This document shows, one piece after another, positions 1-64,000 of a DNA stretch of 64,000 bases (its first letter is position 1; the number at the start of each line of letters is the position of its first letter). The notes beneath the pieces were generated by a model, which was not told the origin of the DNA, ran no database searches, and worked only from the letters and a program-made list of their open reading frames with translations. Both the position numbers and the translations under genes were made by a program. The stretch lies in assembly GCA_951812955.1 (NCBI GenBank), contig OX638340.1:1088001-1152000 (forward strand). The letters run 5' to 3'. The DNA is from an uncultured Gemmatimonadota bacterium. Lineage in GTDB: Bacteria > JAAXHH01.

Positions 1-687
1 GATCACTGCGTGCTGTTCTTTCGAGGCCAGGAGATCAGTCAGGCGGATTTGGTCCGGTTCACCCGGTATTTCGGCAACCCGGTTCCCCATGTAAGGCCGC
101 AGCCGGATCGGCCGATCGAGGAGATCTTCGTCATCTCAAACGTGACCGAGGACGGCAAGCCCATCGGTGCGCTCGGCAGTGAAGGGATTCCTTTCCATTC
201 CGATTTGTCCTACCTGCCTGAGCCGGGGACTGTTTCGCTGCTGTACGCGCTGGAGATCCCCGACGAAGGGGGCGAAACGATGTGGGCCAACGGATACGCG
301 GCCTACGAGGCGCTGGACCCCGACATGCAGACCCGTATCAACGGTCTGAGCGCAGTCCATCGCCATCCTATCGACGCGCTGAATACGCCCGAACCTACCA
401 CGCATCCGGTCGTCCGAACCCATCCGGAAACGGGCCGCGAAGTGATCTACGTCAGCCCTCACCTGACCTATCGTATCACCGGTATGGAACGGGAGGTCGG
501 CCAGGCCCTGCTGGACGAATTGATCGCCCACGCTACTCACTCGCGATTCGTTTGGAAGCACATTTGGCAAGTAGGCGACCTGGTCATGTGGGACAACCGT
601 TGCACCATGCACCGCCGCACGCCGTTCGACGACCGACAGCGCCGGGTCATGTGGCGCACGCAGGTGTTCGGGGCGGGTACGGTATAG
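1..687 (+). CDS. TauD/TfdA-family alpha-ketoglutarate-dependent dioxygenase (5' partial, runs off window start)
   Basis: ORF 10..687 translation has HSD...H iron-binding pattern and C-terminal HRR typical of taurine dioxygenase family; reading frame is open from nt 1 so N-terminus is truncated by window edge. Confidence 0.75.
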   Translation, partial: DHCVLFFRGQEISQADLVRFTRYFGNPVPHVRPQPDRPIEEIFVISNVTEDGKPIGALGSEGIPFHSDLSYLPEPGTVSLLYALEIPDEGGETMWANGYAAYEALDPDMQTRINGLSAVHRHPIDALNTPEPTTHPVVRTHPETGREVIYVSPHLTYRITGMEREVGQALLDELIAHATHSRFVWKHIWQVGDLVMWDNRCTMHRRTPFDDRQRRVMWRTQVFGAGTV

Positions 688-850
688 ATGGCGAGGCATT
701 GCGCACAGGCCATATACGGCCTGCTGTCAGGCGGCCTGGATCGGCCGGGACTCGGCAGGTCGGCCGGGACGCGGCCCCGCCGGCCAGGCGGAACTTAGCC
801 GGCCCGGATCAGCCGGGACTCGGCCCGCAGAACGAACCGCATCACGTCCA

Positions 851-1702
851 CTAATGACTGAACGCCACCGGTTCGAACCCAAACCGGTCCTCTCCCTCGC
901 ACGAAATCCTGCCCGATGAGACGCTGGCATCATGATCCAGGACGATAATCCAGCCCTCGTCGGCCGCCTGCCGGAGGAGGCGCATCTTGGCTGTCATGGT
1001 GTCGTATGGGAACAGGTCGTAGGCCATGTTGTACGGGGCACGCAGGTGGGTCGTCATGGGCAGGATGTCACCTGAATATACCGCCCTGGTGTCGCCGGAT
1101 TCCACCTTCACCAGTTGATGGTACCGGGTATGGCCGCCGGTCACCTCCACCCGGATCCCCTCCTCGATCTCCGCATCGCCTTCCACCAGGGTCAGCACGC
1201 CAGCTTCCATGAGGGGCTGGTAGTTCTCGGTGCGATAGGTAGTCTTCATGGTACCGTAATCGTTCAGCGCGTCCTCCCATTCGCCCCTCTGAACTACGTA
1301 CTGCGCGTTGGGAAACGCAGGAACGACCCGGCCCTCCTCGTCCGTTCGAGTCGCGCCGCCCGCATGGTCGAAATGGAGGTGGCTCAGGATGACGAGATCG
1401 ATGTCTTCCGGGCATACGCCCCAGGCCGACAAAGACCCCAAGACGGTCGTACCCGACATCCCGTAGATGCCCCGGTCACGGTCGGTCATCTTGTCGCCGT
1501 AGCCCGTGTCTACCAGGATAAGCCGGCCGTCCTTCCTGATGAGGAGGCAGTTGGTGTCGTTGGTGATCCGGTTTTTCTCGTCGGGGGGACAGATCTTCTC
1601 CCAGAGCGGTTTCGGAACGATCCCGAACATGCTCCCGCCGTCCAGTTTGAACACGCCGCCGCTGACGACAGATAACTCCACTTCATGCTCCTTTTCTGAC
1701 AC
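851..1702 (-). CDS. MBL-fold metallo-hydrolase
   Basis: HLHFDHAGG (HxHxDH) zinc-binding motif, 283 aa. Confidence 0.8.
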   Translation of the reverse strand: MSEKEHEVELSVVSGGVFKLDGGSMFGIVPKPLWEKICPPDEKNRITNDTNCLLIRKDGRLILVDTGYGDKMTDRDRGIYGMSGTTVLGSLSAWGVCPEDIDLVILSHLHFDHAGGATRTDEEGRVVPAFPNAQYVVQRGEWEDALNDYGTMKTTYRTENYQPLMEAGVLTLVEGDAEIEEGIRVEVTGGHTRYHQLVKVESGDTRAVYSGDILPMTTHLRAPYNMAYDLFPYDTMTAKMRLLRQAADEGWIIVLDHDASVSSGRISCEGEDRFGFEPVAFSH

Positions 1703-1848
1703 GCTCGATTTTCAGGTTTTCTGACCCCACATTATAGCGACGGGCGGGAAGATTGTCATGGCAAATGTGCATTGAGGTTGTCCCCCGGTCAGGTTTTCCC
1801 TTTCTTTGAACCAGGGTGTGTAACGAAGACCAATAACCGGTACCTGTC

Positions 1849-2910
1849 ATGTCCCTCTACGAATACATTGCCGCGGCGCCCAAGGCGGAGCTGCATGTGC
1901 ACCTGGAAGGTTCCATCCAGCCTTCCACCTTCCTGATGCTGGCGAGACGCCACCGGGTCGACCTGCCGGCAGATACCGAGGAAGGATTGCGTAACTGGTA
2001 CCGGTTCAGGGACTTCCATCATTTCATCGAGGTGTATGTCGCGATAACACGCTGCCTGCGAACCGTCGAGGACTTCGAGCTGATCGTGTACGAATTCGGC
2101 GCCGACATGGCGCGGCAGAACATCCGGTACGCGGAGGTCACCTTTTCGCCGAGCACCCACCTATGGATCAATGGGGTCGACCAGGATGTGTGGTTCACGG
2201 GACTAACGGAAGGTCGCCGCCGGGTGAAAGCCTCTTTCGGCGTCGAGATCAACTGGGTGTTCGACCTGGTGCGCAACGACTATCCCGAGCGGGGGCGATT
2301 CGATTACACGACCGATGTCGCCATCGAGGGGATGGATGACGGGGTGATCGCCCTGGGCCTGGGCGGCATGGAGGAAGGCTACCCTCCCGGACCGTTCGAG
2401 CCGTGGTTCGACCGGGCCAGGACAGCCGGCCTGCGCAGCGCGCCTCACGCGGGAGAGCACGTTGGCCCCGAGAGCATCTGGAGCGCGATTGAAGACCTGG
2501 GCGCCGAACGCATCGGCCACGGCGTCCGGGCCATCGAGGATCCAAAGCTGGTTTCCTACCTGGCGGAACATCGCATTCCGCTCGAAATAAGCCCCACGAG
2601 CAACATTTGCCTTGGTCTCTATCCCGATGCAGCTTCCCATCCCATGAAAGCACTCCACGAAGCGGGGGTAATCGTCACCGCCAATTCGGACGATCCTCCG
2701 CTGTTCAATACCACACTGACCGAGGAACTGGCGCTACTGGCCGACCCCTGGGGATTTTCCAGGGAAACCATCGACGAGATCCTGCTGAACGGGGTGCGCT
2801 ACAGCTTTCTGCCGGAGGACAGGAAACGGTCCATGGAAGCATATTTCCAGGAAGAGATGGGGGTGCTGCGTGAAGAGATGCGCGATCCGCGGGACCAGCC
2901 TGGCACCTGA
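1849..2910 (+). CDS. adenosine/AMP deaminase family protein
   Basis: HVHLEGS metal-binding motif near N-term, TANSDDPPLF near C-term, 353 aa. Confidence 0.8.
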   Translation: MSLYEYIAAAPKAELHVHLEGSIQPSTFLMLARRHRVDLPADTEEGLRNWYRFRDFHHFIEVYVAITRCLRTVEDFELIVYEFGADMARQNIRYAEVTFSPSTHLWINGVDQDVWFTGLTEGRRRVKASFGVEINWVFDLVRNDYPERGRFDYTTDVAIEGMDDGVIALGLGGMEEGYPPGPFEPWFDRARTAGLRSAPHAGEHVGPESIWSAIEDLGAERIGHGVRAIEDPKLVSYLAEHRIPLEISPTSNICLGLYPDAASHPMKALHEAGVIVTANSDDPPLFNTTLTEELALLADPWGFSRETIDEILLNGVRYSFLPEDRKRSMEAYFQEEMGVLREEMRDPRDQPGT

Positions 2911-2945
2911 CCAACCTGGCGCGTGACCAATCTGGCACCTGACCA
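2898..2945. repeat. 3 tandem degenerate 16-bp repeats (cctggcacctgaccaa) overlapping deaminase stop, in convergent spacer
   Basis: read directly: cctggcacctgaccaa / cctggcgcgtgaccaa / tctggcacctgaccag. Confidence 0.85.
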
Positions 2946-2971
2946 GACGACCAGACCATCAAATCAGATCG

Positions 2972-3982
2972 TCAGACCAGGTGGCACGCCGCCCTGTGGC
3001 CATTACCCTTGTCTTCCAGCGCGGGGACTTCGGTCTTGCATCGGGCTTCCGCCAGGGGGCACCGGGGATGGAAGGGACACCCCGGGGGAAGGTCGGCCGG
3101 GTTGGGCACGTCGCCCTTGAGGATGGTCCGGTCGCGTTCCAGCGTAGGGTCGGGCAGGGGCACGGCCGAGAGCAGGGCCGTGGTGTAAGGGTGAAGCGGC
3201 TTCGCGTAGAGCTGATCTCTTGTGGCCGTTTCCACGATTTTGCCGAGATACATGACGGCCACCCGGTCGCTGATATGCCGCACCACGCGAAGGTCGTGGG
3301 AAATGAAAAGATAGCTCAGTCGGAACCGTTCCTGCAGCACCTTGAGCAGGTTGATGATCTGTGCCTGGATCGATACGTCCAGCGCCGAGACCGGCTCGTC
3401 GGCAATGATCAGTTCAGGCTGGACGGCCAGGGCACGGGCAATGCCGATGCGTTGTCGCTGGCCGCCGCTGAACTCATGGGGATACCGGCGTACGTGCGCG
3501 GGATTCAGGCCCACCGTTTCGAGCAGGTCGGCCACGCGGTCTCCCGCTTCTCCCCGCGTACTCAATCCATGAACGGTAAGCGGTTCCCGGAGCAGGGAAC
3601 CCACGGTCATGCGGGGGTTGAGGGAGCCGTAGGGATCCTGGAATACGATCTGCATCTGGCGGCGGAGCCGCCGGAGATCGCCCTTCTTCATGGAGAAAAC
3701 TTCGTGCGGCCTTCGTTCCTGACCGTCCTCGAGTGCGGTATGGAAGGTGGCGGTTCCCGCGGACGGATCGATCAGGCGCATGATTGCCCGCCCTATCGTG
3801 GTCTTGCCGCACCCGCTTTCACCCACCAGGCCCAGCGTTTCGCCTCGCTGAAGCGAAAGATCTACGCCGTCTACGGCCTTGATCACCGTCCGGCGACGCC
3901 GCAGCAGTCCGCCTCCTACGGGGAAGTGTTTCTTCAGACCCTGTACCTCTAACAACAATTCAGTCGATTCCGTCATTTCCAC
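2972..3982 (-). CDS. ABC transporter ATP-binding protein (OppF/DppF-like)
   Basis: Walker [13 protein letters not shown] signature LSGGQRQR, C-terminal oligopeptide/dipeptide ATPase extension; likely GTG start. Confidence 0.85.
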
Positions 3983-4027
3983 ACTCCGTCATTTTCCCCA
4001 CTCGGTCACTTTTCCCACTCGGTCAGG
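3969..4027. repeat. 3-4 tandem degenerate 17-bp repeats (tccgtcattttcccac) in spacer between the two ABC ATPase genes
   Basis: read directly. Confidence 0.8.
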
Positions 4028-5012
4028 CCATATCCTTCTGCGAAACCCGCTGCCATTCGCCGCAGCGGACCACGTGGTGGCCTTCCACATCCAGCAACGC
4101 CTGCGGCCGATCGCAGACTTCCGCCGCGAAATCGCAGCGCGGCGCGAATCGGCATCCGGCAGGAAAGCGCACGGGGTCGGGTACCGTGCCCTCGATGGTC
4201 AAAAGTTCCTCGGTACTCGAACTCATGGTCGGCACGGACGCGAGCAACCCGCGGGTGTAGGGATGGCGGGGACTGCCGAATAACGTTTTGACGTCGGCCT
4301 GTTCCACGACCTGGCCCGCGTACATGACCAGTACCTCGTGCGCCATCTCGGCCACGATGCCCAGGTCATGGGTAATCAGCATCAGTCCCATGCCCAGTTC
4401 TTCCTGCAGACGGCGCAGCACATCGAGAATCTGTGCCTGAATCGTTACGTCCAATGCCGTCGTCGGTTCGTCGGCGATCAACAGCTTGGGATCGCAGGAG
4501 ATGGCCATGGCGATCATCGCGCGCTGGCGCATGCCACCGCTGAGTTCATGGGGATAGCTTCCGGCCCGTTCTTCCGGCAGTGGGATGTCGACCAGGTCCA
4601 ACAGCTCTACCGCCCGCCGCCAGGCCTCCTTCCGGTCCGCGCCCCGGTGAAGGCGGATAGCTTCGGCGATCTGTTCGCCGACAGTGAATACCGGGTTGAG
4701 GGAGGTCATCGGTTCCTGGAAGATCATGGCGATGTCGTTGCCCCGAATGTCCCGGATCTGGCGTGACGTGAGTTGCAGCAGGTCCCTGTCCTCGAAAAAC
4801 ACCTCGCCACCGGCGATGCGGCCGGGAGGTTGCGGGATCAAGCCCAGGATTGAATAAGCGGTCATGCTTTTGCCACATCCGGACTCTCCCACGATACCCA
4901 GCGTCTTGCCGGTCTCAACCTCGAAACTGACGCCGTCGACGGCCCGTACCACGCCGCTCTCGGTGTCGAAGTAAGTCTTCAGGTCGCAGACGCGCAGGAT
5001 TGTATTCGGCAT
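4023..5012 (-). CDS. ABC transporter ATP-binding protein (OppD/DppD-like)
   Basis: Walker A GESGCGKS, signature LSGGMRQR, 329 aa. Confidence 0.85.
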
Positions 5013-5019
5013 GCTACTC

Positions 5020-6102
5020 CTATGCGGCTTCGCGCTGCCTCGGGTCGAGGGCGTCGCGCAGTCCGTCTCCCAACAGGTTGTACAGGGTTACCGTGATGAA
5101 AATGGCGAATCCGGGCACGATCACCAGCCACCAGGCCGCGACATTGCTTCTTGCGCCGGCCAGCAGCGAGCCCCATGTGATGGCCTCGGCGGGTACGCCG
5201 ATGCCCAGGAAGCTCAATCCCGATTCGGCCAGGATGGCGCCGGCCACGCCGAACGCCGCGGGAATCAGCACGGGCGCGATGGCGTTGGGCAGGACGTGTA
5301 CCGCCATGATGCGCATGTTCGAACAGCCCAGGGCCCGTGCGGCCGCGATGTAGTCGAAGGCCCGGATCTGGAGGAACTGGGACCGGGTCAGCCGGGCGAT
5401 ACCCACCCATCCCGTGAATCCGATGATGATCATGATCCAGAAGAGACTCGGCGGGAAGAAGGCCGCCGCGGTGATAATCAGGAAGAAGGGAGGTATCGCC
5501 GCCCAGAGTTCGAACACCCGGGACAGAAACAGATCCGTCCATCCGCCGAGGAATCCCGCCAGCGCGCCGAGTCCCACGCCGATGAGCAGGGAAATGCCCA
5601 CCGAAACCAGCCCGATGGTCAGCGAGTACCGCGTGCCGTGAATAAGTCCGGACAGCACGTCACGGCCAAGACGGTCCGTGCCAAAGAGATGGGCGCCTCC
5701 CGGCCGTTCGTAGCGTTCGCCGAGCTGGATCTCGTCCGGCGCGTAGGGGATGATGGGAAACACCGCGTCGCTGTAGGCGTACCGCTTGAAGTTCTTCCGC
5801 GTCCGCAACTCCTCCGGCCAGTCCATCAGCCCGGTATACACCGCGTACTGGCGAAACGCAGGGAAGTAGGTTTCTCCCTCGTACACCATATAATACGGCT
5901 TGTTGCCGGCGACCAGGTCGGCAGAAAGCGCGACTATGGCCATGACAGCAAGGACATAGAGACTGTACAGCGCCGGACGGTTCTTGCGGAACTCCTTGCG
6001 CGTCAACCGCCAGAAGCTCTCGCCGCCTTCATTCATCACCGCATCGAAGGGCATGCCGTTCTCCGCCGTTTTTTCATTTCTGGTGTCCGGATTCGATCCC
6101 AC
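5020..6102 (-). CDS. ABC transporter permease (OppC/DppC-like)
   Basis: multi-TM, conserved permease EAA-like region [20 protein letters not shown]. Confidence 0.8.
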
Positions 6103-6112
6103 TGCCTATCTC

Positions 6113-7414
6113 CTAACCCTGCAACTGGTCGAAAGTGATTCTTGGATCGACTACTTTGAGCAGTATGTCCGCCACCAGGATGCCCAGGAGCGAAAGCAGG
6201 GAGCCGATGGTGAAAATCGCCATGACCATGGGATAGTCCCTGTTCAGCACCGACTCGAATCCGAGCAGTCCCATACCGGGTATGGTGAATATCGTTTCGA
6301 TGAACACGGACCCCGCGATCAAGGCCGGTAGCAACCCGGCGGACGTGGTCACGATCGGTATCAGGGAATTGCGGTACACGTGGCGCAGGATGACGACTTT
6401 TTCCGAAAGTCCCTTTGCCCGGGCGGTCCGCACGTAGTCCTGACGCAGGTTCTCCAGCATGCTTGTCCGCATGAATCGCGAAATCGTCGCGAAACTGATA
6501 TAGGCAGAGGCCAGCACGGGCAGAAACATGTGGTACATGTGATCCGTGAGGATTCGCCAGGTACTCCAGTCGCCGGAGGCTTCGAGCGACTGTATGCCCG
6601 ATGCCGGAAACCAGTAGAAGAACTCCCGGTTGCATAGGAATATGATCAGCAGCATGCCCACCCAGAAAGAGGGCATGGACCAGAGGACGAAAGTACCGGT
6701 CGTCAGTGCCCTGTCCGTGAGGGTATTTTGCTTGACCGCGAGCCAGACACCGAGGGGCAGGCCGACCAGGTAAGCGATGATGATGGCAATGATGTTGATC
6801 TCGAGGGTGACGGGCAGCCGCTCCATGATCCGGCCGATGACGGGCTGGTTGTCCTTGAAGGAACGGCCGAAATCCAGCGTGACGAAACGGTATCCAGCGA
6901 GTTTTGCGAGTTCGATACCCGCGCCCCTGTAGGTGTAGTTGCCCTCGGCGCTGAAGGTCCTACCTTCCCAGAAAGAAGATTGCTCCAACTCGCTTGACTC
7001 CGCTGGCGCCAAATCCCGCACAAGAACAAGGAACCGTTCTTTCTGGTCCGCTCTGTCCAGTCCAGCCAGCGCCCGGCGTTCCGACGCCTCGAGCCGTTCC
7101 AGCAACCCGTCCGCCCGCATTGCGCTTCGGTCGAAGGCGCTGATGGATTCGACTTTCAGGAAAAGCGAAGTGACCCAGTTGAAGTACTGTACGTGGACAG
7201 GCTGGTCCAGGCCCAGTTGCCTGCGCAGTTCCTGCCGTGTCTTCTCGATATCCTGCTGGCGGTCGGAAGCGAGTCCCTCGCCGCCGGCCACGCCGCCGAG
7301 GAACAGGTCCACGGGATCGCCAGGGGCGAGGTGCATAATGAAGAAGGATATCACCGTGATCCCGACTAGCGTGGGGACCATGAGCAGTGAGCGTTGAAGG
7401 ATGTAACCGAGCAT
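6113..7414 (-). CDS. ABC transporter permease (OppB/DppB-like) with enlarged periplasmic loop
   Basis: N-terminal ILQRSLLMVPTLVGITVISF and C-terminal permease core; 433 aa is about 120 aa longer than typical due to an inserted hydrophilic loop. Confidence 0.8.
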   Translation of the reverse strand: MLGYILQRSLLMVPTLVGITVISFFIMHLAPGDPVDLFLGGVAGGEGLASDRQQDIEKTRQELRRQLGLDQPVHVQYFNWVTSLFLKVESISAFDRSAMRADGLLERLEASERRALAGLDRADQKERFLVLVRDLAPAESSELEQSSFWEGRTFSAEGNYTYRGAGIELAKLAGYRFVTLDFGRSFKDNQPVIGRIMERLPVTLEINIIAIIIAYLVGLPLGVWLAVKQNTLTDRALTTGTFVLWSMPSFWVGMLLIIFLCNREFFYWFPASGIQSLEASGDWSTWRILTDHMYHMFLPVLASAYISFATISRFMRTSMLENLRQDYVRTARAKGLSEKVVILRHVYRNSLIPIVTTSAGLLPALIAGSVFIETIFTIPGMGLLGFESVLNRDYPMVMAIFTIGSLLSLLGILVADILLKVVDPRITFDQLQG

Positions 7415-7490
7415 AGGTGCCTATGATCCTGGTCTGGATCATGGTCGGTTGCGCGTCATCACGGGTGCGGACAGGTGCTGGAACGTGCGA

Positions 7491-9350
7491 TTACTGATAC
7501 ATCCGGTCGGTGGGCTCTACCCACCATTCCTGGTTCACGGCGCCGGCCGGATACCAGTTTACGCCATGAAAGCGCCGGCTGTACGCACTGACGACGCGCG
7601 ATTTCCATAGAAAGGTATAGGGTTGTTCCTCGTGGAGGATCTCCTGGAAACGCCGATATAATTCAATCCGCCGGTCCATGTCGAAATCCGTCCGGTAGAC
7701 TTCGAGGATCCCATCGGATTCCTCGTTCCTGAAACTGACGAAGTTCGATCCATTCCCTTCGATCTGCGACGAATGCCAGATCTGGTAGGCATCCGGCGGG
7801 AAACGCAGACCCGTTCCGCCGCTCCAACCGAGCGTCACGGCAGCGAAATCCTTGTCCTTCACCCTTTCAAGGAATATGGACCAGTCCAATTCGCGGACCT
7901 GGCAATCGATGCCGAGGTCTTCCAGGGCGCTCTGAAGCGTCAGCGCGATGTCCTTCCTGAGCTGGTTTCCCGAATTGACGAGGAACTCGAAACGGAAGGG
8001 AATCCTTTCGCCGTCGATCTCCTTGTCGAGAATCCCGTCTTTGTCCGAATCCGACCATCCTGCCTCGTTCAGGAGAGACAGGGCCAGGTCCGGGTCGAAA
8101 GCGTAGGCTTGCAGGTCGTGATTGTATTCGGGCCGGAACTTGTGAATAGGACTTTCGACCGGCTCCGCGAGTCCAAAAAGCAGGTTGCGCACCATGGATT
8201 CGCGATCTGTAAGATGGGTCATCGCCTGTCTGACCCGCCGGTCCCGGAATATGGGATGGTCGTTGTTCCACCCGATATACGTGTAGCCGCCCGCGTACTG
8301 AATGCCCTTCATGAATCGGTCTGTGAAGCCGGGGGACCAGCTCTTCTCCTTGAACTCGAGGGGCTTCATCCCGTGGAGATCGAGGTTGCCGTTGGTCAGT
8401 TCGATGAAGGCGGCGTCCTGGTTGTTTATAATCTTGAAGACTACCTTGTCCACGTTTCCGGCGGGGGGGAGCCCGTCCACTTCCCGGCCCCAGTAGTTCT
8501 CGTTACGACTGAGTACCACCCGCTGTCCGGTGAGCACGTCATTCTCCCAGTCCGCCACGCCGTAGGGCCCCGAACCAAGCATGCGCCGGTTGAAGTCCTG
8601 GTTGAACCGTTCGCCGAATTGCCGTACCCGGTCCGCGTGTTCACCCGCTTCCCAGCTTCCGTCGATGAGGGTCCCGATCGGCACCGGATCCAGCAGGCCG
8701 TCCGGATCATAGAAGTGACGCGGAAGGATATCGAAGCTGCCGAGGAAGAGATCGTTCAGGATGTAGGGTTCCCTGCATTCGAAACTGATCTCGTAATCGC
8801 CCAGCTTCCTGACGTTGACGATCGACGCATAATAGTTACGGAGGTGAGGCGCCCGCACGGTCGGGGTCAGGATGGTCTTGATGCTGAAGAGCACGTCATC
8901 CGCCGTCAGGTGAACGCCGTCCGCAAAATGGACGTTCTCGCGCAGACGGAAGGTATAGGTGAGCTTGTCTTCCGATACGGTCGGATAGTCGACCGCGATA
9001 TATCCACGCTGGGTGTAGGGCGGATCGTAGTCCGGCTCCAGCAGGGATTCGAAGACGTAGGTGTGAACCTGCGTGGCGCCCTGGTCGCTCGACGTGTAAG
9101 GATTGAAGTTTTCGGGATCGGACAGTGCGTGGCGTACCATCCAGTCGCCGAACTCCGGTTCGTCCGTCCCTGCGTATTTCAGCTCCGCCTTCTCCGTTCC
9201 GTCCAGCACGACGATATCCCTCGATTCAGACAGGATCGCCTGAACCTTGTTCCAGGGATCTTCCGTCGTTTCGCCGCCGCCGCAGGCGAACTGCATGGCG
9301 AATAAACAAACCGCAACGGCCTTTGCCGCTGTACCCATAATCTTACGCAT
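7491..9350 (-). CDS. ABC transporter substrate-binding protein, family 5 (peptide/opine/nickel type), lipoprotein
   Basis: family-5 SBP architecture; start chosen at MRKIMG (ATG 9350) because GGAGG lies 9 nt upstream; signal peptide with lipobox-like FACGGG. Confidence 0.8.
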   Translation of the reverse strand: MRKIMGTAAKAVAVCLFAMQFACGGGETTEDPWNKVQAILSESRDIVVLDGTEKAELKYAGTDEPEFGDWMVRHALSDPENFNPYTSSDQGATQVHTYVFESLLEPDYDPPYTQRGYIAVDYPTVSEDKLTYTFRLRENVHFADGVHLTADDVLFSIKTILTPTVRAPHLRNYYASIVNVRKLGDYEISFECREPYILNDLFLGSFDILPRHFYDPDGLLDPVPIGTLIDGSWEAGEHADRVRQFGERFNQDFNRRMLGSGPYGVADWENDVLTGQRVVLSRNENYWGREVDGLPPAGNVDKVVFKIINNQDAAFIELTNGNLDLHGMKPLEFKEKSWSPGFTDRFMKGIQYAGGYTYIGWNNDHPIFRDRRVRQAMTHLTDRESMVRNLLFGLAEPVESPIHKFRPEYNHDLQAYAFDPDLALSLLNEAGWSDSDKDGILDKEIDGERIPFRFEFLVNSGNQLRKDIALTLQSALEDLGIDCQVRELDWSIFLERVKDKDFAAVTLGWSGGTGLRFPPDAYQIWHSSQIEGNGSNFVSFRNEESDGILEVYRTDFDMDRRIELYRRFQEILHEEQPYTFLWKSRVVSAYSRRFHGVNWYPAGAVNQEWWVEPTDRMYQ

Positions 9351-9421
9351 TTCGTCGTACCTCCAAGCGCTTCCAGTGCGCCATGAATTGTCCACTCACA
9401 GTCCGGTGAACTTCCGCTGGA

Positions 9422-10411
9422 CTACCTTCCCAGGCCCTTTTCCTCGAAATCCACCACGATCTTGATACATTCTCCCTTGCGTTTCGTGGCCATTTCGAAG
9501 CCTTCCTGGACCCTGGCGAAGGGCAGTTTATGAGAGATCATTGGCGAAACGTCGACGCGGCCCTCGCCAATCATGCGCATGGCGCTGGCAAAGTCGATAT
9601 GTATATCCGGTCCCACGGAAGTCGTCAGTTGCAGGTTCTTTCGAAAAAGTTCCATCATATCGACCGTGTACCGCGATGTCTTGGGCACGCCGAAGTTGAT
9701 GAACCGGGCATCCTGCCTGGCCAGTTGGACGCACAGGTTGAAGGTCTCCTCTATGCCCACGACTTCGATCACCGCGTCTGCCATACGCCCATCGGTGATC
9801 TCGTTCACGGCCTCCACCGGATCGGTACTCGCCGTGTTCACGGTGTGGGTCGCCCCCATCTCCTTCGCGGCGGCAAGCCGGTTGTCGTGCTGGTCTATAC
9901 CGATGATCAGTGCCGCGCCGAGGTTCCGCATCATGGCCGTGAAGAGCAGACCCATGGGACCCTGGCCGACTATTGCGACCTCCGCGTTGAACCAGTGGCC
10001 CAGTTTACGCAGGCAATATATCACGGTACCCAGGGGCTGGGCCATAAGCGACTGCTCCTGGGCCACACCTTCCGGCAGGGGGGTCACGGACGCGCCGAAT
10101 CCAAGGAAATACTCGGCCATGGCGCTCGAGCCGGAAGGCAGGGCCAGGACGAGGTCGCCTTCCCGGCATCCACGCGCCCACGATTTCTCGATGACGCCTA
10201 TACTCTCATGCAGGGATACGCCCGGGGTCGCGGGATAGTTTGCCGGGCCCGTAAACAACGGATGGTCGCTACCGCAAATGGCGGCGTTTACGGTTCGCAC
10301 GAGCACCATGTCCTTGAGCGCGTCCGGATTGGTGCGTTCCAGCGCGAGGTCCGGCCGTTCCGCTTCCACGATTTCGATGCGTTCCTGAGCGACCACCTGT
10401 CCCGCTTTCAT
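9422..10411 (-). CDS. Zn-dependent alcohol/polyol dehydrogenase (MDR family)
   Basis: CGSDH zinc-ligand motif, GQGPMGL Rossmann motif, 329 aa; embedded between two SBP genes. Confidence 0.8.
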   Translation of the reverse strand: MKAGQVVAQERIEIVEAERPDLALERTNPDALKDMVLVRTVNAAICGSDHPLFTGPANYPATPGVSLHESIGVIEKSWARGCREGDLVLALPSGSSAMAEYFLGFGASVTPLPEGVAQEQSLMAQPLGTVIYCLRKLGHWFNAEVAIVGQGPMGLLFTAMMRNLGAALIIGIDQHDNRLAAAKEMGATHTVNTASTDPVEAVNEITDGRMADAVIEVVGIEETFNLCVQLARQDARFINFGVPKTSRYTVDMMELFRKNLQLTTSVGPDIHIDFASAMRMIGEGRVDVSPMISHKLPFARVQEGFEMATKRKGECIKIVVDFEEKGLGR

Positions 10412-10427
10412 CGAATGTCCTTTCTGT

Positions 10428-10471
10428 CAACCGATTTGGCAAATCTCTGTCAACTGGTACGATAAATCCGG
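10428..10471. repeat. 2 tandem degenerate ~22-bp repeats (ctgtcaaccgatttggcaaat / ctgtcaactggtacgataaat) in 252-bp intra-operon spacer
   Basis: read directly. Confidence 0.6.
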
Positions 10472-10663
10472 GCGGCAGACGGGTGTGACCGCGTATGGTG
10501 CTTCCCGAACGATACCGAATTTCGTGATGGTGACGAAGAATCGGACCGGGCCGGGTGCGACCCGTCCACCCCCTGGATCCCTGGACCCGACGCATCTCCC
10601 TGAATGTACCCACACCTCGGGTATTGTCAAACCGAAATGGTCTCGGCGGCAGGGCCTGTGCCA

Positions 10664-12355
10664 CTACCGCCCGCCGTCTCCGATATAGATATCGAAATAG
10701 CCCGTGTTGTTGCCCCAGAAGGGGTATTCGCCGTCACGGTCCCGCTTGATGCCCTTGAGCCAGGGTTTACGCAGTGAAGCCTTCTTGCCGTAATACAGAA
10801 ATACGGCGCCAGCATCCTCGGAAAGGATCCGCTGTGCCTCGTCGTAGAGTTGAAATCGCCTGACCTCGTCCATCTCCGAAGCCGCTTCGTCCACGAGGCG
10901 GTCGAATGCAGCGTTTATCCAAGGGTGGCGGCTGTATCCGGCCGGCTGGGACCGCCAGACCATGGCGAGCATGTTGTTGGGATCCGGGTAGTCGTAGTGA
11001 TACTGAATCAGGCTGAAGGGGATCTTTCGCTGGTACTGGGCGGTCCGGTAGGAGATGTTCTCGACGACACGTATAGACATGTCGATGCCCAGGTGGGTCT
11101 TGAGCATCTCCTGAATGGCCTGGCCGACCTGCTGCCTGGCCATGTTGTTGATCCACATCTCGATCCGGGGGAACCCGCGTCCTTCCGGGTAACCCGCCTC
11201 CCGCAGGCGCAGTCTGGCCAGGTCCGGATCGAATCGCTGGATGTCCCTGTACTTGCCGCCGGCGTAGCCGGGAAATCCAGGCGGAAGCATGGAATAGGCG
11301 GGCTCGCCCAGGTCCTGAAGAAGCACCCTGCAGATAACCTGCCGGTCGATCGCGTGACTGATCGCCTGGCGCACCTTCAGATTGCCAAAAGGTGCATAGT
11401 CCGCGTTGAAGAAGAGGAAATGGGTCATGAAATCCTTGCTGACGTCCAGTTCCCCCGAAAGCCTCGGATGACTCTTGACGCGGGGAAGATCGATGGGGGT
11501 TACGTCCTGCATGTCGATCTCGTCGTTTTCGTAGGACAGCGTGCCGCCGGCCATCATTCGGGTATCCAGGAACTTGCCGACGATCCGTTCCACGTACCCT
11601 TTATGTGGACCGTTGTAGTTGGGATCCAGCACGAATTCGAATCGGGATCCGTGATCCCACGAATCCAGCTTGAAGGTGGAGTTGGTCACGAACCGGCCGG
11701 CCTCGGACCAACCCTGCCCGTATTTCTCCACCTGCCAGCGGGGCACCGGTACGGAGGTGGGAAAAGAGGCGATATAGGGGAGATAGGGACAGGGCAGCGT
11801 GGTACGAATTACCAGCGTGTGGTCATCGATGGCCTTCACGCCGACGGAATCCGCGTTCCGGGTCAATCCCTGGTTGAAGGCTTTAGCCCCTTCTATCTCG
11901 TAGTAAAAGGACGCGTTTCTGTTCGCGCTGGCCGGATCGACCATCCGCTTGAAGGCATATTCGAAATCGTGCGCGGTGACGGGTCTGCCGTCGCTCCACT
12001 TCGCGCCCCTGCGCAGATGGAAAGTCCAGCGCGTTCCGTCGGGAGATGGCTCCCATCGATCGGCCGCAGCCGGCAGCAACTCGTTATTGTGGTCAAGCCG
12101 GGTAAGGCCTTCGAAGGAAAACACCGCACCGGTGGCCTCGTAGACGGCGATCCCGATATCGAGCGTGGTGGGCTCGGGCAGGTGAAAGGAGAAAACCTGC
12201 CGCGCGAGGGGCGCCGCATCCAAAGGCATGGTCTTGCCGACCGCATTGACAGGCTGCGTGGCAGGTCCTGGATGGGCGGAATCGTCTTGTGCGAATTGAA
12301 GGACCGGAATAATGAGCAGGAGAATGCACAGAAGGAGGCCTGGATTCACACGCAC
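10664..12355 (-). CDS. ABC transporter substrate-binding protein, family 5 (second copy)
   Basis: signal peptide MRVNPGLLLCILLLIIPVLQFAQ, family-5 SBP sequence features, 563 aa. Confidence 0.85.
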   Translation of the reverse strand: MRVNPGLLLCILLLIIPVLQFAQDDSAHPGPATQPVNAVGKTMPLDAAPLARQVFSFHLPEPTTLDIGIAVYEATGAVFSFEGLTRLDHNNELLPAAADRWEPSPDGTRWTFHLRRGAKWSDGRPVTAHDFEYAFKRMVDPASANRNASFYYEIEGAKAFNQGLTRNADSVGVKAIDDHTLVIRTTLPCPYLPYIASFPTSVPVPRWQVEKYGQGWSEAGRFVTNSTFKLDSWDHGSRFEFVLDPNYNGPHKGYVERIVGKFLDTRMMAGGTLSYENDEIDMQDVTPIDLPRVKSHPRLSGELDVSKDFMTHFLFFNADYAPFGNLKVRQAISHAIDRQVICRVLLQDLGEPAYSMLPPGFPGYAGGKYRDIQRFDPDLARLRLREAGYPEGRGFPRIEMWINNMARQQVGQAIQEMLKTHLGIDMSIRVVENISYRTAQYQRKIPFSLIQYHYDYPDPNNMLAMVWRSQPAGYSRHPWINAAFDRLVDEAASEMDEVRRFQLYDEAQRILSEDAGAVFLYYGKKASLRKPWLKGIKRDRDGEYPFWGNNTGYFDIYIGDGGR

Positions 12356-12409
12356 CTCGCAGGTATTGACCGGGGCTGTGCCGCTGTCCCGAACCTGTCC
12401 ATTTCCTCG

Positions 12410-13606
12410 TTATCCGGCGAAAATGGCACGGTTCGAAATGCCTGACCGGTAGTTCGCCTGTTGAACGCCGCCGATGAACTGGGCGGTGCGGCCCGCGGGC
12501 GCCGTGCCTTCGTACCACGCGCTGAACGACGCGTTGAAATCCTGTATCCAGGCTCTGTTCGCTTCGGAATCGTCGCCGGCGACCACGTAGGCGTTGTTGA
12601 ATATGCCGTCCTCTTTAAGCCCGTTTCCGCCCGCCTCCCTGATGCGCGCATCCAGCGTGGATAGCTGACGGGCCGCATCGTCGCCGCCCACGGCGCTGGA
12701 CATGACTTCGGATACGCCGCCGTACCGGATCGAGTTCCACGTGCTAAAACCATCCTCCAGTACCCCGGAGCGCGTGATGTTCACGTCGCCTGAGACCACG
12801 CGGGGCTGGGGTTCGACGATGCCGTCCAGGTTCGGGATCCGGGAGACCGGGTAGATCAGCCCGGCCGGCCGGTCGTCGCCGTAGTATTCCTCGAAGACCC
12901 GCCTTACCGTCTCTATTCTCTCCCAGGTTTTTTCGGGCGCATCATCAACAGCCACAAGGATTTCCATCCAGACCGTCTGCTTCCTGAAATCGACGCCGGC
13001 CTCGGCAAGGGGCTTCTCGTAGTGCTCGTCCAGCACGAAGGCCGTTTCCTCCGCCAGGTCGGACCCCAGGGATGCAACGACCTCGCCGTTGCGGGTGTGC
13101 ATGACCGACGCCCCGCTCGGCTGATGGTCCCGCCAGTATCCATAGTCGATCACGCCGTCTCCAATGGTTACGTTCTCGCCGCGGACGGCCTTGATCTGGA
13201 CCTCGAACAGCGCTACGGGATCCGGGAAGCCCTCCGGGTGGGTGAAACGCGCCATGCGGTTGGACCGGAGCGGACCGCCGGTCACAGCGTCTATCATCGG
13301 TGCGTAAATGGCGTTGTAGTCGTCCTTCATCCGGTCACAGGCGTCCCGGTCGCTCGAGGGCGTGGTCCACAGAACGTCTGTCTTGTAGACGTCCGACCAG
13401 CTCACGCCGCAGGTCACCAGGTTCTTGTTCAGGTTCTCTATGGTGCCGAACCACTCGGAACCGATGTCATTCGGATACTGCGTGCCCACGTTGCCACTCG
13501 GCTCGATCAGGCGGAAGACCTGGTTGTGGTCGTCCTTGACGAGTACTTCTGTGGGATTGGAAAAAATGGCGATGGGATTGTGTCTGACGATGCTGACCTG
13601 TGCCAT
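12410..13606 (-). CDS. hypothetical protein, N-terminal region RidA/YjgF-like (tentative)
   Basis: 398 aa ORF with clean coding signal; first ~140 aa weakly resemble RidA fold signatures; remainder unrecognised. Confidence 0.45.
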   Translation of the reverse strand: MAQVSIVRHNPIAIFSNPTEVLVKDDHNQVFRLIEPSGNVGTQYPNDIGSEWFGTIENLNKNLVTCGVSWSDVYKTDVLWTTPSSDRDACDRMKDDYNAIYAPMIDAVTGGPLRSNRMARFTHPEGFPDPVALFEVQIKAVRGENVTIGDGVIDYGYWRDHQPSGASVMHTRNGEVVASLGSDLAEETAFVLDEHYEKPLAEAGVDFRKQTVWMEILVAVDDAPEKTWERIETVRRVFEEYYGDDRPAGLIYPVSRIPNLDGIVEPQPRVVSGDVNITRSGVLEDGFSTWNSIRYGGVSEVMSSAVGGDDAARQLSTLDARIREAGGNGLKEDGIFNNAYVVAGDDSEANRAWIQDFNASFSAWYEGTAPAGRTAQFIGGVQQANYRSGISNRAIFAG

Positions 13607-13741
13607 GCAAGGATGTCCTTTCTGATCGGATGCTGCTGAAACCGGGGCTTGCGGGTGAGCGGGTTCTGTCGATTGTACAGATCGTAGAAATTACATCCTC
13701 AAGCGGTTTGATTCAAGATTAATCGGGGAAAAGGCAATGGA

Positions 13742-14980
13742 CTATCCCCGGCAGTACCTGGCGAAAACCGCAACATGCTCCCGGGCGACATCCCCGTCAT
13801 CCGGAAGGCCGGTGATGTTGAGGCGGCAGCGTCCCGGCGTAAACACCGGATAGAGGTGGGCGCCGTAGATCGCCTCCTGGGCCTCCTCTCCGACGCGTGG
13901 ATTGCGGAACAGGCCGGCATAGCGGTCCGTAAACAACTCGGCGAGCATTGTTCCGGCGGATCTTTCCTTCCACGTGTGCTCCGCCGAGGCAACGCGCCGC
14001 AGAATGTCGGCGTGTTCAAGTTCCAGGGCTTCCAGGTCATGGACCAATGCCGATACAAAGGCCCGCGTAACGGGATGTTCGAATGACGAACCCCGGGCGC
14101 GCGTCACCGTATTGGCGAGGGCGTCCACTTCCTCCGGCCGGTACTCGTCGGGCATGTGCGCCAGTAGCATCCCGCACGGGCGGAGCGCGAAGGTGCCGAA
14201 GGCTTTGGTTGGGCTAACGGACACCCAGAAGGGCACGTCGTGCTCGATGAAGGGCCGGATCTGGTCGTTGTAACTCATGGTCATGATCGCGTCGTAGCCG
14301 CGGGTATCGAGCACACGGGCATATTCGAAACCCGAGTAGGCCCGGTCCAGCAGGACGGGGTGTCCTTTAGCGGCAGCGGCCCGCCCTTCCATGATCTCCC
14401 GGGACTGAACGCGGCCGGTGGTGTTCATCGGACCCGCCTGATAGACCCGCAGCAGGTCCGGTCCATCCATTACCTCGCCGATGGGAAACTCGCGGCACGA
14501 GATCCTGCTCATCCGGGCGATGGCCTTGTACGCGGGCCAGGACAGTTCTTCCACGCCGATCGCCCGAAGTTCCGGGAACAGTTGCAAGGCCATCTCGACG
14601 GCCGTTTTCACCGCACCGGTGCCCGCGTCCGAGGGGATCAACAGCGAGAAGCGATCCCAGTATACCTGGGGGATGCGTTGCCATCGCAACACGGCCTCCT
14701 TCAACGGAGCGGCGAGGGAAGCCGTGCTCATGTATTCTCCGAGCAGGCTGTTGCCGATTTCAACCCTGGCATGTTTCAACAGCGTTTCGGAGGTCGGCCA
14801 GGCCCGGCCCTGCCCGTCCACTACGATGCCGATACCGTAGTTGTATCCATCGGGGTCCCGGTCGCACACGATCTTAGCGATCTGGTTGGCGTCCTTGCCC
14901 TGGGCGCTCAGCGCTTCCGCCGTGCGCCGGACTGCGGAACCGTAAGAGGAGGTCATGATTGCACCGTTTTCCGTGAACAT
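13742..14980 (-). CDS. PLP-dependent aminotransferase, class I (AspC-like)
   Basis: LLDRAYSGFEY (DxAYxGF) and SPTKAFGTFALRPCG (SxxKxFGxxxxRxG PLP-lysine motif) match aspartate/aromatic aminotransferase signatures. Confidence 0.65.
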   Translation of the reverse strand: MFTENGAIMTSSYGSAVRRTAEALSAQGKDANQIAKIVCDRDPDGYNYGIGIVVDGQGRAWPTSETLLKHARVEIGNSLLGEYMSTASLAAPLKEAVLRWQRIPQVYWDRFSLLIPSDAGTGAVKTAVEMALQLFPELRAIGVEELSWPAYKAIARMSRISCREFPIGEVMDGPDLLRVYQAGPMNTTGRVQSREIMEGRAAAAKGHPVLLDRAYSGFEYARVLDTRGYDAIMTMSYNDQIRPFIEHDVPFWVSVSPTKAFGTFALRPCGMLLAHMPDEYRPEEVDALANTVTRARGSSFEHPVTRAFVSALVHDLEALELEHADILRRVASAEHTWKERSAGTMLAELFTDRYAGLFRNPRVGEEAQEAIYGAHLYPVFTPGRCRLNITGLPDDGDVAREHVAVFARYCRG

Positions 14981-15110
14981 CTATGGTCGGTGGCGTATAC
15001 CTGGCCCGACAAAGGGATGATCGTTGCTGAACAGGAATGACCTGGCGTGTTCATTTCGACTTGAAACCCATCGGCGAATCGGCTGTTTAGTCCCCGCGTA
15101 AGGGTCAGGA

Positions 15111-15854
15111 TCACAACAAGTAGACGAATACGAAAATACCCGGCCAGACGAGCACGACGAAGCCCCAGAACATGCCGCCCATGACCAGGCCGTCATGATC
15201 TTCCCGGGTGTACGCTCCCCGGCTGAATCCACGCACCAGGTAGAGCAGCCCGAGAACGGCGATGAACGCGTGCAAAGCGTGGGTGCCGATCAAAACGTAA
15301 AAGACGGCGCCGTACAGGTTTTCCGTGACGGTCAGGCCGAATTCGATCAATCGTACCCATTCCACCCCCTGTACCACGAGGAACAGGATGCCAAGCAATG
15401 TGGCCGCGGTCAACATACGGCCGGTCGACCGCACTCGCCCGCGTCGTATGAATCGCAACGCGCCGGCCATGGCGGCGCCGCTGCCCAGCAGGACCAGGGT
15501 ATTGATGACAGACACTGTCAAAGGGAGCCTGGGCTGGTCCGCCGGGGGCCACTCAGGGTAGGATGCCCGCGCCAAGGCGAATGTTACGGTCAGGGTCAGG
15601 AAGAGAACGGCTTCGCTGGCGATAAACACCAGCATGCCCAGCACGTCGGCTCCAATGCCGGTCGGTTCGATGGAGGGTGAGCCGGTTGGTCCGTCACCAC
15701 CGCCTCCCTCCCCGTCACCGCCGCCGTTTCCGGTGTTGCGGCCATTGTTACCCGTCCGCCCGCCGCTGAAGCCGGGGACGCGAACCCACTCCCGTTCCCT
15801 GACTTTTGGTTGCAGCAGTTCGGTTCCGGTACCAGGCTCCGTCACCACAGACAT
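15111..15854 (-). CDS. cytochrome c oxidase subunit III-family membrane protein (start uncertain; Gly-rich N-terminal extension, alt start 15635)
   Basis: C-terminal 175 aa has CoxIII-like TM helices (DVLGMLVFIASEAVLF..., HALHAFIAVLGLLYL); first 70 aa are Gly/Asn low complexity and may be non-coding. Confidence 0.5.
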   Translation of the reverse strand: MSVVTEPGTGTELLQPKVREREWVRVPGFSGGRTGNNGRNTGNGGGDGEGGGGDGPTGSPSIEPTGIGADVLGMLVFIASEAVLFLTLTVTFALARASYPEWPPADQPRLPLTVSVINTLVLLGSGAAMAGALRFIRRGRVRSTGRMLTAATLLGILFLVVQGVEWVRLIEFGLTVTENLYGAVFYVLIGTHALHAFIAVLGLLYLVRGFSRGAYTREDHDGLVMGGMFWGFVVLVWPGIFVFVYLL

Positions 15855-15886
15855 TCCGCAAGGCTCCTGTCATCCACCGTCTAGAT

Positions 15887-16729
15887 TCACCCCAAGCGGT
15901 AAAAGGCTTTGGCGTTGTCGTGAAACAACTTGCTTCGTTCTTCGTCGGTAATGCCCTTCACCGCGTCCACGAGCGTGTCGAACCACGCCCGGTACGATGC
16001 CGCGAGCGTGCAGACCGGCCAGTCGCTGCCGTACATCACCCGGTCGAAACCGAAGATTTCGATCAGGTGATCGATGTAGGGCCTCAGGTCGTCGCCAGTC
16101 CAGTTTTCCTTCGCTCGTGTGACCAGCCCCGAGATCTTGCAGACCGTATTGGGAAACTCCGCCAATTGGTCCATGAAGGCTGCCCAGGGCGCGAATCCAT
16201 CCCCCGCGATATCCGGGCCCCCGCAGTGATTGATGGCGTGGGTGACATCGGGTGTCGCTCGAACCAGGGTCACCGCGGCGTCGAGTTGCGTGACGTTGGC
16301 ACACAGTTCGAAGGTGTATCCGTACCCTGGCAGTGTCCTGACGCCTTCGATCAGGGACGGCCAGGTGTAAAATTCGGGATCTTCGTGGTGCCACGCCATA
16401 CGCCGGACACCGACCACCATGGGATATTCCGCAGCAAGCCGCTCCAGGGTCTTCTCGCGGTCCTCAGATTCCAAAGGCGCCGTGGCGACTATAGCGCCGA
16501 TCATGCCGTCCCCGGCGGCTATACGCACGAGCCGATCGACCTCGGCCACTTCCGCGCCAGGCGCGGGATCCGCTTCAATATGGACGGATCTGATGATGTC
16601 GATGCCCTCGAATGCGGCCCGATAGTCTTCCGGTCCGTATCGCTGACGCAGGGCGTCGAATCCTTCAAGCCAGGGATAACTCAGTTCGGCCGTATCCCAG
16701 AGATGCTGATGCGCATCGATGATTTGCAT
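15887..16729 (-). CDS. amidohydrolase-2 family (TIM-barrel metal-dependent hydrolase)
   Basis: MQIIDAHQHLWD N-terminal HxH metal motif characteristic of amidohydrolase_2. Confidence 0.8.
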   Translation of the reverse strand: MQIIDAHQHLWDTAELSYPWLEGFDALRQRYGPEDYRAAFEGIDIIRSVHIEADPAPGAEVAEVDRLVRIAAGDGMIGAIVATAPLESEDREKTLERLAAEYPMVVGVRRMAWHHEDPEFYTWPSLIEGVRTLPGYGYTFELCANVTQLDAAVTLVRATPDVTHAINHCGGPDIAGDGFAPWAAFMDQLAEFPNTVCKISGLVTRAKENWTGDDLRPYIDHLIEIFGFDRVMYGSDWPVCTLAASYRAWFDTLVDAVKGITDEERSKLFHDNAKAFYRLG

Positions 16730-16858
16730 GGAACACTTCCCTTGATACCCTTCTTCTCCACCGTGTCCAACGAGCGCGGCCGGTCGACAGGGTCCGGACC
16801 GGCCGGTGTATCGCCCGTAAATCCTTCGCAGGATCCGGGCCGGCCGGTGTGTCGTGCG

Positions 16859-17755
16859 TTATTCCATCGTACTGTAACTGTTATAGATCGTCTCGATCCA
16901 ACGTGCCTCCGGGACGAAATCACTTGCGTATCCGGTCCATTCATCCGGCAGACCCGCCGCCTTGATCTCGTCGAGCGTCTTTCCCTCCGCCATCATTGCA
17001 CGGACGGCATCCGTGGTCGCGACGAGCATATCGTGGTAGGACTGCAGGGCCGCCCGGTCTCCCAGGTCGCCGTGTCCCGGGATGACGTGGGTGTCCGGTC
17101 CGATCACCGACAGCACGTGGGCGATGTTTTCGATCAGTCCGCCTACCGTACCGCCACTACCCAGGTCAACATAAGGGAAGCGCCCGTTGAAGAAAGTATC
17201 TCCCATGTGCACCACGTCCGAACCCGTGAAATAAACGTAACTGTCGGTATCCGTGTGCCCTTCGGGAATGTGCACCAGCTTGATCTCTTCCCCGTTGAAA
17301 TGGACCGACACCTCTTCGTCGAAGGTGATGACGGGCCAGCCGTCCTCCACCATCGCAGGTATAGTCTGGTCACCCCGTTGCACTGGCATGGAGACCCTTT
17401 TTCGGACGTTGGTATGAGCGATTATGGTCGCCTCCAGGCCGAAGATCGGATTGCCACCAACGTGATCGCCGTGAAAATGGGTGTTCAGGACGAACTTGAG
17501 GGGCCCCGCGTGCAGACCCTGAAGGGCCGACTTGATCTTATCGGCCAGCGGCGCATACTGGTCGTCGACGATCAGTATGCCGTCGTCACCGACCGACACA
17601 CCGATGTTGCCTCCGCTGCCCGTCAGCATGTAGATGTTGCCGACAACGGGATGGGCTTCGACGACGACCTCGTCCCAGTTCCGTTGTGCCTCCGCCGCGC
17701 CATATGCCAGGAAAGTGGCTGCAGCCGCGACCGCAAAATTAAAGATCCGCTTCAT
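16859..17755 (-). CDS. secreted MBL-fold metallo-hydrolase
   Basis: signal peptide MKRIFNFAVAAAATFLAYGAAEA, HFHGDHVGG motif; GGGAGGG SD 5 nt upstream of ATG 17755. Confidence 0.8.
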   Translation of the reverse strand: MKRIFNFAVAAAATFLAYGAAEAQRNWDEVVVEAHPVVGNIYMLTGSGGNIGVSVGDDGILIVDDQYAPLADKIKSALQGLHAGPLKFVLNTHFHGDHVGGNPIFGLEATIIAHTNVRKRVSMPVQRGDQTIPAMVEDGWPVITFDEEVSVHFNGEEIKLVHIPEGHTDTDSYVYFTGSDVVHMGDTFFNGRFPYVDLGSGGTVGGLIENIAHVLSVIGPDTHVIPGHGDLGDRAALQSYHDMLVATTDAVRAMMAEGKTLDEIKAAGLPDEWTGYASDFVPEARWIETIYNSYSTME

Positions 17756-17808
17756 GGAAATCCCTCCCGTTTTAATCAACACTCATCTTCCAGATCATAC
17801 TGTTCCTT

Positions 17809-17862
17809 CGTGCCGATTCTTCGTGCCGATTCATCGTGGCTGATTCTTCGTGGCCGACTTCC
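17809..17862. repeat. 4 tandem degenerate 13-14 bp repeats (cgtgccgattctt) just upstream of MBL gene
   Basis: read directly. Confidence 0.85.
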
Positions 17863-17931
17863 TTACTGATTGCTAGACCGAACGAGTATACGAATCCTTC
17901 GCGGGGCTGTCATGCCTATTCTGTACCTTCG

Positions 17932-18237
17932 TCAACCATGCCGTCCATAGAACGCTTCCGCCGTCTTGCAGGTGACGAACAGGTTTCCCAGGAACAGCGC
18001 AATGAAGAGGTACATGGGCCAACCAGGGGCGTACCACCAGGCCAGACCGCAGAAGAACGTACCCAGCAGCGTGCCGGGAAGCACCATCTTGTTGTAAGCG
18101 ACCTTGAGCAGTACGAGGACGCACAACCCGGCGAAACCCTTCAGAATCAAACCCGTCGTCGTACCGGGCGATTGGAGCGCCAGAACGACAAAAACGCAGA
18201 TGAAGCCCTGCAGTACAATGGGAAGCGTTCGGTTCAT
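17932..18237 (-). CDS. small hypothetical membrane protein (~100 aa)
   Basis: 3 predicted TM helices; start at MNRTLPIV chosen; no SD seen. Confidence 0.4.
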   Translation of the reverse strand: MNRTLPIVLQGFICVFVVLALQSPGTTTGLILKGFAGLCVLVLLKVAYNKMVLPGTLLGTFFCGLAWWYAPGWPMYLFIALFLGNLFVTCKTAEAFYGRHG

Positions 18238-18577
18238 CGGGTATAACAATAATCCGGTCTTGAAGGGAGAACGTTCATCCCGGGAAGACAAGGTCAGGCA
18301 CCACGAACGGCCAGGCACCCGGCCCGACCCGGTTACGTTAAGGGTCAGGGTATGACTGTCTCACCGTTCCAATCGAAGGGAAAGGACTGGTATAATCCAT
18401 CAGGTGCCAGTTGTAACCCGGAATTCCCGCCGTACCAGGTTGATCTGCTTTCCGCCTGCTCGCCTTAGGCACCTGTTTCACCCCATTCTCCCTGGCATGC
18501 AACCGCAAGTAACGCCTCCGTCAGCACAGCCGCTCTTAGCGACACCCAAAGACCTCAATTCATCCCTGTATACCGGA

Positions 18578-19744
18578 TTATGGAAGCGAAATTTCACCGT
18601 TCCAGTTCTTCGGGAAGGCCTGGTATTCAGCATGTGGATAAGACTGCGCGTCAACTCCTGTGCTTTCGGTGTCGTTCAGTCCATCGACAGAAACGGTAGC
18701 ATCCAAGCTGGCCAGATAGTCCAGCAATTCCCAAGCCGCCGATATGTTTACGCCGAAATTGTCGAGTGTATCTATGGACGCCAGGAACTCTTCTTCTTCC
18801 TCTTCCTCTTCTTCTTCGCCTTCACCTTCACCTTCTCCCTCACCTTCGCCTTCTCCCTCACCCTCTTCCTCCTCGTCGTCGGGAAAAGGGATGATCTGAT
18901 TGATCCCCGCGTGGTTTATCGCGATGATGTTACCCGCGTGATCGAAGACCGGGCTCCCGCTCGTTCCACCACGGGTGGCGAGGTTATAGTGGACCAGGTC
19001 CCCGGTGTTTATTGGGAAATCCAGAAAGGACGGATTATAGAACGGCCGAAGCGCACTGATCGTACCATCCTTGAAACTGGCGACCGGAAGAATAGCGTCG
19101 AAGATCCGAGGCAATCTCGGAAAGCCGAGGGTTCCAACGGGTTGCCCTGCACGCAGGTCATCGGTGTATTCTCTCGGCAGAAACGAAGGGGTAGCGTGGG
19201 AGATTTCGCCATTGATCCTGATCAAAGCGATATCCGCAGACATGACGGAACCATCGTATTCGGGGTGAAATACGTAAGGCGCCCACAAGTACGTTTCATC
19301 GCCGCCAATCAGGGTGCCCGTACGGGTGACGAACGGGATCGGGTTCAGTTCCACGATTTCCGGATCATTGATGAATTCCAAGACACCCTCGACCACGTGG
19401 GCATTGGTCCAGAGCTTGTCGGTGAAATACGCGCTGAAAGCGGTCCCGCCCGAAAAGGCTCCTTCGTCGGTCAACACACCGACAATGTAGATGGCATCCT
19501 GCAGATTGCCGCTCTCGATGACATCCGCCCAGTTGAGCGTCTCGCCGGGGACGCCCTGATCGCCCTTATCTCCCTGGGCTCCCTGGACGCCCTGGACGCC
19601 TTGGACGCCTTGAACACCCTGGGTTCCCTGGACGCCCTGGGCTCCCTGGACGCCCTGATCGCCCCGTGGACCCAGGGGACCCTGATCGCCCTTGCAGGCT
19701 ACCAGGACGAATGCAAATGCAAGTATCGTCGTTAACCTCGCCAT
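18578..19744 (-). CDS. lipoprotein: collagen-like (Gly-X-Y)n tract + trypsin-like (S1) serine peptidase domain + poly-Glu/Gly-Glu tract + C-terminal unknown domain
   Basis: signal/lipobox FVLVAC; 16 consecutive GXY triplets (GDQGPLGPRGDQGVQG...); protease His (WTNAHVV) and Ser (GGTSGSPVF) motifs; EEEEGEGEGEGEGEGEGEEEEEEEEEE tract; AGGGG SD before ATG 19744. Confidence 0.75.
   Translation of the reverse strand: MARLTTILAFAFVLVACKGDQGPLGPRGDQGVQGAQGVQGTQGVQGVQGVQGVQGAQGDKGDQGVPGETLNWADVIESGNLQDAIYIVGVLTDEGAFSGGTAFSAYFTDKLWTNAHVVEGVLEFINDPEIVELNPIPFVTRTGTLIGGDETYLWAPYVFHPEYDGSVMSADIALIRINGEISHATPSFLPREYTDDLRAGQPVGTLGFPRLPRIFDAILPVASFKDGTISALRPFYNPSFLDFPINTGDLVHYNLATRGGTSGSPVFDHAGNIIAINHAGINQIIPFPDDEEEEGEGEGEGEGEGEGEGEEEEEEEEEEFLASIDTLDNFGVNISAAWELLDYLASLDATVSVDGLNDTESTGVDAQSYPHAEYQAFPKNWNGEISLP
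18790..18880. repeat. trinucleotide (GAR)n coding microsatellite encoding the poly-Glu/Gly-Glu tract
   Basis: + strand reads ctt ctt ctt cct ctt cct ... tandem triplets. Confidence 0.8.
19556..19690. repeat. 9-bp periodic repeat encoding collagen-like GVQG/GAQG tract
   Basis: + strand ccctggacgcc units repeated ~12 times. Confidence 0.8.
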
Positions 19745-20006
19745 GTTCACCCCTTCTACAGAAGTTCCGCCACTCCGGCCGACTGTTCGGCATTTCATAT
19801 AAACTCCAAAGAATGAAGGATATTACATCAATACCCGGCTATTGCAAGGAATTACCACTTGTGTAACATAATCTGTTAGACACATGTCGGGTTCAGGGGA
19901 TAGATTGTCCTGAACCCATTTGCGATCAGGATTACGGCATACCTACTCGCCAGACGGCGGAACGCGGCTATGCCGGTCTAACCGGGACCTTTGCGAGGAA
20001 CTCACC

Positions 20007-21113
20007 ATGCCTGTCCAGGATTACCCGACTTACGCCGGGGTTGGCGTTCGGCCCCTCATCAACTGCAAGGGTACGCTGACCATGTACAGCGGATCGGTCA
20101 TGCTGCCTGAAGTCAGGCGGGCCATGGCCGATGCTTCCGGGAAGTACGTGCATATCGAAGAATTGATGGCCGGCGTGGGCCGGCGTATCGGCGAAATTAT
20201 GAAAACGGAGTTCGGGCTCGTGACCAACGGATGTGCCGCCGCGCTTTGTCAGGTGACCGCCGCGTGCGTGGCGGGAACCGACCTGGACCGAATCGCCAGG
20301 CTGCCGGACACCACGGGAATGAAGAACGAAGTCGTCACGCTCAAGACCCACCGTCACGTATACGATCACGCCATTCGCATGGTAGGGATCTCTCTCGTGG
20401 AGACCGAAGACGATCCAGAGAAATTCAGGTCCGCCTTCAACGAGCAGACGGCCATGGTCGCTATATTCGGCGACCGGGCGGGCGACGGCGCCATGACCGT
20501 GGCCGATATCGTCCATATCGCCCATGATCACGGTGTTCCCGTTCTTGTGGACGCGGCCGCCGAACGCCCGGATGTACCTAATCCATACCTGGCGGACGGC
20601 GTGGACGCCGTTGCATACAGCGGCGGCAAGTGCCTCAGGGGCCCGCAGGCCTCGGGGTTGGTGCTGGGACGGCGCGAACTGCTGTGGGCCGCGTTCGCAA
20701 ACGGCGCGCCGCACCACTCCATCGCGCGCCCGATGAAGGCTGGCAAGGAGGAGATCATGGGACTCCTCGCGGCCGTGGAACAGTGGGTGGCGAGAGATCA
20801 CGAAGCGGAATGGAAGGCATGGGAAGGATATCTTCAGACCATTATTGATGCGGTTGCCCCGCTTCCATCCATACGAACGACGATCAGGCAACCGGGCCGG
20901 TCCAACGTGGCTCCGGTTTTGCATTTGGACTGGGATACATCGAAAATAGGCATCGAACCGGACGAAGTCGCCCGCATGTTGTCTGAAGGAGACCCCCGGA
21001 TCGAAATGGGCGGGGGACGCGGCCTGTCCGTCATGCCCTATATGATGGAATCCGGCGAGGATGCCCTGGTGGCCGCACGGCTCGCAGAGATCCTGGGACC
21101 GCGGGTGCGGTGA
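20007..21113 (+). CDS. SelA-like (DgaE-type) PLP-dependent enzyme, lacking SelA N-terminal tRNA-binding domain
   Basis: YSGGKCLRGPQASGLVLG matches SelA PLP-lysine motif FSGDKLLGGPQAGII; GAGGA SD 7 nt upstream of ATG 20007. Confidence 0.7.
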   Translation: MPVQDYPTYAGVGVRPLINCKGTLTMYSGSVMLPEVRRAMADASGKYVHIEELMAGVGRRIGEIMKTEFGLVTNGCAAALCQVTAACVAGTDLDRIARLPDTTGMKNEVVTLKTHRHVYDHAIRMVGISLVETEDDPEKFRSAFNEQTAMVAIFGDRAGDGAMTVADIVHIAHDHGVPVLVDAAAERPDVPNPYLADGVDAVAYSGGKCLRGPQASGLVLGRRELLWAAFANGAPHHSIARPMKAGKEEIMGLLAAVEQWVARDHEAEWKAWEGYLQTIIDAVAPLPSIRTTIRQPGRSNVAPVLHLDWDTSKIGIEPDEVARMLSEGDPRIEMGGGRGLSVMPYMMESGEDALVAARLAEILGPRVR

Positions 21114-21130
21114 AAACAGGGAGGCACACC

Positions 21131-21445
21131 ATGAAGGTAATCGTTGATCTGTGCGTGGTGCCCATTGGGGTCGGTGTATCGGTCTCAGCGTACGTTACGG
21201 CCTGTGAAAGGGTGCTGAGAAAGGCGGGGCTCAAGACCTTCATGCATGCTTACGGGACCAATATCGAAGGCGAGTGGGATGCGGTTTTCGAGGCCGTGAA
21301 GCAATGCCATGCGACCGTGCACGAAATGGGCGTGCCGAGGATTTCCACGACCATCCGCCTGGGTACGCGAACCGACCGTGCGCAGACCATGGTAGAGAAG
21401 ATGGAAAGCGTCGAACGAAAGCTGAAAGACGAAACATCCTCCTGA
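21131..21445 (+). CDS. MTH1187/YkoF-family small ligand-binding protein
   Basis: 104 aa, MKVIVDLCVVPIGVG...; GGGAGG SD 8 nt upstream; starts 17 nt after SelA-like stop. Confidence 0.65.
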   Translation: MKVIVDLCVVPIGVGVSVSAYVTACERVLRKAGLKTFMHAYGTNIEGEWDAVFEAVKQCHATVHEMGVPRISTTIRLGTRTDRAQTMVEKMESVERKLKDETSS

Positions 21446-21617
21446 TGCGGCCATGAAAATCACGGATGTCCGCACGTTACTCATGAACGCCTCGGAATAC
21501 GACTATCAATACATCGCCGCCCACAGGAACAGGGCGCGCTGGCTGGAAGGAAGCGGGAAGGGCTGGCGTTAGTCAGCGGCCGCTGCCGACCTGGACCCCT
21601 GCCAGACGGCGTTGGAT

Positions 21618-22583
21618 TTAGTTCCCGACGGCTTCGCTGATGTGTCCGAACAGTTGTCGAATGCGTTTCAAGTGCATCTCGGGGAGAGCCCCCCTGGCGA
21701 TGCTGTGGATGTTCTGCTCGATCTTGTCCAGGGTAACCGCGCTGCACACGGCGGTCGTGACGCCCTCCGTATATACGACAAATCGATAGGCCGCTTCGAC
21801 CAGCGTATCGATTTCCGGATCCTCGAGCAGGAAGTCGTACGGCGCACTGGGATCGATGGATTCATCCAAAAACTCCTGGCGCTGCAGTTCTTCAATCGTC
21901 TCCTTGAGACGCGACGGATCTTTGAAGATGTTACGCACCGAGAAGATGTTCATTACGCCCACGTCGTGCTCCCTGCAGTAGGGGAAGACCGTATGACGCG
22001 CGGACTGGTTGAGCATGCTGTAGGCGATCATGATGACGTCCAGTTTCCCGGTTGGCAACGCCGCCCGCAACCAGGCATGGGCGCCGTCGGACAACGCGGT
22101 CTCGCTGGATCCGAGGAAACGGATTTTACCTTGCTGGCACAAACGTTCCAGAACGGGGAACTGCTCGTTGATCATATAGTCGAAATCGGCGTTCTCGGTC
22201 GCGGCGATCAACGCCACGTCGATCGCGTCTACTCCCAGACGGCGCAGACTGGTCTCGATGGAATCCGTAATATGCTCCGGGGTCATCAGGACCGGCCCCC
22301 GTTCTTCGTCGAACTGCGAGAGTACGACCCTGGTGGCAATGTAGTATCGGTCGCGCGGAATGCCTTGAAAGGCCCGCCCGAGTATTGCCTCGGCTTCAAG
22401 GTAGCCCGGAGACGTATCGAAAAGGTTAATGCCCAGGTCCAGGACCCCGTGAACGAGCCGGTGCATCTCTGATTCGGTGAGCGGAGGATCGCTGGTCTGA
22501 CCCAGCCGATTGTACCCGCCGGATCCCATGCTGAGCGTCGATACGTTCAATCCTGTACGGCCCAGGGGACGGTAAGAAACCAT
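21618..22583 (-). CDS. aldo/keto reductase
   Basis: MVSYRPLGRTGLNVSTLSMGSG N-terminus and DTSPGY motif typical of AKR; GGAG SD before ATG 22583. Confidence 0.8.
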   Translation of the reverse strand: MVSYRPLGRTGLNVSTLSMGSGGYNRLGQTSDPPLTESEMHRLVHGVLDLGINLFDTSPGYLEAEAILGRAFQGIPRDRYYIATRVVLSQFDEERGPVLMTPEHITDSIETSLRRLGVDAIDVALIAATENADFDYMINEQFPVLERLCQQGKIRFLGSSETALSDGAHAWLRAALPTGKLDVIMIAYSMLNQSARHTVFPYCREHDVGVMNIFSVRNIFKDPSRLKETIEELQRQEFLDESIDPSAPYDFLLEDPEIDTLVEAAYRFVVYTEGVTTAVCSAVTLDKIEQNIHSIARGALPEMHLKRIRQLFGHISEAVGN

Positions 22584-22727
22584 ATCAACTCCTGAAGGGG
22601 TCGACTGAAGGTGCCGGCCTCGGTGAGATTGGCCTTTACAAAGACGTGGGTTTTGACTATCGATCCTGCATCGTACTCCAACTTCTGAAACCACGCTCTG
22701 GATTCACGTTAAGCGGAAGGAACGGGC

Positions 22728-23558
22728 ATGTCAACCGTCGAAGATCTCGTCAAGCGGATCAGGATCGAGGGGTGGTGCGTTGTGGACGGCGTAATACCTC
22801 CTGACGAAGTGGTAAAGGTCCGCGACAGTTTGATCGCCACGGCGGACGGACGGCCCGATGACCTGGCGAATGGCCGCCACTGCGTTCGAGGAATCATCGC
22901 ATACGACCAGGCGATCGCCCCCTACCTGTCCGACGACCGGATCATGGGCATCAACGAAGCGTTTTTCGGCAAGCACGTGCGCATTTCCATGACGACGGGC
23001 GTAATACTCCACCCCGGTTATCCCCGGACAGACGACCCAGGCGGAGGCCTTCACTCCGACTGGCCCTTCGGACAGGGCTACGACTATCGCATCCCGGCGC
23101 CGTATCCGGACTCCCCGCTGCTGCTGACCAGCCTATGGATGCTCACGCCCTTCACCAGGGAGAACGGCGGTACCGTACTGGTGCCTGGAAGCCACAAGGC
23201 GGGCAACAATCCGACGGGAGACAGCAGCCTGGTGCCGGGAACGACCCATCCATCGGAAATCCAGGCCGTAGGCGAACCGGGAAGCGTGTTGCTCTTCGAC
23301 AGCCGGACCTGGCATATAAACGGACACAACAACAGCGAAGAGACCCGCATGGCCATCATCGCCCGTTACGCGGCGTGGTGGTTCAACCTCAACCCGCTTA
23401 TTCCCGGTCTATCGGACTTCGAACGCGATGCGGCCGACCGGGGCTTCAGGCCTGATGATGTCGTGCCGCTGACTCCGGAGCAGTATGACGCGCTGCCTGA
23501 ACGCACCAGGCCCCTGTTCCACCACATCGTCCTGGGACAGAGAGTCCTTCCGTCCTAG
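22728..23558 (+). CDS. phytanoyl-CoA dioxygenase (PhyH) family Fe(II)/2OG oxygenase
   Basis: HSDWP...H..G iron-binding pattern, 276 aa. Confidence 0.7.
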   Translation: MSTVEDLVKRIRIEGWCVVDGVIPPDEVVKVRDSLIATADGRPDDLANGRHCVRGIIAYDQAIAPYLSDDRIMGINEAFFGKHVRISMTTGVILHPGYPRTDDPGGGLHSDWPFGQGYDYRIPAPYPDSPLLLTSLWMLTPFTRENGGTVLVPGSHKAGNNPTGDSSLVPGTTHPSEIQAVGEPGSVLLFDSRTWHINGHNNSEETRMAIIARYAAWWFNLNPLIPGLSDFERDAADRGFRPDDVVPLTPEQYDALPERTRPLFHHIVLGQRVLPS

Positions 23559-23641
23559 GCGCCGTCCGCCTGAATGCTCCACAGTCCTGGCGACGGAGCC
23601 TTTACCGGTCAGGCGATGGGACCGGAGGTATCACGTCCGGC

Positions 23642-23702
23642 TAAAACAGGGAATGTTAAACGCGAAAACAGGGAATGTAAGACGGTAAGGAATGCATGAA
23701 AC
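23642..23702. repeat. 3 tandem degenerate ~21-bp repeats (aaaacagggaatgttaaacgcg) in 5' leader of sulfatase gene
   Basis: read directly. Confidence 0.8.
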
Positions 23703-25159
23703 GTAACGCCCGACCTAACGTCGTCCTCATCTGCGCCGACCAGCTTCGCGGCGACTCCCTGGGCATTGCGGGCCACCCCGTGGTCCACACGCCCGGGATC
23801 GACGCCCTCGCCCATACCGGACATTACTTCCCCCGCGCGGTCTCCGAGGTTCCCTCCTGCGTGGGCGCCCGCCGGACGCTCTTCAGCGGGCAGTGGCCGG
23901 TCACCCATGGCATGGTCGGTTTCAACGACATGGAGGCGTGGGACGAACCGGACACGCTCTGCCGGGTATTCCAGCGAAACGGCTACAAAACCTACTGCAT
24001 CGGGAAAAGGCATGTCTATCCGCAGGACGCACCCTACGGCTTCGACCGCATCGTCGCCCACGAGGAAGGCCGGTACCTTTCACCCGGATACCGCGACGAT
24101 TACCTGGACTGGCTTGCTGAACAGGGCTGGGACGACTTCGGCCTGTTCAACGCGGGCGTGACCAACAATGGGTACACGGCCCGTCCCTGCGTATTTCCCG
24201 AGGAATTTCACGTGACGACCTGGACGGCCACCCAGGCCATACGCGTGATGGACGAGCACGTCCGGGACCACGGCCGGGACACGCCCTTCTTCCTGTTCGT
24301 GTCCTTCAGCAAGCCCCATCCGCCCTGGGATCCGCCGGCTTTCTTCTACGAGCGATATGCCGGCGACCCCGACCTGCCCGATCCGGTCATTGGCGATCCG
24401 TCCCGCTACGTGAGCGGACGCACACCCTTCGTCAAGGCCCACGGCCCCTTCCCGGAAGCCGAGTATCTCCCACGCTCAACTAAAGACGTCCGGCGGGCCC
24501 GGGCGGGATACTACGGTTGCATCGATCACGTAGACACACAGATCACGCGGTTCACGTATCACATGTGGCGCATGCTCCAGCTGCGCAATCTCGTCTTCGC
24601 CTTCGTCGGTGACCATGGCGACATGCTGGGCGATCACCATTACTGGGCCAAGTCCTACGGTTACGAGGGTTCGATCCGCGTGCCCTTCGTCCTGAATTTC
24701 CCCGCGCAGCTGGATTTCCCAGCCGGCGTCCAATATCCCGAAACGACCGTGGGACTGGCCGACCTGATGCCCACGCTGCTGGACGTGTGCGGCCTGCCCG
24801 CGCCCGGCTGCATGGACGGCCGTTCGCTCATGCCGCTCGTGCGGGGCGATACGCACCGACTGGACCGGGAGCATCAGCACGCGGAACATCTCGAGTTCGG
24901 ACACTATCTAGTCGACCACCGGGAGAAGTTCATCTGGCACTACCGGACGGGGCAGTTCGAGTACTACGATCTCCAGGACGATCCGCTCGAGTGCCGGAAC
25001 CTCTATGGCGATGATCATCCCAGAGCACGGGTCCTTCGGGACCGGTTACAGCACCTGATTGTGGCGCAGGGCCGGGAGAAGGACTTCATGCGCGACGGGA
25101 AACTGAGCAACGAAGTCGCGCAAAGCCACACCCACGAGTTTCCGCCCTATGCCGTGTAG
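23696..25159 (+). CDS. sulfatase-family (alkaline phosphatase superfamily) hydrolase with atypical C-V-G-A-R active-site motif
   Basis: PNVVLICADQLRGD...SCVGARRTLFSGQWP aligns to sulfatase N-terminal signature but Pro at +2 of CxPxR is Gly. Confidence 0.75.
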   Translation: MKRNARPNVVLICADQLRGDSLGIAGHPVVHTPGIDALAHTGHYFPRAVSEVPSCVGARRTLFSGQWPVTHGMVGFNDMEAWDEPDTLCRVFQRNGYKTYCIGKRHVYPQDAPYGFDRIVAHEEGRYLSPGYRDDYLDWLAEQGWDDFGLFNAGVTNNGYTARPCVFPEEFHVTTWTATQAIRVMDEHVRDHGRDTPFFLFVSFSKPHPPWDPPAFFYERYAGDPDLPDPVIGDPSRYVSGRTPFVKAHGPFPEAEYLPRSTKDVRRARAGYYGCIDHVDTQITRFTYHMWRMLQLRNLVFAFVGDHGDMLGDHHYWAKSYGYEGSIRVPFVLNFPAQLDFPAGVQYPETTVGLADLMPTLLDVCGLPAPGCMDGRSLMPLVRGDTHRLDREHQHAEHLEFGHYLVDHREKFIWHYRTGQFEYYDLQDDPLECRNLYGDDHPRARVLRDRLQHLIVAQGREKDFMRDGKLSNEVAQSHTHEFPPYAV

Positions 25160-25196
25160 GGTAAGCCGCCCTTTTGCCCGGCCGGTGAGGTAAAAA

Positions 25197-26201
25197 ATGG
25201 AAAAGCCGTTCGAGACCAGTTATAACCGCAAGGGGCTACGTCCCCGGTATCCCGAATTGATCCCGCCCGAAAAGATCCGCGAAAAGCTGCTGGAACTCTT
25301 CGGCATGGCAGAGATCCCCGTGCAGGTCGATTGCACCTTGGGTGATTCCCGGGTGGAAGACGATATCCGTCTCACGAATCTGTCATACGCCAATTCCCAC
25401 GGGGAGACGGTACCGGCCATACTGATCGAGCCCCTGGACAACCCGGCGAAACACCTCCCGGGCGTCGTCTGCGTCCCGGGTACGGGCGGATCGGCGGAGC
25501 GCATGGCCCTCGAACGGTACTACAAGGACGATCCGAATGATCCGCCGCTATATGGCTGGGCACGGGAACTGGCGCGAAGGGGATACGTCACCCTGGCCAT
25601 CTCGCCCAAGGGTTGCCACGGCCGGGACACGAACGAGGTCTCCTGGTACATCGAACTCAAACACCTGCTGGCCTACGGCATTTCGCAGATGGGTCTCCTG
25701 GTGGAGGAAGCGCTCAGGGGCGTCCGGGTGCTCGAAGTCCAGGACCGGATAGGAAAAAACAAGGTGGGGATGACCGGCATGTCCCTGGGGGGCAACGCAA
25801 CGTGGTACGCCATGGCCTGCGCCCCGTGGCTGGCGACGGGCGTGCCCATCTGCGGCGGCGTGGGCCAAATGGAGAGCGTCATACGGGGCGGCGACCTGTA
25901 CCGGCACAGCGCCTACTTCTACGTGCCCCACATGCTTCGCTACTTCGACCATCCCGAAATCGTAGCGAACTGCATCGCGCCGCGTCCCTTCATGATGGTG
26001 GCGCCCACATCGGACGAGGACATGCCGAAGTGCGGTGTCGACGAACTCATAAGCATAGTGGCGCCGGCATACCAAGAGGCCGGCGCAGACGATCGTTTCC
26101 GCGTGTACCAGCCCGACGGCAACCACGTCTTCAGGTTTGAGTACTTCGAATGGATGGTGGAATGGTTCGACCACTTTCTCAAGGGAGAACCGGGGACGTA
26201 G
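25197..26201 (+). CDS. alpha/beta hydrolase (dienelactone hydrolase/acetylxylan esterase-like)
   Basis: GMSLGG nucleophile elbow, 334 aa. Confidence 0.7.
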   Translation: MEKPFETSYNRKGLRPRYPELIPPEKIREKLLELFGMAEIPVQVDCTLGDSRVEDDIRLTNLSYANSHGETVPAILIEPLDNPAKHLPGVVCVPGTGGSAERMALERYYKDDPNDPPLYGWARELARRGYVTLAISPKGCHGRDTNEVSWYIELKHLLAYGISQMGLLVEEALRGVRVLEVQDRIGKNKVGMTGMSLGGNATWYAMACAPWLATGVPICGGVGQMESVIRGGDLYRHSAYFYVPHMLRYFDHPEIVANCIAPRPFMMVAPTSDEDMPKCGVDELISIVAPAYQEAGADDRFRVYQPDGNHVFRFEYFEWMVEWFDHFLKGEPGT

Positions 26202-26261
26202 GCGATCCGGCGGAGCTGTTCGACCAATTTCTGAAGCGCGTTTGCCCTTGACGGTCTTTGG

Positions 26262-26305
26262 AGATCCACCTTACTTTATTCGTGTTCCCATCGACTTTAC
26301 CTGTG
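26262..26305. repeat. 2 tandem degenerate ~22-bp repeats (tttac.tgttcccaacgac) upstream of desaturase
   Basis: read directly. Confidence 0.6.
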
Positions 26306-26338
26306 TTCCCAACGACATCATCCAGGCAGGATGGAATC

Positions 26339-27478
26339 GTGAGCAATTCTGCTAAAGAAGCAAGCGGATCGGGTGATTCCCACGAAATCGTAGGTCCGGA
26401 CCACACCGCGTTGTCCGACGAGGAAGTACTGACCGAGGGGCCCGAGTACAACGCACCGCTCCCGAAGAACCGGGTAAAGTGGTACCGCTGCCGCGTGACC
26501 CGGGAGCAGCTGGCCAGTCTCAACAAACGAAGCGATTTCCTCGGATTCGTCCAGACCCTGGGCTATCTCGCCGTCCTCGCCGCGGGGGCGGGTGTCGCCA
26601 TCTACTCTTCTTTGAACTGGCCGTGGTACATCACCCTCCTGCTGGTGTTCATCAACGGACACTTCTGGCATTTCCTGGTCAACGGCTTCCATGAACTGGT
26701 CCATGATTCCGTCTTCCGGACGCGGTGGCTAAACCGCTTCTTCCTTCGCGTCTATTCTTTCCTGGGCTGGCACAACCACCATCACTTCTGGGCGAGCCAC
26801 ACCGAGCACCACAAGTACACGCTTCACCATCCCGACGACCAGGAAGTGATCCTGCCCCAGAAGTTCGACATGCGGAACATGTGGAAATGGTCGATCATCA
26901 ACTACCGGTATCCCTACGACCTGGTTAAAGGCAAGCTCGCGGCCTTCGCCGGGAAAATCCCGGACGACCGCTGGTCCCGGGAACTCTTTCCCGAAAGCGA
27001 TCCGGAGCGGCGCAGGGCCTTTACCAATTGGGAACGTTTCATGTTCACGGGTCACGTTCTTGTTGCGGGCGGAGCGCTGGTCTCGGGCCTGTGGGTGGTC
27101 CCGCTGGTCATCACCTTTCCGCGGATGTTCGGTGCGTGGTTGCAGTTCCTTTGCAACGCCACGCAGCACGTTGGGCTGCAGGACGAAGTGCCCGATTACC
27201 GCCTTTGCTGCAGGACGTTCTATATCAACCCCATCCTGCAGTTCCTGTACTGGCACATGAACTACCATACCGAGCACCACATGTACGCCGCGGTGCCCTG
27301 CTACAGGCTTGGACGCCTGCACAGACTCATCAAGCACGAGATGCCTCTCTGCACCCGTGGACTCTACGCGACCTGGAAACAGATTATCGAGATCATGGAC
27401 CGCCAGGAAGTCGAACCCGATTACCAGTTCGTCGTCGAACTTCCGACGGCCTCTCCCACACCCCGGGAATCTACGTGA
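26339..27478 (+). CDS. membrane fatty acid desaturase/hydroxylase family protein (three His boxes); start uncertain (GTG 26339 proposed)
   Basis: HELVHD, HNHHHFWASHTEHHKYTLHH, HTEHHMY histidine boxes; no in-frame ATG until far inside, AGGA 7 nt before GTG 26339. Confidence 0.7.
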   Translation: MSNSAKEASGSGDSHEIVGPDHTALSDEEVLTEGPEYNAPLPKNRVKWYRCRVTREQLASLNKRSDFLGFVQTLGYLAVLAAGAGVAIYSSLNWPWYITLLLVFINGHFWHFLVNGFHELVHDSVFRTRWLNRFFLRVYSFLGWHNHHHFWASHTEHHKYTLHHPDDQEVILPQKFDMRNMWKWSIINYRYPYDLVKGKLAAFAGKIPDDRWSRELFPESDPERRRAFTNWERFMFTGHVLVAGGALVSGLWVVPLVITFPRMFGAWLQFLCNATQHVGLQDEVPDYRLCCRTFYINPILQFLYWHMNYHTEHHMYAAVPCYRLGRLHRLIKHEMPLCTRGLYATWKQIIEIMDRQEVEPDYQFVVELPTASPTPREST

Positions 27479-28602
27479 AAATCACCGGCATAATACTGTT
27501 TGTGCTGGAAGATCCGGACCAGCCGCAGTACTACCATGTGTTGAAGCAGGTCCCGGGCCTGAGGCGCACGCAGTATACCCATGGCAGCGAATCCCATCCC
27601 AAAGGCGGAAACCTGCGTCAGCACTTCATCCGGGTCGAGACCGACGAAGGTATATCCGGTGTGTGCACGACCACGATGGGCCGTGAGCAGGTGGAGATCC
27701 TGAAGACACAGGTACTGGGCAAGAATCCCCTGCACCGGGAAGCGCTGTTCCAGTTGCTCCACAAGGGAACGCGCTGGCTGTACCAGAAACCAGGGTGGTT
27801 CGGTGACTTCGACAACTGTCTCTGGGACATCGCCGGCAAGAAGGCCGGCCTGCCGGTCTACGACCTGATCGGCCGGGTACGCGACCGGTTCCCGGTTTAC
27901 CTGACCGGGGGAGATTCCGACATCGAGACCTACCTGCGGATGATTCAGCAAGGCAAGGAATACGGGGTCAACGCCTACAAGTTTCACACCTACAAGGGCG
28001 GAAAGGCGGATATCCCGATATTCAGGGAAGTCCGCCGGATCGTCGGACCCGATTATCTGCTGTTAAACGACCCGGTCTGTTCGTATACGCTGAAGGAAGC
28101 GATCGAGGTGGGCAGGGTCTTGGAGGAATTGGATTTCATCTGGCTGGAAGAACCGATGCACGAACACAAAGAGCACCAGTATCAGGAACTGTGTAGGGAA
28201 TTGACCATACCGGTGATGGGGAACGAAACGCTGATGGGCGACCTGGGGATTTCCACGCAGCGGCTGATTTCGGGGGCGACCGACCTGTTGCGCGCCAATG
28301 CCCGTTTCGGGACCACCCAGGTGCTCAAGATGGCCCATTTTGCGGAGATGTACGACACGAATATCGAGCTGAACGCCGAAGGGGGACTCTTCGGAATCGT
28401 CCACGCACATCTCGGATGTTGCATCGACAACACAGGGTTCTACGAGACCGGCGCCAATGGCTTCGTAGACACGGCCAGCATCTGGGGCATGGTTAACAAA
28501 CCGCTCATCGCGGACGGCCACATCGTCCCGCCCGACGGGCCGGGCTGGGGCGCCGAGTGGGACATGGATCGCTTCGAAGCCATGACCGTGGCCGCGTACT
28601 GA
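27475..28602 (+). CDS. enolase-superfamily (mandelate racemase/muconate lactonizing enzyme family) protein
   Basis: DFIWLEEP metal-ligand motif; GTG start overlaps desaturase TGA stop (GTGA). Confidence 0.75.
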   Translation: MKITGIILFVLEDPDQPQYYHVLKQVPGLRRTQYTHGSESHPKGGNLRQHFIRVETDEGISGVCTTTMGREQVEILKTQVLGKNPLHREALFQLLHKGTRWLYQKPGWFGDFDNCLWDIAGKKAGLPVYDLIGRVRDRFPVYLTGGDSDIETYLRMIQQGKEYGVNAYKFHTYKGGKADIPIFREVRRIVGPDYLLLNDPVCSYTLKEAIEVGRVLEELDFIWLEEPMHEHKEHQYQELCRELTIPVMGNETLMGDLGISTQRLISGATDLLRANARFGTTQVLKMAHFAEMYDTNIELNAEGGLFGIVHAHLGCCIDNTGFYETGANGFVDTASIWGMVNKPLIADGHIVPPDGPGWGAEWDMDRFEAMTVAAY

Positions 28603-28663
28603 GACACGGAATCGATCCCCTTCGACCCGGCGTTTTCCTTGCCTGCCCAGCCCCAGCCACCTC

Positions 28664-28738
28664 ACCTGTACTTCCGTAGCTACGACTCCTGAACTACCGC
28701 AGCCACGATCTCCTGTACTTCCGCAGCCACGGTCTCTC
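28664..28738. repeat. 3 tandem degenerate 24-bp repeats (cctgtacttccgtagctacgact) in convergent spacer
   Basis: read directly. Confidence 0.85.
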
Positions 28739-28745
28739 TCCCGCA

Positions 28746-29219
28746 CTACACTTCCAGGTACTTGATCTCACCGCGTATATACTTTGTAGATACTTGCAAG
28801 CGGGCAACCGAGACGGGCAGGCTGAATCGGCGGGGCCCCGCGCTGCCTGGATTGAGATACCAGACCCCGTCTCCGCGCTGTTCCCACTCCGGACGGTGGG
28901 AATGGCCGTAGACGACCACGCCTATGCCCGCGGCCGCGGGGTCGAGGTTCAGATCTTCGATATCGTGGACGACGTAGATCGATCGCCCTTCGACTTCCAC
29001 CAGTTCGGTCACCGGCAACCGCGCTGCCCAGGGCTGATAGTCCGTATTACCCCGGACGACCGTTACCGGGGCGATCTCCGCCATGGCGTCCAGTATATCC
29101 TCGCTACCCACGTCCCCGCCGTGTATGATCCGTTCGACGCCATCCAGCGCGGCCACGGCCGCTGGCCGCAACAGGCCGTGGGTATCCGAAATCACACCGA
29201 TCTCAACAGGATGGCTCAT
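28746..29219 (-). CDS. metallophosphoesterase (YfcE-like)
   Basis: GVISDTHG and GHSHRP motifs. Confidence 0.75.
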   Translation of the reverse strand: MSHPVEIGVISDTHGLLRPAAVAALDGVERIIHGGDVGSEDILDAMAEIAPVTVVRGNTDYQPWAARLPVTELVEVEGRSIYVVHDIEDLNLDPAAAGIGVVVYGHSHRPEWEQRGDGVWYLNPGSAGPRRFSLPVSVARLQVSTKYIRGEIKYLEV

Positions 29220-29255
29220 AGATTCCCGTGTCAACGTACGATTCCGCAAAGACGG

Positions 29256-29708
29256 CTAGGCCCGATCTTTCATTGTCCCCGGCATCAGGCTGTACTTGCC
29301 CGGACCGGTAAACCAAAGGGCGATGTATATGGCGCAAAGTTCCATCGCGTGCGACGCGCCGTTGAGACCTGAACCTGGATCGTCGGCAGGCAGCGACAGG
29401 TGACGCAGCATGGCCAGAAGCATGGTCAGCGTGAGCAGCGTCGTCGCGGGCCGGAAGAATACACCGAATATCACGAGTATCGAGCAGACGAATTCCGCGA
29501 ATCCGGCCATGAAGCCCCAGAATGCCGGAAGAAAGCTGATGCCGACCAGTTCCATGTTGCCGCCGATGGCGGCCCAGCGCTCGGGATTGGATATCTTTCC
29601 CCAACCGTGAAACGCCGCCATGCTGAAACCGATCACAATGCGGATGATGAGCAGACCGAGGTCGGTCATACCGAGGTTTTTCGTAAGAAAGCACACGATT
29701 CTATTCAT
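29256..29708 (-). CDS. DoxX-family membrane protein
   Basis: 4 TM, LLIIRIVIGFSMAAFHGWGK DoxX-like N-terminus. Confidence 0.7.
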   Translation of the reverse strand: MNRIVCFLTKNLGMTDLGLLIIRIVIGFSMAAFHGWGKISNPERWAAIGGNMELVGISFLPAFWGFMAGFAEFVCSILVIFGVFFRPATTLLTLTMLLAMLRHLSLPADDPGSGLNGASHAMELCAIYIALWFTGPGKYSLMPGTMKDRA

Positions 29709-29803
29709 GGTGAGTTCCTTTTGTATGGGGTGAATACGTGCTCTACCGGCCGTGAACGTCTTTAGAATACACGCAATGTTTCACGTGGCCGGTTGCCGGG
29801 CCG

Positions 29804-30802
29804 TCACGTCCAGACAACCTCCCGTGCCTCGCCCGCGGGACCGGCCTGCAGGATGGTGTCCGCCACGGCAATGGCCTTGATCGCCTCCGTGCCCGGCGAA
29901 AGGCACGTGACATCGCCACGCACGCACGATAGGAAATGCGCCGCCTGGCAGGCGTACATGTCGGGCTCCGCTTTCGACTTGATCAGCGTCTGCTCGCCTT
30001 CGCGGTTCGTGAAACAGCAGTACTGGTGAGGCTCATCGTCTTCCGGATCTGGCAGGTCACCTGTACCGAACTGAACAAAACCTTTCGGTCCGATAATGTC
30101 GTGCAATCCATTGCCCCGGGCCGCCCAGCTCCATGACATGAGCAACTGGTTTCCGTTCTTGTAGCGGACGATGGCGGAACAGGTGTCCTGGGCGGATGAT
30201 TCGGGGTCCATATCTATCGAACTGGAAAGGACGCTCTCGGGATCTCCGAAAAGGAAATTTGCGAAATCGTAGTTGTGGACGGCGCCGTCCATGAGCGGAC
30301 CGCCTCCGAGGTCGTGGTCCATGTACCAGCTTCCGGGACCGAATCCGGCCATGGCGTTACGCCAGAGGATGGGCGACCCCAGGTCCCCTGATGCGACGCA
30401 GGCGCCCCAGGACTTCCAGTAGGAGTCGAATCGCCGGCAATGGGCGACCATTAGCACGGTGTCCTTCCGTTCCGCAGTCTCGATCATACGCTGGCACTCG
30501 TCCACCGTTCTGGCCATGGGTTTTTCCACCAGTACCGGTATGCCTGCGTTGAGCGCGATCAAGGCCGCGGCACAGTGAAGGCCGGTGGGTACCGCAACGA
30601 CAACCGCGTCGACCTTACCGCTGTTGACGAGCGCTTCGGCCGAATCGAATCCCTCGGTGCCTGGAAAGTTGTCTTCAAATCGCGCACGCATTTCAGGGGA
30701 CGGATCTGCGCAGGCGACCAGGTGGCAACCATCGACCTGATCGAATGTCCGGGCCTGGTGCGTGCCCATGCCGCCGACGCCAATTGAACCCACTCTTATC
30801 AT
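29804..30802 (-). CDS. Gfo/Idh/MocA-family NAD(P)-dependent oxidoreductase
   Basis: MIRVGSIGVGGMGTHQ Rossmann N-terminus, EKPMA motif. Confidence 0.8.
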   Translation of the reverse strand: MIRVGSIGVGGMGTHQARTFDQVDGCHLVACADPSPEMRARFEDNFPGTEGFDSAEALVNSGKVDAVVVAVPTGLHCAAALIALNAGIPVLVEKPMARTVDECQRMIETAERKDTVLMVAHCRRFDSYWKSWGACVASGDLGSPILWRNAMAGFGPGSWYMDHDLGGGPLMDGAVHNYDFANFLFGDPESVLSSSIDMDPESSAQDTCSAIVRYKNGNQLLMSWSWAARGNGLHDIIGPKGFVQFGTGDLPDPEDDEPHQYCCFTNREGEQTLIKSKAEPDMYACQAAHFLSCVRGDVTCLSPGTEAIKAIAVADTILQAGPAGEAREVVWT

Positions 30803-31063
30803 AGTCTGTCCTTTCGTGGAGTGCCGTGAGAACTACCTGCAAGATCGCGGATTCTGCTGAATCAGGTTCTGCAATTTCCGGCAGAATCTGCATGAGAGGA
30901 TCGGCCTATGTGCACGTGATTTTTTGCCGGTCATACCTGTCCAATACAGGAGAAGCAAAAACTTGACTTATTTAAGGTCCACTTACACCTTGAGCATTCC
31001 ATCTATCGGATATGTATTCCGCTATGTCGCGAACATGGGGATAAAACCACGGGAGATCATGAA

Positions 31064-31387
31064 ATGTCCAACGCAATGGAGATCCAGGAAGCGAATCTGG
31101 CGAAAAAGGAACTGTCAAACGATGAACGACTGCAATTCGATGTGCAGTACGGGACCCGTCGAAAAGACCCTAATGTTGCCCTCGTTCTCAGCATTATGGG
31201 TGGTACGATCGGTTTAGACCGTTTCTACATAGGTGACATAGGCCTGGGCATCGCAAAACTACTGACACTCGGCGGGTTGTTCATCTGGACTATAATCGAC
31301 TTGTTCCTGATCATGGATGCGGCCCGGGCAAAAAACGGCGAACTCATGCGCCAGGTCCGGGACAGCATCGTTCAGTCGAGATCTTGA
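31064..31387 (+). CDS. TM2 domain-containing membrane protein
   Basis: ALVLSIMGGTIGLDRFYIGDIGLGIAKLLTLGG matches TM2 domain signature. Confidence 0.7.
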   Translation: MSNAMEIQEANLAKKELSNDERLQFDVQYGTRRKDPNVALVLSIMGGTIGLDRFYIGDIGLGIAKLLTLGGLFIWTIIDLFLIMDAARAKNGELMRQVRDSIVQSRS

Positions 31388-31432
31388 CTCGAACAACGGA
31401 ACAGGTCCACCTCCACTGGTTTCGCCGGCCTC

Positions 31433-31816
31433 TTACCACCGGGCCGTAGCCGTCTTGGGGTCCGGTCCGAACCGGTTTTCACCCTTGGTTCCATCCAGGA
31501 TCAAAAACACCAGGAGTATTATGACACCGACAATCGGAATAAATGCGATCAGAAACCACCATCCGCTGCGGTCGGTGTCGTGCAGGCGTCTAAAGATCAC
31601 AGCGAGATAGGGAATGATGACGGCGATATAATAAAGGGTACTGAGGAATCCTAGGTTGTCTCCGCTCAATTCGAATTTCCACCCCATAAACTCGTCGATC
31701 ACGGCGAGGAATATGGTAATGAGTGCGGAGAAAAGAAAAAACATCCAGAATTCCTTCCTTCGCGCCCTTCCGCTGAAAACCGTGTACTTCCTCAATACAT
31801 CGATATACCAGTGCAT
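31433..31816 (-). CDS. DUF805-family inner membrane protein
   Basis: RARRKEFWMFFLF... RRLHDTDRSGWW motifs typical of DUF805/YhaH. Confidence 0.7.
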   Translation of the reverse strand: MHWYIDVLRKYTVFSGRARRKEFWMFFLFSALITIFLAVIDEFMGWKFELSGDNLGFLSTLYYIAVIIPYLAVIFRRLHDTDRSGWWFLIAFIPIVGVIILLVFLILDGTKGENRFGPDPKTATARW

Positions 31817-31884
31817 GTTGCCTCCTCACCATGAGTGGCTATTGCCGTCCTGACACAGTAGTCTCGAATAACCAGGCAGTTGGC

Positions 31885-33015
31885 TCACTGCCACAAAATA
31901 TCCCCATCATCCATCTGCGAAGCAAGAAACTCCTCGTTCAATTCAACGCCCAGACCCGGTGCTTCCGTCATCACCACGTGTCCGTCCTGGATCACCGACT
32001 CGTCCGTCGCTAGCACGTCTTTCCATGTAGGATCGTCGAAACGGTGGTATTCCAGTGCCAGGAAGTTCGGGACACTCGCGCAGACGTGGGCGTCCCCGAC
32101 CGTGCTCAACGCGCTGGAGTTGTTGTGCGGAGCGAATGGCACGTAATACATCTCGGCCATGTTGGCGATCTTTCGGCATTCCGACAGGCCGCCGCATTTC
32201 GAGATGTCCGGCATGATGATATCGGCGGCCTGCTGCTGCAGCAGGTCGCGGAAGCCATGGCGAAGATAGAGGTTTTCGCCGACGCAGATGGGCGTCCCCG
32301 TGGCCTGCGTGATCTTGGCCAGGGCGTCGATGTTCTCGGGGGGAACCGGCTCTTCAAGCCACAGGAGATTCAGCGGTTCGAGTTCCTGGGCCATTTTCAT
32401 CCCCGCGCTGGCGTCATACCTGCCATGCAAGTCGATGGCAAGATCAAGAGACGGTCCGATGCCCTCGCGGATCGCATACGCTTCATCCACCAGGGACTTG
32501 AGTTCATCGGGCGTCACCGACCAGTTCCACGGATCCAGCTTGTGTGGGTTATCCGCGTCGTCCAGATCGAACTTGATCGCCGTGAAACCCTGTTCCCGCA
32601 CCTCCGCGGCACGTTCGTTGTAGTCGGCGTGGGCACTGTCCACGTATAGACGAACCCGGTCACGGAACTTGCCGCCCAGAAGCCGGTAGACGGGGACGCC
32701 CTGGGCCTTCCCCGCCAGGTCCCACAGGGCAACCTCGATGCCTGTGAGCGCGGAGATCGAAGCGCCGCCCGCACCGCCCATGAAGATGTACCTTCGACGG
32801 ATGTACTCGAAACAGGCATCCACGTCCCTCGGGTCCATGCCGATAATCATCTTCGCCATGTGCCGGGTCGACTCCCGCCAGCCGCCGTCGACGTGACTGG
32901 CTTCCCCCGTGCCGTATACCCCCTCGTCCGTGTATACGCGAACGTAATGGTACCGGTAGGTGGTATTCCCTGATTTAACCGGGACGTCAGCAGTTTTTAT
33001 TTCGGTGATCTTCAT
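31885..33015 (-). CDS. enolase-superfamily dehydratase (D-galactonate dehydratase-like)
   Basis: MKITEIKTADVPV... LLWLEEP, 376 aa. Confidence 0.8.
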   Translation of the reverse strand: MKITEIKTADVPVKSGNTTYRYHYVRVYTDEGVYGTGEASHVDGGWRESTRHMAKMIIGMDPRDVDACFEYIRRRYIFMGGAGGASISALTGIEVALWDLAGKAQGVPVYRLLGGKFRDRVRLYVDSAHADYNERAAEVREQGFTAIKFDLDDADNPHKLDPWNWSVTPDELKSLVDEAYAIREGIGPSLDLAIDLHGRYDASAGMKMAQELEPLNLLWLEEPVPPENIDALAKITQATGTPICVGENLYLRHGFRDLLQQQAADIIMPDISKCGGLSECRKIANMAEMYYVPFAPHNNSSALSTVGDAHVCASVPNFLALEYHRFDDPTWKDVLATDESVIQDGHVVMTEAPGLGVELNEEFLASQMDDGDILWQ

Positions 33016-33070
33016 CCGTGCTCCTGTCTGATTTTAAATCGATCGCAACATCCCGTCCCAATCACGGATT

Positions 33071-33167
33071 GCCTACTTCAATGCTAATCTCGTATACGCA
33101 ACTACCGGAATACCTATCTCGCATGCGCAACTACTGGCACTCCTACTTCAATGCCTGCTCAGTCTCC
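33071..33167. repeat. interleaved degenerate direct repeats (cctacttcaatgc x2; tctcgtatacgcaactaccgg x2) between enolase and NHL genes
   Basis: read directly. Confidence 0.7.
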
Positions 33168-35279
33168 GATCCGGACCGCCTTCAACCGGTTGTTGTAGTG
33201 GTCGCTGACGAGCAGCACGTCTTCGCCGAAGAAACACAGGCCATGGGGCTCGTTCAACGGCGCATCCAGTGCTGGCACCGACCGGTCGGTGTCGCCATAA
33301 TCCCCGCTGCCGGCGACGGTCTCAATCAGGCCGTTTCCGGGAAAGCGCCGCACGCGGTTGTTGCCCGAGTCGGAAAAGTATACACGTCCTTGTTTGTCCA
33401 AGGCCAGGCCTCGGGGAACAGATATCGCAGCGCTGGTAGCCTTTGTACCGTCCGGAGAAAATCCGGCTTCTCCGGTTCCGGCCAAAGTAGAAATAACCCC
33501 CGTATCTGCGTCCACCCGCCTGATGACATGATATCGGTCGTCCGCGAAGTAGAGGTGGCCGGAACCATCTACTCTAATGGCCGTAGGTGAGCCGACCCGC
33601 GCACGGGTCGCCGGACCGCCGTCGCCTGAATACCCCTGCAACCCGATGCCCGCGACCGTGGTGATGATACCCGTTCGTGCGTCTACTCGCCTGATGCGCC
33701 CGCAACCGGCATCGCCGATGTATATGTCGTCATCGGGACCGTGGGTCACGGCGAGGACGTGCATCAGGCACGCGCTCAGGGCCGGACCGCCGTCTCCCTT
33801 GTCCCACTGAAAGGCCGCGCCGGCGACGTTGCGGATAACGCCGTCTCGATCGATCCTACGCACGTGGCCGTGCCGCGTATCGGCGATGATCACGCGGCCG
33901 GCGCGATCCACCGACACGTCGTGGGGATTGCCAAGGTGGGCGTCGACGGCCGCACCGCCGTCGCCGCCGTAGGCCCGCGCACCGGTACCGGCAATGGTTC
34001 GAAAGATCCCGGTGTCCGGGTCGATGGACCGGATTCGCTGATTCCACACGTCGGCGATATGGATCGTGCCACCGGGGCCGACCGACAGGCCGCCCGGGCC
34101 GTTGAGAAACCCGGCCCTGGCGTTCTCGCCGTCGTGTACGCTGGTGCCGCCAAGGACGGTTGTAACGATCCCGGTACCGCCGTCGCACCTTCTGAGCCGG
34201 CCGGAGCAGTCGCCCCAGAAAACCGTGCCGTCCGGATCGGCGCAGATCCCCGCTTCCACGGAGTTGCACCGGGTGATGACGCCAGGCAGCCCTTCTTCGC
34301 CGAAACCCGGCTCGCCGGTCCCGACGAGTGTGCGGACGAGTCCGGTCTCCCGCTCCACCTTGCGGACCCGGAAGCCGTACTTCTCGCCGACGTAGAGGTT
34401 GTCGTGGACATCCAGGCAGATCGCGTCCGGCATGAGCGTGCTCGCCTCCGCGGCCGGACCGCCGTCCCCGTTGGAGGCGCGCTGTCCATTGCCCAGGACC
34501 GTGTCGATGATCCCGGACCGCATGTCGATCCTGCGTACCCGGTCGTTGGAATTGTCGCACACATATAGATCGCCCACTGAGTCGAAGGCAAGATGTTCCG
34601 GGTGGTTGAATCCGGCGTCCTTCGCCGGACCACCGTCGCCGTGGTATCCTCCCAGGCTCAGCCCCCTGCCCGAGTATGGCCGGCTGTCACCCCGTTCGGA
34701 TGGATAGTGCCGGGCATGATGGCCGAATACCGTATCGACGATCCCGGTCTGCGCGTCTATGCGACGGATGTTGTTGGTCCACTCGCTTGACAGGTACACG
34801 GTTCCATCGGGGTCCACGGCCACGCCGCAGGTACAGTCCAATTCGGCTTCCAGGGCCGGACCGCCGTCGCCGCCCCGGCCTATCCGCCCGTTACCGGCAA
34901 CGCGTGTGATGATGCCGGTCTCGTAATCGATTCGCCGGATGGTGAAGTTGCCCAGATCCGACAGATAGAGGTTGCCATGGCGGTCCTGGCATAGATCATG
35001 GGGGTGGCGGAACCGCGCTTCGGCGGCCGGACCGCCGTCGCCCGAATCGCCCGCGATGCCGTCCCCGGCAAAGGCGTGCAGCGTGCCATCGAGATCAATC
35101 CGCCAGATGCGATGCCACTGGTAGTCGATCACGATCAGGTCGCCGTCGGGCCGACGCACCACACCCATGGGCCACCCGGCGTCAGCTTCCCGCGCAGGGA
35201 TTCCCGCCCGCTGGCCCACACCCGCAATGATGGTAATCTCACCGGGAGGCAGGCTTTGTAGTTTTGTGATCATGCTCAT
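33159..35279 (-). CDS. NHL-repeat beta-propeller protein, ~12 highly regular repeats, no signal peptide
   Basis: repeated GDGGPA...A.L..P.G...D..GNLYV.D..N.RIRRID..TG.I.TVAG units every ~57 aa. Confidence 0.7.
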   Translation of the reverse strand: MSMITKLQSLPPGEITIIAGVGQRAGIPAREADAGWPMGVVRRPDGDLIVIDYQWHRIWRIDLDGTLHAFAGDGIAGDSGDGGPAAEARFRHPHDLCQDRHGNLYLSDLGNFTIRRIDYETGIITRVAGNGRIGRGGDGGPALEAELDCTCGVAVDPDGTVYLSSEWTNNIRRIDAQTGIVDTVFGHHARHYPSERGDSRPYSGRGLSLGGYHGDGGPAKDAGFNHPEHLAFDSVGDLYVCDNSNDRVRRIDMRSGIIDTVLGNGQRASNGDGGPAAEASTLMPDAICLDVHDNLYVGEKYGFRVRKVERETGLVRTLVGTGEPGFGEEGLPGVITRCNSVEAGICADPDGTVFWGDCSGRLRRCDGGTGIVTTVLGGTSVHDGENARAGFLNGPGGLSVGPGGTIHIADVWNQRIRSIDPDTGIFRTIAGTGARAYGGDGGAAVDAHLGNPHDVSVDRAGRVIIADTRHGHVRRIDRDGVIRNVAGAAFQWDKGDGGPALSACLMHVLAVTHGPDDDIYIGDAGCGRIRRVDARTGIITTVAGIGLQGYSGDGGPATRARVGSPTAIRVDGSGHLYFADDRYHVIRRVDADTGVISTLAGTGEAGFSPDGTKATSAAISVPRGLALDKQGRVYFSDSGNNRVRRFPGNGLIETVAGSGDYGDTDRSVPALDAPLNEPHGLCFFGEDVLLVSDHYNNRLKAVRIGD

Positions 35280-35454
35280 GCGTAATGGGCGAGGACCGGC
35301 GCCGGTCCGATGTGCCCGTGACAGGCGATAAAGCCTCGCCGATCGCGTCTGATTCTTCGAGGTATCAGGGCGTACAGGGCGGCAGCTTCAATGGGAAGCC
35401 GCCAAGTCAAGATGGTACAGGATCCGCACATGGTTGGCAACCGTTAAATGCAAA

Positions 35455-35483
35455 TTGACACCGGCACCGGGACCGGTTAAAAT
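35455..35483 (+). promoter_or_regulatory. sigma70-type promoter (TTGACA-17-TAAAAT) for malY/patB-like gene
   Basis: TTGACA at 35455-35460, exactly 17-nt spacer, TAAAAT at 35478-35483, 65 nt upstream of ATG 35549. Confidence 0.55.
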
Positions 35484-35548
35484 ACGTCGCCGTCCGCACT
35501 TGTTCCAGTGCCTCCCCATATCCCCGTATTGATGGAGAATGCCTCCCC

Positions 35549-36766
35549 ATGAACTATGATTTCGACCGGATCATCAATCGCAACGGCACCAATTCCTACA
35601 AGTGGGACTATGTGAAACGGGACGGGGCCGTTGTCCCCTGGGACGAGACCGATTCAGGCAGGCACGAAAAACCCGTACTGCCGCTATGGGTCGCGGATAT
35701 GGACTTTCCGTGCCCGCAGCCGGTGGTCGACGCGGTGACTGATATCGCCCGCTTGGGCGTTTACGGGTACGCCTTCCCGCCGCCGTCCTATTATGACTCC
35801 GTGGTTCGGTGGATGAAGCGGCGTCATGGCTGGACCGTCGATCCCGACACCATATGTTTTACGCCTGGTATCGTACCCGCCCTGCACATGCTGGTTTCGG
35901 CCTACACGAACCCGGGTGACAAGGTGCTGGTCCAACCCCCGGTGTACTACCCATTCTTCAACGCCATCGAGAATCTTCAGACGGTCCCGGCGTTGAATCC
36001 ACTGACCTACCGGGACGGCCGGTATTACATGGACTTTGACGACTTGGCGGTCAAGTGTGCCGATCCGGACGTTAAACTGGCCATTCTGTGCAGCCCGCAC
36101 AATCCCGTCGGCCGGGTCTGGTCCGCGGATGAGCTGCGGCGCTTCGGCCGGATCTGCATGGATAACGACGTGCTGGTCGTTTCCGATGAAATCCACTGCG
36201 ACCTGATCCTCGGAGACCGGACCTTCACGGCCTATGCTACACTCGGCGAGGAATACGAGGAACGGTCGATTATCTGCACCTCGCCCAGCAAGACCTTCAA
36301 TCTCGCCGCCCTGCAGGCTTCGAACATGATGATTCCCGATCCGGGACTCAGGGAGACCTTTCAGTCCACCGTCCGCAACGCCGGCCTATTCACCCTCAAT
36401 CCTTTCGGCATCGCGGCCGTCCAAGCCGCCTATGACCACGGGGAGGAATGGCTGGACCAACTCCTCGCCTACCTGGAAGGGAATTTCCGGTTTCTCGACT
36501 CCTTCTTCCGCGAGCGCCTGCCCGGCATACCCGTCATCGAAACCGAGGGTACCTATCTCGTCTGGGTGGACTTCACGAGCCTGGGCCTGGACAAGGACGC
36601 CCTCCAGCGCCTCATGATGGAGGAGGCCCGCGTTTTCCTCGACGAGGGGTACATCTTCGGCCGCGAGGGCGAGGGCTTCGAGCGGATCAACATCGCCTGC
36701 CCCCGGTCGATCCTTGCGGAGGCATTGGAAAGGATCGAGGGGGCTGTGAAGGGGATCATGTCGTAA
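35549..36766 (+). CDS. MalY/PatB-type PLP-dependent C-S lyase (class I/II aminotransferase fold)
   Basis: MNYDFDRIINRNGTNSYKWD N-terminus is diagnostic of the PatB/MalY family. Confidence 0.8.
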   Translation: MNYDFDRIINRNGTNSYKWDYVKRDGAVVPWDETDSGRHEKPVLPLWVADMDFPCPQPVVDAVTDIARLGVYGYAFPPPSYYDSVVRWMKRRHGWTVDPDTICFTPGIVPALHMLVSAYTNPGDKVLVQPPVYYPFFNAIENLQTVPALNPLTYRDGRYYMDFDDLAVKCADPDVKLAILCSPHNPVGRVWSADELRRFGRICMDNDVLVVSDEIHCDLILGDRTFTAYATLGEEYEERSIICTSPSKTFNLAALQASNMMIPDPGLRETFQSTVRNAGLFTLNPFGIAAVQAAYDHGEEWLDQLLAYLEGNFRFLDSFFRERLPGIPVIETEGTYLVWVDFTSLGLDKDALQRLMMEEARVFLDEGYIFGREGEGFERINIACPRSILAEALERIEGAVKGIMS

Positions 36767-36978
36767 TGGTTTCTGTTAAATGGGCTTAAGACTTGAACGA
36801 TCGTCGAAATTCACGTTGTTGTTTCGAGCAGAAGCTGACAAGCGCTAACACTGTAGCTTAACTACATGTCCCATTTTGGGGTGCACTACAAACTTAATCT
36901 AAGTCCCAGATCGGACGTGGCGAAGAAGAAACCAATATAACTCCGTCATGTCTTAACGAGATTTAGCAATCAAGCATT

Positions 36979-38481
36979 TCAGTATAATATAGTGATGTTT
37001 TTGTCAGTTGAGACTGTACCGGAACTTTTTTTTCCTTTCCGATCCTTACCCACACGGCTCACTACCACCCCCACGATCACGTTCAGCGCCAGGCCCAGCA
37101 CGCCGGCGTGCCATCCCCAGACCTTGCCCAGGCCCGCGAGGGTCAACCCTCCTGCCAGCAACGTGCCCGCGGCCATGCCGACGGCCGCGCCCGTCGCATT
37201 GAATCGCGGCCAGAGCACCCCCAGCACGAACAGCGGCGCCGTCTGGATCAGCACCTCCATTTTGAGCTCTATGAGTCCCCAGAGCGTGAGATCCGGGGAC
37301 AGAGCGATGAGCACCAGGATGGCCATGATCGCCCAGGATATGCGCTTGCCCCACGCGGTAAGACGTTCCTCCGGTAACGACCCTATCCGGAACCTGCCCA
37401 GCACATCCTTGACGAGCAGGGAGGAGAGGCTGAGCAGGACTGAATCGGCCGTCGACATGATGGCCGCGACGATGCCGGTGAGGACGAGCACGGTCATGAC
37501 GTACAGCCAGATGGATTCCGCCGCCCATACCCGGAGCAGGCGGGGCATGACCTGGTCGGTGTCTATGCCTTGCAGGCCCGCCAACTGCGGGATGGCCAGG
37601 ATCCCCACGAGCACGACCGCCGAGATGGTGACCAGGGGCATGAAGGCCATGAAGGTAAACGACCGTTTCAGGCTGCGGGTGCTCCGCGCCGCGAAGATTC
37701 GCTGAATGGCCTGGGGATATACGGCGGCGGCGAAACCCACCAGCAGGACCGTGCTGATCCATGTGCGGATCGTGTCTCCCTCCGGGAGCGCGGCTTTCTC
37801 AGGCTGGTTGGCGATGATCCATGCCGTCGCTTCCCCCAGGCGATCGCTGCCCGGCACCACGGCCGCCAGCATGCCGAGCAGACCCGCGAAGAGCAACAGT
37901 CCCTGGATGCAGTCGGTCCAGGCCACGGCCTGCATGCCGCCGATAGTCTCGTAGACCAGGATGATGACGCCCAGAACCACGACCCCAGCCCAGAACGGTA
38001 TGGTTCCGCCCGATAGACCTGAGACGATGTGCCCCACGGCGAGGAGCTGGGCGAGCAGGTAGTTGGAGATGGCGACCACGAAAAGGACGCCAGCGAAGAG
38101 TGTCAGTCCTTTCGATCCGAATCGATGGGTGATCCAGTCGCCCGGCGTCACGAAGTTCCACTGGCGGGAGGCGTTATAGAGCGGCGGCGCGAAGAGCAGA
38201 TAGGCCACCACGATGGCCATCATGAATCCGATGCTCATGATCCACGCGAAGCCCAGCCGGTAGGCCTCGCCAGGATAGCCGATGAGCGTATTGCCGCTGT
38301 ACTGCGTGGCGTAAAGTGTGAAGAAGAGGACCAGCGCGCCCAAGTTCTTGCCCGCCAGGTAGAAGGACGACATGGAGTTGTCCCGCCGACGGGACCGGGC
38401 CACGTATCCGAGGACAATCATGAAGACGAGGTACGCGACCAGGAACAGGAGTGCGCCGGGTCCGTAGGGCTGGTCCGCCAT
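36979..38481 (-). CDS. sodium:solute symporter (SSF) family transporter
   Basis: 500 aa, 13 TM-like segments, SSF N-terminal region YLAGKNLG... Confidence 0.8.
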   Translation of the reverse strand: MADQPYGPGALLFLVAYLVFMIVLGYVARSRRRDNSMSSFYLAGKNLGALVLFFTLYATQYSGNTLIGYPGEAYRLGFAWIMSIGFMMAIVVAYLLFAPPLYNASRQWNFVTPGDWITHRFGSKGLTLFAGVLFVVAISNYLLAQLLAVGHIVSGLSGGTIPFWAGVVVLGVIILVYETIGGMQAVAWTDCIQGLLLFAGLLGMLAAVVPGSDRLGEATAWIIANQPEKAALPEGDTIRTWISTVLLVGFAAAVYPQAIQRIFAARSTRSLKRSFTFMAFMPLVTISAVVLVGILAIPQLAGLQGIDTDQVMPRLLRVWAAESIWLYVMTVLVLTGIVAAIMSTADSVLLSLSSLLVKDVLGRFRIGSLPEERLTAWGKRISWAIMAILVLIALSPDLTLWGLIELKMEVLIQTAPLFVLGVLWPRFNATGAAVGMAAGTLLAGGLTLAGLGKVWGWHAGVLGLALNVIVGVVVSRVGKDRKGKKSSGTVSTDKNITILY

Positions 38482-38484
38482 GAG

Positions 38485-38703
38485 CTAACCGTCCTCCCGC
38501 CAGAATCTGTGGATCACGTAAGCCGTGAAGCACGCGATAGCCAGGCAGACGCCGAGGCAGATCACGACCCAGTACGGCAGGCCGAACCAAACCGGCATCG
38601 GGTCGATTTTCGGGATATACCATGGAATCGAGAGGGCGAACAGGACTGCGTACACTGCCCAGATCCATCGGGGAAACCGGAGGGCGGAATCGGGAGAAAC
38701 CAT
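38485..38703 (-). CDS. DUF3311-like small membrane subunit associated with sodium:solute symporters
   Basis: 72 aa two-TM protein immediately upstream of and 4 nt from SSF gene; start at MVSPDS chosen. Confidence 0.55.
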   Translation of the reverse strand: MVSPDSALRFPRWIWAVYAVLFALSIPWYIPKIDPMPVWFGLPYWVVICLGVCLAIACFTAYVIHRFWREDG

Positions 38704-38744
38704 AAATGTACTCAAAAAGTAGTACCCGGGAAAAACCGTATCCG

Positions 38745-39593
38745 CTACACGCGAACGTACTTGTGCACGAGGTTCTCCACGCCCACTTCGCCCACGTAGA
38801 TATCGCCGTAGCGGTCGACCCAGACGCTGTGGGCGCCATGGGCGCGATCGACGGGTCCGCCCCGGACGACCCACTGGGCGATGAGCCTTCCGTCCATGTT
38901 CATGATGGTGACCCCGCCGCCCTCGCCCAGGAAGACCGTATCCTCGTCATCCACGAACAGGCCGCAGGGCGCGGGACGCCCGGGCCATTCCGCGAGAAAG
39001 CTGCCCTCGGAGTCGAAGACCTGAATCCGGTTGTTGGTCTCCCGGTCGGCCACGAGAAGGCGTCCGTCGGACGCGGGAAAAATGTTATGGGGTAAGGTGA
39101 ACCGGCCGGGCGCGCTGCCTTGACCGCCCCAGGTGTGGACCAGGTCTCCCGAGGGCGTCATCCGGTGCACGTAGCACTGCCCGTATCCATCGGCGACGTA
39201 CAGGTCGCCGGACGGTCCTTTCACCACGCGCGTCGGCATATTGAACGGTTTGCCCGGTTCTCCGGTCTGGTTTGGCACGCCCAGTGTCTGCAGCAAGGTG
39301 CCGTCGGTTGAAAATACCCGGACGGTATGGTCTCTGCAGTCCGGAATGAAAATCCTGTCCTCCCCGTCGATCCAGATCTCGTGGGGCAGGGACAAAATGT
39401 CGTGACCCCATTCGTCCAACAGGCGGCCGTCCCGGTCGTAGACCACCACGGCGGGATTCGGCTCCCGGTCGACAACATAGACCCGGTCCCGTGAATCAAC
39501 GGCCACGGCCGTGGCGATACCCAGCGTCCGTTCGGAACCCCATCCGGGCACTTTCTCGTAACAGTAATCACCCGATCCCCAGATCATTGGCAT
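38745..39593 (-). CDS. NHL-repeat protein resembling peptidyl-alpha-hydroxyglycine alpha-amidating lyase (PAL) beta-propeller
   Basis: repeated D..G.IYV.D..N.RVQVF units, 282 aa. Confidence 0.6.
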   Translation of the reverse strand: MPMIWGSGDYCYEKVPGWGSERTLGIATAVAVDSRDRVYVVDREPNPAVVVYDRDGRLLDEWGHDILSLPHEIWIDGEDRIFIPDCRDHTVRVFSTDGTLLQTLGVPNQTGEPGKPFNMPTRVVKGPSGDLYVADGYGQCYVHRMTPSGDLVHTWGGQGSAPGRFTLPHNIFPASDGRLLVADRETNNRIQVFDSEGSFLAEWPGRPAPCGLFVDDEDTVFLGEGGGVTIMNMDGRLIAQWVVRGGPVDRAHGAHSVWVDRYGDIYVGEVGVENLVHKYVRV

Positions 39594-39853
39594 GTCCTCT
39601 CACGAATCGAATACGCGAATATGCGCTGAACTCCTGCCCCAGCCGGCAAATCCCCGGATGGACCCTATGGGCACAAAGGTTTTGTCGTGCTCATACCCGA
39701 AGTATATACTAAATTCGGTCCTGCGGTACCGGATATTTGCTGTATCAGGGACCTGGTTTCAGGTGCGCTGCGCTGCGGTGCGGTCCAGCTTCCGTATCCC
39801 TCACGTCGGCATCGATTCTCCGGTTTCAACTTACTTATGACAGGAGCCACCGC

Positions 39854-40636
39854 ATGGGTGTACTCGACAGCTTTGGTTTAAAAGGCCGCATCGCCGTGGT
39901 AACGGGCGGCGCGGGACCGCAGTTTGGCAGCAGCATCTCCGAGGCCCTGGCCGAAGCGGGCGCGACCGTGGTCGTCGCCTCCAGGAACATGGAGAACAAC
40001 CACCGGTTCGTTGCCGGATTGAACGAACGGGGATACGATGCGCATCCCGAAGAGCTCGACATCACGAACACCGAATCGATCGGCAGTCTGAAACAACGGG
40101 TAATGGACCGATTCGACCGCGTGGATATACTCGTCAACAGCGCGGTGGTCGGACGCGGCGGCGGGTTCGACGAACAGACCCCCGACTACTGGGCGGCAAG
40201 CGCTCAGGGAAACATGGTAGGCCTTTTCGCGCTGTGCAAGGCCTTCGTTCCGGTCATGGCCAAGCGGGGCGGCGGCAGTGTAATCAACGTTTCCAGTATC
40301 TACGGTGTCGTGGCCAACGACCCGGGCCTCTATGAAGAAACCGGGATGAAGCAGCCTCCCGACTACACCTTCGTCAAGGGCGGCATGATCAATTTCACCC
40401 GGTACATCGCAACCTACTTCGGGAAACAGGGCGTTCGGGCCAACTGCATCTGTCCGGGCGGTTACTTCAACGAACAGCCCGGTCCCTTTGTGCGCCGGTA
40501 CGAGCGCCGCGTTCCCCTCGGACGCATGCTGAACAACGAGGATCTCAAAGGTGCCGTAGTCTTCCTGGCCTCCGACGCATCCAGGTACGTCACCGGCGTC
40601 TCGTTGATGGTCGACGGCGGCTGGACGGCCCTCTAG
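39854..40636 (+). CDS. SDR-family oxidoreductase
   Basis: TGGAGPQFGSS Rossmann motif, SSIYG...Y..VKGG; AGGAG SD before ATG 39854. Confidence 0.8.
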   Translation: MGVLDSFGLKGRIAVVTGGAGPQFGSSISEALAEAGATVVVASRNMENNHRFVAGLNERGYDAHPEELDITNTESIGSLKQRVMDRFDRVDILVNSAVVGRGGGFDEQTPDYWAASAQGNMVGLFALCKAFVPVMAKRGGGSVINVSSIYGVVANDPGLYEETGMKQPPDYTFVKGGMINFTRYIATYFGKQGVRANCICPGGYFNEQPGPFVRRYERRVPLGRMLNNEDLKGAVVFLASDASRYVTGVSLMVDGGWTAL

Positions 40637-40672
40637 CAGGACCTCTCCGCTCGACGGTACAGTCTCTGCCGG

Positions 40673-40762
40673 GCCTGTGGTTCCAACCGTTCAACGTGCC
40701 GCGCCTGTTATTCCAGCAGTTCAACGTGACGCGCCTGTTGTTCCAACCGGTCAACGCGTTGC
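40673..40762. repeat. 3 tandem degenerate 30-bp repeats (cctgtggttccaaccgttcaacgtgccgcg) in convergent spacer
   Basis: read directly. Confidence 0.85.
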
Positions 40763-40786
40763 GACAGAATTCATGGACCAGTAGGC

Positions 40787-41491
40787 TCACGACTCCGGAT
40801 CGACGATCGATTTGTCCTGGGGATGATAGTCGATCGCTCGTCGGCCGTGGTCCAGGTCGTACATCCGCCCGGTACTGTCGGACACGCCGAATACGACCTC
40901 GAATCGAATGCCGGGGTGGATGACCGCCCGTTCGAACACCCGGACCGCGTCGCCGTGACTCAGGTGATGGGGATGTCCCGGCAGGTCCCGCTGTTTCTGG
41001 AAATTGCCTATGCGCACGCACACGACCTCCATGTCGGACCGCACCGCGTACATGTAACCCAGGCTTTCCCCGAAAACCTTGCTGATGGAATAGTAGCTTT
41101 CCGGCCTCGGAGTCATGTCGATCGTGCGGAAGACGTCCTGCGGATACGGCGCCAGGAGGCCCGCGCGGCTCGCGAAAGCAACCCGGCGCACACCGTTGCG
41201 GCTCGCCGCTTCGAAAAGCGTGTAGGTACCGATGAAGTTGGCATGCAGGATTTCGTCCCACGACGCGCCGCCCGATGGGTTGCCGGCCAGGTGGATCACT
41301 GCGTCCATGCCTTCCGTGGCCTGCATGACCGCGTCCATGTCGGTGATGTCGCCCACGACTTCGTCTTCCAGTCCCGTGGTCGGCACCCGGTCGAAACCGC
41401 GGAGGGGATATCTATCCTTAAGTCCGTTAACGATGATCGAGCCGATGACGCCGGCCGATCCGGTGACGAGTATACGAGGTGTTTCGTTCAT
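40787..41491 (-). CDS. NAD-dependent epimerase/dehydratase family protein (short, 234 aa)
   Basis: ILVTGSAGVIGS Rossmann motif, YSISK catalytic YxxxK. Confidence 0.7.
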   Translation of the reverse strand: MNETPRILVTGSAGVIGSIIVNGLKDRYPLRGFDRVPTTGLEDEVVGDITDMDAVMQATEGMDAVIHLAGNPSGGASWDEILHANFIGTYTLFEAASRNGVRRVAFASRAGLLAPYPQDVFRTIDMTPRPESYYSISKVFGESLGYMYAVRSDMEVVCVRIGNFQKQRDLPGHPHHLSHGDAVRVFERAVIHPGIRFEVVFGVSDSTGRMYDLDHGRRAIDYHPQDKSIVDPES

Positions 41492-42714
41492 TCCGACTCC
41501 TTGCGCATGAATGGTCCGTGCCGTTCAATCCAGTCGTAGGTCTCCTGCCACGGCGCGCTGCCGTCCTCTTCCCAGATCTCCAGCCTTACGCCGCGAATAT
41601 TGCCCTCGGGAAACCCGGTCAGGCGGCTGACCGAAGGATAGCCAATGGTATGGTATACGTTGCCGCTCGGTAGCATCAACTTTCCGATATGACGTGGAAT
41701 CTCGGTCTTCGGGTTCCCCGCGATACGCACCAGTTCCGCCTCGTCCACTTCCACACCCAGTCCGGGTCCTTCCGGCACCGGTGAGCTTCCGTCAGCCACC
41801 TCGATCCGGCCGCCGGTGACGTCCTCGCCGTACTGGTCGTCCAGGTTGACCGTGTGCATCACATTGGGGATCACCGCGCCGAGGTGGAGCGCCATGGCTT
41901 TGCTAAGCGTCCCCCCGGTCAGCTGGATCACGGTGGACACATTCGCCTCGGCACAGGCGAAGCCCCGTTTCAGACTCATGCCGATACCGTGCTCGCCGAC
42001 CATGTAGGCGTCGGCGCATCCGAGCGTGATCTCCGGTCCGCCGCCGAGTTGCGGTACGTGCATGAGCAGGGGGATCGTCGTCTTTTCCCGCAGGCGGCGC
42101 CATCCGTCCACGTCGCGCCAGACCAGGGGATCTTCGATCACGCCGACGACAGGAGACTTCTCCAGGTGTTCGACTATTCTCGCCACGTCGGCGCCCGACC
42201 GGTTGTGGTTGAAATCGTAGTGCATCTTGAATCCGGGAGGCGCGACCTCCTCCACCGCGCGGTTGTGCTCGTAGACATCGAAGAACGCGCATGTGTGCAT
42301 CTTGAACGCCATGTACCCCTCGTCCGCCGCGCGCACGACCTCGGCGGCCAGGTCTTCGGGAGATGTCGAGCGTGTCCACGCCGCGACCGGCACCCGGTCG
42401 CGAACCTTCTGACCCATGAGCTTGTAGGCCGGTATTTCGAGGTGTTTCCCCATGAGATCGTACAGGGCGCCCATGAGCGCTACCGGTAGTTTGGCGTTTA
42501 TGTGGTCGAAGGGATGGCTGCCGGTCAACCGGTCCACTTCCCTGATGTCCATCGTCACATGTCCCCGGCTTTCGCCGTAACCCACCACGCCGTTGTCCGC
42601 GGTCACCTTGAATACCGTCTGCGTATCGATTCCATTGAACAGGACCTTACGGCCCTCGTTGCGGTCGGCCAACCTGGGATTGATGTGTGTAATCGCGATA
42701 TCGGTGATTTTCAT
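41488..42714 (-). CDS. enolase-superfamily (MR/MLE) protein
   Basis: MKITDIAITHINP..., GVIEDP motif; start ATG 42714 (upstream part of caller's 580-aa ORF is non-coding extension); 4-nt overlap with downstream epimerase. Confidence 0.75.
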   Translation of the reverse strand: MKITDIAITHINPRLADRNEGRKVLFNGIDTQTVFKVTADNGVVGYGESRGHVTMDIREVDRLTGSHPFDHINAKLPVALMGALYDLMGKHLEIPAYKLMGQKVRDRVPVAAWTRSTSPEDLAAEVVRAADEGYMAFKMHTCAFFDVYEHNRAVEEVAPPGFKMHYDFNHNRSGADVARIVEHLEKSPVVGVIEDPLVWRDVDGWRRLREKTTIPLLMHVPQLGGGPEITLGCADAYMVGEHGIGMSLKRGFACAEANVSTVIQLTGGTLSKAMALHLGAVIPNVMHTVNLDDQYGEDVTGGRIEVADGSSPVPEGPGLGVEVDEAELVRIAGNPKTEIPRHIGKLMLPSGNVYHTIGYPSVSRLTGFPEGNIRGVRLEIWEEDGSAPWQETYDWIERHGPFMRKESE

Positions 42715-42752
42715 GGCCTGTCTCGTTTCCTTCCTGTTCTGCCGGGCATTTC

Positions 42753-43625
42753 CTATGAGTTCGCCAGCGACTTCGGCGTCCCCGCCTGATTCACCCCGTC
42801 CCGCACGGTGAGGGCGATCGGCCAGTTCTGCCCGCCCCGCTTTACGTACTCGTCCTCCGCACCGCATAGCCAGGTGAACATCTGTGCGGCGGCGAGCGCG
42901 CCCTGGAACTGTTCGAATACGCCGGCCGGGGGATTGAAGTCGATCGTATTGAAATCGATATCGTCCTGTTTTACCCAGTCCCGCACGGGCGGCGTGGTCC
43001 GCCAGTAGTTGTATTTGAGCAGGTTGCGATAGGCGCTCCTGCCCCGGGGGCCCGAGGTGGCTCGCGACCGGCGGTGCCAGATGCCGTAGACCGTAAGGAA
43101 GATCGTCCCCGCCGGGGCGGCCGTAGAAACCGTGCCGCGGATGGAACCCAGGTGGGCCATCATGGGCGCCTTGTTGCGCATGAAGTGCGAACCGGGCAGC
43201 ACGACGGTCGGCCCCATGTCCCCGGTGCATTCCTCCGGATAATAGAATACCTGAAGATACTCCAGCGCCGGGGTATAGATCGTACCGCCATCCCGGTGCC
43301 AGTTCTGCGGCTTGTCATATGGCAGCGGCCCCCGGTGATTGCTGATGATGAGCGGCAGCGTGAAATCGCGCCCCAGGAGCGACCGGACGGCGCCAGCCGC
43401 CTCCGGGTTCATGAGCACGCCGTCTACGAAGAACGACTCGCCCACGATTGGCGTGGGTTCGTAAGTGCTGTCACTGCGTTCCAGATAATCGACGACCTGT
43501 TCGTTGATCTCTTTAGGAACGACTTCCGGCAGCATCAGGAAGCCGTTGCGGCAGAAATCGACCACTTCGCGGTCCGTCATGGTCGCAGCGCAATCCATTT
43601 TCTTGCCGTAGGGCACCTTTGCCAT
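42753..43625 (-). CDS. phytanoyl-CoA dioxygenase (PhyH) family Fe(II)/2OG oxygenase
   Basis: HRDGG...H pattern; start at MAKVPYG (ATG 43625). Confidence 0.7.
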   Translation of the reverse strand: MAKVPYGKKMDCAATMTDREVVDFCRNGFLMLPEVVPKEINEQVVDYLERSDSTYEPTPIVGESFFVDGVLMNPEAAGAVRSLLGRDFTLPLIISNHRGPLPYDKPQNWHRDGGTIYTPALEYLQVFYYPEECTGDMGPTVVLPGSHFMRNKAPMMAHLGSIRGTVSTAAPAGTIFLTVYGIWHRRSRATSGPRGRSAYRNLLKYNYWRTTPPVRDWVKQDDIDFNTIDFNPPAGVFEQFQGALAAAQMFTWLCGAEDEYVKRGGQNWPIALTVRDGVNQAGTPKSLANS

Positions 43626-43627
43626 GC

Positions 43628-44095
43628 CTATCTCCACCTTTCCAGGACGAACTCGTATCCCAGGCCGTAGTTGTCCTGTTCGTTCATGGCCAGGGATGCC
43701 TCCGGAAACTTGATGATGCGCCATCCGTCGTCCAGCGCTTCCTTGATCGACCGGTACCTGAAATCGCCGTTTTCGTCGAGGCCGTCGGAGTCCGCTCCAT
43801 CTTCGTAGATGCTGATACCGACCACGGCCGAGTGGGGGTTGGTCGAGGGTGCGTGCAAGTAGAGCAGACTCTGTTTAGACCCGGTCGAAGACTCCTGCGG
43901 CTGCAGCTGCGGTTGCGTCTGCTTCTGTGCCTGCGGTTGCTTCTGCGCCTGCGCCTGCTTCTGTGCCTGCGGTTGCTCCCGCACCTTTAACTGCCCCTGT
44001 GCCTGAGCCAGGGCCCGGTCAATGTCCTTGATATCAAGTTTTCCGTTTTTGAAACGCTTCCTGATTCGTTTCAATATCGCGGTCATTTTATCCAT
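43628..44095 (-). CDS. hypothetical protein: basic N-terminal helix, Gln-rich (QAQKQ)n linker, ~90-aa unknown C-terminal domain
   Basis: ORF stop 2 nt before PhyH start codon; QPQAQKQAQAQKQPQAQKQTQPQLQPQ low-complexity tract. Confidence 0.5.
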   Translation of the reverse strand: MDKMTAILKRIRKRFKNGKLDIKDIDRALAQAQGQLKVREQPQAQKQAQAQKQPQAQKQTQPQLQPQESSTGSKQSLLYLHAPSTNPHSAVVGISIYEDGADSDGLDENGDFRYRSIKEALDDGWRIIKFPEASLAMNEQDNYGLGYEFVLERWR

Positions 44096-44277
44096 TCGTT
44101 CATCTACCTCATTACACACGCACACAATACACGCGCAGGCACGTGGCGGCCGGTCGTCCCCATGGCGGGAATGCCGGGCCTGGTCATTTAAGCTGGCTGT
44201 TGTCCGTTACGCGATTTCACGGAGAAATATGACCAACATAATCGGACGCCCGGCATGTGAAAAGAAGAAACGCTCAC

Positions 44278-45213
44278 CTATCGGCCCGCCAATCTTGCCA
44301 TGAGTATCAGGCTGCATTCTCCACAGACCAGCAGGGTGGCCAGGGTGAGGTGCATTACTTGCGCGGGTCGCGGCAGATCTCCGTAAGCAAGGGTGATGCC
44401 GATCAGGATTTGCAACATGATGCCGGCCAGGATGAGGCGGGCGACCGGAACCAGCCGGCTTCCGTGTGCGTGCCGCACGACGAATCGGTATACCAGGACG
44501 CCGGCAAGCAGGACTAGCCAGGAAGACAGCCGGTGTACGTGATCCACGAATCCCACCCGGGCCAGCCATTCGCCGCGGGGGAGGCCGCCGTCGTCTTTGA
44601 TGAAGGGATCGATGCCCTCACGGACCTGCGTGCCAAGGAGCAGTTGGATCGTCGTGACCGCCAGGAGTGCATACGCCAGCCGCAGGAGGACAGCGCGGGC
44701 TTCGGGCGCCATATTGACGCGGAACCGGGGTCCTGTGGACTGAAAGGTCACGTAGAGCAGGGCGCACAGCAGGATTACGGCGAGGAACATGTGCAGGGTA
44801 ATGATCCCGGGCTGGAGACCGGATCTGACCACCTGCCCACCCAGCCAGCCCTGGAAGCCGACCAGCACGAAACACAGGCCGGCGCCGTAGCAGACCGCGG
44901 GCTGTGTGCTTCGATATCGTAACGAACGCAGGAAGGTGACGAACACGAGTATTCCGATCACCACGCCCACGAGCCGGTTCGCGTATTCGATCCACATTTT
45001 GACGGGATTGAACGCGGCGATGTCGTAGCCCTTATCCAGTAGATAATCCCGGTCCAGGTCCTCGACGCTCGACGGCGGCAGCCAGGAACCCCAGCACCTT
45101 GGCCAGTCGGGACAGCCCAGGCCGGCCCCGGTGATCCGCACCAGGCTGCCGACGGATATCAGCAGAATCGTGGCTGCCAGCGTCGCCACGGCCGTTTTTT
45201 GAAAGGCGTTCAT
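44278..45213 (-). CDS. ctaA: heme A synthase (COX15/CtaA family)
   Basis: CPDWPRCWGSW motif, 8 TM, conserved His pairs. Confidence 0.75.
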   Translation of the reverse strand: MNAFQKTAVATLAATILLISVGSLVRITGAGLGCPDWPRCWGSWLPPSSVEDLDRDYLLDKGYDIAAFNPVKMWIEYANRLVGVVIGILVFVTFLRSLRYRSTQPAVCYGAGLCFVLVGFQGWLGGQVVRSGLQPGIITLHMFLAVILLCALLYVTFQSTGPRFRVNMAPEARAVLLRLAYALLAVTTIQLLLGTQVREGIDPFIKDDGGLPRGEWLARVGFVDHVHRLSSWLVLLAGVLVYRFVVRHAHGSRLVPVARLILAGIMLQILIGITLAYGDLPRPAQVMHLTLATLLVCGECSLILMARLAGR

Positions 45214-45353
45214 GATAGGCCATCATAGACCGGCAGGCCACTTTCGGCAAGGAATATTGGACCGGTTGGCGCATGTACGGGAAGTCTGATTTGTAGTTGC
45301 CAATCAGGCCGTCCAATTGTATTTTATGCGAAGCGGTACCGCGTGGTTATCGT

Positions 45354-45426
<73 letters not shown>

Positions 45427-45478
45427 TTCCCTTTAACATGCCGGGTGTTTCCCGGCGCTAAGCCGGAACGGACGGACC

Positions 45479-45844
45479 ATGTCATTCTACGAAGTGGAAA
45501 CCTGGGTTCCTAAGCCTGGCCGGAAGGTCGACCACGATGAAATGATCCGGACCTGGTTCGCCTTCGTCGAAGCCCACAAGGACGAACTGTTCCCCGAATG
45601 GCGGTCAGCCCGGTACTACCGCGAAGTGACGCGCGATACGGCCCGTGCCACCGGGCGATATGTCATGGTATTCGAGTACGTATCCCACGAAGGATTCCTC
45701 GCATACAAGGCGCGGCGCAAGGACTGGTCGGGACCCTATGCGGAATACAAGAAGGTGGATCCCTACCAGTTCTTCGACTTGGACACCGTCACCGAAACCT
45801 GCTGGATGCCCGAGGAACGGGACCGCTGGCTCGACTTCACCTGA
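45479..45844 (+). CDS. hypothetical small protein (121 aa)
   Basis: clean ORF immediately 5' of arginase-family gene; no recognised motif. Confidence 0.45.
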   Translation: MSFYEVETWVPKPGRKVDHDEMIRTWFAFVEAHKDELFPEWRSARYYREVTRDTARATGRYVMVFEYVSHEGFLAYKARRKDWSGPYAEYKKVDPYQFFDLDTVTETCWMPEERDRWLDFT

Positions 45845-45863
45845 GGACAGATGGATACCGCAA

Positions 45864-46637
45864 ATGGATACCATGGAAAACAGGTTCATCCTCACACCGT
45901 ACTTCCTGGACCGGCACGACCCTGCGCTCCTTGAGCTTGCACAGGACGACTGGGTCGTGAACGCGCCCGCTCTGCACGGCGACGACGAGATGTCCCGGAC
46001 CCTGTGCGTGCATCGTCCGCTCGCCGACCGGGTGGCCGAAGCCGCCGAGGCCGGCAGGCGGCCTGTCAGCGTCGCGGGGGACTGCTGCGCGACCATTCCG
46101 GTCATGGCCGGGCTCCAGCGCGCCGGCATCCACCCGATATTCCTCTGGCTCGACGCCCACGGCGACTTCAACACCTGGGAGACCACCCCGAGCGGTTTCC
46201 TGGGCGGCATGCCGCTGGCCATGATGGTCGGCCTGGGGGAACAGACGATGGTCGAAAATGTGCGCATGGATCCGATTCCCGACGCGGACGTCATCATGTC
46301 GGACGGGAGAGACCTGGACCCCGGTGAACGAAAACTGGTCGATGGTTCCCGCTTGAGGCACCTGCCCGACCCACTGGACCTGCTCGACTGCGGCCTGCCG
46401 GACCGGCCGGTCTACATCCATTTCGACACGGATCTCCTCGACCCGGCGGAAGCGCCGGCCATGGGGTACCCGGCGCCGGGCGGACCAACGTCAGGCGACC
46501 TCGAAAAAGTCTTCCGCCACCTTGCGGAGCATTGCGAAATTGCCGCCCTCTCCATATCCACCTGGCGATCCAATATGGACGAAGACGGCAGGAGCAGAGC
46601 GGTATGCATGGGGCTCTTCGATATCCTGACCGGCTGA
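45864..46637 (+). CDS. arginase/agmatinase/formiminoglutamase-family ureohydrolase
   Basis: LDAHGDFNT and HFDTDLLDP Mn-binding motifs; start at MDTMENRF. Confidence 0.7.
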   Translation: MDTMENRFILTPYFLDRHDPALLELAQDDWVVNAPALHGDDEMSRTLCVHRPLADRVAEAAEAGRRPVSVAGDCCATIPVMAGLQRAGIHPIFLWLDAHGDFNTWETTPSGFLGGMPLAMMVGLGEQTMVENVRMDPIPDADVIMSDGRDLDPGERKLVDGSRLRHLPDPLDLLDCGLPDRPVYIHFDTDLLDPAEAPAMGYPAPGGPTSGDLEKVFRHLAEHCEIAALSISTWRSNMDEDGRSRAVCMGLFDILTG

Positions 46638-46652
46638 TCGGCACCTCCCGCC

Positions 46653-47864
46653 ATGTCCTCCACTGATGCCATCTTCAAAGATCTGGTCGTCATCGAGGCC
46701 GCGAACGTCCTGGCCGGTCCCGCCGTGGGCATGTTCTTCGCGGAACTCGGCGCGACGGTAATCAAGGCGGAGAACCCGAAGACCGGCGGCGACACGACCC
46801 GCCACTGGAAACTGCCGACGGAACGGCGGGATGGGGACGTATCCGCCTACTTCTCGTCGGTGAACTGGGGAAAGCGATCCATCGGGATTGATTATTCGAT
46901 ACCGGAAGGATTCGCCGTCCTCTGCGACCTGCTGGTGCGCGCCGACGTGTTCCTGCAGAGTTTCAAACCGGGCGACGCCAGGAAATTCAGGCTCGATTAT
47001 CCCACCTTGCGCCGGCTCAACGACCGGCTCATCTACGCCGATATCACAGCCTTCGGCCACGAGGACGAGCGGCCTGGGTTCGATGCCGTATTGCAGGCGG
47101 AGACCGGCTTCACCGGTATGAATGGCACCGATGAGAGTGGTCCGGTGAAAATGCCAGTGGCCCTGATCGACCTGCTCCTGGCCCACCAACTGAAAGAAGC
47201 CCTGCTCATCGCACTCATCGAGCGGATGCAGTCCGGGCGGGGGTCATACAATACCGTGTCGCTGTTCCACGCCGGCGTCGCCTCGCTCGCGAACCAGGCG
47301 GCAAACTTCCTGGTGGCCGGAACCGTGCCGGGCCGCGCGGGATCGGACCACCCGAATATCGCTCCCTATGGTACCATATACGAGACCCGTAACGGCGAGT
47401 CCGTCGTGCTGGCCGTAGGCACGGACAGCCAGTTCCGGGCGTTGTGTGATGTCCTGGGTGTACCCGAAGCGGCAGAAGACGAGCGGTTCAGGACGAACCC
47501 TCAGCGAGTGGTTCATCGCGGCGCGCTGAACCGGCTGCTGGAGGATCGGATAGGCCGGCAGGAGAGGACCTCCCTGCTGGCTGCCCTGCAGTCCCGGAAG
47601 GTGCCGGCCGGCGCGGTCCGGCCGCTGGACGAAGTGCTTGCGCGGGAGTCCGTGGCGCCGTTGCGACTGCGCGGGAGGCAATCGGACGGCACCTCGATCA
47701 ACGGGCTGCGCTCGATCGCCTTTGAAAGTGACGCCGTTTCGCCGCCGGAATGCCTGAACGCCCCGCCGGGATTCGACCAGGACCGTCAGTTTGTGCTCGC
47801 GGAAGTCCTGGGCTATACCGAGGACCGCATCGAAGGGTTAAAGAAGGCTGGTGCGATCCTGTAG
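46653..47864 (+). CDS. family III CoA-transferase (CaiB/BaiF)
   Basis: N-terminal LVVIEAANVLAGP and conserved Asp region typical of CaiB/BaiF. Confidence 0.8.
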   Translation: MSSTDAIFKDLVVIEAANVLAGPAVGMFFAELGATVIKAENPKTGGDTTRHWKLPTERRDGDVSAYFSSVNWGKRSIGIDYSIPEGFAVLCDLLVRADVFLQSFKPGDARKFRLDYPTLRRLNDRLIYADITAFGHEDERPGFDAVLQAETGFTGMNGTDESGPVKMPVALIDLLLAHQLKEALLIALIERMQSGRGSYNTVSLFHAGVASLANQAANFLVAGTVPGRAGSDHPNIAPYGTIYETRNGESVVLAVGTDSQFRALCDVLGVPEAAEDERFRTNPQRVVHRGALNRLLEDRIGRQERTSLLAALQSRKVPAGAVRPLDEVLARESVAPLRLRGRQSDGTSINGLRSIAFESDAVSPPECLNAPPGFDQDRQFVLAEVLGYTEDRIEGLKKAGAIL

Positions 47865-48048
47865 TACAGCCGCTTACGGGATGCTTGGAGTAACGGATCC
47901 GGCGCCCCGCCCCGTATTCGATCCACGCGTTTCCAGGCAGCGGCAACCACCGTTGAAATGACCGGATTTTGGTTGCCAGTACAAGGCGAATCGTCGTATA
48001 TTAACACGGGTTTAGGAGGTGAGTGCCCGGAGCACACGGTGCACTGTT

Positions 48049-48885
48049 ATGTTAGAGTTCACTGCACCACGAAATACCCGGGGAACCTTGTTGGACATTG
48101 ATATCGCAGCCTACAGCGCGCGCATCGGCGTCGACGGACCATTGCCGCCGACGGCGGCAACGCTGCGCCGCCTGCACTATGCACATATGCTGGCCGTGCC
48201 CTTCGAGAACCTTGACATCCATTGGGGCCGCCCGATTGTGCTGGAGGAAAGGCGTCTATTCGAGAAGCTCGTGACGCAGCGCCGCGGCGGATTCTGTTAT
48301 GAGCATAATGGCCTGTTTGCAGCGGTACTGCGCGAACTCGGCTTTGCGGTCGACCTGCTGGAGGCGCGCGTGGGCGCGAAAGGCTGGGACGACGGCCTCC
48401 CCTGGGACCACCTGACGCTGCTGGTCGCACTGAAGGAACGCTGGCTGGTGGACGTGGGCTTTGGCGACGGATTCCGCGAGCCGCTGTTACTTGACGATGC
48501 GGTGCCACAGACGCGCGCGGAGGGCATCTGGCGTGTGCAACACGACGGCTGCGAGGGCCGGCATTCAAGCCGCACGCCGGCAGGTGACTGGAAACCCGAG
48601 TATCGCTTTCGGCTGCGGCCATGTCAGCTGGCGGACTTCAAGCCCGGTTGCGATTATCATCAGAACTCGACGGAGTCTCATTTTACGCAGCAGCGCATGT
48701 GTTCGCTTGCCACGAAGACGGGGCGTATTACGCTGAGCGACCGGCGCCTGATCGTGACGGAGGGGTTTTCGTCACGGGCCACCGCCAGCGACAATTCGGG
48801 AGACGCCAGGCGCCAGGAACGGGATTTTGCGGATGAAGCGGAGTTTCAGCAGGTGTTGCGGGAGCGCTTCGGGATCGTACCCTGA
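48049..48885 (+). CDS. arylamine N-acetyltransferase (NAT)
   Basis: FENLDIH, RGGFCYEHNGLF (catalytic Cys) motifs. Confidence 0.75.
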   Translation: MLEFTAPRNTRGTLLDIDIAAYSARIGVDGPLPPTAATLRRLHYAHMLAVPFENLDIHWGRPIVLEERRLFEKLVTQRRGGFCYEHNGLFAAVLRELGFAVDLLEARVGAKGWDDGLPWDHLTLLVALKERWLVDVGFGDGFREPLLLDDAVPQTRAEGIWRVQHDGCEGRHSSRTPAGDWKPEYRFRLRPCQLADFKPGCDYHQNSTESHFTQQRMCSLATKTGRITLSDRRLIVTEGFSSRATASDNSGDARRQERDFADEAEFQQVLRERFGIVP

Positions 48886-49061
48886 TCCAGGATCTGGCGA
48901 GCCGCCGGCTGCTGATCGGCCGGACGCGTTCGTGTTCTAAGTTTTCATGGTCATCTCTCGGGCAACTGCGCTACTTGCAAGGTCCACAGAGCAACTGAAC
49001 TACTTGCCGAAGCGCCGGGATTCGACAATCACGCGTACCTAACCAAATGCGAAGGAATATG

Positions 49062-49448
49062 AGCGAATTAATCATTGTTGGCGACCGCGTACTGGTGGAG
49101 CAGCACGACGGCGAGCAGCTCACCCATTCGGGACTTTACCTGCCCGCCACGGTTACGGAAAAGGAAAAGGTGGGAACCGGAAGGGTTGTCCGCGTGGGAC
49201 CGGGGCACCTGATGCCCAATCCCGATTACACCGAGGGAGACCCGGTTACGAAACCGGCCGAATCAGTGCGTTACCTGCCCCTGCAGGCCGAGACCGGAGA
49301 TTTCGCTTTCTACCTGCGCAAGGAGTCCATCGAGATCAATTACCAGGAGAAAACTTACATAATCGTACCTCACAACGCCATTCTGGCCTTGGTGCGATCC
49401 GACGGGAACGTGCTGCAGGACCTCGAGGACCTGCTCGGTGAATCGTAG
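49062..49448 (+). CDS. GroES/Cpn10-like protein with ~25-aa insertion, not adjacent to groEL
   Basis: IIVGDRVLVEQ...GLYLP...VVRVGPG...AILALV matches Cpn10 pattern. Confidence 0.55.
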   Translation, partial: SELIIVGDRVLVEQHDGEQLTHSGLYLPATVTEKEKVGTGRVVRVGPGHLMPNPDYTEGDPVTKPAESVRYLPLQAETGDFAFYLRKESIEINYQEKTYIIVPHNAILALVRSDGNVLQDLEDLLGES

Positions 49449-49579
49449 CCGGACCGCGTGAACGGGAAGCGGCCTTCGCGGGAGCCCTCGGTCCTACGGC
49501 GCAGGCCCACGACAGGGCGGCGCAGGCCCTGAGCCCATCGAATAACATTTGATAAACCCGAGAGAAGGAGCGTGAAACA

Positions 49580-50287
49580 ATGAACAGGACGGCGGCCTAC
49601 ACGGTCCAGCGTGGCATACCCGTCTCGCAACTGGGCGTCGACGCGAGAGGGGCGTTTATCACGCGAACCTACACCCATCTTCTCGGGGCGATCCTGGCAT
49701 TCGCCCTGATTGAGATCTACCTGTTTCAGACCGGCATGGCGGAGTCGATCGCCCGCGTGCTGCTCAGCGGGTCCTGGCTCATCGTACTGGGCGGTTTCAT
49801 GATCCTGAGCTGGATTGCGACCCATCTCGCGCACAATGCGCAGACCAAGGGGGGTCAATACGGCGCGTTGGGGCTGTTCGTCGTGGGCGAAGCCATTATC
49901 TTCACGCCGCTGCTCTACCTTGCGGATTCCATGGCGCCCGGCGTGATCAACAGCGCCGCCACGGTTACGCTCATCGGGTTTCTCGGGCTGACGATCGTGG
50001 CCTTTCATACCCGCAAGGACTTTTCCTTCCTCGGCGGGCTGCTGCGGTGGGGGTTCATCTGCGCCCTCGTGCTGATCGTAGCCAGCGTGCTATTCGGATT
50101 TCATCTGGGAACGATCTTCACCGTGGCCATGATCGTACTGGCGGGCGGCGCGATCCTCTACGACACGTCGAACGTCCTGCATCACTATCCCGAAGACCGG
50201 CACGTGGGCGCGGCGCTTCAACTCTTCGCCTCCGTGGCGCTGTTGTTCTGGTACGTCCTGCAGTTCTTTCTGTCGTCGAGAGACTGA
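49580..50287 (+). CDS. Bax inhibitor-1/YccA family membrane protein
   Basis: 7 [19 protein letters not shown]-terminal signature. Confidence 0.75.
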
Positions 50288-50334
50288 AACATCTCGACGG
50301 GGCGCGTCAGTTAACCAATCGGAGAGGTACCGTT

Positions 50335-51042
50335 ATGTTCAACCGAAAGAGTCTACACGCTGCGGTGTCCATCGGCCTGATGGCCCTGGTGCCGTCGCTG
50401 TTCACACTGGCCTGCGAGGGACCGGTTGGACCGACTGGACCGGCAGGAGCTCAGGGTCCGGCTGGACCGCAAGGCGCTGCCGGATCACAGGGACCGGTGG
50501 GCACGGACGGAAGTACTGGACTACAGGGGCCGGAAGGACCGCCTGGACCGCCTGGACCGCCTGGCGAGGTAAGAGTCATCGATCTGGACCTGGTCGGTTC
50601 GTGGCGATTCGAGAGCACGGATATCGTGCAGACCCTTGCGGAGAATCTCAAGGACTACCTGATCAACGAAGCCGGCCTCGATGCGGCTACCGTGGAACTC
50701 TTACTCGCCGAGTTCTTCAGGGAGATGACGGAGGATCTCAAGAACTCGCCGATTGCGACGGTTAACCTCGCCGCGGACGCCACCTTCCTGGACGGTGACG
50801 GCGCCTCGGGGACCTGGTCGGCCAACGGTTCGACGCTGCTTGTGAAACAGGACGAGACCGTTTTTTTCCTGGGAAGCTATCGCGTGGATGGCGACGATCT
50901 GACGCTGACGCTTTCCAAGGCCCAGATGCTGCAAATGATCACCAGCGCGTCGGAGGAACCACTCGCCGAAGACGAAATCATGCTGCTTGATATCCTGTTC
51001 GGCGAAAACGGTACGGCCAACTACTTCTTCAAGCGGGTTTGA
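50335..51042 (+). CDS. lipoprotein: collagen-like (Gly-X-Y)18 tract + lipocalin-like C-terminal domain
   Basis: lipobox LFTLAC then [19 protein letters not shown]...; GGAGAGG SD before ATG 50335; C-domain paralogous to 54296..54832. Confidence 0.65.
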
Positions 51043-51051
51043 GAGGCACAG

Positions 51052-51651
51052 ATGCACGCCAAGTTGAAGACCATCGGCAGGGAAGCCATTTCTTTCGGAC
51101 TCATCGCGCTGGTTTTGCTGGCGGCCCGGTCGACCCTGGCCGATCACTATACCGTTCCGTCCGGTTCCATGGAATACACGCTACTGCCGGGCGACCGGAT
51201 CTTCGTGGCCAAGTACACCTTTGGTTTCCGCGTTCCTTTCACGGGATGGAAACTCACCGAGGGGCGCGGAGTGGAACGCGGTGAGGTGGTGGTGTTCGAT
51301 TCACCCGTGGAAGACATCCGCCTGGTGAAACGGATCGTCGCCGTGGGAGGCGACACCGTTTCCATCCGCAGCGGCCAGGTTTCCATCAACGGCGCTCCGA
51401 TGGGATCCGTTACGGATATGCGGGAGGAGTTCTACGGCGAACGCCGGGTCCGCCTGAACCTGAGCTACAGCGGGGGGGAGGACTACGGTCCGGAGATCAT
51501 TCCCCCTGGGTTTCTCCTGGCCATAGGAGACGCCAGGGGGAACAGCAAGGACGGACGGGCCTTCGGATTCATCGCGGAGGACTCGGTCTACGGCAGGGCC
51601 GTGGCCGTCTACTACCGCAGCGGCGAAGGCCTCTGCTGGCTCAAACTTTAG
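51052..51651 (+). CDS. lepB: signal peptidase I (S26 family)
   Basis: SGSMEYTL (Ser box), LVKRIVAVGGDTV (Lys box), GDARGNSKD. Confidence 0.8.
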   Translation: MHAKLKTIGREAISFGLIALVLLAARSTLADHYTVPSGSMEYTLLPGDRIFVAKYTFGFRVPFTGWKLTEGRGVERGEVVVFDSPVEDIRLVKRIVAVGGDTVSIRSGQVSINGAPMGSVTDMREEFYGERRVRLNLSYSGGEDYGPEIIPPGFLLAIGDARGNSKDGRAFGFIAEDSVYGRAVAVYYRSGEGLCWLKL

Positions 51652-51663
51652 GGAAACGCGGAC

Positions 51664-54027
51664 CTACCGCGTTTCCGTCTTCGTATCCTGCGCTTCCTTT
51701 TCCTTTTCCTCCGCCCTATTCTGACGCTGCATAGGGTTCTCCGGCGCCTGGCGGCGCTGCTTGAACAGCTGGAAGCGCGTGGGCTTAGACTGCGGTGGCC
51801 ACACGTTGTTGCTCAGGTCCGTGTCCGCGGTCTCCAGGAAGGGATCGAGGGTGATCCTTTCCACCGGCTGATCCATGGCGAACACCTTGGTTACGCGGTC
51901 GTCGCGTAGCCGCCAGATCTCCGCGGGGATCCGCTGTACCTCCCTGGTACCGTCCTCGAATTCAAACTCCAGGATCACCGGCATGACCAGGCCGCCTACA
52001 TTCTCGAAGGTCAGTTCGTAGAAGTGCTTGCCGCTTTCGAGCAGGGCCAGGTCCTCGGCATCCAGGTTCTTCACGTAGTTTTCATACTCTTCCTGGTCGA
52101 GGATCGATACTTCGAAGGGATCGTACCTGTTATAGAAATCGACCAGGGTCGAATCCTGCCGGACCATGGGATTCGGAATATCGCCCTGGTTGCGCGTGTA
52201 GCTGATGCCCCGGTTTTCTTCCCCTCTGTTCGCCCTGGCGATCTCTTTCTCCACTTCCGGATCCCGCGTGTTGATCTGGAACCACTTCACCTCGCCCAAT
52301 CCGAGATCCACGTGGTCCGTGCTGTAAAACCAGCCGCGCCAGTACCAGTCCAGGTCCACGGCGGACGCGTCTTCCATGCTGCGGAAGAAATCTTCGGGCG
52401 AAGGATGCTTGAACATCCAGCGCTGGGAATAGCTGCGGAAGGCATGGTCGAATAGCTCCCGCCCCATGACCGTTTCCCGGAGGATGTTCAGCGCGGTGGC
52501 GGGTTTACCGTATGCATTGGGGCCGAGTTGAAATACGGATTCCGAATTCGTCATGATGGGCGAGATCCGCGCCACGTCACCCTTCATGTAATCCACGATC
52601 CGGTGGGCCGCGCCGCGGCGGGATGGATACTCGGTATCCCATTCCTGTTCGGCCAGGTACTGGAGAAAGGTGTTCAGTCCCTCGTCCATCCACGTCCACT
52701 GCCGTTCGTCCGAATTGACGATCATGGGGAAATAGTTGTGCCCGACTTCGTGAATGATCACGCTGATCATGCCGTACTTGGTCCGTTCGCTGTAGGTGCC
52801 GTCCTTTTCCGGCCGGCCGCCGTTGAAGCAGATCATCGGGTATTCCATGCCGATGCGGTTCGTGTGCACGGAGATGGCCGTGGGATAGGGATAGTAAAAG
52901 GTATATTTCGAATAGACGTCTATCGTATGGGCCACCACCTTGGTGGAATAGCGCTCCCAAAGGGGGTTGCCTTCCTTGGGATAGAAGGACATGGCCATCA
53001 CCTTCTGCAGACCTGACTGGACCTCCATGGCGTCCCAGATGAACTTGCGCGAACTGGCGAATGCGAAGTCCCGGACGTTGTCCCCGTGGAAGACCCAGGT
53101 CTTCTTCTCCGTGGCCCGTCCCTTTTCCGCCTCGACCGCTTCCGCCTCGGTGACGATCATGACGGGCTCGGCGGCGGTCCGCGACCGTTCAAACCGGGAC
53201 TGCTGCTCGGCCGTAAGCACGTCCTTCGGATTCTGAAGTACGCCCGTGGCCGTTACGATATGGTCGGCCGGTGCGGTTATGCTGACCTTGTAGTCACCAA
53301 AGGGCAGTGTGAATTCACCACGGCCGAGGAACTGCTTGTGCTGCCAGCCCTCCACCTCGTTGTAAACCGCCATGCGGGGAAAGAACTGGGCGATGGCGTA
53401 CAGGTAATTGTCATCTTCCTCGAAGTACTCGTAGCCCGAGCGACCGCCGATCTTCATCCGGTCGTTGATGTTGTACCACCACTTGACCTTGAAGGTGTAG
53501 GACTTGCCGGGCTGAAGCGGCTCGGGGATATCCACCCGCATCATCGTCTTGTTGATGGTGTGGGACAGCGGATTGTCCCGCCGATCCCGCACCCACTCGA
53601 TCTTGAAGCCGCCGTCGAAGTCGTTCAGCAGGCGCTGCAACTGGGCAAAACTCATCCGCCCCGAAACCCGGCTGCCCGCGATCTTCCGCGTGTCCGAATC
53701 CCGGGCGCGCACGTTCTGGTCGAGTTGCACCCAGAGGTAGGCCAGTTCGTCGGGCGAGTTGTTGTGGTAGGTGATGGTCTCGGTGCCATGCAGCCGCTGC
53801 GTCTCGTCGTCCAGCTCGATCCGCATCTCGTAGTCTGCCTCGTTCTGCCAGTACTGATGGCCCGGCGCGCCGGATGCGGTCCGGTATACGTTCGGCGTCG
53901 GGGCTTCCTGCTTGATCTGGCGGAACTTGCTTCGGTTGATCGTCTCGGGACCCTTCTGGGCGGTAGCGGTGGTGGTAGCGCACGCGACGGTCAACGCGCA
54001 TATAAAGTAAAATAGGCGCTTAGCCAT
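51664..54027 (-). CDS. secreted M1-family zinc metallopeptidase (aminopeptidase N-like)
   Basis: signal peptide MAKRLFYFICALTVACA; GMEYP and HEVGHNYF...(18)...E zinc motif. Confidence 0.8.
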   Translation of the reverse strand: MAKRLFYFICALTVACATTTATAQKGPETINRSKFRQIKQEAPTPNVYRTASGAPGHQYWQNEADYEMRIELDDETQRLHGTETITYHNNSPDELAYLWVQLDQNVRARDSDTRKIAGSRVSGRMSFAQLQRLLNDFDGGFKIEWVRDRRDNPLSHTINKTMMRVDIPEPLQPGKSYTFKVKWWYNINDRMKIGGRSGYEYFEEDDNYLYAIAQFFPRMAVYNEVEGWQHKQFLGRGEFTLPFGDYKVSITAPADHIVTATGVLQNPKDVLTAEQQSRFERSRTAAEPVMIVTEAEAVEAEKGRATEKKTWVFHGDNVRDFAFASSRKFIWDAMEVQSGLQKVMAMSFYPKEGNPLWERYSTKVVAHTIDVYSKYTFYYPYPTAISVHTNRIGMEYPMICFNGGRPEKDGTYSERTKYGMISVIIHEVGHNYFPMIVNSDERQWTWMDEGLNTFLQYLAEQEWDTEYPSRRGAAHRIVDYMKGDVARISPIMTNSESVFQLGPNAYGKPATALNILRETVMGRELFDHAFRSYSQRWMFKHPSPEDFFRSMEDASAVDLDWYWRGWFYSTDHVDLGLGEVKWFQINTRDPEVEKEIARANRGEENRGISYTRNQGDIPNPMVRQDSTLVDFYNRYDPFEVSILDQEEYENYVKNLDAEDLALLESGKHFYELTFENVGGLVMPVILEFEFEDGTREVQRIPAEIWRLRDDRVTKVFAMDQPVERITLDPFLETADTDLSNNVWPPQSKPTRFQLFKQRRQAPENPMQRQNRAEEKEKEAQDTKTETR

Positions 54028-54295
54028 GGATCGGTCTCCTGGTTTTCTTTAGTAGTGGTCAGCGGTCAATGCTGTACGATTCGAATTTTGGAATATATGA
54101 CGCGGGCGGCCCCGTGTAAAGGATCATACGAGGCGACGTGTGTTGCGTGCAGGGCGGCACAAGGCCAACACGGGTGGGCGGTGCCGTTCCAACACGGGCG
54201 GGCGGCGAAAATTCTAAGTGCTGGTGAGCGACGCAGTCCCCATGGATTTCAAGGAAAGCGCCAGGTTTGCGGTGGCCTGCTGAACTAAAAGCTAC

Positions 54296-54832
54296 TTACC
54301 TCGAAAAATACATGATCATGACCTCTATGTCCTTCAGCATGATCCTCAACAGTTCCGCTTCCTCTTCGTCCTCCGCATCAAGACCCACGGTTGCCAGTAG
54401 CGAGGCTACTGCAAATTGCAGGGAAAGCGTAGTATCCGTAACGGTGTATCCCACGGAAAAAGTCTCACCATCTGAAGTCGTGACGGTTATTCGATTCCCA
54501 GACACCTGGTATCGGTCAGGCTGTTCGCCGTCGACAATCACCGTTCCGTCAGACCTGAAATCAAGGGTAAGGGCGAACGTCACGTTGGATTCTCCAAGCA
54601 TGTCAGATACCACCATGTCGGCCTGGCTCGCAGTCAGGCCCTCCCCGATCAGGTACTCCCGCAGGTTGGCGGCCAGTTTGGTATCGAAATCGTTTCCCGT
54701 ATATTTCCACGTGCCGATCAGCTTCTCTGCAGGGTCCGGGTCCGGTTCCGGTGTGGGAGTCGGGGCCATCGGATTATCGTCATCTCCGCAGGCTAGCGCC
54801 ACCAGGACGGTCATCATAAGTAGAATCCGCAT
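54296..54832 (-). CDS. lipoprotein with Pro/Asp-rich linker + lipocalin-like domain (paralogue of 50335..51042 C-terminus)
   Basis: lipobox LVALACGDD, PTPTPEPDPDP linker, LIGTWKY...ANLREYLIGEGL aligns with LVGSWRF...[13 protein letters not shown]. Confidence 0.6.
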   Translation of the reverse strand: MRILLMMTVLVALACGDDDNPMAPTPTPEPDPDPAEKLIGTWKYTGNDFDTKLAANLREYLIGEGLTASQADMVVSDMLGESNVTFALTLDFRSDGTVIVDGEQPDRYQVSGNRITVTTSDGETFSVGYTVTDTTLSLQFAVASLLATVGLDAEDEEEAELLRIMLKDIEVMIMYFSR

Positions 54833-54937
54833 ATCATGCCTCCTGCCGAGTAGGCTCGGCTATACGTGTCTTCAAGAATGGATCGGAGATGTTAACGGTG
54901 AGCTCTCCGTTTCGTCTATCAATACTTCGCTTGTGGT

Positions 54938-55162
54938 TCAAATAGATACCCTGATCGTGATGGTCTCCCTTATTGTCTCGTCGTACAGCAGGCTTTTTAT
55001 TCTGCCCTTCACCACATATCGCCCCAAATCGTTGAAACCGTGATTGAGTGACAACAGGGCCAACTTGTTGTGCTGGGCCGTTGCGACTACTCTTTGGGTT
55101 GGTTCACCAGTTGTCTGAACGATGGGGTTACTTTCCGAACAGGACGCAATCGCGAACAACAT
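54938..55162 (-). CDS. possible small lipoprotein in AT-richer region (weak)
   Basis: MLFAIASCSE lipobox-like start; lower GC than surroundings; no SD. Confidence 0.25.
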   Translation of the reverse strand: MLFAIASCSESNPIVQTTGEPTQRVVATAQHNKLALLSLNHGFNDLGRYVVKGRIKSLLYDETIRETITIRVSI

Positions 55163-55747
55163 TGTAATCAGTAGGATAGACTGGAATGCACGCAAGTACA
55201 ATATACACACCCTTTCTGAAGAAGTTAGGGGCACCATTTGACCCAATGCCTATGGTACCTGCCAGTGTTGTACGCTCGCGCTATAATTCGGTGAGTGTTA
55301 TACGATTCACCGGGGGTTGGGATCTAACTCGAAGCCCTAAAAATCGGCCACTGAATTGAGCAAACTACCCCGACCAATGTAGCACGAACAATCGACAATA
55401 GCGAGTGTCATGGTTTCAAATTGAAAATATGATCTATATTTGATTTTCCAACTGAAAACCAACTTGAAAATATAAACATCGGCTTCCAAGCTGATATTTT
55501 ATGATCAAAAAGTGATTTTTATAGTATTTAATGTGACTAAATCGCATACAACCGGATGGGTCGCCTGTGCCCTTACTTGAGGATACAAAGTCGCACAGAA
55601 GTCGGTGAAGCGGGACTCGTGGCATTTTCGGGCTATTCATCGGATATTGACAGGGACAATCCGCGGATGTACCCTGAATCGACCGCCGGTCCGGCACGGC
55701 CCGGCTCTTTCGCGGAAGAACCGCGGGAACCGTTCTCGGAAGAAACC

Positions 55748-56272
55748 ATGAAATCGCAGGGCTTCTGGCTTACCTTCGCAGGCCTCCTACTGGTGTGCGT
55801 AGCATCGGACGCGGTTGCGGTGCGAATATCGGCCCACCCGTTCTACATCAGCGTCTGCCAGGTCGATCACAACCCCGATTCCGACGCGCTGGAGCTGGCT
55901 TTTCGCATCTTTACGGACGACCTGGAACAGGCCCTCGAGGCGATGGGAACGGACCGGCTGCGCCTGGGGACGGAGCGCGAAGCCGAGAAAGCCGATCTTT
56001 ACATCGGCCGTTATCTCGCGCGCCACGTCGAAATCGAAATTAACGACCAACGCGTCAGCGCCGTCTTTCTTGGAAAGGAAGTGGATACGGACGCAATCTG
56101 GTGTTATCTGGAGGTTGAGAATATCCCGCTCTTAAACACGATGACCATGACGAACACCCTGCTCCTTGAAACTTTTGAAGACCAGGTCAATCTCGTGCAC
56201 GTCAACGCCAACGGTCAGAAGATGAGCCTGGTGTTCAACGGACAGCACGTCAAGCAGACGCTGGACTTCTGA
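55748..56272 (+). CDS. hypothetical secreted protein (174 aa)
   Basis: signal peptide MKSQGFWLTFAGLLLVCVASDAVA; no recognised motif. Confidence 0.55.
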   Translation: MKSQGFWLTFAGLLLVCVASDAVAVRISAHPFYISVCQVDHNPDSDALELAFRIFTDDLEQALEAMGTDRLRLGTEREAEKADLYIGRYLARHVEIEINDQRVSAVFLGKEVDTDAIWCYLEVENIPLLNTMTMTNTLLLETFEDQVNLVHVNANGQKMSLVFNGQHVKQTLDF

Positions 56273-56317
56273 CCCGTTATCCAGCCCCCAGTCACAACCA
56301 TAGATGATTCCCGGATC

Positions 56318-56830
56318 ATGCCCCGAAACACACGAAATGCAGCCCGCATAGTAGACCTGAAGGCGTTTGCGGACTTGAGATCCGGCCTGGGTACCATCGT
56401 CGCCACTTCCGGCGGATATGATCCGCTCCATCCCGGGCACGTCTCCTGCCTGTTGGAATCATCCGCCTATGGCGATACCCTGGTCGTGATCGTCAACGGC
56501 GACGGTTTTCTTCGCCTTAAAAAGGGCAAGCCCTTCATGGATATCACGGCCCGCTGCCAGGTCGTCTCCGGTATTCGAGCCGTGGATTTTGTCATTCCCT
56601 TTGAGGTGGAAGACGACGACACGGTATGCGAGGCCCTGAGGATGATCCGGCCCCACGTGTTCACCAAGGGTGGAGACCGGACCGACATGTCCAATATCCC
56701 CGAGTGGGGGGTGTGTACGGAACTCGGAATCGAAGTGATATCTGGGGTGGGGATGGACAAGGCCTGGAGCAGTTCCGACTACCTGGAATCCTGGGGACGA
56801 TTCTGGGCCGATCGTGCAGGCCGCGGCTAG
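56318..56830 (+). CDS. cytidylyl/adenylyltransferase-like nucleotidyltransferase (RfaE domain II-like)
   Basis: SGGYDPLHPGHV (HxGH nucleotidyltransferase motif) and VFTKGGD. Confidence 0.7.
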   Translation: MPRNTRNAARIVDLKAFADLRSGLGTIVATSGGYDPLHPGHVSCLLESSAYGDTLVVIVNGDGFLRLKKGKPFMDITARCQVVSGIRAVDFVIPFEVEDDDTVCEALRMIRPHVFTKGGDRTDMSNIPEWGVCTELGIEVISGVGMDKAWSSSDYLESWGRFWADRAGRG

Positions 56831-56983
56831 TTAAACAGTGTTGTATTTGTTTCTTGTCCCGCGTCCCTTGCCGTCATAATTTACCGGTACAGGAAATCCA
56901 AACGCCCACGCGACAATCTCGCAGGAAATACACCGTTCAGGACGAGAAACCATCCGGTCTCTCCCGGATGACCCGGAGGAGAA

Positions 56984-58087
56984 ATGTCCAGTAGATACCG
57001 CGCCGCCGTAATCGGTCTCGGCCGCATGGGGAGCACCTTCGACGACGAGATCGATCAGGGCGGGTCCATTTTCCTGCCTTACTGCCACGCACCTTCCTAT
57101 TACGCCGCGCCGGATGTGGACCTGGTCGCGGGAGCGGATCCCCACGACGAACAGCGTTCCATCTTCGGGGTGCGCTGGGGCATCGAAGACGGCCACCTGT
57201 ACACCGACTACCGAGATTTGCTCGAAAAGGAAAAACCCGATCTGCTCAGCGTCTGTACCACCGCCCGGATCCGGTCGCAGATCGTGGAGGACGCCGCCCG
57301 GGCAGGCGTGAAGGCGATCTGGGCCGAAAAGCCCATTGCCCTGACCCTGGCCGAGGCGGACGCCATGGTGAAAACCTGCGATGACCACGGCGTAGCCCTG
57401 GCCTTAAACTGCGCCCGGCGCTGGCATCCATTCTTCTCCCAGGCGCGGACCATGATCGAGGAAGACGAACTCGGCGACATCGTCCAGGTGACGGGCTACG
57501 GCCAGTGCGGACTTTCCCACAACGGCAGCCACCTGATCGATATCGTCCGGTACATGGCGGGCGGAAGGGTGGAATGGGTGTACGGCGAGATGGAATCCGA
57601 CGAGGCTGCGGAGGGCGAAAAGGATCTGATGGGCAACGGATACCTGGCCTTCGAGAACGGAGTCAGGGCCTATGTCCGGGGCATGCCCTGCGGGATCGCG
57701 AACTGGGAAATCGACGTACTGGGCACGAAGGGCCGCTTCCGCTCGATCGCCAACGGCCAGGACGCCGAACTGATCAAACTGCACCCGGGAGGGCCGCGCG
57801 GGCGGGGCGTGCCGGCCCGCATGCCCTTCCCCTGGCCCGCCCATTACCCCGGGATGGGACTGACGATCGTGGCGGACCTGGTTTCGGCTATCGAAAACGG
57901 TCATCAGCCCAAGTGTTCCGGGGTTGACGGGCGCGAGGCGCTGGAAGTGGCCGTCGCCCTCCGCGAATCGCACCGCGGCGGCGGGCGGAAGATCCATCTG
58001 CCCCTGGAGGACCGCGGCCTGGGTATACTGTCTTCCGAGATTCACGGGGACGACATCCCGGCCAGAGTCCGGCGCCTCCAAAGTTGA
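56984..58087 (+). CDS. Gfo/Idh/MocA-family oxidoreductase
   Basis: AAVIGLGRMGS Rossmann motif, EKPIA motif. Confidence 0.8.
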   Translation: MSSRYRAAVIGLGRMGSTFDDEIDQGGSIFLPYCHAPSYYAAPDVDLVAGADPHDEQRSIFGVRWGIEDGHLYTDYRDLLEKEKPDLLSVCTTARIRSQIVEDAARAGVKAIWAEKPIALTLAEADAMVKTCDDHGVALALNCARRWHPFFSQARTMIEEDELGDIVQVTGYGQCGLSHNGSHLIDIVRYMAGGRVEWVYGEMESDEAAEGEKDLMGNGYLAFENGVRAYVRGMPCGIANWEIDVLGTKGRFRSIANGQDAELIKLHPGGPRGRGVPARMPFPWPAHYPGMGLTIVADLVSAIENGHQPKCSGVDGREALEVAVALRESHRGGGRKIHLPLEDRGLGILSSEIHGDDIPARVRRLQS

Positions 58088-58128
58088 CGTCCGCACGAAT
58101 GACGTCCGCACAAATGAAGTCCACTAAG
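58084..58128. repeat. 3 tandem degenerate 15-bp repeats (tgacgtccgcacgaa) overlapping Gfo stop
   Basis: read directly. Confidence 0.8.
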
Positions 58129-58160
58129 TTGCGGTCCCCAGGATTGTATAGGGAGATGGC

Positions 58161-58925
58161 ATGAAGCTCGGGTTCGTAACCTACCAGATCGGCAAAGACT
58201 GGGATGTGCCGACCATCATCGACATGTGCGGCCGAACGGGTTTCACCGGAGTCGAACTCCGCACGACCCACGCCCACGGCGTGGAAGCATCGCTCAGTCC
58301 AGGTGAACGCGGCGAGGTCAGGCGGCTGTTCGAGGACGGCGGCGTGGATCTCGTGGGACTCGGAACGGCCTTTGAGTACCACTCGGTCGATCCCGACGAG
58401 GTCCAGGCGAATATTAAAGGAACTGTGGAGTATGCCAGACTGGCGGCCGACCTGGGCTGTCCAGGTATCAAGGTGCGGCCTAACGGTCTGCAGACGGAAG
58501 CGGGCATACCGGAAGAAGCGACTCTCGAACAGATCGGAATGGCCATCGGGCAGTGCGCGGAAGCGGCCGGCGGTCTCGGCGTGCAAATCCGGGTCGAGGT
58601 ACACGGGAAGGACACCCAGGAGCCGCGCCGGATGCGCGCCATTATGGATCATGCGGACCATCCCAATGCGTATATCTGCTGGAATTCCAATTTCGGCGAA
58701 GTGGTGGAAGGATCGATCGAGAGCAACTACCGGCTGCTGAGTCACAAGATCGGCCTGGTGCATATCACCGAAATCTACCGCGCCGAGTATCCCTGGCGGG
58801 AACTGTTCAGGCTGCTCAAGGCCGACGGTTACGAAGGTTACACGCTCGCGGAAATCGCGCACAGCCCCGAACCCGAACGGCTGATGGGCTATTACAAGGC
58901 ACTCTGGGAAGCCTACCAGGTCTGA
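58161..58925 (+). CDS. sugar phosphate isomerase/epimerase (xylose isomerase-like TIM barrel; IolE/MocC-like)
   Basis: 254 aa, GFTGVELRTTHAHG..., conserved Glu/His pattern of AP endonuclease 2/xylose isomerase-like fold. Confidence 0.7.
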   Translation: MKLGFVTYQIGKDWDVPTIIDMCGRTGFTGVELRTTHAHGVEASLSPGERGEVRRLFEDGGVDLVGLGTAFEYHSVDPDEVQANIKGTVEYARLAADLGCPGIKVRPNGLQTEAGIPEEATLEQIGMAIGQCAEAAGGLGVQIRVEVHGKDTQEPRRMRAIMDHADHPNAYICWNSNFGEVVEGSIESNYRLLSHKIGLVHITEIYRAEYPWRELFRLLKADGYEGYTLAEIAHSPEPERLMGYYKALWEAYQV

Positions 58926-58938
58926 GCGCGCACCGCGC

Positions 58939-59054
58939 GACATTAAGCGACATCCGGCGCGGCATTATGCGCGTATCCGGCGCGGCATCAAGCGCGTATC
59001 TGGTACGACATTAAGCGCGTATCCGGCGCGGCATTTATCGACATTAAATCGAAC
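58939..59054. repeat. complex interleaved direct repeats (atccggcgcggcat x3; acattaagcg x2-3; gcgcgtatc x3)
   Basis: read directly. Confidence 0.75.
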
Positions 59055-59097
59055 CGCCGATTATCTGCATGGGCAATCTGAAAGGATCGATTGATTT

Positions 59098-60435
59098 ATG
59101 ACCACGACGGCGGCAACCTCGCAGGAGGCCATTTACCGGGAACGGACGCCGGGTTCCTACGAAGCGTTCAAACGCTCCCGTGAAGTCATGCCCGGCGTCG
59201 CAAAGGGCGCATACTTCTACGCCCCTTATCCCGTCACCATCGAACGGGCCGAGGGATGCTATCTGATTGACGTGGACGGGAACCGGTACGTGGACTTCGC
59301 CAACCACCATACCACCCAGATCCTTGGACACAACCATCCGGCCATAATCCGGGCGGTGGAACGGCAGATCGAACGGGGCATCGCCGTAGCCGCACCCATG
59401 GGAAGTGAAACGGCCCTCGCCGAGGAACTGTGCCGGCGGGTCGAATCCCTGGACAAGGTCCGATTCTGCAATTCGGGGACCGAAGCCACGCTGCACGCCA
59501 TCCGGCTGGCTCGGGAATACACGGGACGGCACCTCATCGCCAAGTTCGAGGGCGGGTACCACGGCAGTCACGACGCCGTCGAAATCAGCGTCGCACCAGA
59601 CCCGGCGAAGGCCGGTCCCCGGGAGCGGCCGGTACCGGTGCGGGGTGCAGGTGGCATGCCGCCCAACACCACCGAGAACGTCATTATCCTCCCCCAGGAT
59701 GACGAAGCCGCCGTGGAGACCCTCATCGAGGAACACCGGGACGAACTGGCGGCCGTGATTTTCGATCCCCGGACCGGTGTCATTCCCCAGCGACCCGCAT
59801 TCATCCGAGCGGTGCGGGAAATCACGCGCAGGCACGGCGTTCTGCTCATCTTCGATGAAATCGTGGGTTTTCGCGCATCGCCGGGCGGCGTCCAGGCGCA
59901 GTGCGGCATTCTGCCCGACCTGACCGCCTATGGCAAGATCGTGGGCGGCGGCTTTCCCGTGGGCGCCTTCGGCGGTCGGAAGGACCTGATGGATGTGCTG
60001 GATCCGACCCTGGGCAGACCGAGGCTGTCGCAAAGCGGATCTTTCAGCGGGCATCCGGTGGCCATGGCCGCCGGTCTTGCCATGCTTGAAGTGCTGACTC
60101 CCGACGTTTATGACCGTCTGGACCAACTGACCGAGCGCCTGATGGACGGTTTCCGGAATGTATTCGAACGGACCGGAACTGTGGCAACAGCTGTCGCATC
60201 AGGTTCCACCTTCAGTATTTACTTCACGGAGGGCCCGGTCAGGGTCTATCGGGCCGCCGCCGCGGCGGATAAGCGTCCCGTATCCGCGGTTTTTCTCGGC
60301 CTGCTCAACCGCGGTTACTATCTGTCGAACGGCCTGGCCATGAACTGTCTTTCGGCGGCCATGGACGAATCGCATATCGATGGCCTTGTTGCGGCCCTGG
60401 CCGAGACTTTGGCCGAGGCCCTGGAAGAAAACTGA
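59098..60435 (+). CDS. class III aminotransferase (glutamate-1-semialdehyde aminomutase-like)
   Basis: YGKIVGGGFPVGAFGGR matches GSA-aminomutase PLP-lysine region; AAGGA SD. Confidence 0.8.
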   Translation: MTTTAATSQEAIYRERTPGSYEAFKRSREVMPGVAKGAYFYAPYPVTIERAEGCYLIDVDGNRYVDFANHHTTQILGHNHPAIIRAVERQIERGIAVAAPMGSETALAEELCRRVESLDKVRFCNSGTEATLHAIRLAREYTGRHLIAKFEGGYHGSHDAVEISVAPDPAKAGPRERPVPVRGAGGMPPNTTENVIILPQDDEAAVETLIEEHRDELAAVIFDPRTGVIPQRPAFIRAVREITRRHGVLLIFDEIVGFRASPGGVQAQCGILPDLTAYGKIVGGGFPVGAFGGRKDLMDVLDPTLGRPRLSQSGSFSGHPVAMAAGLAMLEVLTPDVYDRLDQLTERLMDGFRNVFERTGTVATAVASGSTFSIYFTEGPVRVYRAAAAADKRPVSAVFLGLLNRGYYLSNGLAMNCLSAAMDESHIDGLVAALAETLAEALEEN

Positions 60436-60500
60436 CGTCCTTGGCCGGGATTCGCCGGCCGGTCTTTGTCCATTCGAACCACCCATACAGGAACGGAACC

Positions 60501-62162
60501 ATGTCTCAATCATTCAAGTGGGCTGTCATCGTAATCGGCGCAATGGCCGGCTTCTACCTGATCCCCCTGTTGATTTCGGCGCAGGGCGGCAGATCCGAGG
60601 AGTCGGCCGCCCGTCCCCTGCCCCCGGACGCCTCGCCGCGTGATCAGCAGGTCTTCAGGTTCATGAGCCCGGAACCCCGCACGCTCGACTCCGCCATAAA
60701 CGATTATGACACCGAAGACACCATCATCCCCTTCGAACCTCTGCTCCGGCGCGATCCGAACTGGAATCCGGAACCCGCTGCCGCCGACCGTTACGAATCT
60801 TCGCCGGACGGCAAAACGTGGACCTTCCATCTCCGGGAAGGCGCGAGATGGAGCGACGGCCGTCCCGTCACGGCCCATGACTTTGTATACTCATTTCGCC
60901 GCATGCTGGACCCGCAGGAGGCCAATCCCTACGGGTTCTTCTACCACGATTTCAAAAACGGACGCGCCATCAACCGCGGTGAAATCAAGGACCTGACCCA
61001 ACTGGGCGTCCGAGCGGCCGACGATCTCACCCTTGTCATCGAGACGGAGAAATCGGCCCCCTACCTGCCATACATCGTATCCTACGGGAACGCGCTGCCC
61101 GTGCCCCCGTGGCAGGTGGAAAAATACGATCGCAAGTGGACCCGGCTGGAGAACATCGTCTCGAATTCAGGGTTCAAACTGTCGGAGTGGATCACGGGCA
61201 GCCACATGACCCTGGTCCCGGACCCCATGTACAACGGTCCCCACAAGCCCTACCTGGAGAAGGTCATCCATCCCTTCCGCAACGCGGCGGTGGCCACGGT
61301 CCTCGCCTACGAGAACAACGAAGTGGACCGTGAACTCGTCGACGTGACCGACATGCCCCGCATCATGGCCGATCCCGAACTCGCGCCGGACCTGGTCAAG
61401 GTGGCCGCGAGGGCATCATGGTATCTCTTCTACCGCACGCGCCAGCCGCCCTTCGACGACGTACGGGTCCGGGAAGCCTTCACCCGGGCGATCGACCGGG
61501 AGGTCATCACAAATATCCTGCTGGGTGGAACGGCCGTACCCGCCTATTCCATGATTCCGCCCGAATTCGCCGAATACAACGGACCGGCCATGAAGGACTA
61601 CCAGTCCTATGACCCGGCAAAGGGCAGGGAGCTGATTCGGGAGGCCGGCTATCCCCGCGGGAGGGGATTCCCCCGACAGGAAATGTGGCTTCGGGCGCCC
61701 AATCCCACCATCAAGCGGATCAGCGAGGCAATCATGGCCATGTTGAAGGAGAACATCGGGGTCGATGTCACCATACGTGCCGCAGACCGCACCATGTATA
61801 TGAACAACATGTACAACTGGCGCATGAACCTGGGGCTGATCGTGTTCTACGCCGATTACCTCGACCCGCGCAACATGCTCGACATGATCTGGCACTCGCA
61901 GCCGCAGGGCTACGGCAGGTCGGACTGGACCAACGCCGAATTCGACCGGATGGTGGAACGGGCGGCCTCTGAACTGGATAGGGAGAAGCGACGCGCGCTT
62001 TACGCGGAGGCGGAGGAAATCATGGTTTCCGACTACGCCGGTTCCTTTCTGTTCCACCCGGTGAACCTTGAACTCAGGAAACCCTGGGTGAAAGGGATTA
62101 CGGAAAACCCGGACGGCACGGTCGGCGCAATGGACTATACGAGGGTCTACATCTCCCGGTAA
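60501..62162 (+). CDS. ABC transporter substrate-binding protein, family 5 (third copy, orphan)
   Basis: signal anchor MSQSFKWAVIVIGAMAGFYLIPLLISAQG, family-5 SBP features. Confidence 0.8.
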   Translation: MSQSFKWAVIVIGAMAGFYLIPLLISAQGGRSEESAARPLPPDASPRDQQVFRFMSPEPRTLDSAINDYDTEDTIIPFEPLLRRDPNWNPEPAAADRYESSPDGKTWTFHLREGARWSDGRPVTAHDFVYSFRRMLDPQEANPYGFFYHDFKNGRAINRGEIKDLTQLGVRAADDLTLVIETEKSAPYLPYIVSYGNALPVPPWQVEKYDRKWTRLENIVSNSGFKLSEWITGSHMTLVPDPMYNGPHKPYLEKVIHPFRNAAVATVLAYENNEVDRELVDVTDMPRIMADPELAPDLVKVAARASWYLFYRTRQPPFDDVRVREAFTRAIDREVITNILLGGTAVPAYSMIPPEFAEYNGPAMKDYQSYDPAKGRELIREAGYPRGRGFPRQEMWLRAPNPTIKRISEAIMAMLKENIGVDVTIRAADRTMYMNNMYNWRMNLGLIVFYADYLDPRNMLDMIWHSQPQGYGRSDWTNAEFDRMVERAASELDREKRRALYAEAEEIMVSDYAGSFLFHPVNLELRKPWVKGITENPDGTVGAMDYTRVYISR

Positions 62163-62212
62163 AATAACCGCGTGGGGAGACCGCGACACAACGACACTAC
62201 GTTAGTACATGC

Positions 62213-62259
62213 AAAAAAAGCCTCCGCGGCGATACATTCACGCGGAGGCTTTTGGGTTT
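62213..62259. terminator. bidirectional rho-independent terminator
   Basis: A-tract, stem GCCTCCGCG / CGCGGAGGC with 12-nt loop, then TTTTGGGTTT; sits between convergent SBP and TPR genes. Confidence 0.75.
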
Positions 62260-62304
62260 CTACAAATTGTCTGAACGTCGTAACCGTGTCGTTCCCAACG
62301 TCGA

Positions 62305-62898
62305 TTACCGGATCGCGTCCTTCATCTGAGCGACGATGTTGCGCAGCGACGCGGCGTTACGGGCTCGAGGCGCCAGTTTCAGGTAGCTCTCATAGGACTT
62401 GATCGCGTTCGGATAGTCCTCGCGGGTCTGGTACAGGATACCCAGGTTGTAGTGCCAGTTCGCCTTCTTGCCGTTGATGCGGATCGCGGCCCTGTAGGAA
62501 CTGATCGCGCTGCTGCTATTCTTGATTTTCTGATAAGCGCTGCCCAATGCGCCGTGTGCGTCCGCATATGCGGCATCGATCTGCGTCGCCTGCTTGAACG
62601 ACTTGATCGCGTTGGAGGTCTGGCCCGCCTTCTGCTGGGAAAGGCCGAGGTTGTAGTGCGCTTCCTTGTAATCCGCCTTCAATTCAACGGCTTTCTGGAA
62701 AGCGCCGATAGCATTCGTATACTGTCCTGCCTTGAAATAGGCGATGCCGAGATTGTAATGACGGGGGGGATCGTCCGGCATGGCATCCACTTTCGTCTTC
62801 GCATCCGCGACCGTCTGGGCTTGTATCGCAGGCGCTGCGACCAGCGCGGCCAGAACCATGAAGACGGCAAGGCAATTCAGTTTCTTGATGCGTGTCAT
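62305..62898 (-). CDS. secreted tetratricopeptide-repeat protein
   Basis: signal peptide, 4-5 TPR units (AHYNLGL..., AIKSFKQA...); GGAGG SD before ATG 62898. Confidence 0.7.
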   Translation of the reverse strand: MTRIKKLNCLAVFMVLAALVAAPAIQAQTVADAKTKVDAMPDDPPRHYNLGIAYFKAGQYTNAIGAFQKAVELKADYKEAHYNLGLSQQKAGQTSNAIKSFKQATQIDAAYADAHGALGSAYQKIKNSSSAISSYRAAIRINGKKANWHYNLGILYQTREDYPNAIKSYESYLKLAPRARNAASLRNIVAQMKDAIR

Positions 62899-63078
62899 CC
62901 TCGTTCCTCCGTTGGATAACTGAGCGTTACAGGACATTGAGTATTTATGGACAAATCGTGTTTTTGAGCGTATATTGAATCCAAGATGACTATAATATAG
63001 CATTTTGTCGAAATTTGCAAGTGAAATTCTCTACTTTCTTGTGGACGAAACGGTATCCTGGCATCAGGGAGGCCATCG

Positions 63079-63627
63079 ATGAAAAGTTATACTGTCGATG
63101 ATTTTCTGGGCGACGCACGGCGAATCGTGCGAGAACACGGGGTCAGGGACGGACTGGAATCGATCAGGAAGAACACCGAGCGCCTGCTCGGTCAGCCCGA
63201 CCTGCTGGAAACCTATGTCAACATGGACGAATACAAGGGCCATACGGTGATCGGCCAAGATCCCGAGACGGACATTTACGTCATCGTTCACGGCGGACGC
63301 AAAGGCGGTACTTCCCCGCCCCACGATCACGGTCCGTGCAGCGTGATTTACGGCAATTTTACGGGGCACACCCTGATGCGGCGCTGGAACCGGCTGGACG
63401 ATGGAGGGTCGGAGGGTCCGGCCAGTCTCAAGATGGCCCGGGAATACACAGTCGGCGCCGGGGAGGCGACCGCCTTCGCCGAGGGGGACATCCACTCCAT
63501 CGACTATCCCGACGGCGCCTTCTTCGTCCGCGTGACCGTGGGCGACGTGGAAAATCAGAAAACGCGCCGCTTCGATCTCGAACGGGGTATCGTGGAGATC
63601 GACGACCGCGCGGCTCGACCGGGATAG
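63079..63627 (+). CDS. cupin-fold protein (cysteine-dioxygenase-type-I-like, tentative)
   Basis: HGG...PPHDHG...H metal-ligand spacing typical of cupins. Confidence 0.5.
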   Translation: MKSYTVDDFLGDARRIVREHGVRDGLESIRKNTERLLGQPDLLETYVNMDEYKGHTVIGQDPETDIYVIVHGGRKGGTSPPHDHGPCSVIYGNFTGHTLMRRWNRLDDGGSEGPASLKMAREYTVGAGEATAFAEGDIHSIDYPDGAFFVRVTVGDVENQKTRRFDLERGIVEIDDRAARPG

Positions 63628-63731
63628 CCGGGCGTAACATACTGGCCGTGCCCGGACCATGCAGTTATTCCATTTCCGTCCGCCTGTTTCACCAGATCCA
63701 CCCGATCCACCCGATCAAACCGCTCTCGACC

Positions 63732-64000
63732 CATGTCCGCCCCTGAACCTGAAGCGAAGCAACCTCCAATAAAACCCACCGAATTCGTGACGCCGGACCG
63801 GCTGAGCGAGCTCCTGCGGCGCCGCAACCTGCCGGGCTTCATCTTCCTCGCCGGGCATCTGGCGGCCACTTTGCTCACTGGATACCTGGTGTCGCTTGCC
63901 ATGGGTATGTGGTGGTCGGTTCCGGCCCTGCTCATTCATGGCGCTATTGTGGTGCACTGGTTCGCGCCTTTCCACGAATGCTCCCACGGCACGGCCTTTC
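63732..64000 (+). CDS. fatty acid desaturase family protein (3' partial, runs off window end)
   Basis: not in ORF track because no stop in window; translation MSAPEPEAKQ...TM helix...HECSHGTAF contains first His box HECxH. Confidence 0.6.

Follow-up and report, generated by a model that had tools for sequence, protein, structure and literature searches.

Genes and tandem arrays of the window

The window, that is the whole stretch of 64,000 nucleotides analysed here, contains 45 spacers of at least 30 bp that sum to 6,858 bp, delimited on a gene map built from codon statistics and Pfam rather than from curated annotation. A number of these spacers carry short tandem arrays, to which no strand is assigned. 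Their units measure 13-41 bp and are found in 2-4 copies that have diverged by 10-25%.

Several arrays are associated with the ends of genes. A 16-bp unit repeated 3.3 times (2893-2945; TRF and offset scan), followed by an 8-bp x2 tail that extends to position 2956, starts in the last 18 nucleotides of an adenosine deaminase gene bordering a convergent spacer, and the TGA stop of this gene is present in each unit. The 40-bp spacer between two minus-strand genes for Opp-type ABC ATPases is filled by 3.2 copies of a 17-bp unit (3972-4025; TRF and offset scan) featuring a TCA that corresponds to the TGA stop on that strand. At 58085-58122, an array of 2.5 copies of a 15-bp unit (TRF and offset scan) starts at the TGA codon that ends gene 56984-58087. 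The overlap of arrays with stop codons described from the sequence alone is thus found at 2893, 3972 and 58085, where TGA belongs to the repeat unit. A 41-bp unit (1.6 copies, 16788-16854; offset scan score 17, p=0.01) lies directly 3' of the stop codon of a metallo-beta-lactamase-fold gene on the minus strand. Convergent spacers also accommodate 3.5 copies of a 24-bp unit (28654-28736; TRF), 3.0 copies of a 30-bp unit (40667-40756; TRF and offset scan) and, in spacer 688-850, a degenerate 19-bp tandem repeat at 741-775 (feature limits 741-800; offset scan score 13, p=0.01) whose unit includes GGCCGGGAC.

Other arrays precede genes. A 13-bp unit repeated 3.9 times (17806-17857; TRF and offset scan) is found just upstream of gene 16859-17782 of the minus strand. 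Two copies and a partial third one of a 22-bp unit (23643-23678, feature limits 23643-23686; offset scan) are upstream of a sulfatase gene, 2.1 copies of a 21-bp unit (26273-26316; TRF) upstream of a fatty-acid desaturase gene, and 1.7 copies of a 24-bp unit (54165-54205; offset scan score 14, p=0.01) upstream of an M1 peptidase gene. The catalogue is completed by units of 29 bp (2.0 copies, 33087-33145; TRF), 29 bp (1.6 copies, 48962-49007; offset scan), 21 bp (1.6 copies, 49497-49529; offset scan) and 23 bp (4.4 copies, 58935-59035; TRF). Arrays are thereby located at, or a few bases from, nearly all sites named in the sequence-only reading. Site 10428 alone has weak support (score 9, p=0.11 in the offset scan with shuffles), and the offset scan adds the arrays 741-775 (19 bp), 16788-16854 (41 bp) and 54165-54205 (24 bp).

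Array density in spacers and in genes

At a TRF score of at least 50, the 45 spacers yield 8 arrays against a mean of 0.01 in 200 dinucleotide shuffles, the baseline used for chance occurrence; overall, 8-10 arrays are observed with TRF where the shuffles give 0.01-0.17. The offset-match scan, also run with shuffles, detects a significant local tandem repeat (p<=0.02) in 19 of the 45 spacers. These tests of density and shuffling already refute chance similarity or an assembly artefact, an explanation favored by nothing beyond the weak case at 10428. The same habit recurs in more than 20 independent assemblies, including single complete-chromosome records (OY and OZ accessions), and assemblers do not create degenerate copies.

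Arrays are about ten-fold denser in the noncoding DNA of the window (9.7 per 10 kb) than in its coding DNA (0.9 per 10 kb), and in 21 syntenic relatives the corresponding values are 4.6 and 0.55 per 10 kb, a difference between spacers and genes that bears out the intergenic character first proposed for the arrays. The further statement that spacers are built from such arrays goes too far: the arrays are real and present in ~42% of spacers, but they cover only ~876 bp (~13%) of the spacer DNA and thus do not make up spacers in general.

The arrays found inside genes have a different distribution of periods. Multiples of three account for 68-80% of coding arrays versus 32-44% of spacer arrays, and the three strongest coding arrays have periods of 18, 36 and 45. 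Two in-frame repeats of the minus strand were identified by TRF in the window, one of 18 bp at 18790-18868 within coding sequence 18578-19798 and one of 36 bp (18 bp) at 43894-44005 within ORF 43628-44125. The former illustrates the action of a reading-frame filter on the same duplication process that operates in spacers.

Motif, structure and position of the arrays

The motif of each array is unique to its spacer, as had been noticed from the sequence, since its unit is found again neither at other places in the window nor at non-orthologous loci, apart from chance matches of the shortest units. The absence of palindromy is confirmed by folding: on the plus strand no array folds better than its shuffles (z between -1.5 and +1.9), and on the minus strand one array reaches z = -2.1 (16788) while the others range from -1.25 to +3.0. 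The arrays match no Rfam family, tRNA-Trp being the only hit obtained. Lack of dispersed copies and of palindromy rules out REP, BIME, ERIC and MITE elements, and a CRISPR array is ruled out because the copies are directly adjacent and diverged, in agreement with the initial exclusion of these systems. No cas-related Pfam domain was found in the ~50 window ORFs scanned.

A cis-regulatory role, in which the arrays would be direct-repeat operators, iteron-like sites for transcription factors or tunable promoter or leader spacers of the contingency-locus type, is very improbable. Some arrays are indeed found just upstream of start codons (17806, 23643, 26273), and in three relatives (L006, L013 and L023) a gene is preceded by a conserved 25-bp x2 direct repeat, so that genuine operators of such shape may exist in the clade. 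The window arrays themselves are neither conserved at orthologous sites nor common to several spacers, which argues against operators and iterons and leaves the earlier suggestion of transcription-factor half-sites unsupported. Four arrays occupy convergent 3' gaps, where no promoter is present, and sister genomes manage with single-copy versions of spacers 23559 and 26202. Contingency loci are long, perfect tracts of short units; the copies found here are few and 10-25% diverged.

Equally doubtful is an action on RNA at gene ends, where the arrays would replace terminators, load Rho as rut-like tracts or stabilize 3' ends. Such a role could accommodate that the first 60 kb are not richer in terminator-like hairpins than their shuffles, that stop codons are abutted or included by arrays 2893, 3972, 16788, 33087, 58085 and 58935, and that the plus strand is C-rich at 28654, 33087 and 3972. 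For plus-strand genes the C-skew has the correct sign at 2893 and 28654; at 3972 and 33087, however, the C-rich strand is the wrong one for the transcribed genes, and 16788, 17806 and 58935 have a neutral skew and no C-richness. In co-directional spacers arrays are as frequent near the downstream start (four) as near the upstream stop (four), one being mid-spacer and one spanning the whole spacer. The arrays have no predicted structure, none coincides with a terminator-like site, which excludes intrinsic terminators, and close relatives have array-free spacers of 4-60 bp at the same gene boundaries. The initial proposal that arrays create terminator-less gene boundaries is not supported, given the inconsistent position and strand relative to gene ends, the RNA that is not consistently C-rich, and the absence of arrays from these boundaries in close relatives. 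Unique motifs, lack of structure and lack of a consistent position or strand leave the arrays with no sign of a sequence-specific function.

In the first 40 kb, consensus scans for promoters and terminators gave counts that deviate from the mean of the shuffles by no more than one standard deviation. Between 40 and 60 kb, promoter-like sites number 14 versus 6.8 in shuffles (sd 2.3) and terminator-like sites 9 versus 15.9. No array stood out in these scans. Spacers with recognizable function behave differently from array spacers. Two promoter-bearing spacers retain their length in relatives (154 bp for 47865 and 153 bp for 56831), and a classical bidirectional terminator, the hairpin at 62213-62259, is kept in relatives L047 and L048 separately from arrays, a further argument against a terminator role of the latter.

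The GC-skew changes sign at ~44-45 kb, where genes also switch strand. A replication origin at this position was considered and dropped because matches to the DnaA box are at chance level (8 versus 8.07 expected) and unclustered.

Turnover of arrays at orthologous spacers

The window falls in a clade of MAGs that bear the label Latescibacterota or Gemmatimonadetes; isolate names of sponge or coral style are common among them and are carried by the closest database relatives of the window. Some 25 syntenic relatives (80-95% nucleotide identity) share the array habit, with units that reach ~70 bp. At an orthologous spacer, species differ in array motif and period or carry no array. Arrays are sporadic, occurring in 31 of 184 spacer instances (11 orthologous spacers, up to 20 genomes), and the spacers that bear them exceed the median length for that spacer.

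Individual spacers illustrate independent array formation and gain or loss of units. Spacer 23559 has two copies in the window and one in L001 and L005. The unit of spacer 26202 is duplicated only in the window, a single copy being recognizable in L001, L002, L005 and L008 and, as judged by eye for unit 26273, in most other aligned relatives. In spacer 33016 the window amplified a 29-bp unit and L001 a different 17-bp part, ~3.6 times. Spacer 28603, with array 28654, measures 143 bp in the window, 166 bp in L001, 119 bp in L005 and only 4-23 bp in eight other relatives. L047 duplicated a segment that overlaps array 48962 but differs from it, and has an additional duplication in the spacer of array 49497. 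The spacer of array 58085 has the same length in L047 as in the window and is 15 bp shorter in L048. At array 58935, the 172-bp spacer of the window corresponds to one of 111 bp with a 9-bp unit in L047 and to one of 179 bp with an unrelated 17-bp unit in L058; L048 has 61 bp there, and planktonic relatives have 44-54 bp.

The same dynamics are visible in global alignments of the closest pairs, the closest of which is 97.4% identical. Between the window and L001 (94.8% identity over 14.8 kb), all five indels of at least 6 bp are gains or losses of units in spacer arrays, and the single indel between L013 and L023 (97.4% identity) is likewise in a spacer array. These alignments replaced a permissive-gap classification of indels in pairs at least 85% identical, which placed arbitrary gaps originating from unalignable spacers. 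The sponge-type clade (G+C 0.61-0.63) has 6 arrays in 33.5 kb versus 1 in 59 kb of planktonic relatives, a comparison restricted to total array counts, as for all distant and low-GC loci, given that the window-trained codon model is unsuited to them. In 150 kb of E. coli K-12 there are 2 arrays, both within annotated genes; the E. coli (150 kb) and planktonic (~59 kb) baselines are small and G+C is 0.40-0.51 versus 0.61.

Origin of the arrays

These observations are best explained, with a probability of roughly 0.8, if the arrays are locus-specific, VNTR-like minisatellites generated by frequent short tandem duplication, remodelled by unit gain and loss, and kept where they are neutral. They belong to the ordinary minisatellites of bacteria, in an unusually dense form, and are not a new regulatory system. 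Of the interpretations first advanced, a mutational habit that seeds spacers is the one upheld by the rapid turnover, the independent arrays at orthologous spacers and the sister-genome indels that correspond to unit gain or loss.

Frequent short tandem duplication would copy whatever sequence occupies the spot; units would afterwards be gained or lost and their copies would decay by point mutation. Spacers would not be the specific target of this process. In genes, selection would purge duplications that are not multiples of three in length; such duplications would persist where they are cost-free, in 3' regions, stop-spanning stretches, leaders upstream of genes and convergent gaps, and would lengthen spacers of a few tens of bp to 100-200 bp. 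The arrays are probably neutral, and the molecular route may be slipped-strand mispairing, replication template switching or another duplication-prone repair pathway.

In relatives, several young duplications consist of two perfect copies flanked by 0-1 bp of microhomology (L011 at 9854, L015 at 11658 and 12071). Classical microhomology-primed slippage does not predict such junctions and the molecular route may consequently differ. It is conceivable, though unlikely, that the neutral duplications arise by a lineage-specific, microhomology-independent route instead of ordinary slipped-strand mispairing, for example by an end-joining pathway that fills in and joins staggered breaks, or through a replication or repair defect that favors duplications of 13-70 bp; this would differ from the minisatellite explanation in mechanism only. 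Beside the young junctions, it would fit the much higher array density of the GC-rich sponge-type clade compared to planktonic relatives or E. coli, and the in-frame coding arrays that are also more common (0.55-0.9 per 10 kb versus 2 in 150 kb of E. coli). However, other young arrays have partial extra copies of 4-10 bp that fit slippage, the young events number only about a dozen, and higher G+C may by itself raise repeat stability. A broader and tentative proposal is that a replication or repair peculiarity confers on the clade an elevated, partly microhomology-independent signature of short tandem duplication, from which new intergenic DNA would mainly derive and which would also feed in-frame protein repeats. 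Bacteria usually show a deletion bias; if the proposal is correct, the signature makes spacers grow from less than 20 bp to 100-200 bp in spite of it.

Neutral minisatellite dynamics do not define a new molecular system, yet they leave a strong mutational signature throughout this uncultured lineage, where local tandem duplication would be the main process shaping the length and content of spacers. Population studies of symbionts could use the arrays directly as strain markers, and their presence calls for caution when motifs are sought in these genomes or short reads from them are assembled and binned. Complete chromosomes of the clade and of its planktonic relatives could reveal the differences in replication or repair that set the rate of tandem duplication and the intergenic length.

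Comparison with known systems

A literature search on tandem repeats in Latescibacteria or sponge symbionts returned nothing relevant, and a more general one yielded mainly papers on eukaryotes. Bacterial VNTRs, which owe their value for typing to hypervariability within strains, are used for MLVA in, for example, Burkholderia pseudomallei, Xanthomonas and Wolbachia. The arrays share with VNTRs and minisatellites the locus-specific, head-to-tail units of ~9-70 bp and the mostly intergenic location: TRF and the offset scan show copies arranged head to tail at a single locus with units above ~6-9 bp. Copy number shifts between close relatives in both cases, by whole units between the window and L001, L005, L047 and L048. 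VNTRs are also treated as neutral. B. pseudomallei is described as carrying "an unusually high number" of them, and its 23 typing loci are "predominantly intergenic" and "presumed to be selectively neutral" (PMC2799673). Unlike typical VNTRs, the window arrays are short (2-4 copies), already 10-25% diverged and spread over ~42% of spacers, and sister species built unrelated arrays at the same spacer.

REP/BIME, ERIC, MIRU and MITE elements are also found between genes, MIRUs even in tandem in operon spacers, but these are many-copy families that are usually palindromic, in contrast to the spacer-unique and unstructured motifs of the window. Iterons and direct-repeat operators have a similar architecture, as they too consist of noncoding direct repeats, two to five in number and 15-25 bp long; they are conserved and recognized by a cognate protein, while the window arrays are not conserved at orthologous positions. 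In noncoding spacers of chloroplast and mitochondrial genomes, tandem-duplication indels are attributed to slipped-strand mispairing. There, as in the window and its relatives, most length changes are duplications of adjacent 4-30 bp and provide the main route of spacer length evolution, the difference being that here they take place in a free chromosome, of ~3.7-4 Mb in the complete-chromosome relatives, of an uncultured bacterial clade.

Tandem repeats in the intergenic spacers

The gene map, drawn with codon-position G+C and a codon log-odds model and then corrected by Pfam matches, assigns ~89% of the window to coding sequence and leaves 45 spacers of at least 30 bp that total 6,858 bp. 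TRF, run on the window and then again with merging, recovered nearly all arrays listed by the sequence-only reading. These are found at window positions 2893 (16 bp x 3.3 copies), 3972 (17 bp x 3.2), 17806 (13 bp x 3.9), 26273 (21 bp x 2.1), 28654 (24 bp x 3.5), 33087 (29 bp x 2), 40667 (30 bp x 3), 58085 (15 bp x 2.5) and 58935 (23 bp x 4.4). The 45 spacers hold 8 arrays with a score of at least 50, against a mean of 0.01 in 200 dinucleotide-preserving shuffles, and 10 with a score of at least 40, against 0.17. More sensitive than TRF, an offset-match scan with per-spacer shuffles assigned local tandem repeats significant at p<=0.02 to 19 of the 45. It supported the listed sites 23643, 48962 and 49497 and added arrays 741, 16788 and 54165; the site at 10428 is the sole weak one (p=0.11). 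At 10423-10470, immediately before a zinc-type alcohol dehydrogenase gene, TCTGTCAAC is found in two copies at a distance of 23 bp, and they overlap a promoter-like match. This pair could be a small operator.

Array density in the window is 9.7 per 10 kb in noncoding and 0.9 in coding DNA, and 21 close relatives give 4.6 and 0.55, respectively. The same threshold applied to three 50-kb stretches of E. coli K-12 yielded two arrays, both inside annotated genes (gfcA and waaJ). The spacer-array phenomenon itself is solid and the habit is common to the window and its relatives. The description of spacers as built from such motifs is right about their presence and too strong in its wording, since the arrays cover ~876 bp, or ~13% of spacer bases.

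Relatives and their loci

Loci of relatives (designated with the prefix L) were collected for two independent regions. Species-representative genomes scanned with the enolase-superfamily gene 31885-33015 gave 43 loci. The best match, JAPOOT010000231 ('Gemmatimonadetes bacterium APA_bin_41'), has 99% protein identity and ~20 further loci have 88-95%. Their depositors labelled them Candidatus Latescibacterota, Gemmatimonadetes/Gemmatimonadota or plain 'bacterium', and several of the deposited records, among them OY843748.1, OY762445.1, OZ252103.1, OZ241920.1 and OZ241838.1, are one complete chromosome each (3.7-4.0 Mb). Isolate names (APA_, IRC1_, SB0665_, Plut_), rather than any tool result, suggest that these organisms come from sponge and coral holobionts. 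Gene order at these loci matches that of window 21.7-36.75 kb, with nucleotide identities of 80-94%. For the ~20 relatives, this synteny breaks off precisely with the stop of the aminotransferase gene, near 36754. The following 212-bp spacer (within 36754-36978) is by eye AT-rich, unlike other spacers, and the offset-match scan found no tandem repeat in it; the segment may be a rearrangement breakpoint.

For the second region, a metagenome scan with gene 58161-58925 retrieved L047, syntenic with window 47.2-64 kb at 92.6% nucleotide identity (BLAST), together with L048 and L058, which belong to the same GC-rich (0.61-0.63) group at a greater distance. L049-L052 are marine-metagenome relatives of 40-51% G+C that we take to be planktonic. 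Most of window 54028-55555, a stretch of low G+C (0.52 versus 0.61), is missing from L047, with pairwise-alignment gaps of 448, 82, 383 and 149 bp. It includes an AT-rich 500-bp noncoding tail and ORF 54267-55043 (+), which has no Pfam match; 54296-54832 (-) is an alternative ORF. The stretch could be a recent insertion.

Array turnover at orthologous spacers

Among the 184 spacer instances obtained from 11 orthologous spacers in up to 20 genomes, a significant array is a sporadic feature (31 instances). Period and motif differ in every species, and spacers that carry arrays exceed the median length for that spacer. Spacer 25160 has a median of 43 bp and array-bearing versions of 66-160 bp. 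Spacer 28603 measures 4-23 bp in eight relatives and 143, 166 and 119 bp in the window, L001 and L005, respectively; the difference is made of 24-bp units. Spacer 58926 is 172 bp long in the window (23-bp unit, 4.4 copies), 111 bp in L047 (9-bp unit) and 179 bp in L058, where an unrelated 17-bp unit is present 5.9 times; array-free versions are 61 bp in L048 and 44-54 bp in the planktonic L049, L050 and L052.

The copy-number variation proposed as a check on the arrays was found in these relatives. A unit search recognised a single copy of the 21-bp unit of array 26273 in L001, L002, L005 and L008; by eye it is also single in most other aligned relatives, and the window alone has it doubled. 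L001 and L005 have a single copy of the 22-bp unit of 23643. In spacer 33016, one 29-bp segment is doubled in the window and a neighbouring 17-bp segment is amplified ~3.6-fold in L001. Indels that separate the closest genomes add or remove repeat units. The five of at least 6 bp that distinguish the window from L001 (94.8% identity across 14.8 kb) are all inside spacer arrays, and the sole indel between L013 and L023 (97.4% identity) falls in an array.

Array load tracks clade. GC-rich members have 6 arrays in 33.5 kb of the second region and planktonic relatives 1 in 59 kb. Within the clade, the load per 21 kb is 8 in L009, 6 in L003 and none in L007, L008, L014 and L016.

Arrays inside genes

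The strong in-gene arrays of the window have periods of 18, 36 and 45 (9); in two cases the product is a collagen-like G-X-Y repeat. Such triple-helix repeats (Pfam PF01391) are found in ORFs 18578-19798 (-) and 50047-51042 (+), one of which is fused to a trypsin-like peptidase domain, and the copy number of their 9-bp repeats varies relative to L047. Between the window and L047, genes display in-frame changes of 9-bp and 12-bp units. L047 (1-565, window 47548-47652) also carries a 105-bp in-frame tandem duplication in a family III CoA-transferase gene, either real variation in protein length or an assembly error. In the window and relatives, periods that are multiples of three account for 68-80% of coding arrays versus 32-44% in spacers, the latter close to the random expectation of one-third. 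In-frame coding arrays number 0.55-0.9 per 10 kb, versus 2 in the entire 150 kb of E. coli. The coding and spacer periods fit a process in which duplications arise everywhere and selection then filters them.

Tests for a sequence-specific function

Each unit is confined to its own spacer, as the sequence-only reading had proposed: searches at 20% mismatch found no other copy in the window or in non-orthologous loci, except chance matches of 14-16-mers. The arrays are therefore not a dispersed family of the REP/BIME/ERIC/MITE type, which agrees with that reading for REP, BIME and ERIC. Folded on both strands, they deviate from shuffles by at most ~2 sd towards greater stability, and larger deviations go only towards weaker folding. 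Rfam has no match in the window except tRNA-Trp (45353-45427). This gene adjoins a switch of GC-skew sign and main gene strand at ~44000-45500, which was considered as a replication origin and rejected, as DnaA-box matches are at chance level and unclustered.

In co-directional spacers, four arrays lie by the upstream stop, four by the downstream start, one in mid-spacer and one fills the spacer; convergent gaps hold four more. The sign of the G/C skew on the transcribed strand varies among arrays, which speaks against a rut-like reading as a general rule. The first 60 kb of the window show no excess of terminator-like hairpins, and the genome is therefore poor in canonical terminators. This agrees with one part of the suggestion that arrays mark terminator-less gene boundaries; their absence from the same boundaries in sister genomes shows that they are not a general terminator substitute. 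Some arrays overlap stop codons, as had been noticed: in 2893, 3972 and 58085, all in the shortest spacers (40-73 bp), the TGA stop of the upstream gene lies within the repeated unit. As a duplication across a stop codon does not alter the protein, neutrality predicts that it will survive.

Spacers with a recognisable function behave unlike array spacers. Spacers 47865 and 56831 contain promoter-like sequence and have conserved lengths (154 and 153 bp). Window 62213-62259 is a clear bidirectional intrinsic terminator between convergent genes (A-run, 9-bp G+C stem, T-run) whose hairpin persists, with another loop, in L047 and L048; no other obvious canonical terminator was noticed. AGTCGAGCCGGTTTGCRCGCTCACG, a 25-bp direct repeat present twice just upstream of a gene start, is found in L006 (4534-4582), L013 (4535-4585) and L023 (4549-4599). 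Conserved in three species, unlike other arrays, it is a candidate genuine operator.

Origin of the arrays and relation to known systems

The comparisons show that the arrays arise by tandem duplication on the spot, gain and lose units, decay as point mutations separate the copies, and are kept outside reading frames. Slipped-strand mispairing and template switching are the textbook source of such arrays, and would be the probable molecular route here. This mechanism is the one discussed for bacterial VNTRs (PMC2799673). Among about a dozen young duplications in relatives, junction homology of 0-1 bp is seen in some perfect two-copy cases (L011 9854; L015 11658 and 12071) and of 4-10 bp in others. 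A route independent of microhomology may contribute.

No report of such arrays was found in the literature on Latescibacterota or sponge symbionts. High VNTR loads are on record elsewhere, for instance in B. pseudomallei, whose typing loci are mainly intergenic and presumably neutral (PMC2799673). The present case stands out by its density and turnover, with arrays in ~4 of 10 spacers and unrelated arrays at the same spacer in sister species. A clade-specific, duplication-prone signature of replication or repair that drives spacer growth is an unlikely, though conceivable, reading of this pattern. The window arrays differ from dispersed repeat families, from CRISPR arrays (as first judged), from operators and iterons, and from intrinsic terminators. 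They have both the structure and the comparative behaviour of VNTRs/minisatellites, and the unusual density and turnover therefore make them a dense case of an already known type of array.

Follow-up and report, generated by a model that had tools for sequence, protein, structure and literature searches.

HtrA proteases act as trimers and one of them, DegS, is tethered to the membrane via its N-terminus. In animals, the acetylcholinesterase-ColQ, C1q-C1r/C1s and MBL-MASP systems place a serine hydrolase by means of a collagen triple-helical stalk, and in each case enzyme and collagen are distinct chains that assemble with one another. The collagen-like proteins described in bacteria are adhesins, spore or exosporium filaments, phage fibres and a component of an efflux pump, Bucl8 (PMC8968730). 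A literature search found no description of a bacterial protein that joins collagen to an S1 protease.

Here we analyse a gene from an uncultured Gemmatimonadota bacterium, found in a 64,000-nucleotide stretch of contig OX638340.1 (the window, by which we mean the whole of this stretch). We think there is a reasonable probability that its product is a serine endopeptidase anchored by lipid and carried on a collagen-like stalk, most probably arranged as a trimeric 'lollipop'. The likeness to the animal collagen-tailed hydrolases is an analogy in principle and, unlike them, the window protein has enzyme and collagen in one chain.

The gene and its lipoprotein signal

The open reading frame occupies window positions 18578-19744 on the minus strand and consists of 388 codons followed by TAA, giving a 388-residue protein. 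An alternative upstream start at 19798 would lengthen it; we favour the ATG at 19744 because a Shine-Dalgarno-like motif, AGAAGGGG, lies upstream and homologues begin at the equivalent position. Exact-sequence look-ups of the protein with either start gave no match, and the genomic context was therefore drawn from a homologue, P0005. The plus strand has a 443-residue ORF (18404-19735), an antisense shadow of this repeat-rich gene.

Direct reading of the N-terminus points to a type II (lipoprotein) signal peptide with the lipobox L-V-A-C (residues 1-17; 19694..19744, minus strand). Signal and lipobox together are MARLTTILAFAFVLVAC, which fits the lipobox pattern [LVI][ASTVI][GAS]C; homologues have a lipobox-like N-terminus as well, and the predicted lipid-attachment site, Cys17, is invariant in an alignment of 90 sequences.

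An earlier note on this DNA had proposed that a single ORF joins an S1 protease to a collagen-like tract behind an LVAC lipobox. This was borne out by Pfam, in which both the Collagen and the Trypsin_2 models exceed their curated cut-offs, by the 90-sequence alignment and by an AF2 model. The possibility also had to be considered that the ORF is an artefact, either a misassembly across repeats or a fragment of a phage tail fibre or defence system. The DNA is indeed repetitive, PHROGs tail-fibre families match residues 17-70, and PADLOC returns weak matches to protease-bearing defence models, yet the order of parts is identical in many independent assemblies, chromosome-scale contigs among them, and the gene order around it recurs at L001, the one neighbourhood examined. 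An artefact of this kind is scarcely credible; misassembly is ruled out and the gene is genuine. As to phage origin, the PHROGs matches are confined to the generic collagen repeat and the gene sits in a conserved, syntenic chromosomal neighbourhood of metabolic genes (an ORF-clustering survey, noisy in GC-rich DNA, served only to spot recurrent neighbours). A role in a defence system was similarly rejected, the PADLOC matches being weak, partial and restricted to the generic trypsin-like domain.

The collagen-like stalk

The collagen-like tract (residues 19-69; 19538..19690, minus strand) is an unbroken run of Gly-X-Y triplets that starts two residues past the lipid-anchor cysteine and is recognised by Pfam Collagen PF01391 (E=1.8e-9; 37.7 bits against a cut-off of 27.2). 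It had been described as 16 uninterrupted triplets, which is right as to continuity and wrong as to number: there are 17, and 16 only if the final G-E-T is left out. As a triple helix the tract would measure ~14.6 nm. Its Y position is rich in glutamine and proline is low (3/34 X/Y positions). Hydroxyproline is generally absent from bacteria, and stability must therefore derive from glutamine, charged residues and end-tethering. Stalk and head meet at the junction motif LNWADVIE (residues 70-77; 19514..19537, minus strand), in which L70 and W72 are invariant in the alignments.

We also compared stalks across 164 family members. The C-x-G spacing, with the first glycine two residues past the cysteine, is found in 159 of them, and ~98% of the span from anchor to head is in Gly-X-Y register. 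The number of triplets lies between 4 and 94 (median 17), the longest stalks being those of L033 (94 triplets) and L052 (86), and the tract of orthologues is constant at 15-21 triplets. Distant relatives of the same head have the lipobox cysteine followed by ~90 heptad-rich residues and no collagen. In P0177, residues 20 to ~90 are predicted to be helical (pLDDT 61-89 in single-sequence AF2, with low confidence for the remainder), and a similar junction, 'DW...V...VYAV', is retained in relatives with an alpha-helical stalk. The heptad-rich stretch in the distant relatives thus appears to be a different rod module at the same position.

These observations bear on whether the Gly-X-Y tract forms a triple helix or is instead an extended, flexible low-complexity tether that holds a monomeric lipoprotein protease on a leash. 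AF2 gives the collagen region low confidence (pLDDT 50-53, single-chain model), a Pfam search of the 388-residue protein recognised no trimerisation domain, and the scarcity of proline, with no hydroxylase evident, would also suit a leash. A leash, however, would not require glycine at every third residue, and this register is kept in the 164 sequences whether the stalk has 4 triplets or 94. Furthermore, the register is fixed at both ends of the stalk, at C-x-G and at G-x-x-LNW, and the substitution of a helical, heptad-rich rod in relatives argues for an ordered rod and not a floppy linker. We consider a flexible tether unlikely and prefer the collagen-like triple helix.

In its unbroken Gly-X-Y repeats, presumably free of hydroxyproline, its combination of stalk and globular head and its envelope anchoring, the window protein resembles Scl1/Scl2, BclA, Lcl, Bucl8 and Pcl (PMC8968730). 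In contrast to these, it carries an enzyme where they have an adhesin or a structural domain, and whereas they are anchored by LPXTG, exosporium attachment or an outer-membrane barrel, here an N-terminal lipobox cysteine abuts the helix. NCBIfam models for Lcl, SclA and SclB scored 32-39 bits against cut-offs of 325-500, with only the repeat matched, which places the protein outside these families. A lipid-modified cysteine with a trimer-forming rod directly behind it is also the plan of Braun's lipoprotein Lpp, a trimeric coiled coil that acts as a spacer in the periplasm, and the distant relatives of the protease share with it a helical rod; Lpp differs in having no enzymatic head and in being alpha-helical rather than collagen, and the likeness we draw is one of layout.

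The protease head

The head (residues 70-347; 18704..19537, minus strand) is predicted to be a chymotrypsin-fold S1 serine protease with an intact His116/Asp171/Ser262 triad, nearest to HtrA/Deg. Pfam Trypsin_2 PF13365 matches it with 50.5 bits against a cut-off of 27.6. All on the minus strand, the catalytic His116 (19397-19399) lies in the motif WTNAHVV, Asp171 (19232-19234) in SADIALI and Ser262 (18959-18961) in GGTSGSPVF. The earlier note had recognised an S1 core from the first and last of these motifs; both are present, Asp171 makes the triad complete by alignment, and the AF2 model of the protein (mean pLDDT 84.9) supports the fold. The three residues are invariant in 90 family sequences and align with the catalytic motifs of HtrA. 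The order His, Asp, Ser, the GxSGx motif and the two-beta-barrel chymotrypsin fold are as in peptidase family S1 and clan PA.

Searched against PDB sequences, the family profile matched Deg1 (2e-7) and PepD (4e-7), in an alignment that takes in all three catalytic motifs as well as the closing strand and helix of the fold. The likeness to HtrA/DegP/DegS/Deg proteases (MEROPS S1C) thus extends over the chymotrypsin fold, the motifs TNxHV, D[IV]A[LV] and GxSGx, and the last strand and helix, where 'FGIxVD..W' of the window protein aligns with HtrA 'FAIPVD'. However, identity to HtrA is just 15-23%, and the serine motif is GTSGSP where HtrA has GNSGGP. The window protein has a lipid anchor and collagen stalk in place of a signal or transmembrane segment, an enlarged L2 hairpin with an acidic insert and a conserved 41-residue C-terminal tail. 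Canonical HtrA has a PDZ domain, whereas neither Pfam nor NCBIfam gave a PDZ match in the window protein, in which just 41 residues follow the protease fold. The GxSGSPVF motif is in common with the V8/Esp glutamyl endopeptidases (MEROPS S1B), but sequence similarity is limited to this motif, the overall architecture is wholly different, and the window protein bears no sign of a propeptide or of activation at its N-terminus.

The acidic loop and the C-terminal tail

In the chymotrypsin fold, the L2/220 loop makes up a wall of the substrate pocket. In the window protein the hairpin of this loop is enlarged according to AF2 and the profile alignment to PepD (residues 281-329; 18758..18904, minus strand), and its tip carries a 31-residue Glu/Gly tract, DDEEEEGEGEGEGEGEGEGEGEEEEEEEEEE, with a net charge of about -25, encoded by imperfect GAR/GGN repeats (residues 289-319; 18788..18880, minus strand). 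This tract had been taken for a separate module in front of a ~70-residue unknown C-terminal domain, a division that the model does not sustain. AF2 flanks the insert with strands 282-286 and 320-325, after which come the last barrel strand (329-333) and a helix (334-347), and the PepD alignment locates it in the HtrA L2 loop. Residues 320-347 are therefore the last strands and C-terminal helix of the protease fold, only 41 residues are left as an extra tail, and the acidic tract is best modelled as a low-complexity, lineage-specific expansion at the tip of the L2/220 beta-hairpin.

In orthologues the acidic run may be absent or as long as 45 residues, and it reaches 55 in an N-terminally truncated relative; the orthologue L2 loop, where parsable, is 27-74 residues long. 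Other paralogues have a Pro/Gly/Asp-rich insert at this position. The suggestion that both repeat tracts vary in length thus holds for the acidic run but not for the collagen tract, which stays steady among orthologues. Repeats are indeed present at the DNA level: Tandem Repeats Finder assigns periods of 3/6/12/18 to the acidic tract and 9/45 to the collagen tract. They are imperfect in both cases (76-84% matches; longest perfect tandem stretch 32-33 nt, period 18) and so, although they had been called slippage-prone, rapid slippage is not implied. We also considered autoinhibition by the poly-Glu run, either as a pseudosubstrate or by electrostatic plugging of a basic head, which is unlikely as the head without the loop already has a net charge of -23.

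The tail (residues 348-388; 18581..18703, minus strand) consists of a variable linker followed by the conserved motif YPHxxYxPFPxNWNGET, in which at least 90% of sequences keep Y374, P378 and W381. AF2 gives the linker a pLDDT of 46-60 and the last 18 residues >90, and the motif is predicted to form a strand at 381-386. Beyond the gene, a tblastn match and translations reveal what is left of a second tandem paralogue that has been lost, a piece of its 3' end reading ...LYQSFPFDWNGETVIP then stop (18348..18413, minus strand); the loci L001, which is syntenic, and L005, which is orthologous, still have the second paralogue downstream.

Family and genomic setting

A search with the protease domain only returned 242 relatives, and most of the 120 listed combine PF01391 and PF13365 in 340-390 residues. 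By sequence, the window protein belongs to a small, conserved family of at least 164 members that share its architecture. The earlier note had called a protease on a collagen-like stalk unusual in bacteria; this is true of the literature searched, but less so of the sequence databases, in which this family is conserved.

The closest members come from symbionts of marine sponges; those to which a published study gives names are MAGs of Aplysina aerophoba, APA_bin_41, and of Ircinia ramosa, IRC1_bin_16 and SB0665_bin_8. A published MAG survey reported no collagenase genes (PMC8163846). The sponge setting raises the alternative that the collagen-like tract serves mainly for mimicry of, or adhesion to, the collagen-rich sponge matrix or its receptors, with the protease as an effector on host proteins and stalk length of secondary importance. 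Known bacterial collagen-like proteins are mostly adhesins (PMC8968730), and further collagen-stalked lipoproteins with other heads occur in the window and in related genomes, both of which would agree with such a function. On the other hand, the available evidence contains no binding motif and no sign of host contact, some members apparently come from sediment or seawater (judged by MAG isolate names alone), and the fixed triplet number of orthologues, like the replacement by a helical rod in relatives, better matches a spacer. We regard a primarily host-directed role as improbable, although it is compatible with a collagen-stalked protease and does not exclude it.

Discussion

In the collagen-stalked protease that we favour, three chains would wind into a triple helix, nucleated and kept in register by three adjacent lipid anchors, by a trimeric HtrA-like head, or by both. 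The resulting rigid 'lollipop' would keep the protease heads ~15 nm off the membrane, and the length of the stalk, which stays at 15-21 triplets in orthologues and differs among paralogues between 4 and 94, would set their working height. Because the 86- and 94-triplet paralogues would reach ~74-80 nm, at least some family members are probably surface exposed.

The acidic loop would add about -25 beside the active-site cleft of an already acidic head. It is most likely a disordered polyanionic brush that favours cationic substrates or binds seawater cations, and an inhibitory plug seems less likely; the brush role is a guess from position and charge.

More tentatively, and with less confidence than in the lollipop itself, we hypothesize that the protein is part of a modular, lineage-specific envelope system of sponge-associated bacteria labelled Latescibacterota/Gemmatimonadota. 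Triple helices of collagen, lipid-anchored and of defined length, would rise directly from an acylated cysteine and carry interchangeable heads, possibly including the S1 protease, catalytically dead protease paralogues, a lipocalin-like domain and Ig-like repeats. Such a system might cover the membrane with layers of enzymes and binders, each at its set height, with stalk length serving as a molecular ruler. The collagen might in addition contact or imitate the host matrix.

The review of bacterial collagen-like proteins (PMC8968730) covers no type in which a single chain joins an enzyme to a collagen stalk with a lipid directly where the helix starts. The acidic loop clearly exemplifies a low-complexity tract that has expanded inside a functional loop of an enzyme instead of between two domains. 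Should the trimeric stalk prove real, the protein would be a bacterial single-chain counterpart to ColQ-acetylcholinesterase, or to C1q or MBL with their proteases, and a simple natural system in which to study how a triple helix nucleates when both hydroxyproline and a dedicated trimerisation domain are missing. A 'ruler' model would also become testable, because triplet numbers among paralogues run from 4 to 94 and relatives have a helical rod in place of collagen. Finally, the sponge-symbiont setting ties the protein to how symbionts interact with the collagen-rich matrix of their host.

A conserved family of collagen-stalked lipoprotein proteases

Positions 18578-19744 (-) of the window hold an intact ORF of 388 codons with a TAA stop. 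An alternative in-frame ATG at 19798 would lengthen the protein by 18 residues, however we prefer the 19744 start because it follows a Shine-Dalgarno-like motif (AGAAGGGG) and homologues start at the equivalent position. The N-terminus, MARLTTILAFAFVLVAC, leads through a lipobox to Cys17, and one residue later an uninterrupted run of 17 Gly-X-Y triplets begins (residues 19-69; 16 triplets if the last, G-E-T, is left out). WTNAHVV, SADIALI, GGTSGSPVF, the acidic tract DDEEEEGEGEGEGEGEGEGEGEEEEEEEEEE (289-319) and 69 further residues follow in that order. Pfam Trypsin_2 (E=4.8e-13, 50.5 bits, cut-off 27.6) and Collagen (E=1.8e-9, 37.7 bits, cut-off 27.2) both score above cut-off. On the opposite strand, at 18404-19735 (+), a 443-aa ORF overlaps the gene; it is probably a shadow ORF, a product of the repeat-rich and GC-rich coding sequence.

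When just the protease domain was used as query, leaving out the collagen, 242 relatives came back; of the 120 listed, the majority span 340-390 aa with PF01391 and PF13365, and relatives from this search also have 13-33 Gly-X-Y triplets and a lipobox. Scanning a single genome from each species gave 110 relatives, with 79 loci retained. All come from uncultured MAGs that bear the label Gemmatimonadota, Longimicrobiales or 'Candidatus Latescibacterota'; a few relatives that lack collagen are found in Chloroflexota and Spirochaetia MAGs. Several genomes encode four or five paralogues (e.g. OZ241920.1, OY843748.1). The relative P0005, on a 3.87-Mb contig, shares the gene order of the window: sulfatase, PhyH, aldo-keto reductase, thiamine-binding protein, aminotransferase and the protease gene, and after it a small membrane protein, a metallo-beta-lactamase-fold protein, an amidohydrolase and COX3. 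The conserved family, with its many relatives built of matching parts, and this synteny therefore exclude an artefact of misassembly, and the shared gene order likewise excludes a mobile-element origin. The gene is real and its architecture conserved, which bears out the earlier note's outline of a lipobox, a collagen tract and an S1 protease.

In searches of PHROGs the protein matched only a generic collagen repeat, and in PADLOC only a generic protease domain. A profile of the head, run against 1.84 billion cluster representatives, found 126 at E<=1e-30 and 848 at E<=1e-10, and these profile comparisons place the protein in a small protease family set apart from mainstream HtrA proteases. 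Among the matches listed, relatives are named just 'serine protease' or 'trypsin-like peptidase domain-containing protein'. An Rfam scan of the window gave a single match, a tRNA gene at 45354-45426 (+).

Among the nearest relatives by name are APA_bin_41, IRC1_bin_16 and SB0665_bin_8. The first two are MAGs of sponge symbionts, from Aplysina aerophoba and Ircinia ramosa, respectively, listed in the supplementary tables as class-less Latescibacterota in GTDB (Robbins et al. 2021, PMC8163846); SB0665_bin_8 appears there in the phylogeny only, with the prefix IRC_PAM, adjoining IRC1_bin_16. From similarity and synteny, the window bacterium is most likely a sponge-associated member of this Latescibacterota-labelled lineage.

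The Gly-X-Y tract as a probable triple-helical stalk

We compared 164 family sequences having both the Cys and a collagen tract. Exactly one residue separates the Cys from the first Gly in 159 of these, the span from the anchor to the LNW junction is in Gly-X-Y register for a median of 98% of its residues, and the last Gly keeps a constant spacing to L70 and W72, both invariant. A strict Gly period along the full span with fixed registers at both ends fits the requirement of a triple helix. That the tract is instead a flexible tether on a monomeric protein is, in our judgement, improbable, since a floppy linker demands neither the periodicity nor the fixed ends. In the window protein Gln occupies Y in 12 of the 17 triplets and Pro is scarce; bacterial collagens rich in Gln are able to fold into stable triple helices.

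The triplet count across the 164 sequences ranges from 4 to 94 (median 17), with 15-21 in the window gene's own orthologue group (identity >= about 55%). Reckoned at 0.286 nm per residue, a triple-helical stalk of 17 triplets would measure ~14.6 nm, and those of the paralogues at loci L033 (6001-7746, 94 triplets) and L052 (6001-7650, 86 triplets) ~74-80 nm. Stalks of 86-94 triplets would exceed the width of a periplasm, so at least these two paralogues are probably surface exposed. The collagen tract might also serve chiefly in host mimicry or adhesion; we think this unlikely, and it is compatible with the stalk reading.

Six distant relatives (P0175, P0177, P0185, P0191, P0220 and P0253) carry the same type of head behind a lipobox Cys, with ~90 heptad-rich residues in place of collagen, ending at 'DW...V...VYAV', a junction like LNWADVIE...AIYIVG. 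A single-sequence AF2 model of P0177, poor overall, was confident only for residues 20 to ~90, as long helices (pLDDT 61-89). Two different rod-forming modules would thus occupy one position between anchor and head, an independent hint that the stalk is a rod. Further relatives begin with dockerin-like or FHA-like N-terminal sequences.

A second lipoprotein of the same design lies at window positions 50335-51042 (+), where the signal ends ...SLFTLAC and is followed by one residue, 17 Gly-X-Y triplets and a ~158-aa head with a weak Lipocalin_4 match. Searching with this head alone gave 20 clusters (116-238 aa, all but two within 208-238 aa), of which 18 have a collagen domain. A third type, mostly 450-530 aa, combines a MYGC lipobox with a long collagen tract and Ig-like repeats of the Big_2 kind, and adjoins protease paralogues at L020, L027, L035-L037, L040, L043 (3754-5343), L044, L051, L054, L062, L064 and L069. 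At window positions 18348-18413 (-) we also found the final codons and stop of a tandem protease paralogue (...LYQSFPFDWNGETVIP*); this second paralogue persists downstream of the orthologue in the related loci L001 and L005, and the window lineage has therefore lost it by deletion. The L001 copy (9134-11062, +) has a very long collagen tract of ~1.1 kb, and its coding sequence is spread over several frames as assembled; either a frameshift introduced into the repeat by sequencing or assembly, or decay to a pseudogene, could account for this.

An S1 protease head with an acidic expansion in its L2 loop

In an alignment of 90 sequences C17, H116, D171, S262 and S264 are invariant, and S262 is taken as the nucleophile because it aligns to GNSGGP/GNSGSP. 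The AF2 model built from this alignment has a mean pLDDT of 84.9 and a pTM of 0.78, with pLDDT >90 across most of residues 70-290. Foldseek gave a mixed set of matches. Against PDB sequences the family profile found Deg1 (2e-7) and PepD (4e-7), aligning WTNAHV with TNxHV, SPDVAL with DVAV and GTSGSP with GNSGGP, and 'FGIRVDxxWxLID' with HtrA 'FAIPVDQAKRIAD', the last strand and closing helix of the protease domain. Pfam and NCBIfam detected no PDZ domain in the window protein. The head is an S1 protease, probably nearest to S1C, yet not a canonical HtrA.

Paralogues at L046 (~3845-4834), L051 (~6118-6996) and L062 (~6160-7059) have Arg for the catalytic His (WTNARVV) and, judging from this replacement, are probably inactive pseudoproteases on collagen stalks. 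In these three, and in several paralogues that keep the His (e.g. L040, L044, L054), the Ser motif is flanked by Arg or His (SGRTSGS, SGHTSGS).

In the AF2 model residues 289-319 (pLDDT ~65) have strands 282-286 and 320-325 on either side; the last barrel strand (329-333) and a C-terminal helix (334-347) with the invariant W338 come next. The acidic tract, previously read as a separate module, is therefore the tip of a hairpin inserted in a protease loop, which in the model corresponds to L2 of HtrA proteases, the 220 loop in chymotrypsin numbering. In the chymotrypsin fold this loop lines the S1 pocket. The supposed ~70-aa unknown C-terminal domain likewise includes the last strands and helix of the fold; the extension proper is just residues 348-388, a variable, low-confidence linker and then a conserved YPHxxYxPFPxNWNGET predicted as a strand (pLDDT >90).

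All family members align with a ~20-residue hairpin at the L2 position. The acidic run at its tip has 31 residues in the window gene, 26-45 in the closest orthologues, 55 in the N-terminally truncated relative P0004 and 7-8 in the next clade (EEGEEEG, DEDEEDEE); most other members have none. In paralogues P0047 and P0095 the same site holds an insertion of ~35-45 residues rich in Pro, Gly and Asp, and the tip is thus a hotspot of low-complexity expansion. The length variation anticipated for both repeats is indeed seen in the acidic run (none to 45 residues) but not in the collagen tract, which keeps to its narrow range among orthologues. Nor does the label of (GAR)n microsatellite suit the DNA: Tandem Repeats Finder reports imperfect repeats in both tracts (76-84% matches), with a perfect stretch of 32-33 nt at most (period 18), and the tracts are therefore unlike the clean microsatellites of phase-variable genes.

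The head has a net charge of -23 without the loop, which contributes ~-25. With a head this negative, a loop that plugs a basic surface electrostatically is disfavoured; the acidic loop would fit a disordered polyanionic brush next to the cleft.

Relation to known systems and proposed arrangement

Like HtrA/DegS-type proteases the window protein would be membrane-tethered, but it lacks their PDZ domain. It resembles the Scl, BclA and Lcl 'lollipops' in look, however its head is an enzyme and its predicted anchor a lipid, and it scores far under the NCBIfam cut-offs of the Scl and Lcl-type collagen families. The animal collagen-borne hydrolases ColQ-acetylcholinesterase, C1q-C1r/C1s and MBL-MASP are analogous in principle, and the logic of anchor plus rod is that of Braun's lipoprotein. 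The architecture is undescribed: we found no account of a bacterial protein joining collagen and protease in a review of prokaryotic collagens (PMC8968730) or in the literature searched. It joins two known kinds, S1 protease and bacterial collagen-like protein, and is no new category.

From N- to C-terminus the protein has a lipoprotein signal, the collagen tract right next to the anchor, then an intact S1 head that lacks PDZ and bears the acidic expansion of L2, and lastly a conserved tail. We propose that three chains would join into a triple helix, its register kept by the adjacent lipid anchors and/or a trimeric HtrA-like head. The resulting lollipop would hold the protease ~15 nm off the membrane, at a height that may be set by the length of the stalk.

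Follow-up and report, generated by a model that had tools for sequence, protein, structure and literature searches.

A small gene and the PhyH-family dioxygenase gene beside it form a cassette that we found in at least 144 species genomes from about nine phyla, and from the constancy of this neighbourhood we conclude that the two products probably work as a unit. The cassette was studied in a 64,000-nucleotide stretch of DNA from an uncultured Gemmatimonadota bacterium (GCA_951812955.1 OX638340.1:1088001-1152000; hereafter the window, with positions counted from its first letter). Our overall reading, which we consider evenly poised, is that the cassette is widely inherited, that the small protein serves as an auxiliary subunit of the dioxygenase (here called PhyH-B), and that in this genome the pair sits in a catabolic island for a sugar-acid-like compound. 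More tentatively, and at slightly less than an even chance, we propose that the small protein represents a new domain family, possibly a new fold, on which one clade of PhyH-type Fe(II)/2-oxoglutarate dioxygenases depends as an obligate auxiliary subunit that is not homologous to the enzyme. This would be a bacterial heteromeric oxygenase architecture without a described counterpart, distributed over about nine phyla of mostly uncultured bacteria.

In the window, the small gene (43628..44095, minus strand; 155 aa, with its ATG start at 44095 and its stop at 43628-43630 by ORF call) is followed on the same strand by the gene for PhyH-B, a divergent PhyH-family Fe(II)/2-oxoglutarate dioxygenase (42753..43625; 290 aa), by a gene for an atypical, acid-sugar-dehydratase-like member of the enolase superfamily (41488..42714; 408 aa), and by a gene for a short extended SDR resembling uronate dehydrogenase (40787..41491; 234 aa). 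The gene calls give junctions of 2 nt, 38 nt and a 4-nt overlap, the overlap being made of the stop of the enolase-family gene and the start of the SDR gene. These are the same four genes and the same spacings as in the initial annotation, and they bear out the tight coupling that it described. Its single operon survives in part: the coupling stands, but a fixed operon does not, as only the small gene and PhyH-B are constantly paired. The four genes are thus two modules, one of the small gene with PhyH-B and one of the enolase-family gene with the SDR gene. All four are presumably cotranscribed; a promoter and terminator scan was uninformative, giving no promoter-like sites, and terminator-like sites at chance level. 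The sequence GGTGGAG (43632..43638, minus strand), which reads as a Shine-Dalgarno-like element, sits in the final codons of the small gene and 6 nt ahead of the ATG of the dioxygenase gene, and would probably couple translation of the two so that the small protein is made alongside the enzyme.

Of 78 informative loci from species genomes, 77 have PhyH-B beside the small gene, downstream in 73 and upstream in 4, with start-to-stop gaps mostly between -19 and +15 nt. A poribacterial locus (L057) has the small gene beside an aldo/keto reductase gene and without PhyH-B. Often the pair stands alone in surroundings that are otherwise unconserved, as at L008 and L012, and two PhyH-B homologues picked independently of the small gene (P0220 and P0193) each lie immediately downstream of a small-family gene. 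Pfam searches of 207 flanking genes from 54 non-redundant loci revealed no third constant partner; what they returned was additional PhyH paralogues (14 of the 105 of the first batch) and lesser, lineage-bound groups of creatininase, SDR, sulfatase and ABC transporter genes. No cultured species is named among the 80 records listed for the cassette, and the bin names of several relatives (e.g. APA_bin, IRC1_bin) point to sponge metagenomes. Literature searches yielded no description of the small partner. A defence system or mobile element was also considered and dropped, there being no PADLOC matches and a metabolic context.

The two proteins also diverge in step. Their distance matrices correlate with r = 0.93 over 78 pairs, a value reached in none of 2000 permutations and one that shared phylogeny alone could yield, and mean distances of 0.46 for the small domain and 0.43 for the enzyme indicate a similar rate of divergence. 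Where a genome carries two cassettes, cognate subtypes stay together. Additionally, in a fusion protein of 353 aa (P0257, on at least 24 contigs) a canonical PhyH domain is joined to the small domain, and the fusion gene and that of a PhyH-B orthologue overlap by 4 nt. Because the fused PhyH domain is a different paralogue from PhyH-B, the fusion shows an affinity of the small domain for PhyH-type enzymes generally, and not the exact pairing with PhyH-B.

With 110 homologues at E <= 1e-3 and a dN/dS of 0.05-0.08 for its C-terminal domain against close relatives, the small ORF is, on these comparative grounds, a real protein-coding gene. The initial annotation had staked its proposal on this Gln-rich ORF being conserved beside PhyH and carrying a coding signature, and both the kept adjacency and the low dN/dS agree with it. 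The AlphaFold model likewise matches the anatomy first described, a helical N-terminal part followed by a Gln-rich linker and, at the C-terminus, a domain of no recognised family. The N-terminal part (residues 1-39; 43979..44095, minus strand) is modelled as a helical hairpin with helices at residues 3-16 and 22-39, in which F15, L20 and D24 are kept in at least 90% of 100 aligned sequences and G18 in more than 90% of a 22-sequence alignment; the hairpin is absent from some family members of 83-96 aa and from the P0257 fusion. The linker (residues 40-71; 43883..43978, minus strand) is disordered, with pLDDT below 50 for residues 40-70, and is mostly encoded by an imperfect 18/36-nt tandem repeat detected by tandem repeat finder at 43894-43977. 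Near relatives vary in length from 129 to 151 aa, and other clades in the alignment largely do without a Gln-rich linker, which is a tandem-repeat expansion specific to this lineage. The basic helix and (QAQKQ)n linker singled out at first are therefore present here and peculiar to this clade, and are not a trait of the family.

The conserved C-terminal domain (residues 72-155; 43631..43882, minus strand) carries the motifs QSLLYL, GISIYE, DGWRIIKFP and YGLGYEFVLERWR. Its ~85 aa are the most conserved stretch of the small protein in our alignments, with P87, D123, W125 and R126 invariant and P131 more than 90% conserved. AlphaFold models residues 75-155 as a compact, mixed alpha/beta domain with four strands, at block-mean pLDDT values mostly of 81-95, with a single 10-residue block falling to 67. 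The small protein has no match in Pfam, NCBIfam or PADLOC, its domain matched neither a PDB sequence nor a PDB fold, and its exact sequence is absent from the contig index. FG-GAP/VCBS repeat proteins (P0242, P0254 and others) were dropped as family members, the matches being many weak stretches in repeats; at most they hint at a calcium-loop-like motif.

PhyH-B itself appears to be catalytically intact though divergent, and a search with it gave 788 homologues at E <= 1e-3. It has the double-stranded beta-helix fold of the PhyH type, and its match to Pfam PhyH (PF05721) is weak, at 25.4 bits against a cut-off of 22 and over residues 99-184 only. The iron triad, H110-x-D112 with H184, is invariant in 116 PhyH-B sequences, as is R200, and R185 and R186 are each more than 90% conserved; as the 2-oxoglutarate-contacting residue, R185, R186 and R200 are indistinguishable by sequence. 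A C-terminal extension of ~80 aa (about residues 210-290) is specific to the family, and this region includes the invariant R209, D216, W217, W252, W268 and P269. Identity to solved members is 12-23%, the best sequence-level PDB match being KanJ at E 0.37. The closest structural relatives include many small-molecule enzymes, among them AndA, EasH, HygX, KanJ and EctD, and TlxI (7vbq_B) is also among the top structural neighbours.

We propose that these features describe a self-contained, widely inherited cassette in which the small protein would consist of a helical hairpin that some members lack, a flexible tether free to vary in length, and a strongly conserved ~85-aa domain without known relatives. 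From the genomic evidence, the small protein most likely binds PhyH-B as a non-catalytic auxiliary subunit, and would either stabilise the enzyme or complete its substrate pocket. We infer both the physical complex and the subunit role from gene arrangement and co-inheritance, and coupling together with co-inheritance would be no less expected of an enzyme-substrate pair or an assembly factor.

If the first of these applies, the small domain may itself be hydroxylated, making the cassette a stand-alone protein-modification system in which PhyH-B is a protein hydroxylase acting on the conserved C-terminal domain and the modified protein has a role of its own. We judge that the small protein is unlikely to be the substrate. 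PhyH-B's closest structural relatives include many small-molecule enzymes and its neighbours in several lineages are small-molecule catabolic genes, whereas the order of substrate before enzyme and the isolation of the pair would suit a self-contained modification system. P87, D123, W125 and R126, with P131 at more than 90%, are typical hydroxylation targets; the conserved part is, however, a folded domain and not a leader followed by a variable core, and P0257 would join a substrate to a paralogous enzyme, which is an odd arrangement. A further point for the substrate role is that in several loci of Spirochaetia the cassette faces a convergent creatininase-family gene, the creatininase family including the peptide-processing enzyme MftE. 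We also considered a RiPP precursor peptide and rejected it, the C-terminal 85 aa being the most conserved part and predicted to be folded.

The second possibility is a small protein that helps the dioxygenase only transiently, in folding, iron loading or assembly or as an allosteric regulator, and forms no stable subunit. Coupled expression and co-divergence fit such a role equally, and the acidic loop E98-G100-D102-G105-D107-G110, where the weak repeated FG-GAP matches fall, is like calcium- or metal-binding loops. We nonetheless give it a low probability: the alignment has no conserved Cys or His for iron handling, the P0257 fusion implies permanent proximity, and conservation of the whole domain on a par with that of the enzyme suggests a large, fixed interface.

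The initial annotation had suggested a regulator or a substrate carrier, and we regard a transcriptional regulator or small-molecule substrate carrier as quite improbable. The N-terminal helix is indeed basic here (K9, R10, R12, K13, R14, K16), but this character is not conserved across the family, and the confinement of the basic helix and linker to one clade argues against a DNA-binding regulator, as do two helices that make up no known DNA-binding motif and a hairpin that is dispensable in the short members and in P0257. A tethered globular domain could in principle hold a ligand; however, neither a carrier-protein family nor a carrier fold was detected, the protein matching no Pfam family (phosphopantetheine-attachment included) and being modelled as mixed alpha/beta, not as the four-helix bundle of an ACP or PCP. 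Finally, the amphipathic N-terminal helices and linker might act as an encapsulation peptide, directing the domain and any dioxygenase bound to it into a microcompartment or encapsulin, since such peptides generally combine a helix and an unconserved linker with a cargo domain. Microcompartments have been proposed for Poribacteria (PMC3909097), but among the 25 families most frequent in each batch of the 207 neighbouring genes there is no shell-protein or encapsulin family, the small-protein family spans highly diverse lineages, and many members lack the hairpin, so that we find this hardly credible.

In this genome the cassette precedes the second module, in which the uronate-dehydrogenase-like gene overlaps that of the atypical, dehydratase-like enolase. 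This module accompanies the cassette in some lineages only. Its enolase-family product matches Pfam MR_MLE_C (PF13378; 78 bits, residues 122-326), so the C-terminal barrel is present; the N-terminal capping domain MR_MLE_N (PF02746) gave no match at E <= 0.01, and the window's two other enolase genes do match it. The best PDB matches are 3hpf and 2oqy (E 2e-16), deposited as 'muconate cycloisomerase' and presumably the galactarate dehydratase of Oceanobacillus, and galactonate dehydratase is also among the best solved relatives. Metal ligands D167 and E194 are kept, and the third site, an E in paralogues, reads LLMH in the orthologue group after a 3-residue deletion, an assignment that depends on the alignment and has the same register when aligned to 3hpf. 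Without the third metal-binding carboxylate, the protein would be an atypical member of the enolase superfamily. It carries an additional C-terminal segment of ~80 aa and scores far under every NCBIfam equivalog cut-off.

The last gene of the four had been labelled an epimerase. Its product does match Pfam Epimerase (82 bits), and comparison with the solved uronate dehydrogenases 6mfh (E 2.9e-34), 3ay3 (E 5.8e-31) and 3rft (E 7.4e-25) over query residues 5-229 marks it as a uronate-dehydrogenase homologue instead. The translation contains GSAGVIG near the N-terminus (NAD-binding GxxGxxG type) and YSISK (catalytic YxxxK), the best NCBIfam match is the model for Azf-like glucose-6-phosphate dehydrogenase (156 bits, below cut-off), and the protein is ~30-40 aa shorter than solved uronate dehydrogenases. 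From their homologies, both genes of the module look like ordinary sugar-acid breakdown genes, and as overlapping relatives of uronate dehydrogenase and of galactarate dehydratase or galactarolactone cycloisomerase they recall the oxidative uronate pathway. However, because the dehydrogenase is short and the enolase-family protein is below the cut-offs, lacks the third carboxylate and has the extra segment, their true substrate may differ from that of the uronate pathway.

Three further genes may extend this module into an island for the catabolism of a polar, sugar-acid-like solute taken up by the cell, to which the dioxygenase would contribute an oxidative step. A classical SDR resembling gluconate-5-dehydrogenase/KduD (39854..40636, plus strand; Pfam adh_short_C2, 156 bits, and an NCBIfam match) is convergent to the four genes; its synteny is kept in L005 and L015-L036 and the gene also occurs in L038, a lineage-specific context. 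An NHL-repeat beta-propeller protein (38745..39593, minus strand; Pfam NHL and a weak SGL match) could, as a guess, be a lactonase, and a sodium:solute symporter (36979..38481, minus strand; Pfam SSF, 149 bits) is the candidate importer of the island. Synteny of both the propeller gene and the symporter gene is kept within the window's clade. The sugar-acid type of substrate suggested at first is compatible with these neighbours through their uronate-dehydrogenase and acid-sugar-dehydratase-like homology, and sugar-acid-like is the substrate class that we too would favour. At L010 and L038 the cassette occurs with an HpcH/HpaI aldolase gene, a 70%-identical orthologue of the enolase, a uronate-dehydrogenase-like gene and more 2-oxoglutarate oxygenases. 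Recurrent pairing of PhyH with MR/MLE enzymes had also been noted in the window, and the loci exist (a canonical PhyH gene at 22728-23558 and MR/MLE genes at ~27475-28602 and 31885-33015); the two families co-occur here and in unrelated genomes such as L010, L014 and L038, but the window's loci lie several kb apart and are not adjacent pairs. Because the cassette has no constant metabolic neighbours outside a few lineages, its association with sugar-acid catabolism may hold in certain clades only, or be a matter of chance.

The window's gene calls are corrected by this analysis to two modules, the last gene being of the uronate-dehydrogenase type and not an epimerase. If one PhyH clade needs a small partner, then the enzyme expressed alone may show poor or no activity, and co-expression would be the practical assay; a conserved family so far annotated only as hypothetical would also gain a function. 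Few gene families of sponge symbionts and other uncultured bacteria are as expanded and as poorly understood as the PhyH-domain genes, which Kamke et al. (PMC3909097) reported as abundant, diverse and without assigned function in Poribacteria. The cassette family occurs in Poribacteria too, and the passages of that account considered here make no reference to a small partner gene; the cassette is found, in addition, in soil, groundwater and open-ocean bins. Compared with the PhyH family at large (PF05721; human PAHX, AndA, EasH, HygX, KanJ, EctD), PhyH-B adds its C-terminal extension of ~80 aa and has the small-protein gene almost always adjacent.

The closest parallel to the proposed architecture is the Tlx system, in which TlxI/TlxJ and TlxA/TlxC are heterodimeric alpha-KG oxygenases with a natural fusion, TalA, and in which TlxI is a catalytically incompetent auxiliary partner of PhyH fold that the TlxJ oxygenase needs for efficient catalysis (PMC12141560). 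In both cases a PhyH-fold oxygenase is accompanied by a partner encoded in the same cluster, non-catalytic in the Tlx system and probably so here, and a natural fusion exists. The small protein is not a degenerate PhyH paralogue, having no PhyH match in Pfam and a predicted fold without a PDB match. Thus, whereas the Tlx partner is a degenerate PhyH paralogue and the system is fungal, the partner here would be an unrelated ~85-aa domain in bacteria; if our reading is right, heteromeric 2-oxoglutarate oxygenases, of which very few are known, would gain a bacterial example whose partner is non-homologous.

The four minus-strand genes at this locus encode a small protein of 155 aa (43628-44095), a PhyH-like protein of 290 aa that we call PhyH-B (42753-43625), an enolase-superfamily protein of 408 aa (41488-42714) and an SDR-fold protein of 234 aa (40787-41491). 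Their junctions (2 nt, 38 nt and an overlap of 4 nt) agree with the initial annotation, which had taken the four genes as one coupled operon. The conserved unit, however, comprises the first two genes alone: in L008 (Chthonomonadaceae) and L012, two loci from other genomes, the small gene and a weak-PhyH gene have no other neighbours in common. Reading the sequence of this pair, we found GGTGGAG (43632-43638, minus strand) in the small gene's final codons, 6 nt ahead of the PhyH-B ATG. This is the layout expected for translational coupling, and we infer that the two genes are coupled in this way. A consensus scan returned no promoter-like site, and terminator-like sites at chance level only.

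The gene neighbourhoods of six diverse small-protein homologues agree: each small gene is followed, at a distance of 3-7 nt, by a weak-PhyH gene coding for about 292-300 aa. When one genome per species was scanned, 144 genomes carried the small gene, and 80 of these were retrieved; their record titles name Latescibacterota, Gemmatimonadota, Zixibacteria, Chthonomonadaceae, Planctomycetota, Lentisphaeria, Candidatus Moanabacter, Spirochaetia, Dehalococcoidia and Poribacteria, and none of the 80 names a cultured species. Using tblastn and an HMM search, and leaving out as uninformative two loci that stop at a contig edge, we found a PhyH-B orthologue (43-98% identity) adjoining the small gene in 77 of 78 loci, directly downstream in 73 and directly upstream in four (L062, L074, L076, L086), with gaps mostly of -19 to +15 nt. 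The exception is a Poribacteria locus (L057:1671-2051), where an aldo/keto reductase follows and no PhyH-B adjoins; the cassette may have decayed here, or the small protein may have a partner of a second kind. The reverse search agrees: immediately upstream of P0220 and of P0193, two homologues chosen only from the PhyH-B search, lies a small-family gene of 124 aa. The small protein and PhyH-B have similar rates of divergence, their distance matrices correlate at r = 0.93 over 78 pairs (reached by none of 2000 permutations), and in the three genomes that carry two cassettes every small gene falls in the same subtype as its own PhyH-B. Shared phylogeny adds to this correlation, so that it shows co-inheritance rather than contact. 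The pairing itself is robust.

The small ORF is a genuine gene. The initial annotation named as its refutation an ORF neither conserved beside PhyH in related genomes nor showing a coding signature; besides the conserved position, its C-terminal 84 codons give dN/dS values of 0.05-0.08 against close relatives. A collection of 5.8 billion proteins contains 110 homologues at E <= 1e-3, called "hypothetical proteins" where a source names them, and its profile matched 225 of 1.84 billion cluster representatives, almost all of 80-140 aa. Two alignments (A1 and A2) divide the family into an N-terminal hairpin, a linker and a C-terminal domain. The hairpin, of about 35 residues, is moderately conserved, with F15, L20 and D24 kept in at least 90% of 100 sequences. 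The domain, of about 85 aa, has 18 invariant columns in the same number of sequences and includes the motifs QSLLYL, GISIYE, DGWRIIKFP and YGLGYEFVLERWR. Since members of 83-96 aa found by the profile search of cluster representatives lack the hairpin, as does the fusion P0257 described below, the C-terminal domain is the core module, with the hairpin and tether as accessories. The Gln-rich linker that had been noted is present in the window's protein, where it is encoded by an imperfect 18/36-nt tandem repeat (43894-43977, minus strand), and is therefore a lineage-specific repeat expansion and no feature of the family; in most clades the linker runs from a few residues to about ten. The repeat is evidently free to expand and contract, linker length being very variable among near relatives (129-151 aa in all at 79-89% overall identity, against 155 aa here). 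The basic charge ascribed to the first helix is likewise not kept across the family (A1).

The AlphaFold model of the small protein (mean pLDDT 74.6) predicts two helices (residues 3-16 and 22-39), a disordered stretch (40-70) and a compact domain of four strands and short helices at 75-155, with block-mean pLDDT mostly 81-95. Against the PDB neither the model (Foldseek best E 1.4) nor the profile (best E 0.52) gave a significant match, and the protein has no Pfam, NCBIfam or PADLOC match; it belongs to no described family among those tested. Separately, FG-GAP/VCBS-type repeat proteins (P0242, P0254, P0277 and other long ones) show many weak stretches against profile positions 37-106, which comprise two strands and an acidic G/D-rich loop; these matches could reflect a calcium-binding-loop-like motif or else compositional bias.

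PhyH-B has 788 homologues at E <= 1e-3. Its Pfam PhyH match is weak (25.4 bits, cut-off 22, residues 99-184 only) and its best PDB sequence match is KanJ (E 0.37). H110-x-D112, H184 and R200 are invariant in 116 sequences, as are R209, D216, W217, W252, W268 and P269 in a family-specific C-terminal region, and the AlphaFold model is confident (pLDDT 95.3). Fold, triad and Pfam score support membership of the PhyH family, and together these features point to a divergent, apparently competent Fe(II)/2OG oxygenase.

A natural fusion connects the small domain with a second PhyH enzyme. The 353-aa protein P0257, which occurs on at least 24 contigs and in several samples, combines a canonical PhyH at residues 13-209 (Pfam 45 bits) with a segment at residues 267-351 that is 42% identical to the C-terminal domain of the window's small protein, and has no helical hairpin; its gene overlaps by 4 nt that of a 277-aa PhyH-B orthologue (L095:6001-7892). 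This hints that in some versions of the system the small domain bridges two PhyH enzymes of different kinds. In L010 and L014 the gene immediately upstream of the small gene is a separate PhyH paralogue, and extra PhyH paralogues are the only clearly enriched family in a set of 207 flanking genes from outside the window's clade (14 of the 105 in its first batch). In one Latescibacterota locus (L054:6259-8086) two tandem PhyH-B-like genes follow the small gene, 45% and 43% identical to the window's enzyme. Six Spirochaetia loci (L058, L070, L071, L072, L078, L094) share a convergent minus-strand gene of about 280 aa directly after the cassette (about 7120-7990), with no counterpart in the window; it probably accounts for six creatininase-family matches among flanking genes, in a match list that does not name members.

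The remaining two genes belong to a narrower setting. The SDR gene, called an epimerase in the initial annotation and matched by Pfam as Epimerase (82 bits), aligns over its full length with solved uronate dehydrogenases (6mfh, E 2.9e-34; 3ay3, E 5.8e-31; 3rft, E 7.4e-25) and carries GSAGVIG and YSISK motifs, so that its sequence indicates a uronate-dehydrogenase-type dehydrogenase rather than an epimerase; its exact substrate may be another, as the best NCBIfam match (Azf) is under its cut-off. The enolase-superfamily protein matches MR_MLE_C (78 bits) with no Pfam N-terminal capping-domain match, and its NCBIfam matches are all acid-sugar dehydratase/cycloisomerase models far under their cut-offs. 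Its best solved relatives are 3hpf/2oqy, deposited as 'muconate cycloisomerase', which we take to be Oceanobacillus galactarate dehydratase; galactonate dehydratase is also among the better matches. In alignment with paralogues it keeps D167 and E194 as metal ligands, while the third position reads LLMH after a 3-residue deletion in its orthologue group (the window's gene, L005:9309-10535 and L010:10042-11265). This group, which may have a different metal site or chemistry, also has a conserved additional C-terminal segment of about 80 aa.

These two genes, a convergent KduD-like SDR, an NHL propeller and a sodium:solute symporter are syntenic only in the window's clade (L005, L015-L035), with a variant, L036, from which the enolase gene is absent. 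In L038 the gene order is cassette, HpcH/HpaI aldolase, PhyH, WelO5-like oxygenase and uronate-dehydrogenase-like gene, then a convergent SDR; in L010 the cassette comes after a PhyH gene and is followed, in order, by an HpcH aldolase, an enolase orthologue (70% identical) and a further PhyH. The recurrent dehydrogenase, dehydratase and aldolase neighbours suggest that these lineages break down a polar solute resembling a hydroxy acid or sugar acid; outside them the cassette has no such company. Elsewhere in the window, 22728-33015 holds a canonical PhyH, a sulfatase, an alpha/beta hydrolase, a fatty-acid-desaturase-family gene, two further enolase-superfamily genes, a GFO/IDH/MocA oxidoreductase and a 706-aa NHL/teneurin-like propeller, a dense catabolic paralogue set of the kind expected of sponge-associated bacteria. 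Two ORFs without Pfam matches have counterparts at the same places in L005: a 121-aa ORF (45479-45844, plus strand), syntenic with arginase-family and CoA-transferase III genes (L005 6318-6683, unannotated, 121 aa), and an ORF with hydrophobic stretches (38485-38874, minus strand; 72 aa in L005) that ends 4 nt before the symporter start and may encode a small membrane subunit of it.

In the reading that we favour, the small protein would serve PhyH-B as an auxiliary subunit without catalytic activity, produced along with the enzyme at a fixed ratio and bound to it through the conserved C-terminal domain, perhaps at the family-specific C-terminal extension of PhyH-B. That it is instead a hydroxylation substrate of the enzyme, or a transient helper or regulator, we rate as less likely than an auxiliary subunit, and we place below it too a carrier, a transcription factor or a targeting peptide. 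The PhyH-type dioxygenase is known; what is new is a previously undescribed dedicated partner domain, our literature search having found no description of it. Large unexplained PhyH expansions are reported in Poribacteria, in passages of Kamke et al. (PMC3909097) that do not mention a partner gene. One precedent for an auxiliary subunit is TlxI/TlxJ, a PhyH-fold oxygenase needing an auxiliary partner, with TalA as a natural fusion of the partners (PMC12141560). The likeness lies in the fusion and in the oxygenase with its auxiliary partner, which here is a proposal; however, the partner in TlxI/TlxJ is a degenerate paralogue, whereas that of the cassette is an unrelated small domain.

Follow-up and report, generated by a model that had tools for sequence, protein, structure and literature searches.

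The stretch of DNA analysed here (the window, 64,000 nucleotides) belongs to the genome of a marine or sponge-associated member of the Gemmatimonadota. Five co-directional genes, which we call NT, Gfo1, TIM, AT, and SBP5, are followed here together with the non-coding features around them (Table 1). The initial annotation had reported these genes, and all five open reading frames were confirmed with the same strand and coordinates. Its domain assignments of the five proteins were also correct according to Pfam. The third-position GC of the five ORFs is 0.71–0.81, and rather wide gaps of 153, 73, 172, and about 65 bp separate the genes. In ten related contigs, all five proteins are kept in unchanged order with 69–98% identity. 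Because of this conservation, the five ORFs are not chance. The mechanical ORF of SBP5 starts with a TTG at 60441, and the gene calls of its relatives (552–553 aa) point to the ATG at 60501.

Table 1. Genes and non-coding features of the locus (window coordinates)
Feature	Coordinates	Strand	Description
DUF6702 gene	about 55748-56272	+	Sixth co-directional gene, just upstream of NT
NT	56318-56830	+	170 aa; small HxGH cytidylyl/adenylyl-transferase-like protein
Promoter-like element	56844..56882	+	TATTTGTTnCTTGTCCCGCGTCC, then CATAAT/TATAAT-like hexamer; upstream of Gfo1
Gfo1	56984-58087	+	367 aa; NAD-type Gfo/Idh/MocA oxidoreductase, triad gene 1
TIM	58161-58925	+	254 aa; xylose-isomerase-like (AP_endonuc_2) TIM barrel
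23-bp tandem repeat, 4.4 copies	58935..59035	.	TIM-AT spacer; Tandem Repeats Finder score 132
AT	59098-60435	+	445 aa; class-III (fold-type I) PLP aminotransferase
GC-rich hairpin and T-rich tail	60441..60462	+	Between AT stop and likely SBP5 start; scan for terminator-like sites
SBP5	ORF 60441-62162, likely start 60501	+	573 aa ORF; family-5 (OppA-like) solute-binding protein

The promoter-like block is nearly invariant in an alignment of six relatives, with one variable base, whereas the rest of the NT–Gfo1 spacer has diverged. In the contigs L004 and L008, it consists of TTGTCC, 17 nt, and TATAAT. An RBS-like GGAGGA lies ahead of the Gfo1 ATG. Because a consensus promoter scan of the window did not flag the block upstream of Gfo1, we only infer its promoter function; the three genes Gfo1, TIM, and AT are probably transcribed from their own promoter. 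The hairpin downstream of AT is weak evidence, because the region has only 4 terminator-like sites, where shuffled sequence gives 8.0 ± 2.9. The 23-bp repeat is expanded in the window and in the contigs L001 and L096, and is absent in L004 and L095.

Only Gfo1, TIM, and AT form a module that recurs beyond close relatives. TIM and AT lie directly downstream of Gfo1 in 11 of the 11 informative loci whose Gfo1 is at least 75% identical to that of the window, and the GC of these loci spans 0.40 to 0.61. The Gfo1–TIM–AT cassette is genuine and conserved, its three enzymes belong to uncharacterised families, and as a find it is fairly ordinary. A Gfo1–AT pair with a 7-bp gap is present in one Zixibacteria contig, and a Gfo1–TIM pair followed by an MR_MLE enzyme in one Latescibacteria contig. 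In L006, the triad gaps are 48–64 bp, and AT is convergent with a HemE–HemD gene. At Gfo1 identities of 65–75%, AT is found in 2 of 26 loci (one contig counted twice) and TIM in none of them; at 50–65%, TIM is found in 1 of 28. TIM orthologues with 65–70% identity stand alone, and remoter members of the three families are mostly unlinked to one another. Two observations speak against a cassette: the window spacers are long (73 and 172 bp), the second with a repeat array, and beyond a single Gfo1 subclade the three families usually occur apart from one another.

The neighbours of the triad vary. The window block M1–DUF6702–NT–Gfo1–TIM–AT–SBP5–TPR is syntenic within the Gemmatimonadota clade. 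Some other triad loci have a second, divergently transcribed Gfo gene and a NosD/beta-helix protein nearby, and GH127 and Amidohydro_2 genes are found beside the triad elsewhere. Among 12 loci of the AT family, Amidohydro_2 is a neighbour in six, another Gfo in five, SDR in three, and DegT in three. The wider AT family adjoins lactonase-like amidohydrolases, enolase-superfamily enzymes, and other sugar dehydrogenases.

NT matches CTP_transf_like in Pfam (PF01467, E = 1.1e-8), with HPGH at residues 38–41. Its top NCBIfam model, RfaE domain II, gives 78.6 bits (cut-off 181.5), and the TagD model gives 41.5 bits (cut-off 165.4). The best PDB match is 5x9q, a "putative cytidylyltransferase" (E = 8.5e-13). 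SBP5 matches SBP_bac_5 (PF00496, E = 6.4e-81) and has an N-terminal membrane anchor; the NCBIfam OppA model reaches 233.8 bits, with its cut-off at 947. No permease genes adjoin SBP5, and two paralogues of it are encoded elsewhere in the window together with a full Opp/Dpp-type transporter (2972–12355, − strand). Among the loci examined, those of the window's clade and L101 (65% identity) are the only ones with NT next to the module, and SBP5 is conserved (83–98% identity) only within the window's clade. Both had been counted as pathway members; outside this clade, however, most triad loci have neither, and in the case of NT the conserved promoter-like element also lies between it and Gfo1. 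NT and SBP5 are lineage-specific neighbours rather than core parts, and the pathway membership of NT is uncertain.

Gfo1 is a generic Gfo/Idh/MocA oxidoreductase. It matches PF01408, PF02894, and PF22725 (E = 1.4e-16 for the N-terminal and 2.3e-12 for the C-terminal domain) and falls far under the cut-off of every NCBIfam equivalog. The IolG model gives 83.2 bits against 355, and the UDP-GlcNAc 3-dehydrogenase model 81.8 bits against 450. The Rossmann motif G11-x-G13-x-x-G16, D52, and E115-K116-P117 do not vary. In an alignment to 3ezy, the catalytic D-x-x-x-H is replaced by H179-x-x-x-H183, and therefore even the redox reaction of Gfo1 is an assumption from homology. The bit score and the changed Asp together argue against the MocA/IolG identity given to this protein before. 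The predicted structure (pLDDT 88.8) models as a sugar dehydrogenase of the Gfo/Idh/MocA type; Foldseek matched it to many sugar and cyclitol dehydrogenases with 15–22% identity. Profile matches are led by the inositol dehydrogenases 3ezy, 3cea, 4n54, and 4hkt (E = 1e-23 to 1e-15).

TIM matches AP_endonuc_2 (PF01261, E = 2e-19) in Pfam and no NCBIfam model, and a PDB search with the single sequence gave no match. The structures nearest to its predicted model (pLDDT 93.5) are the D-tagatose, D-psicose, and L-ribulose 3-epimerases, DgpBC, Art22, YcjR, and UlaE, with TM-scores of 0.73–0.84 and identities of 13–18%; these neighbours comprise epimerases and eliminases of keto-sugars. In a profile alignment, E146, N175, H201, and E231, all invariant in the family, correspond to E152, D185, H211, and E246 of D-tagatose 3-epimerase, which we take to be its metal and catalytic positions. 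TIM thus keeps the residues of the two Glu columns and of the His column. TIM is predicted to be a metal-dependent epimerase or isomerase that acts beside a carbonyl. It resembles the ketose 3-epimerases (D-tagatose, D-psicose), which give the top structural and the only significant profile matches. The label "IolE/MocC type" could not be sustained, as IolE is not among the top structure or profile matches and the profile match to IolI is weak (E = 0.009). TIM differs from the ketose 3-epimerases in its low identity (15–18%), in an Asn instead of an Asp as the second metal ligand, in the missing next His, and in an extra invariant cluster of H37, H39, E42, and H74.

AT matches Aminotran_3 (PF00202, 192.6 bits, E = 1.2e-56), and its Schiff-base lysine is K280. 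Its top NCBIfam models are those of HemL, yet it stays below the curated cut-offs (TIGR00713, 356.9 bits against 527.3; NF000818, 369.7 bits against 398). AT shares fold and subfamily with HemL (glutamate-1-semialdehyde 2,1-aminomutase), and many PDB entries match it with about 290 bits. Nevertheless, it lacks PGGVxSPVRAF, SWGP, TGFR, and QFEAGF, has A414 at the position of the QFEAGF Glu (presumably E406 of HemL), and is only 35–41% identical to sequences carrying the HemL motifs. HemL is thereby ruled out, and AT does not group with the true HemL enzymes, a grouping that the initial annotation had named as part of what would overturn its reading. The keto-sugar and inosose transaminases known to us are of the DegT/StsC type, and MosB and StsC are themselves DegT-family enzymes. 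AT has no DegT/StsC domain in Pfam, and a sugar or inosose transaminase of that type is ruled out as well.

The best PDB match of AT is 6K8H (350.7 bits), StoTA from Sphaerobacter thermophilus, a HemL-like class-III enzyme to which it aligns end to end. StoTA, the nearest characterised relative, is an omega-transaminase for beta- and gamma-amino acids and does not act on sugars; its R36 is the proposed carboxylate binder (PMC10589169). A grouping of AT with known inosose or keto-sugar transaminases is thus not supported. Like StoTA, AT has an APYP segment and the "xx-FR" motif, which is one residue shorter than the HemL TGFR. Position 36 is cationic in both, with Lys in the AT family and Arg in StoTA; K36, H70, H71, and K280 do not vary among 36 members of the family. 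AT differs in having NHH instead of NNY beside the cofactor phosphate, AKGAY instead of NTRTT in a loop, and a genomic context of carbohydrate type. A motif table sets this distinct "AKGAY/NHH" family apart from both HemL-type and StoTA-type sequences; among the loci examined, the latter are 34–44% identical to AT, and its own family is separate at 52% or more.

Our preferred reading, to which we give a chance somewhat short of even, is that the cassette acts on a carbohydrate-like substrate and converts secondary alcohol, ketone, and amine into one another. The presence of the genes, their families, their conserved adjacency, and the patterns of active-site residues are observed; reaction order, substrate class, and direction we infer as follows. 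Gfo1 would oxidise C–OH to C=O with NAD(H), or carry out the reverse reduction. TIM, with a metal and two catalytic Glu residues, would epimerise or isomerise the position beside the carbonyl, as do the ketose 3-epimerases and YcjR, and AT would swap the carbonyl for an amino group. The likely direction would be catabolic or salvage, from amine through keto to hydroxy compound with release of nitrogen. The substrate possibly carries an anionic group, such as in an amino-sugar acid or a related amino-polyol, because the invariant K36 of AT aligns with the proposed carboxylate-binding Arg of StoTA and because of the neighbour genes of the AT family. From the initial annotation, the domain calls survive, and the logic of a dehydrogenase-made ketone followed by transamination is plausible, with the three genes adjacent in several lineages; the specific identities and the wider membership are not supported. 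The triad is not demonstrably an inositol or rhizopine pathway.

An unlikely alternative, though one with several points in its favour, is that AT works as an omega-transaminase on non-sugar beta/gamma-amino acids or on amines derived from imported peptides, with the M1 peptidase and the Opp-type binding protein as suppliers of its substrate; Gfo1 and TIM would be unrelated or would tidy the carbonyl product. The substrates of StoTA, the cationic K36, the position of SBP5 directly after AT, and the paralogues and transporter in the window are consistent with this, as are AT orthologues elsewhere with SBP_5, MlrC peptidase, PALP, and RidA genes. However, the Gfo1–AT and Gfo1–TIM–AT adjacencies recur in lineages without SBP5 and the M1 peptidase, beta-helix, GH127, and second Gfo genes of carbohydrate type lie near the triad elsewhere, and the family motif is AKGAY/NHH rather than the TR/NNYT of StoTA-type sequences.

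It is rather improbable that the genes share no pathway and act independently within synteny inherited in one clade, with AT at the extreme being the HemL of the cell. Most members of each family are indeed unlinked to the others, the whole block is syntenic in the Gemmatimonadota, and the HemE–HemD gene lies opposite AT in L006. Against this, the triad is kept in loci that share none of the flanking genes and lie up to 20 points apart in GC, pairs of its genes are also linked in Zixibacteria and in Latescibacteria, and both the curated cut-offs and the four signature motifs reject HemL.

Synthesis or breakdown of an aminocyclitol of the scyllo-inosamine or rhizopine kind, with Gfo1 as inositol dehydrogenase, TIM acting on an inosose, and AT as inosose aminotransferase, is quite improbable. 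The leading profile matches of Gfo1 and the weak IolI match of TIM favour it, and there is a chemical precedent in IolG and the aminotransferase MosB, which together yield scyllo-inosamine (PMC6668481). However, Gfo1 misses the IolG cut-off and its catalytic Asp is changed, TIM has no IolE signal, AT belongs to another family than the DegT/StsC enzymes, the locus has no further iol or moc genes, and the conserved cationic K36 suggests a substrate that is anionic, whereas inosamines carry no negative charge. Biosynthesis of a nucleotide-activated 3-amino sugar, in which NT activates a sugar-1-phosphate, Gfo1 oxidises C3 as do WlbA and RifL, TIM epimerises the keto intermediate, and AT aminates, is slightly less probable still: NT adjoins the module in L101 (GC 0.46) as well as in the window's clade, Gfo1 weakly matches UDP-GlcNAc 3-dehydrogenase, and WlbA is among its structural neighbours, but most triad loci beyond the clade have no NT, the conserved block divides NT from Gfo1, no glycosyltransferase, flippase, or polysaccharide genes lie nearby, NDP-sugar transaminases are DegT-type, and NT is under the RfaE-II and TagD cut-offs.

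The preferred reading of the triad as an alcohol–ketone–amine cassette has parallels in known systems. As in IolG/IdhA with MosB and in StrI/StsC-type steps, a Gfo/Idh/MocA dehydrogenase would make a ketone and a PLP enzyme would aminate it, and inositol dehydrogenases are the best profile matches of Gfo1. The differences lie in the PF00202 domain of AT, in the IolG score and H-x-x-x-H of Gfo1, and in a locus with no other inositol genes. A bacterial azasugar cluster of three genes (aminotransferase, phosphatase, and dehydrogenase) converts a sugar to an amino-polyol (PMC8382821). It resembles the triad, by analogy only, as a small cluster with an aminotransferase and a dehydrogenase; the window has a TIM barrel and no phosphatase. 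In E. coli, the glucoside 3-dehydrogenase YcjS is paired with the 3-keto-glucoside 4-epimerase YcjR. YcjS/YcjR, DgpA/DgpBC, and levoglucosan dehydrogenase are only 13–22% identical to the window proteins, and these systems work without an aminotransferase. 3-Keto-glycoside systems of this type likewise combine a Gfo/Idh/MocA enzyme with a xylose-isomerase-like TIM barrel acting beside the new carbonyl, and the structural neighbours of TIM and Gfo1 include YcjR, DgpBC, DgpA, and levoglucosan dehydrogenase.

The three core proteins of the locus, the oxidoreductase Gfo1, the xylose-isomerase-like TIM-barrel protein TIM and the class-III aminotransferase AT, each represent a new, unannotated subfamily within a well-known superfamily. 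Their genes lie between those of an HxGH nucleotidyltransferase (NT) and a family-5 solute-binding protein (SBP5), and the five co-directional ORFs described in the initial annotation were all found in place. The domains assigned to them were borne out by Pfam (CTP_transf_like, GFO_IDH_MocA N/C, AP_endonuc_2, Aminotran_3 and SBP_bac_5, with E values from 1e-8 to 6e-81), and their third-position GC is 0.71-0.81. Since the five proteins, at 69-98% identity, and their order are kept on ten related contigs, the ORFs are real genes. Gene calls of relatives add a sixth co-directional gene, DUF6702, which precedes NT, and place the SBP5 start most likely at the ATG at 60501. The closest database matches are MAGs labelled Gemmatimonadetes/Gemmatimonadota, such as 'APA_bin_41' (97% identity for AT); an exact-sequence look-up of AT returned no record.

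Features of the window and of related loci (window positions unless a locus is named)
Feature	Position	Strand	Remark
Complete Opp/Dpp-type ABC transporter	2972-12355	-	two ATPases, two permeases, SBP5-type protein; also a zinc-type alcohol dehydrogenase
Only permeases of the window	5020-7414	-	
SBP5-type protein of the transporter	7491-9395	-	
Second SBP5-type gene	10664-12355	-	46% identical to SBP5 beside AT
Region of ORFs with no Pfam match	15806-19798	+	longest ORFs 687 aa and 443 aa; overlapping - strand ORFs
Scavenging set (six genes)	10-687, 23696-25159, 22728-23558, 29804-30802, 31885-33015, 41488-43230		
Arylamine N-acetyltransferase	48019-48885		PF00797, E = 7e-65
Collagen triple-helix repeat protein	~50350-51042	+	mechanical ORF 50047-51042
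Low-GC stretch	54.0-55.5 kb		GC 0.52
Longer ORF	54267-55043	+	probably spurious
Lipoprotein gene	54296-54832	-	178 aa, 76% identical to L004
AT-rich divergent spacer	54833-55550		
DUF6702	~55748-56272	+	
NT	56318-56830	+	
Block TATTTGTTnCTTGTCCCGCGTCC and hexamer	56844-56882		NT-Gfo1 spacer
Gfo1	56984-58087	+	
15-bp tandem repeat TGACGTCCGCACAAA	58085-58122		2.5 copies, begins at Gfo1 stop codon
TIM	58161-58925	+	
23-bp tandem repeat GCGCGGCATTAAGCGCGTATCCG	58935-59035		4.4 copies, fills TIM-AT spacer
AT	59098-60435	+	
SBP5	60501-62162	+	
Second Gfo/Idh/MocA and NosD/beta-helix genes, locus L101	854-3129		
Second Gfo/Idh/MocA and NosD/beta-helix genes, locus L176	5117-7469		
Fused HemD-fragment/HemE gene, locus L006	11408-12940	-	URO-D, 412.8 bits

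AT belongs to the class-III superfamily (PF00202, 192.6 bits; cut-off 30.5). The invariant lysine K280, within YGKIV, binds PLP and lines up with the GK motif of both HemL and StoTA, the Sphaerobacter thermophilus omega-transaminase. The top NCBIfam models are those of HemL, and both fell under their cut-offs (TIGR00713, 356.9 against 527.3; NF000818, 369.7 against 398). The HemL segments PGGVxSPVRAF (with the substrate Arg), SWGP, xTGFR and QFEAGF (with Glu) occur in every cyanobacterial or archaeal HemL-type sequence aligned with AT. They are absent from AT, which was also aligned to 2gsa and has PGV-AKGAYFYAP-YP, NHHT, EIVG-FR and GLA-MNCLS at these sites. The curated cut-offs and the signature motifs thus rule out HemL. 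Alignment of 84 AT relatives gave three motif classes: true HemL (PGGVxSPVRAF, SWGP, TGFR, QFEAGF), a StoTA-like class (PGGxTR...P-YP, NNYT, IT-FR) and AT's own class of at least 52% identity (PG(G/V)-AKGAY.Y.P-YP, DFANHHT, EIVG-FR). Because AT falls in its own class, the firm grouping with HemL that the initial annotation had set against its own proposal was not found.

AT could also be a non-sugar beta/gamma-amino-acid transaminase whose neighbours are coincidental. Its best solved relative is StoTA (PDB 6K8H), which acts on beta- and gamma-amino acids, and in which R36 was proposed as the carboxylate binder and N70 was placed near the PLP phosphate (PMC10589169). AT has a lysine (K36) and a histidine (H70) at these two positions, both family-invariant, and reads NHH where StoTA has NNY at the cofactor phosphate. 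Among 12 AT-family loci elsewhere, Amidohydro_2 is present in six and another Gfo in five, and the neighbours also include SDRs, DegT enzymes, MlrC and SBP_5; one triad locus elsewhere also carries GH127, Amidohydro_2, a glutamine-synthetase-like gene and CN_hydrolase. Neighbours of this kind speak for metabolism of carbohydrates or acid sugars and of nitrogen compounds, not for tetrapyrrole or cell-wall synthesis, and we consider the non-sugar transaminase unlikely. In L006, a related locus, the gene of the HemL-like aminotransferase and a fused HemD-fragment/HemE gene converge; this tetrapyrrole gene was judged to be there by coincidence.

Linkage was assessed by tblastn of the window proteins against 177 fetched loci, and the counts by Gfo1 identity are limited to loci in which 900 bp or more follow Gfo1. 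At an identity of at least 75%, TIM and AT were both found in all 11 loci. At 65-75%, TIM was present in none of 26 loci and AT in two (a single contig, seen twice), and at 50-65% TIM was present in one of 28 and AT in none. The complete block of M1 peptidase, DUF6702, NT, Gfo1, TIM, AT, SBP5 and TPR is seen in one clade only (GC 0.40-0.61); Gfo1-TIM-AT recurs with wholly different flanks in L006/L097/L102 (GC ~0.50) and L176/L177 (GC 0.56). Gfo1 and AT are adjacent, with a gap of 7 bp, on a Zixibacteria contig, and Gfo1-TIM is followed by an enolase-superfamily gene on a Latescibacteria contig. TIM orthologues at 65-70% identity are unlinked, solitary genes with uninformative neighbours (Na_sulph_symp and a TPP-enzyme), and AT orthologues at 53-60% lie in contexts other than the triad. 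From the linkage counts and these unlinked distant orthologues, the triad is a real cross-lineage module, but it is confined to a subclade of each family. A survey of Gfo1 orthologues on 72 metagenome loci gave no dominant partner gene; the commonest neighbour was a polytopic membrane protein of ~680 aa (nine loci), and the housekeeping genes purD and purE also occurred. It is improbable that the three genes share no function at all. Relatives in the plasmid collection reached at most 31% identity for Gfo1 and 44% for AT, and no specific report on this gene combination was found in the literature. In L101, L176 and one JGI contig, Gfo1 has two divergently transcribed neighbours, one for a second Gfo/Idh/MocA protein and one for a NosD/right-handed beta-helix protein; across triad loci that lie beyond the window's clade, their products are 336-354 aa and 409-421 aa, respectively. 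The window's clade lacks both genes, and DUF6702 and NT occupy their place.

TIM matched no NCBIfam family at E <= 0.001, and a single-sequence PDB search also gave no match. Its structure model (pLDDT 93.5) most resembles D-tagatose, D-psicose and L-ribulose 3-epimerases, DgpBC, Art22, YcjR and UlaE, at 13-18% identity. Matches of the family profile in the PDB were limited to D-tagatose 3-epimerase (E = 3e-4) and IolI (E = 0.009). The IolE/MocC type given in the initial annotation does not hold, with no curated model matched, ketose 3-epimerases as the nearest structures, and IolE missing from the profile matches and the top 50 Foldseek matches. Against the Glu-Asp-His-Glu metal and catalytic set of D-tagatose 3-epimerase, the profile alignment shows E146, H201 and E231 of TIM conserved at the two Glu positions and the His position, and Asn175 in place of the Asp ligand. 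Alignment and model support a predicted chemistry of the epimerase/isomerase type beside a carbonyl, not that of an IolE/MocC dehydratase.

Gfo1 is a member of the Gfo/Idh/MocA superfamily, with PF01408, PF02894 and PF22725 all above cut-off and Foldseek E values of 1e-25 to 1e-21 against family structures. It retains GxGxxG, the acidic D52 and the EKP lysine (K116), and scored far under the cut-off of all curated equivalog models. Inositol dehydrogenases lead its profile matches, and its structural neighbours are aldose, glucoside, inositol, UDP-sugar and dihydrodiol dehydrogenases with no discriminating nearest one; none of these matches singles out a substrate. The MocA-like or inositol-dehydrogenase reading failed: the IolG model TIGR04380 gave 83.2 bits against a cut-off of 355, over residues 34-171 only, and against 3ezy the catalytic Asp column of D-x-x-x-H is an invariant H179, with H183 in the His column. 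IolG is therefore ruled out. Known inosose and NDP-keto-sugar transaminases are supplied by the DegT/StsC family, and AT lies outside it, since PF01041 (DegT/DnrJ/EryC1/StsC) gave no match and PF00202 was the sole domain in the Pfam search. A specific aminocyclitol pathway, despite the leading inositol dehydrogenase matches of Gfo1, is quite improbable.

Biosynthesis of an NDP-amino-sugar by means of NT, a gene that adjoins the module in L101 and otherwise in the window's clade alone, is highly improbable. NT does carry the HxGH motif noted in the initial annotation, but its likeness to RfaE domain II stops short of the RfaE domain II/HldC cut-off (TIGR02199, 78.6 bits against 181.5). SBP5, a membrane-anchored, OppA-like protein (233.8 bits against a curated cut-off of 947), adjoins the module in the window's clade alone; it has no permease genes next to it and is followed by a TPR protein gene on the opposite strand. 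Synteny within one clade is all that ties SBP5 to the triad. In the NT-Gfo1 spacer, the block TATTTGTTnCTTGTCCCGCGTCC is followed by a TATAAT-like hexamer; among six relatives one base varies and the remainder of the spacer has diverged. As judged from the sequence, this element is probably the triad's own promoter or operator. The GCGCGGCATTAAGCGCGTATCCG array is variable among close relatives: L004 and L095 lack it, and in the window, L001 and L096 it is expanded. Downstream of AT, the 65-bp spacer contains a hairpin. An Rfam scan found no riboswitch in the long spacers, and its single tRNA match lies elsewhere in the window.

The other genes of the window agree with a heterotrophic life in the sea or in association with sponges. 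A TauD-family dioxygenase, a sulfatase with SGSH_C (N-sulphoglucosamine sulphohydrolase C-terminal), PhyH, a second Gfo/Idh/MocA and two MR_MLE proteins make a dense scavenging set, typical of heterotrophs on host or algal glycans. A sodium:solute symporter is also present. The collagen-repeat protein, encoded between a Bax1-inhibitor-like gene and signal peptidase, is kept in relatives (229 aa in L001) and is a eukaryote-like repeat protein in what is likely a sponge symbiont. The arylamine N-acetyltransferase gene adjoins genes for a family-III CoA-transferase and an arginase-family protein. At 15806-19798, the longest ORFs have no Pfam match and a lower third-position GC (0.62-0.63), and regional GC (0.55-0.59) is lower as well. 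The low-GC stretch was suspected of being an insertion but is not one; it holds the conserved lipoprotein gene and the divergent spacer.

We tentatively read the triad as a cassette that would interconvert hydroxyl, keto and amine groups on a carbohydrate-like, probably anionic molecule, and our confidence stays somewhat short of even because the linkage is confined to a subclade and the families have no characterised member. The direction would likely be catabolic, since biosynthetic partners such as glycosyltransferases were not found. As a catabolic cassette assembled from well-known enzyme superfamilies, the triad is plausible, though unproven. It is a doubtful further step to see an uncharacterised pathway across mostly marine or sponge-associated uncultured phyla (Gemmatimonadota, Zixibacteria, Latescibacteria and others), in which a HemL-like enzyme, not a DegT-type one, would handle amino-sugar (acid) nitrogen, and in which AT might even work on an amino-aldehyde sugar as an aminomutase in the manner of HemL; if true, this would be a new enzyme family for amino-sugar metabolism.

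If the triad processes an amino-sugar-like compound, a first function would be given to three large families now labelled 'predicted dehydrogenase', 'sugar phosphate isomerase/epimerase' and 'HemL / aspartate aminotransferase family'. The widespread mis-annotation of AT-type aminotransferases as HemL would be put right, and a route would come to light by which uncultured sponge and marine heterotrophs scavenge nitrogen and carbon. The logic proposed for the triad has clear precedents, among them pairs of the YcjS/YcjR type. The combination of a dehydrogenase with an aminotransferase is seen in IolG plus MosB (PMC6668481), and azasugar clusters provide a further precedent (PMC8382821).
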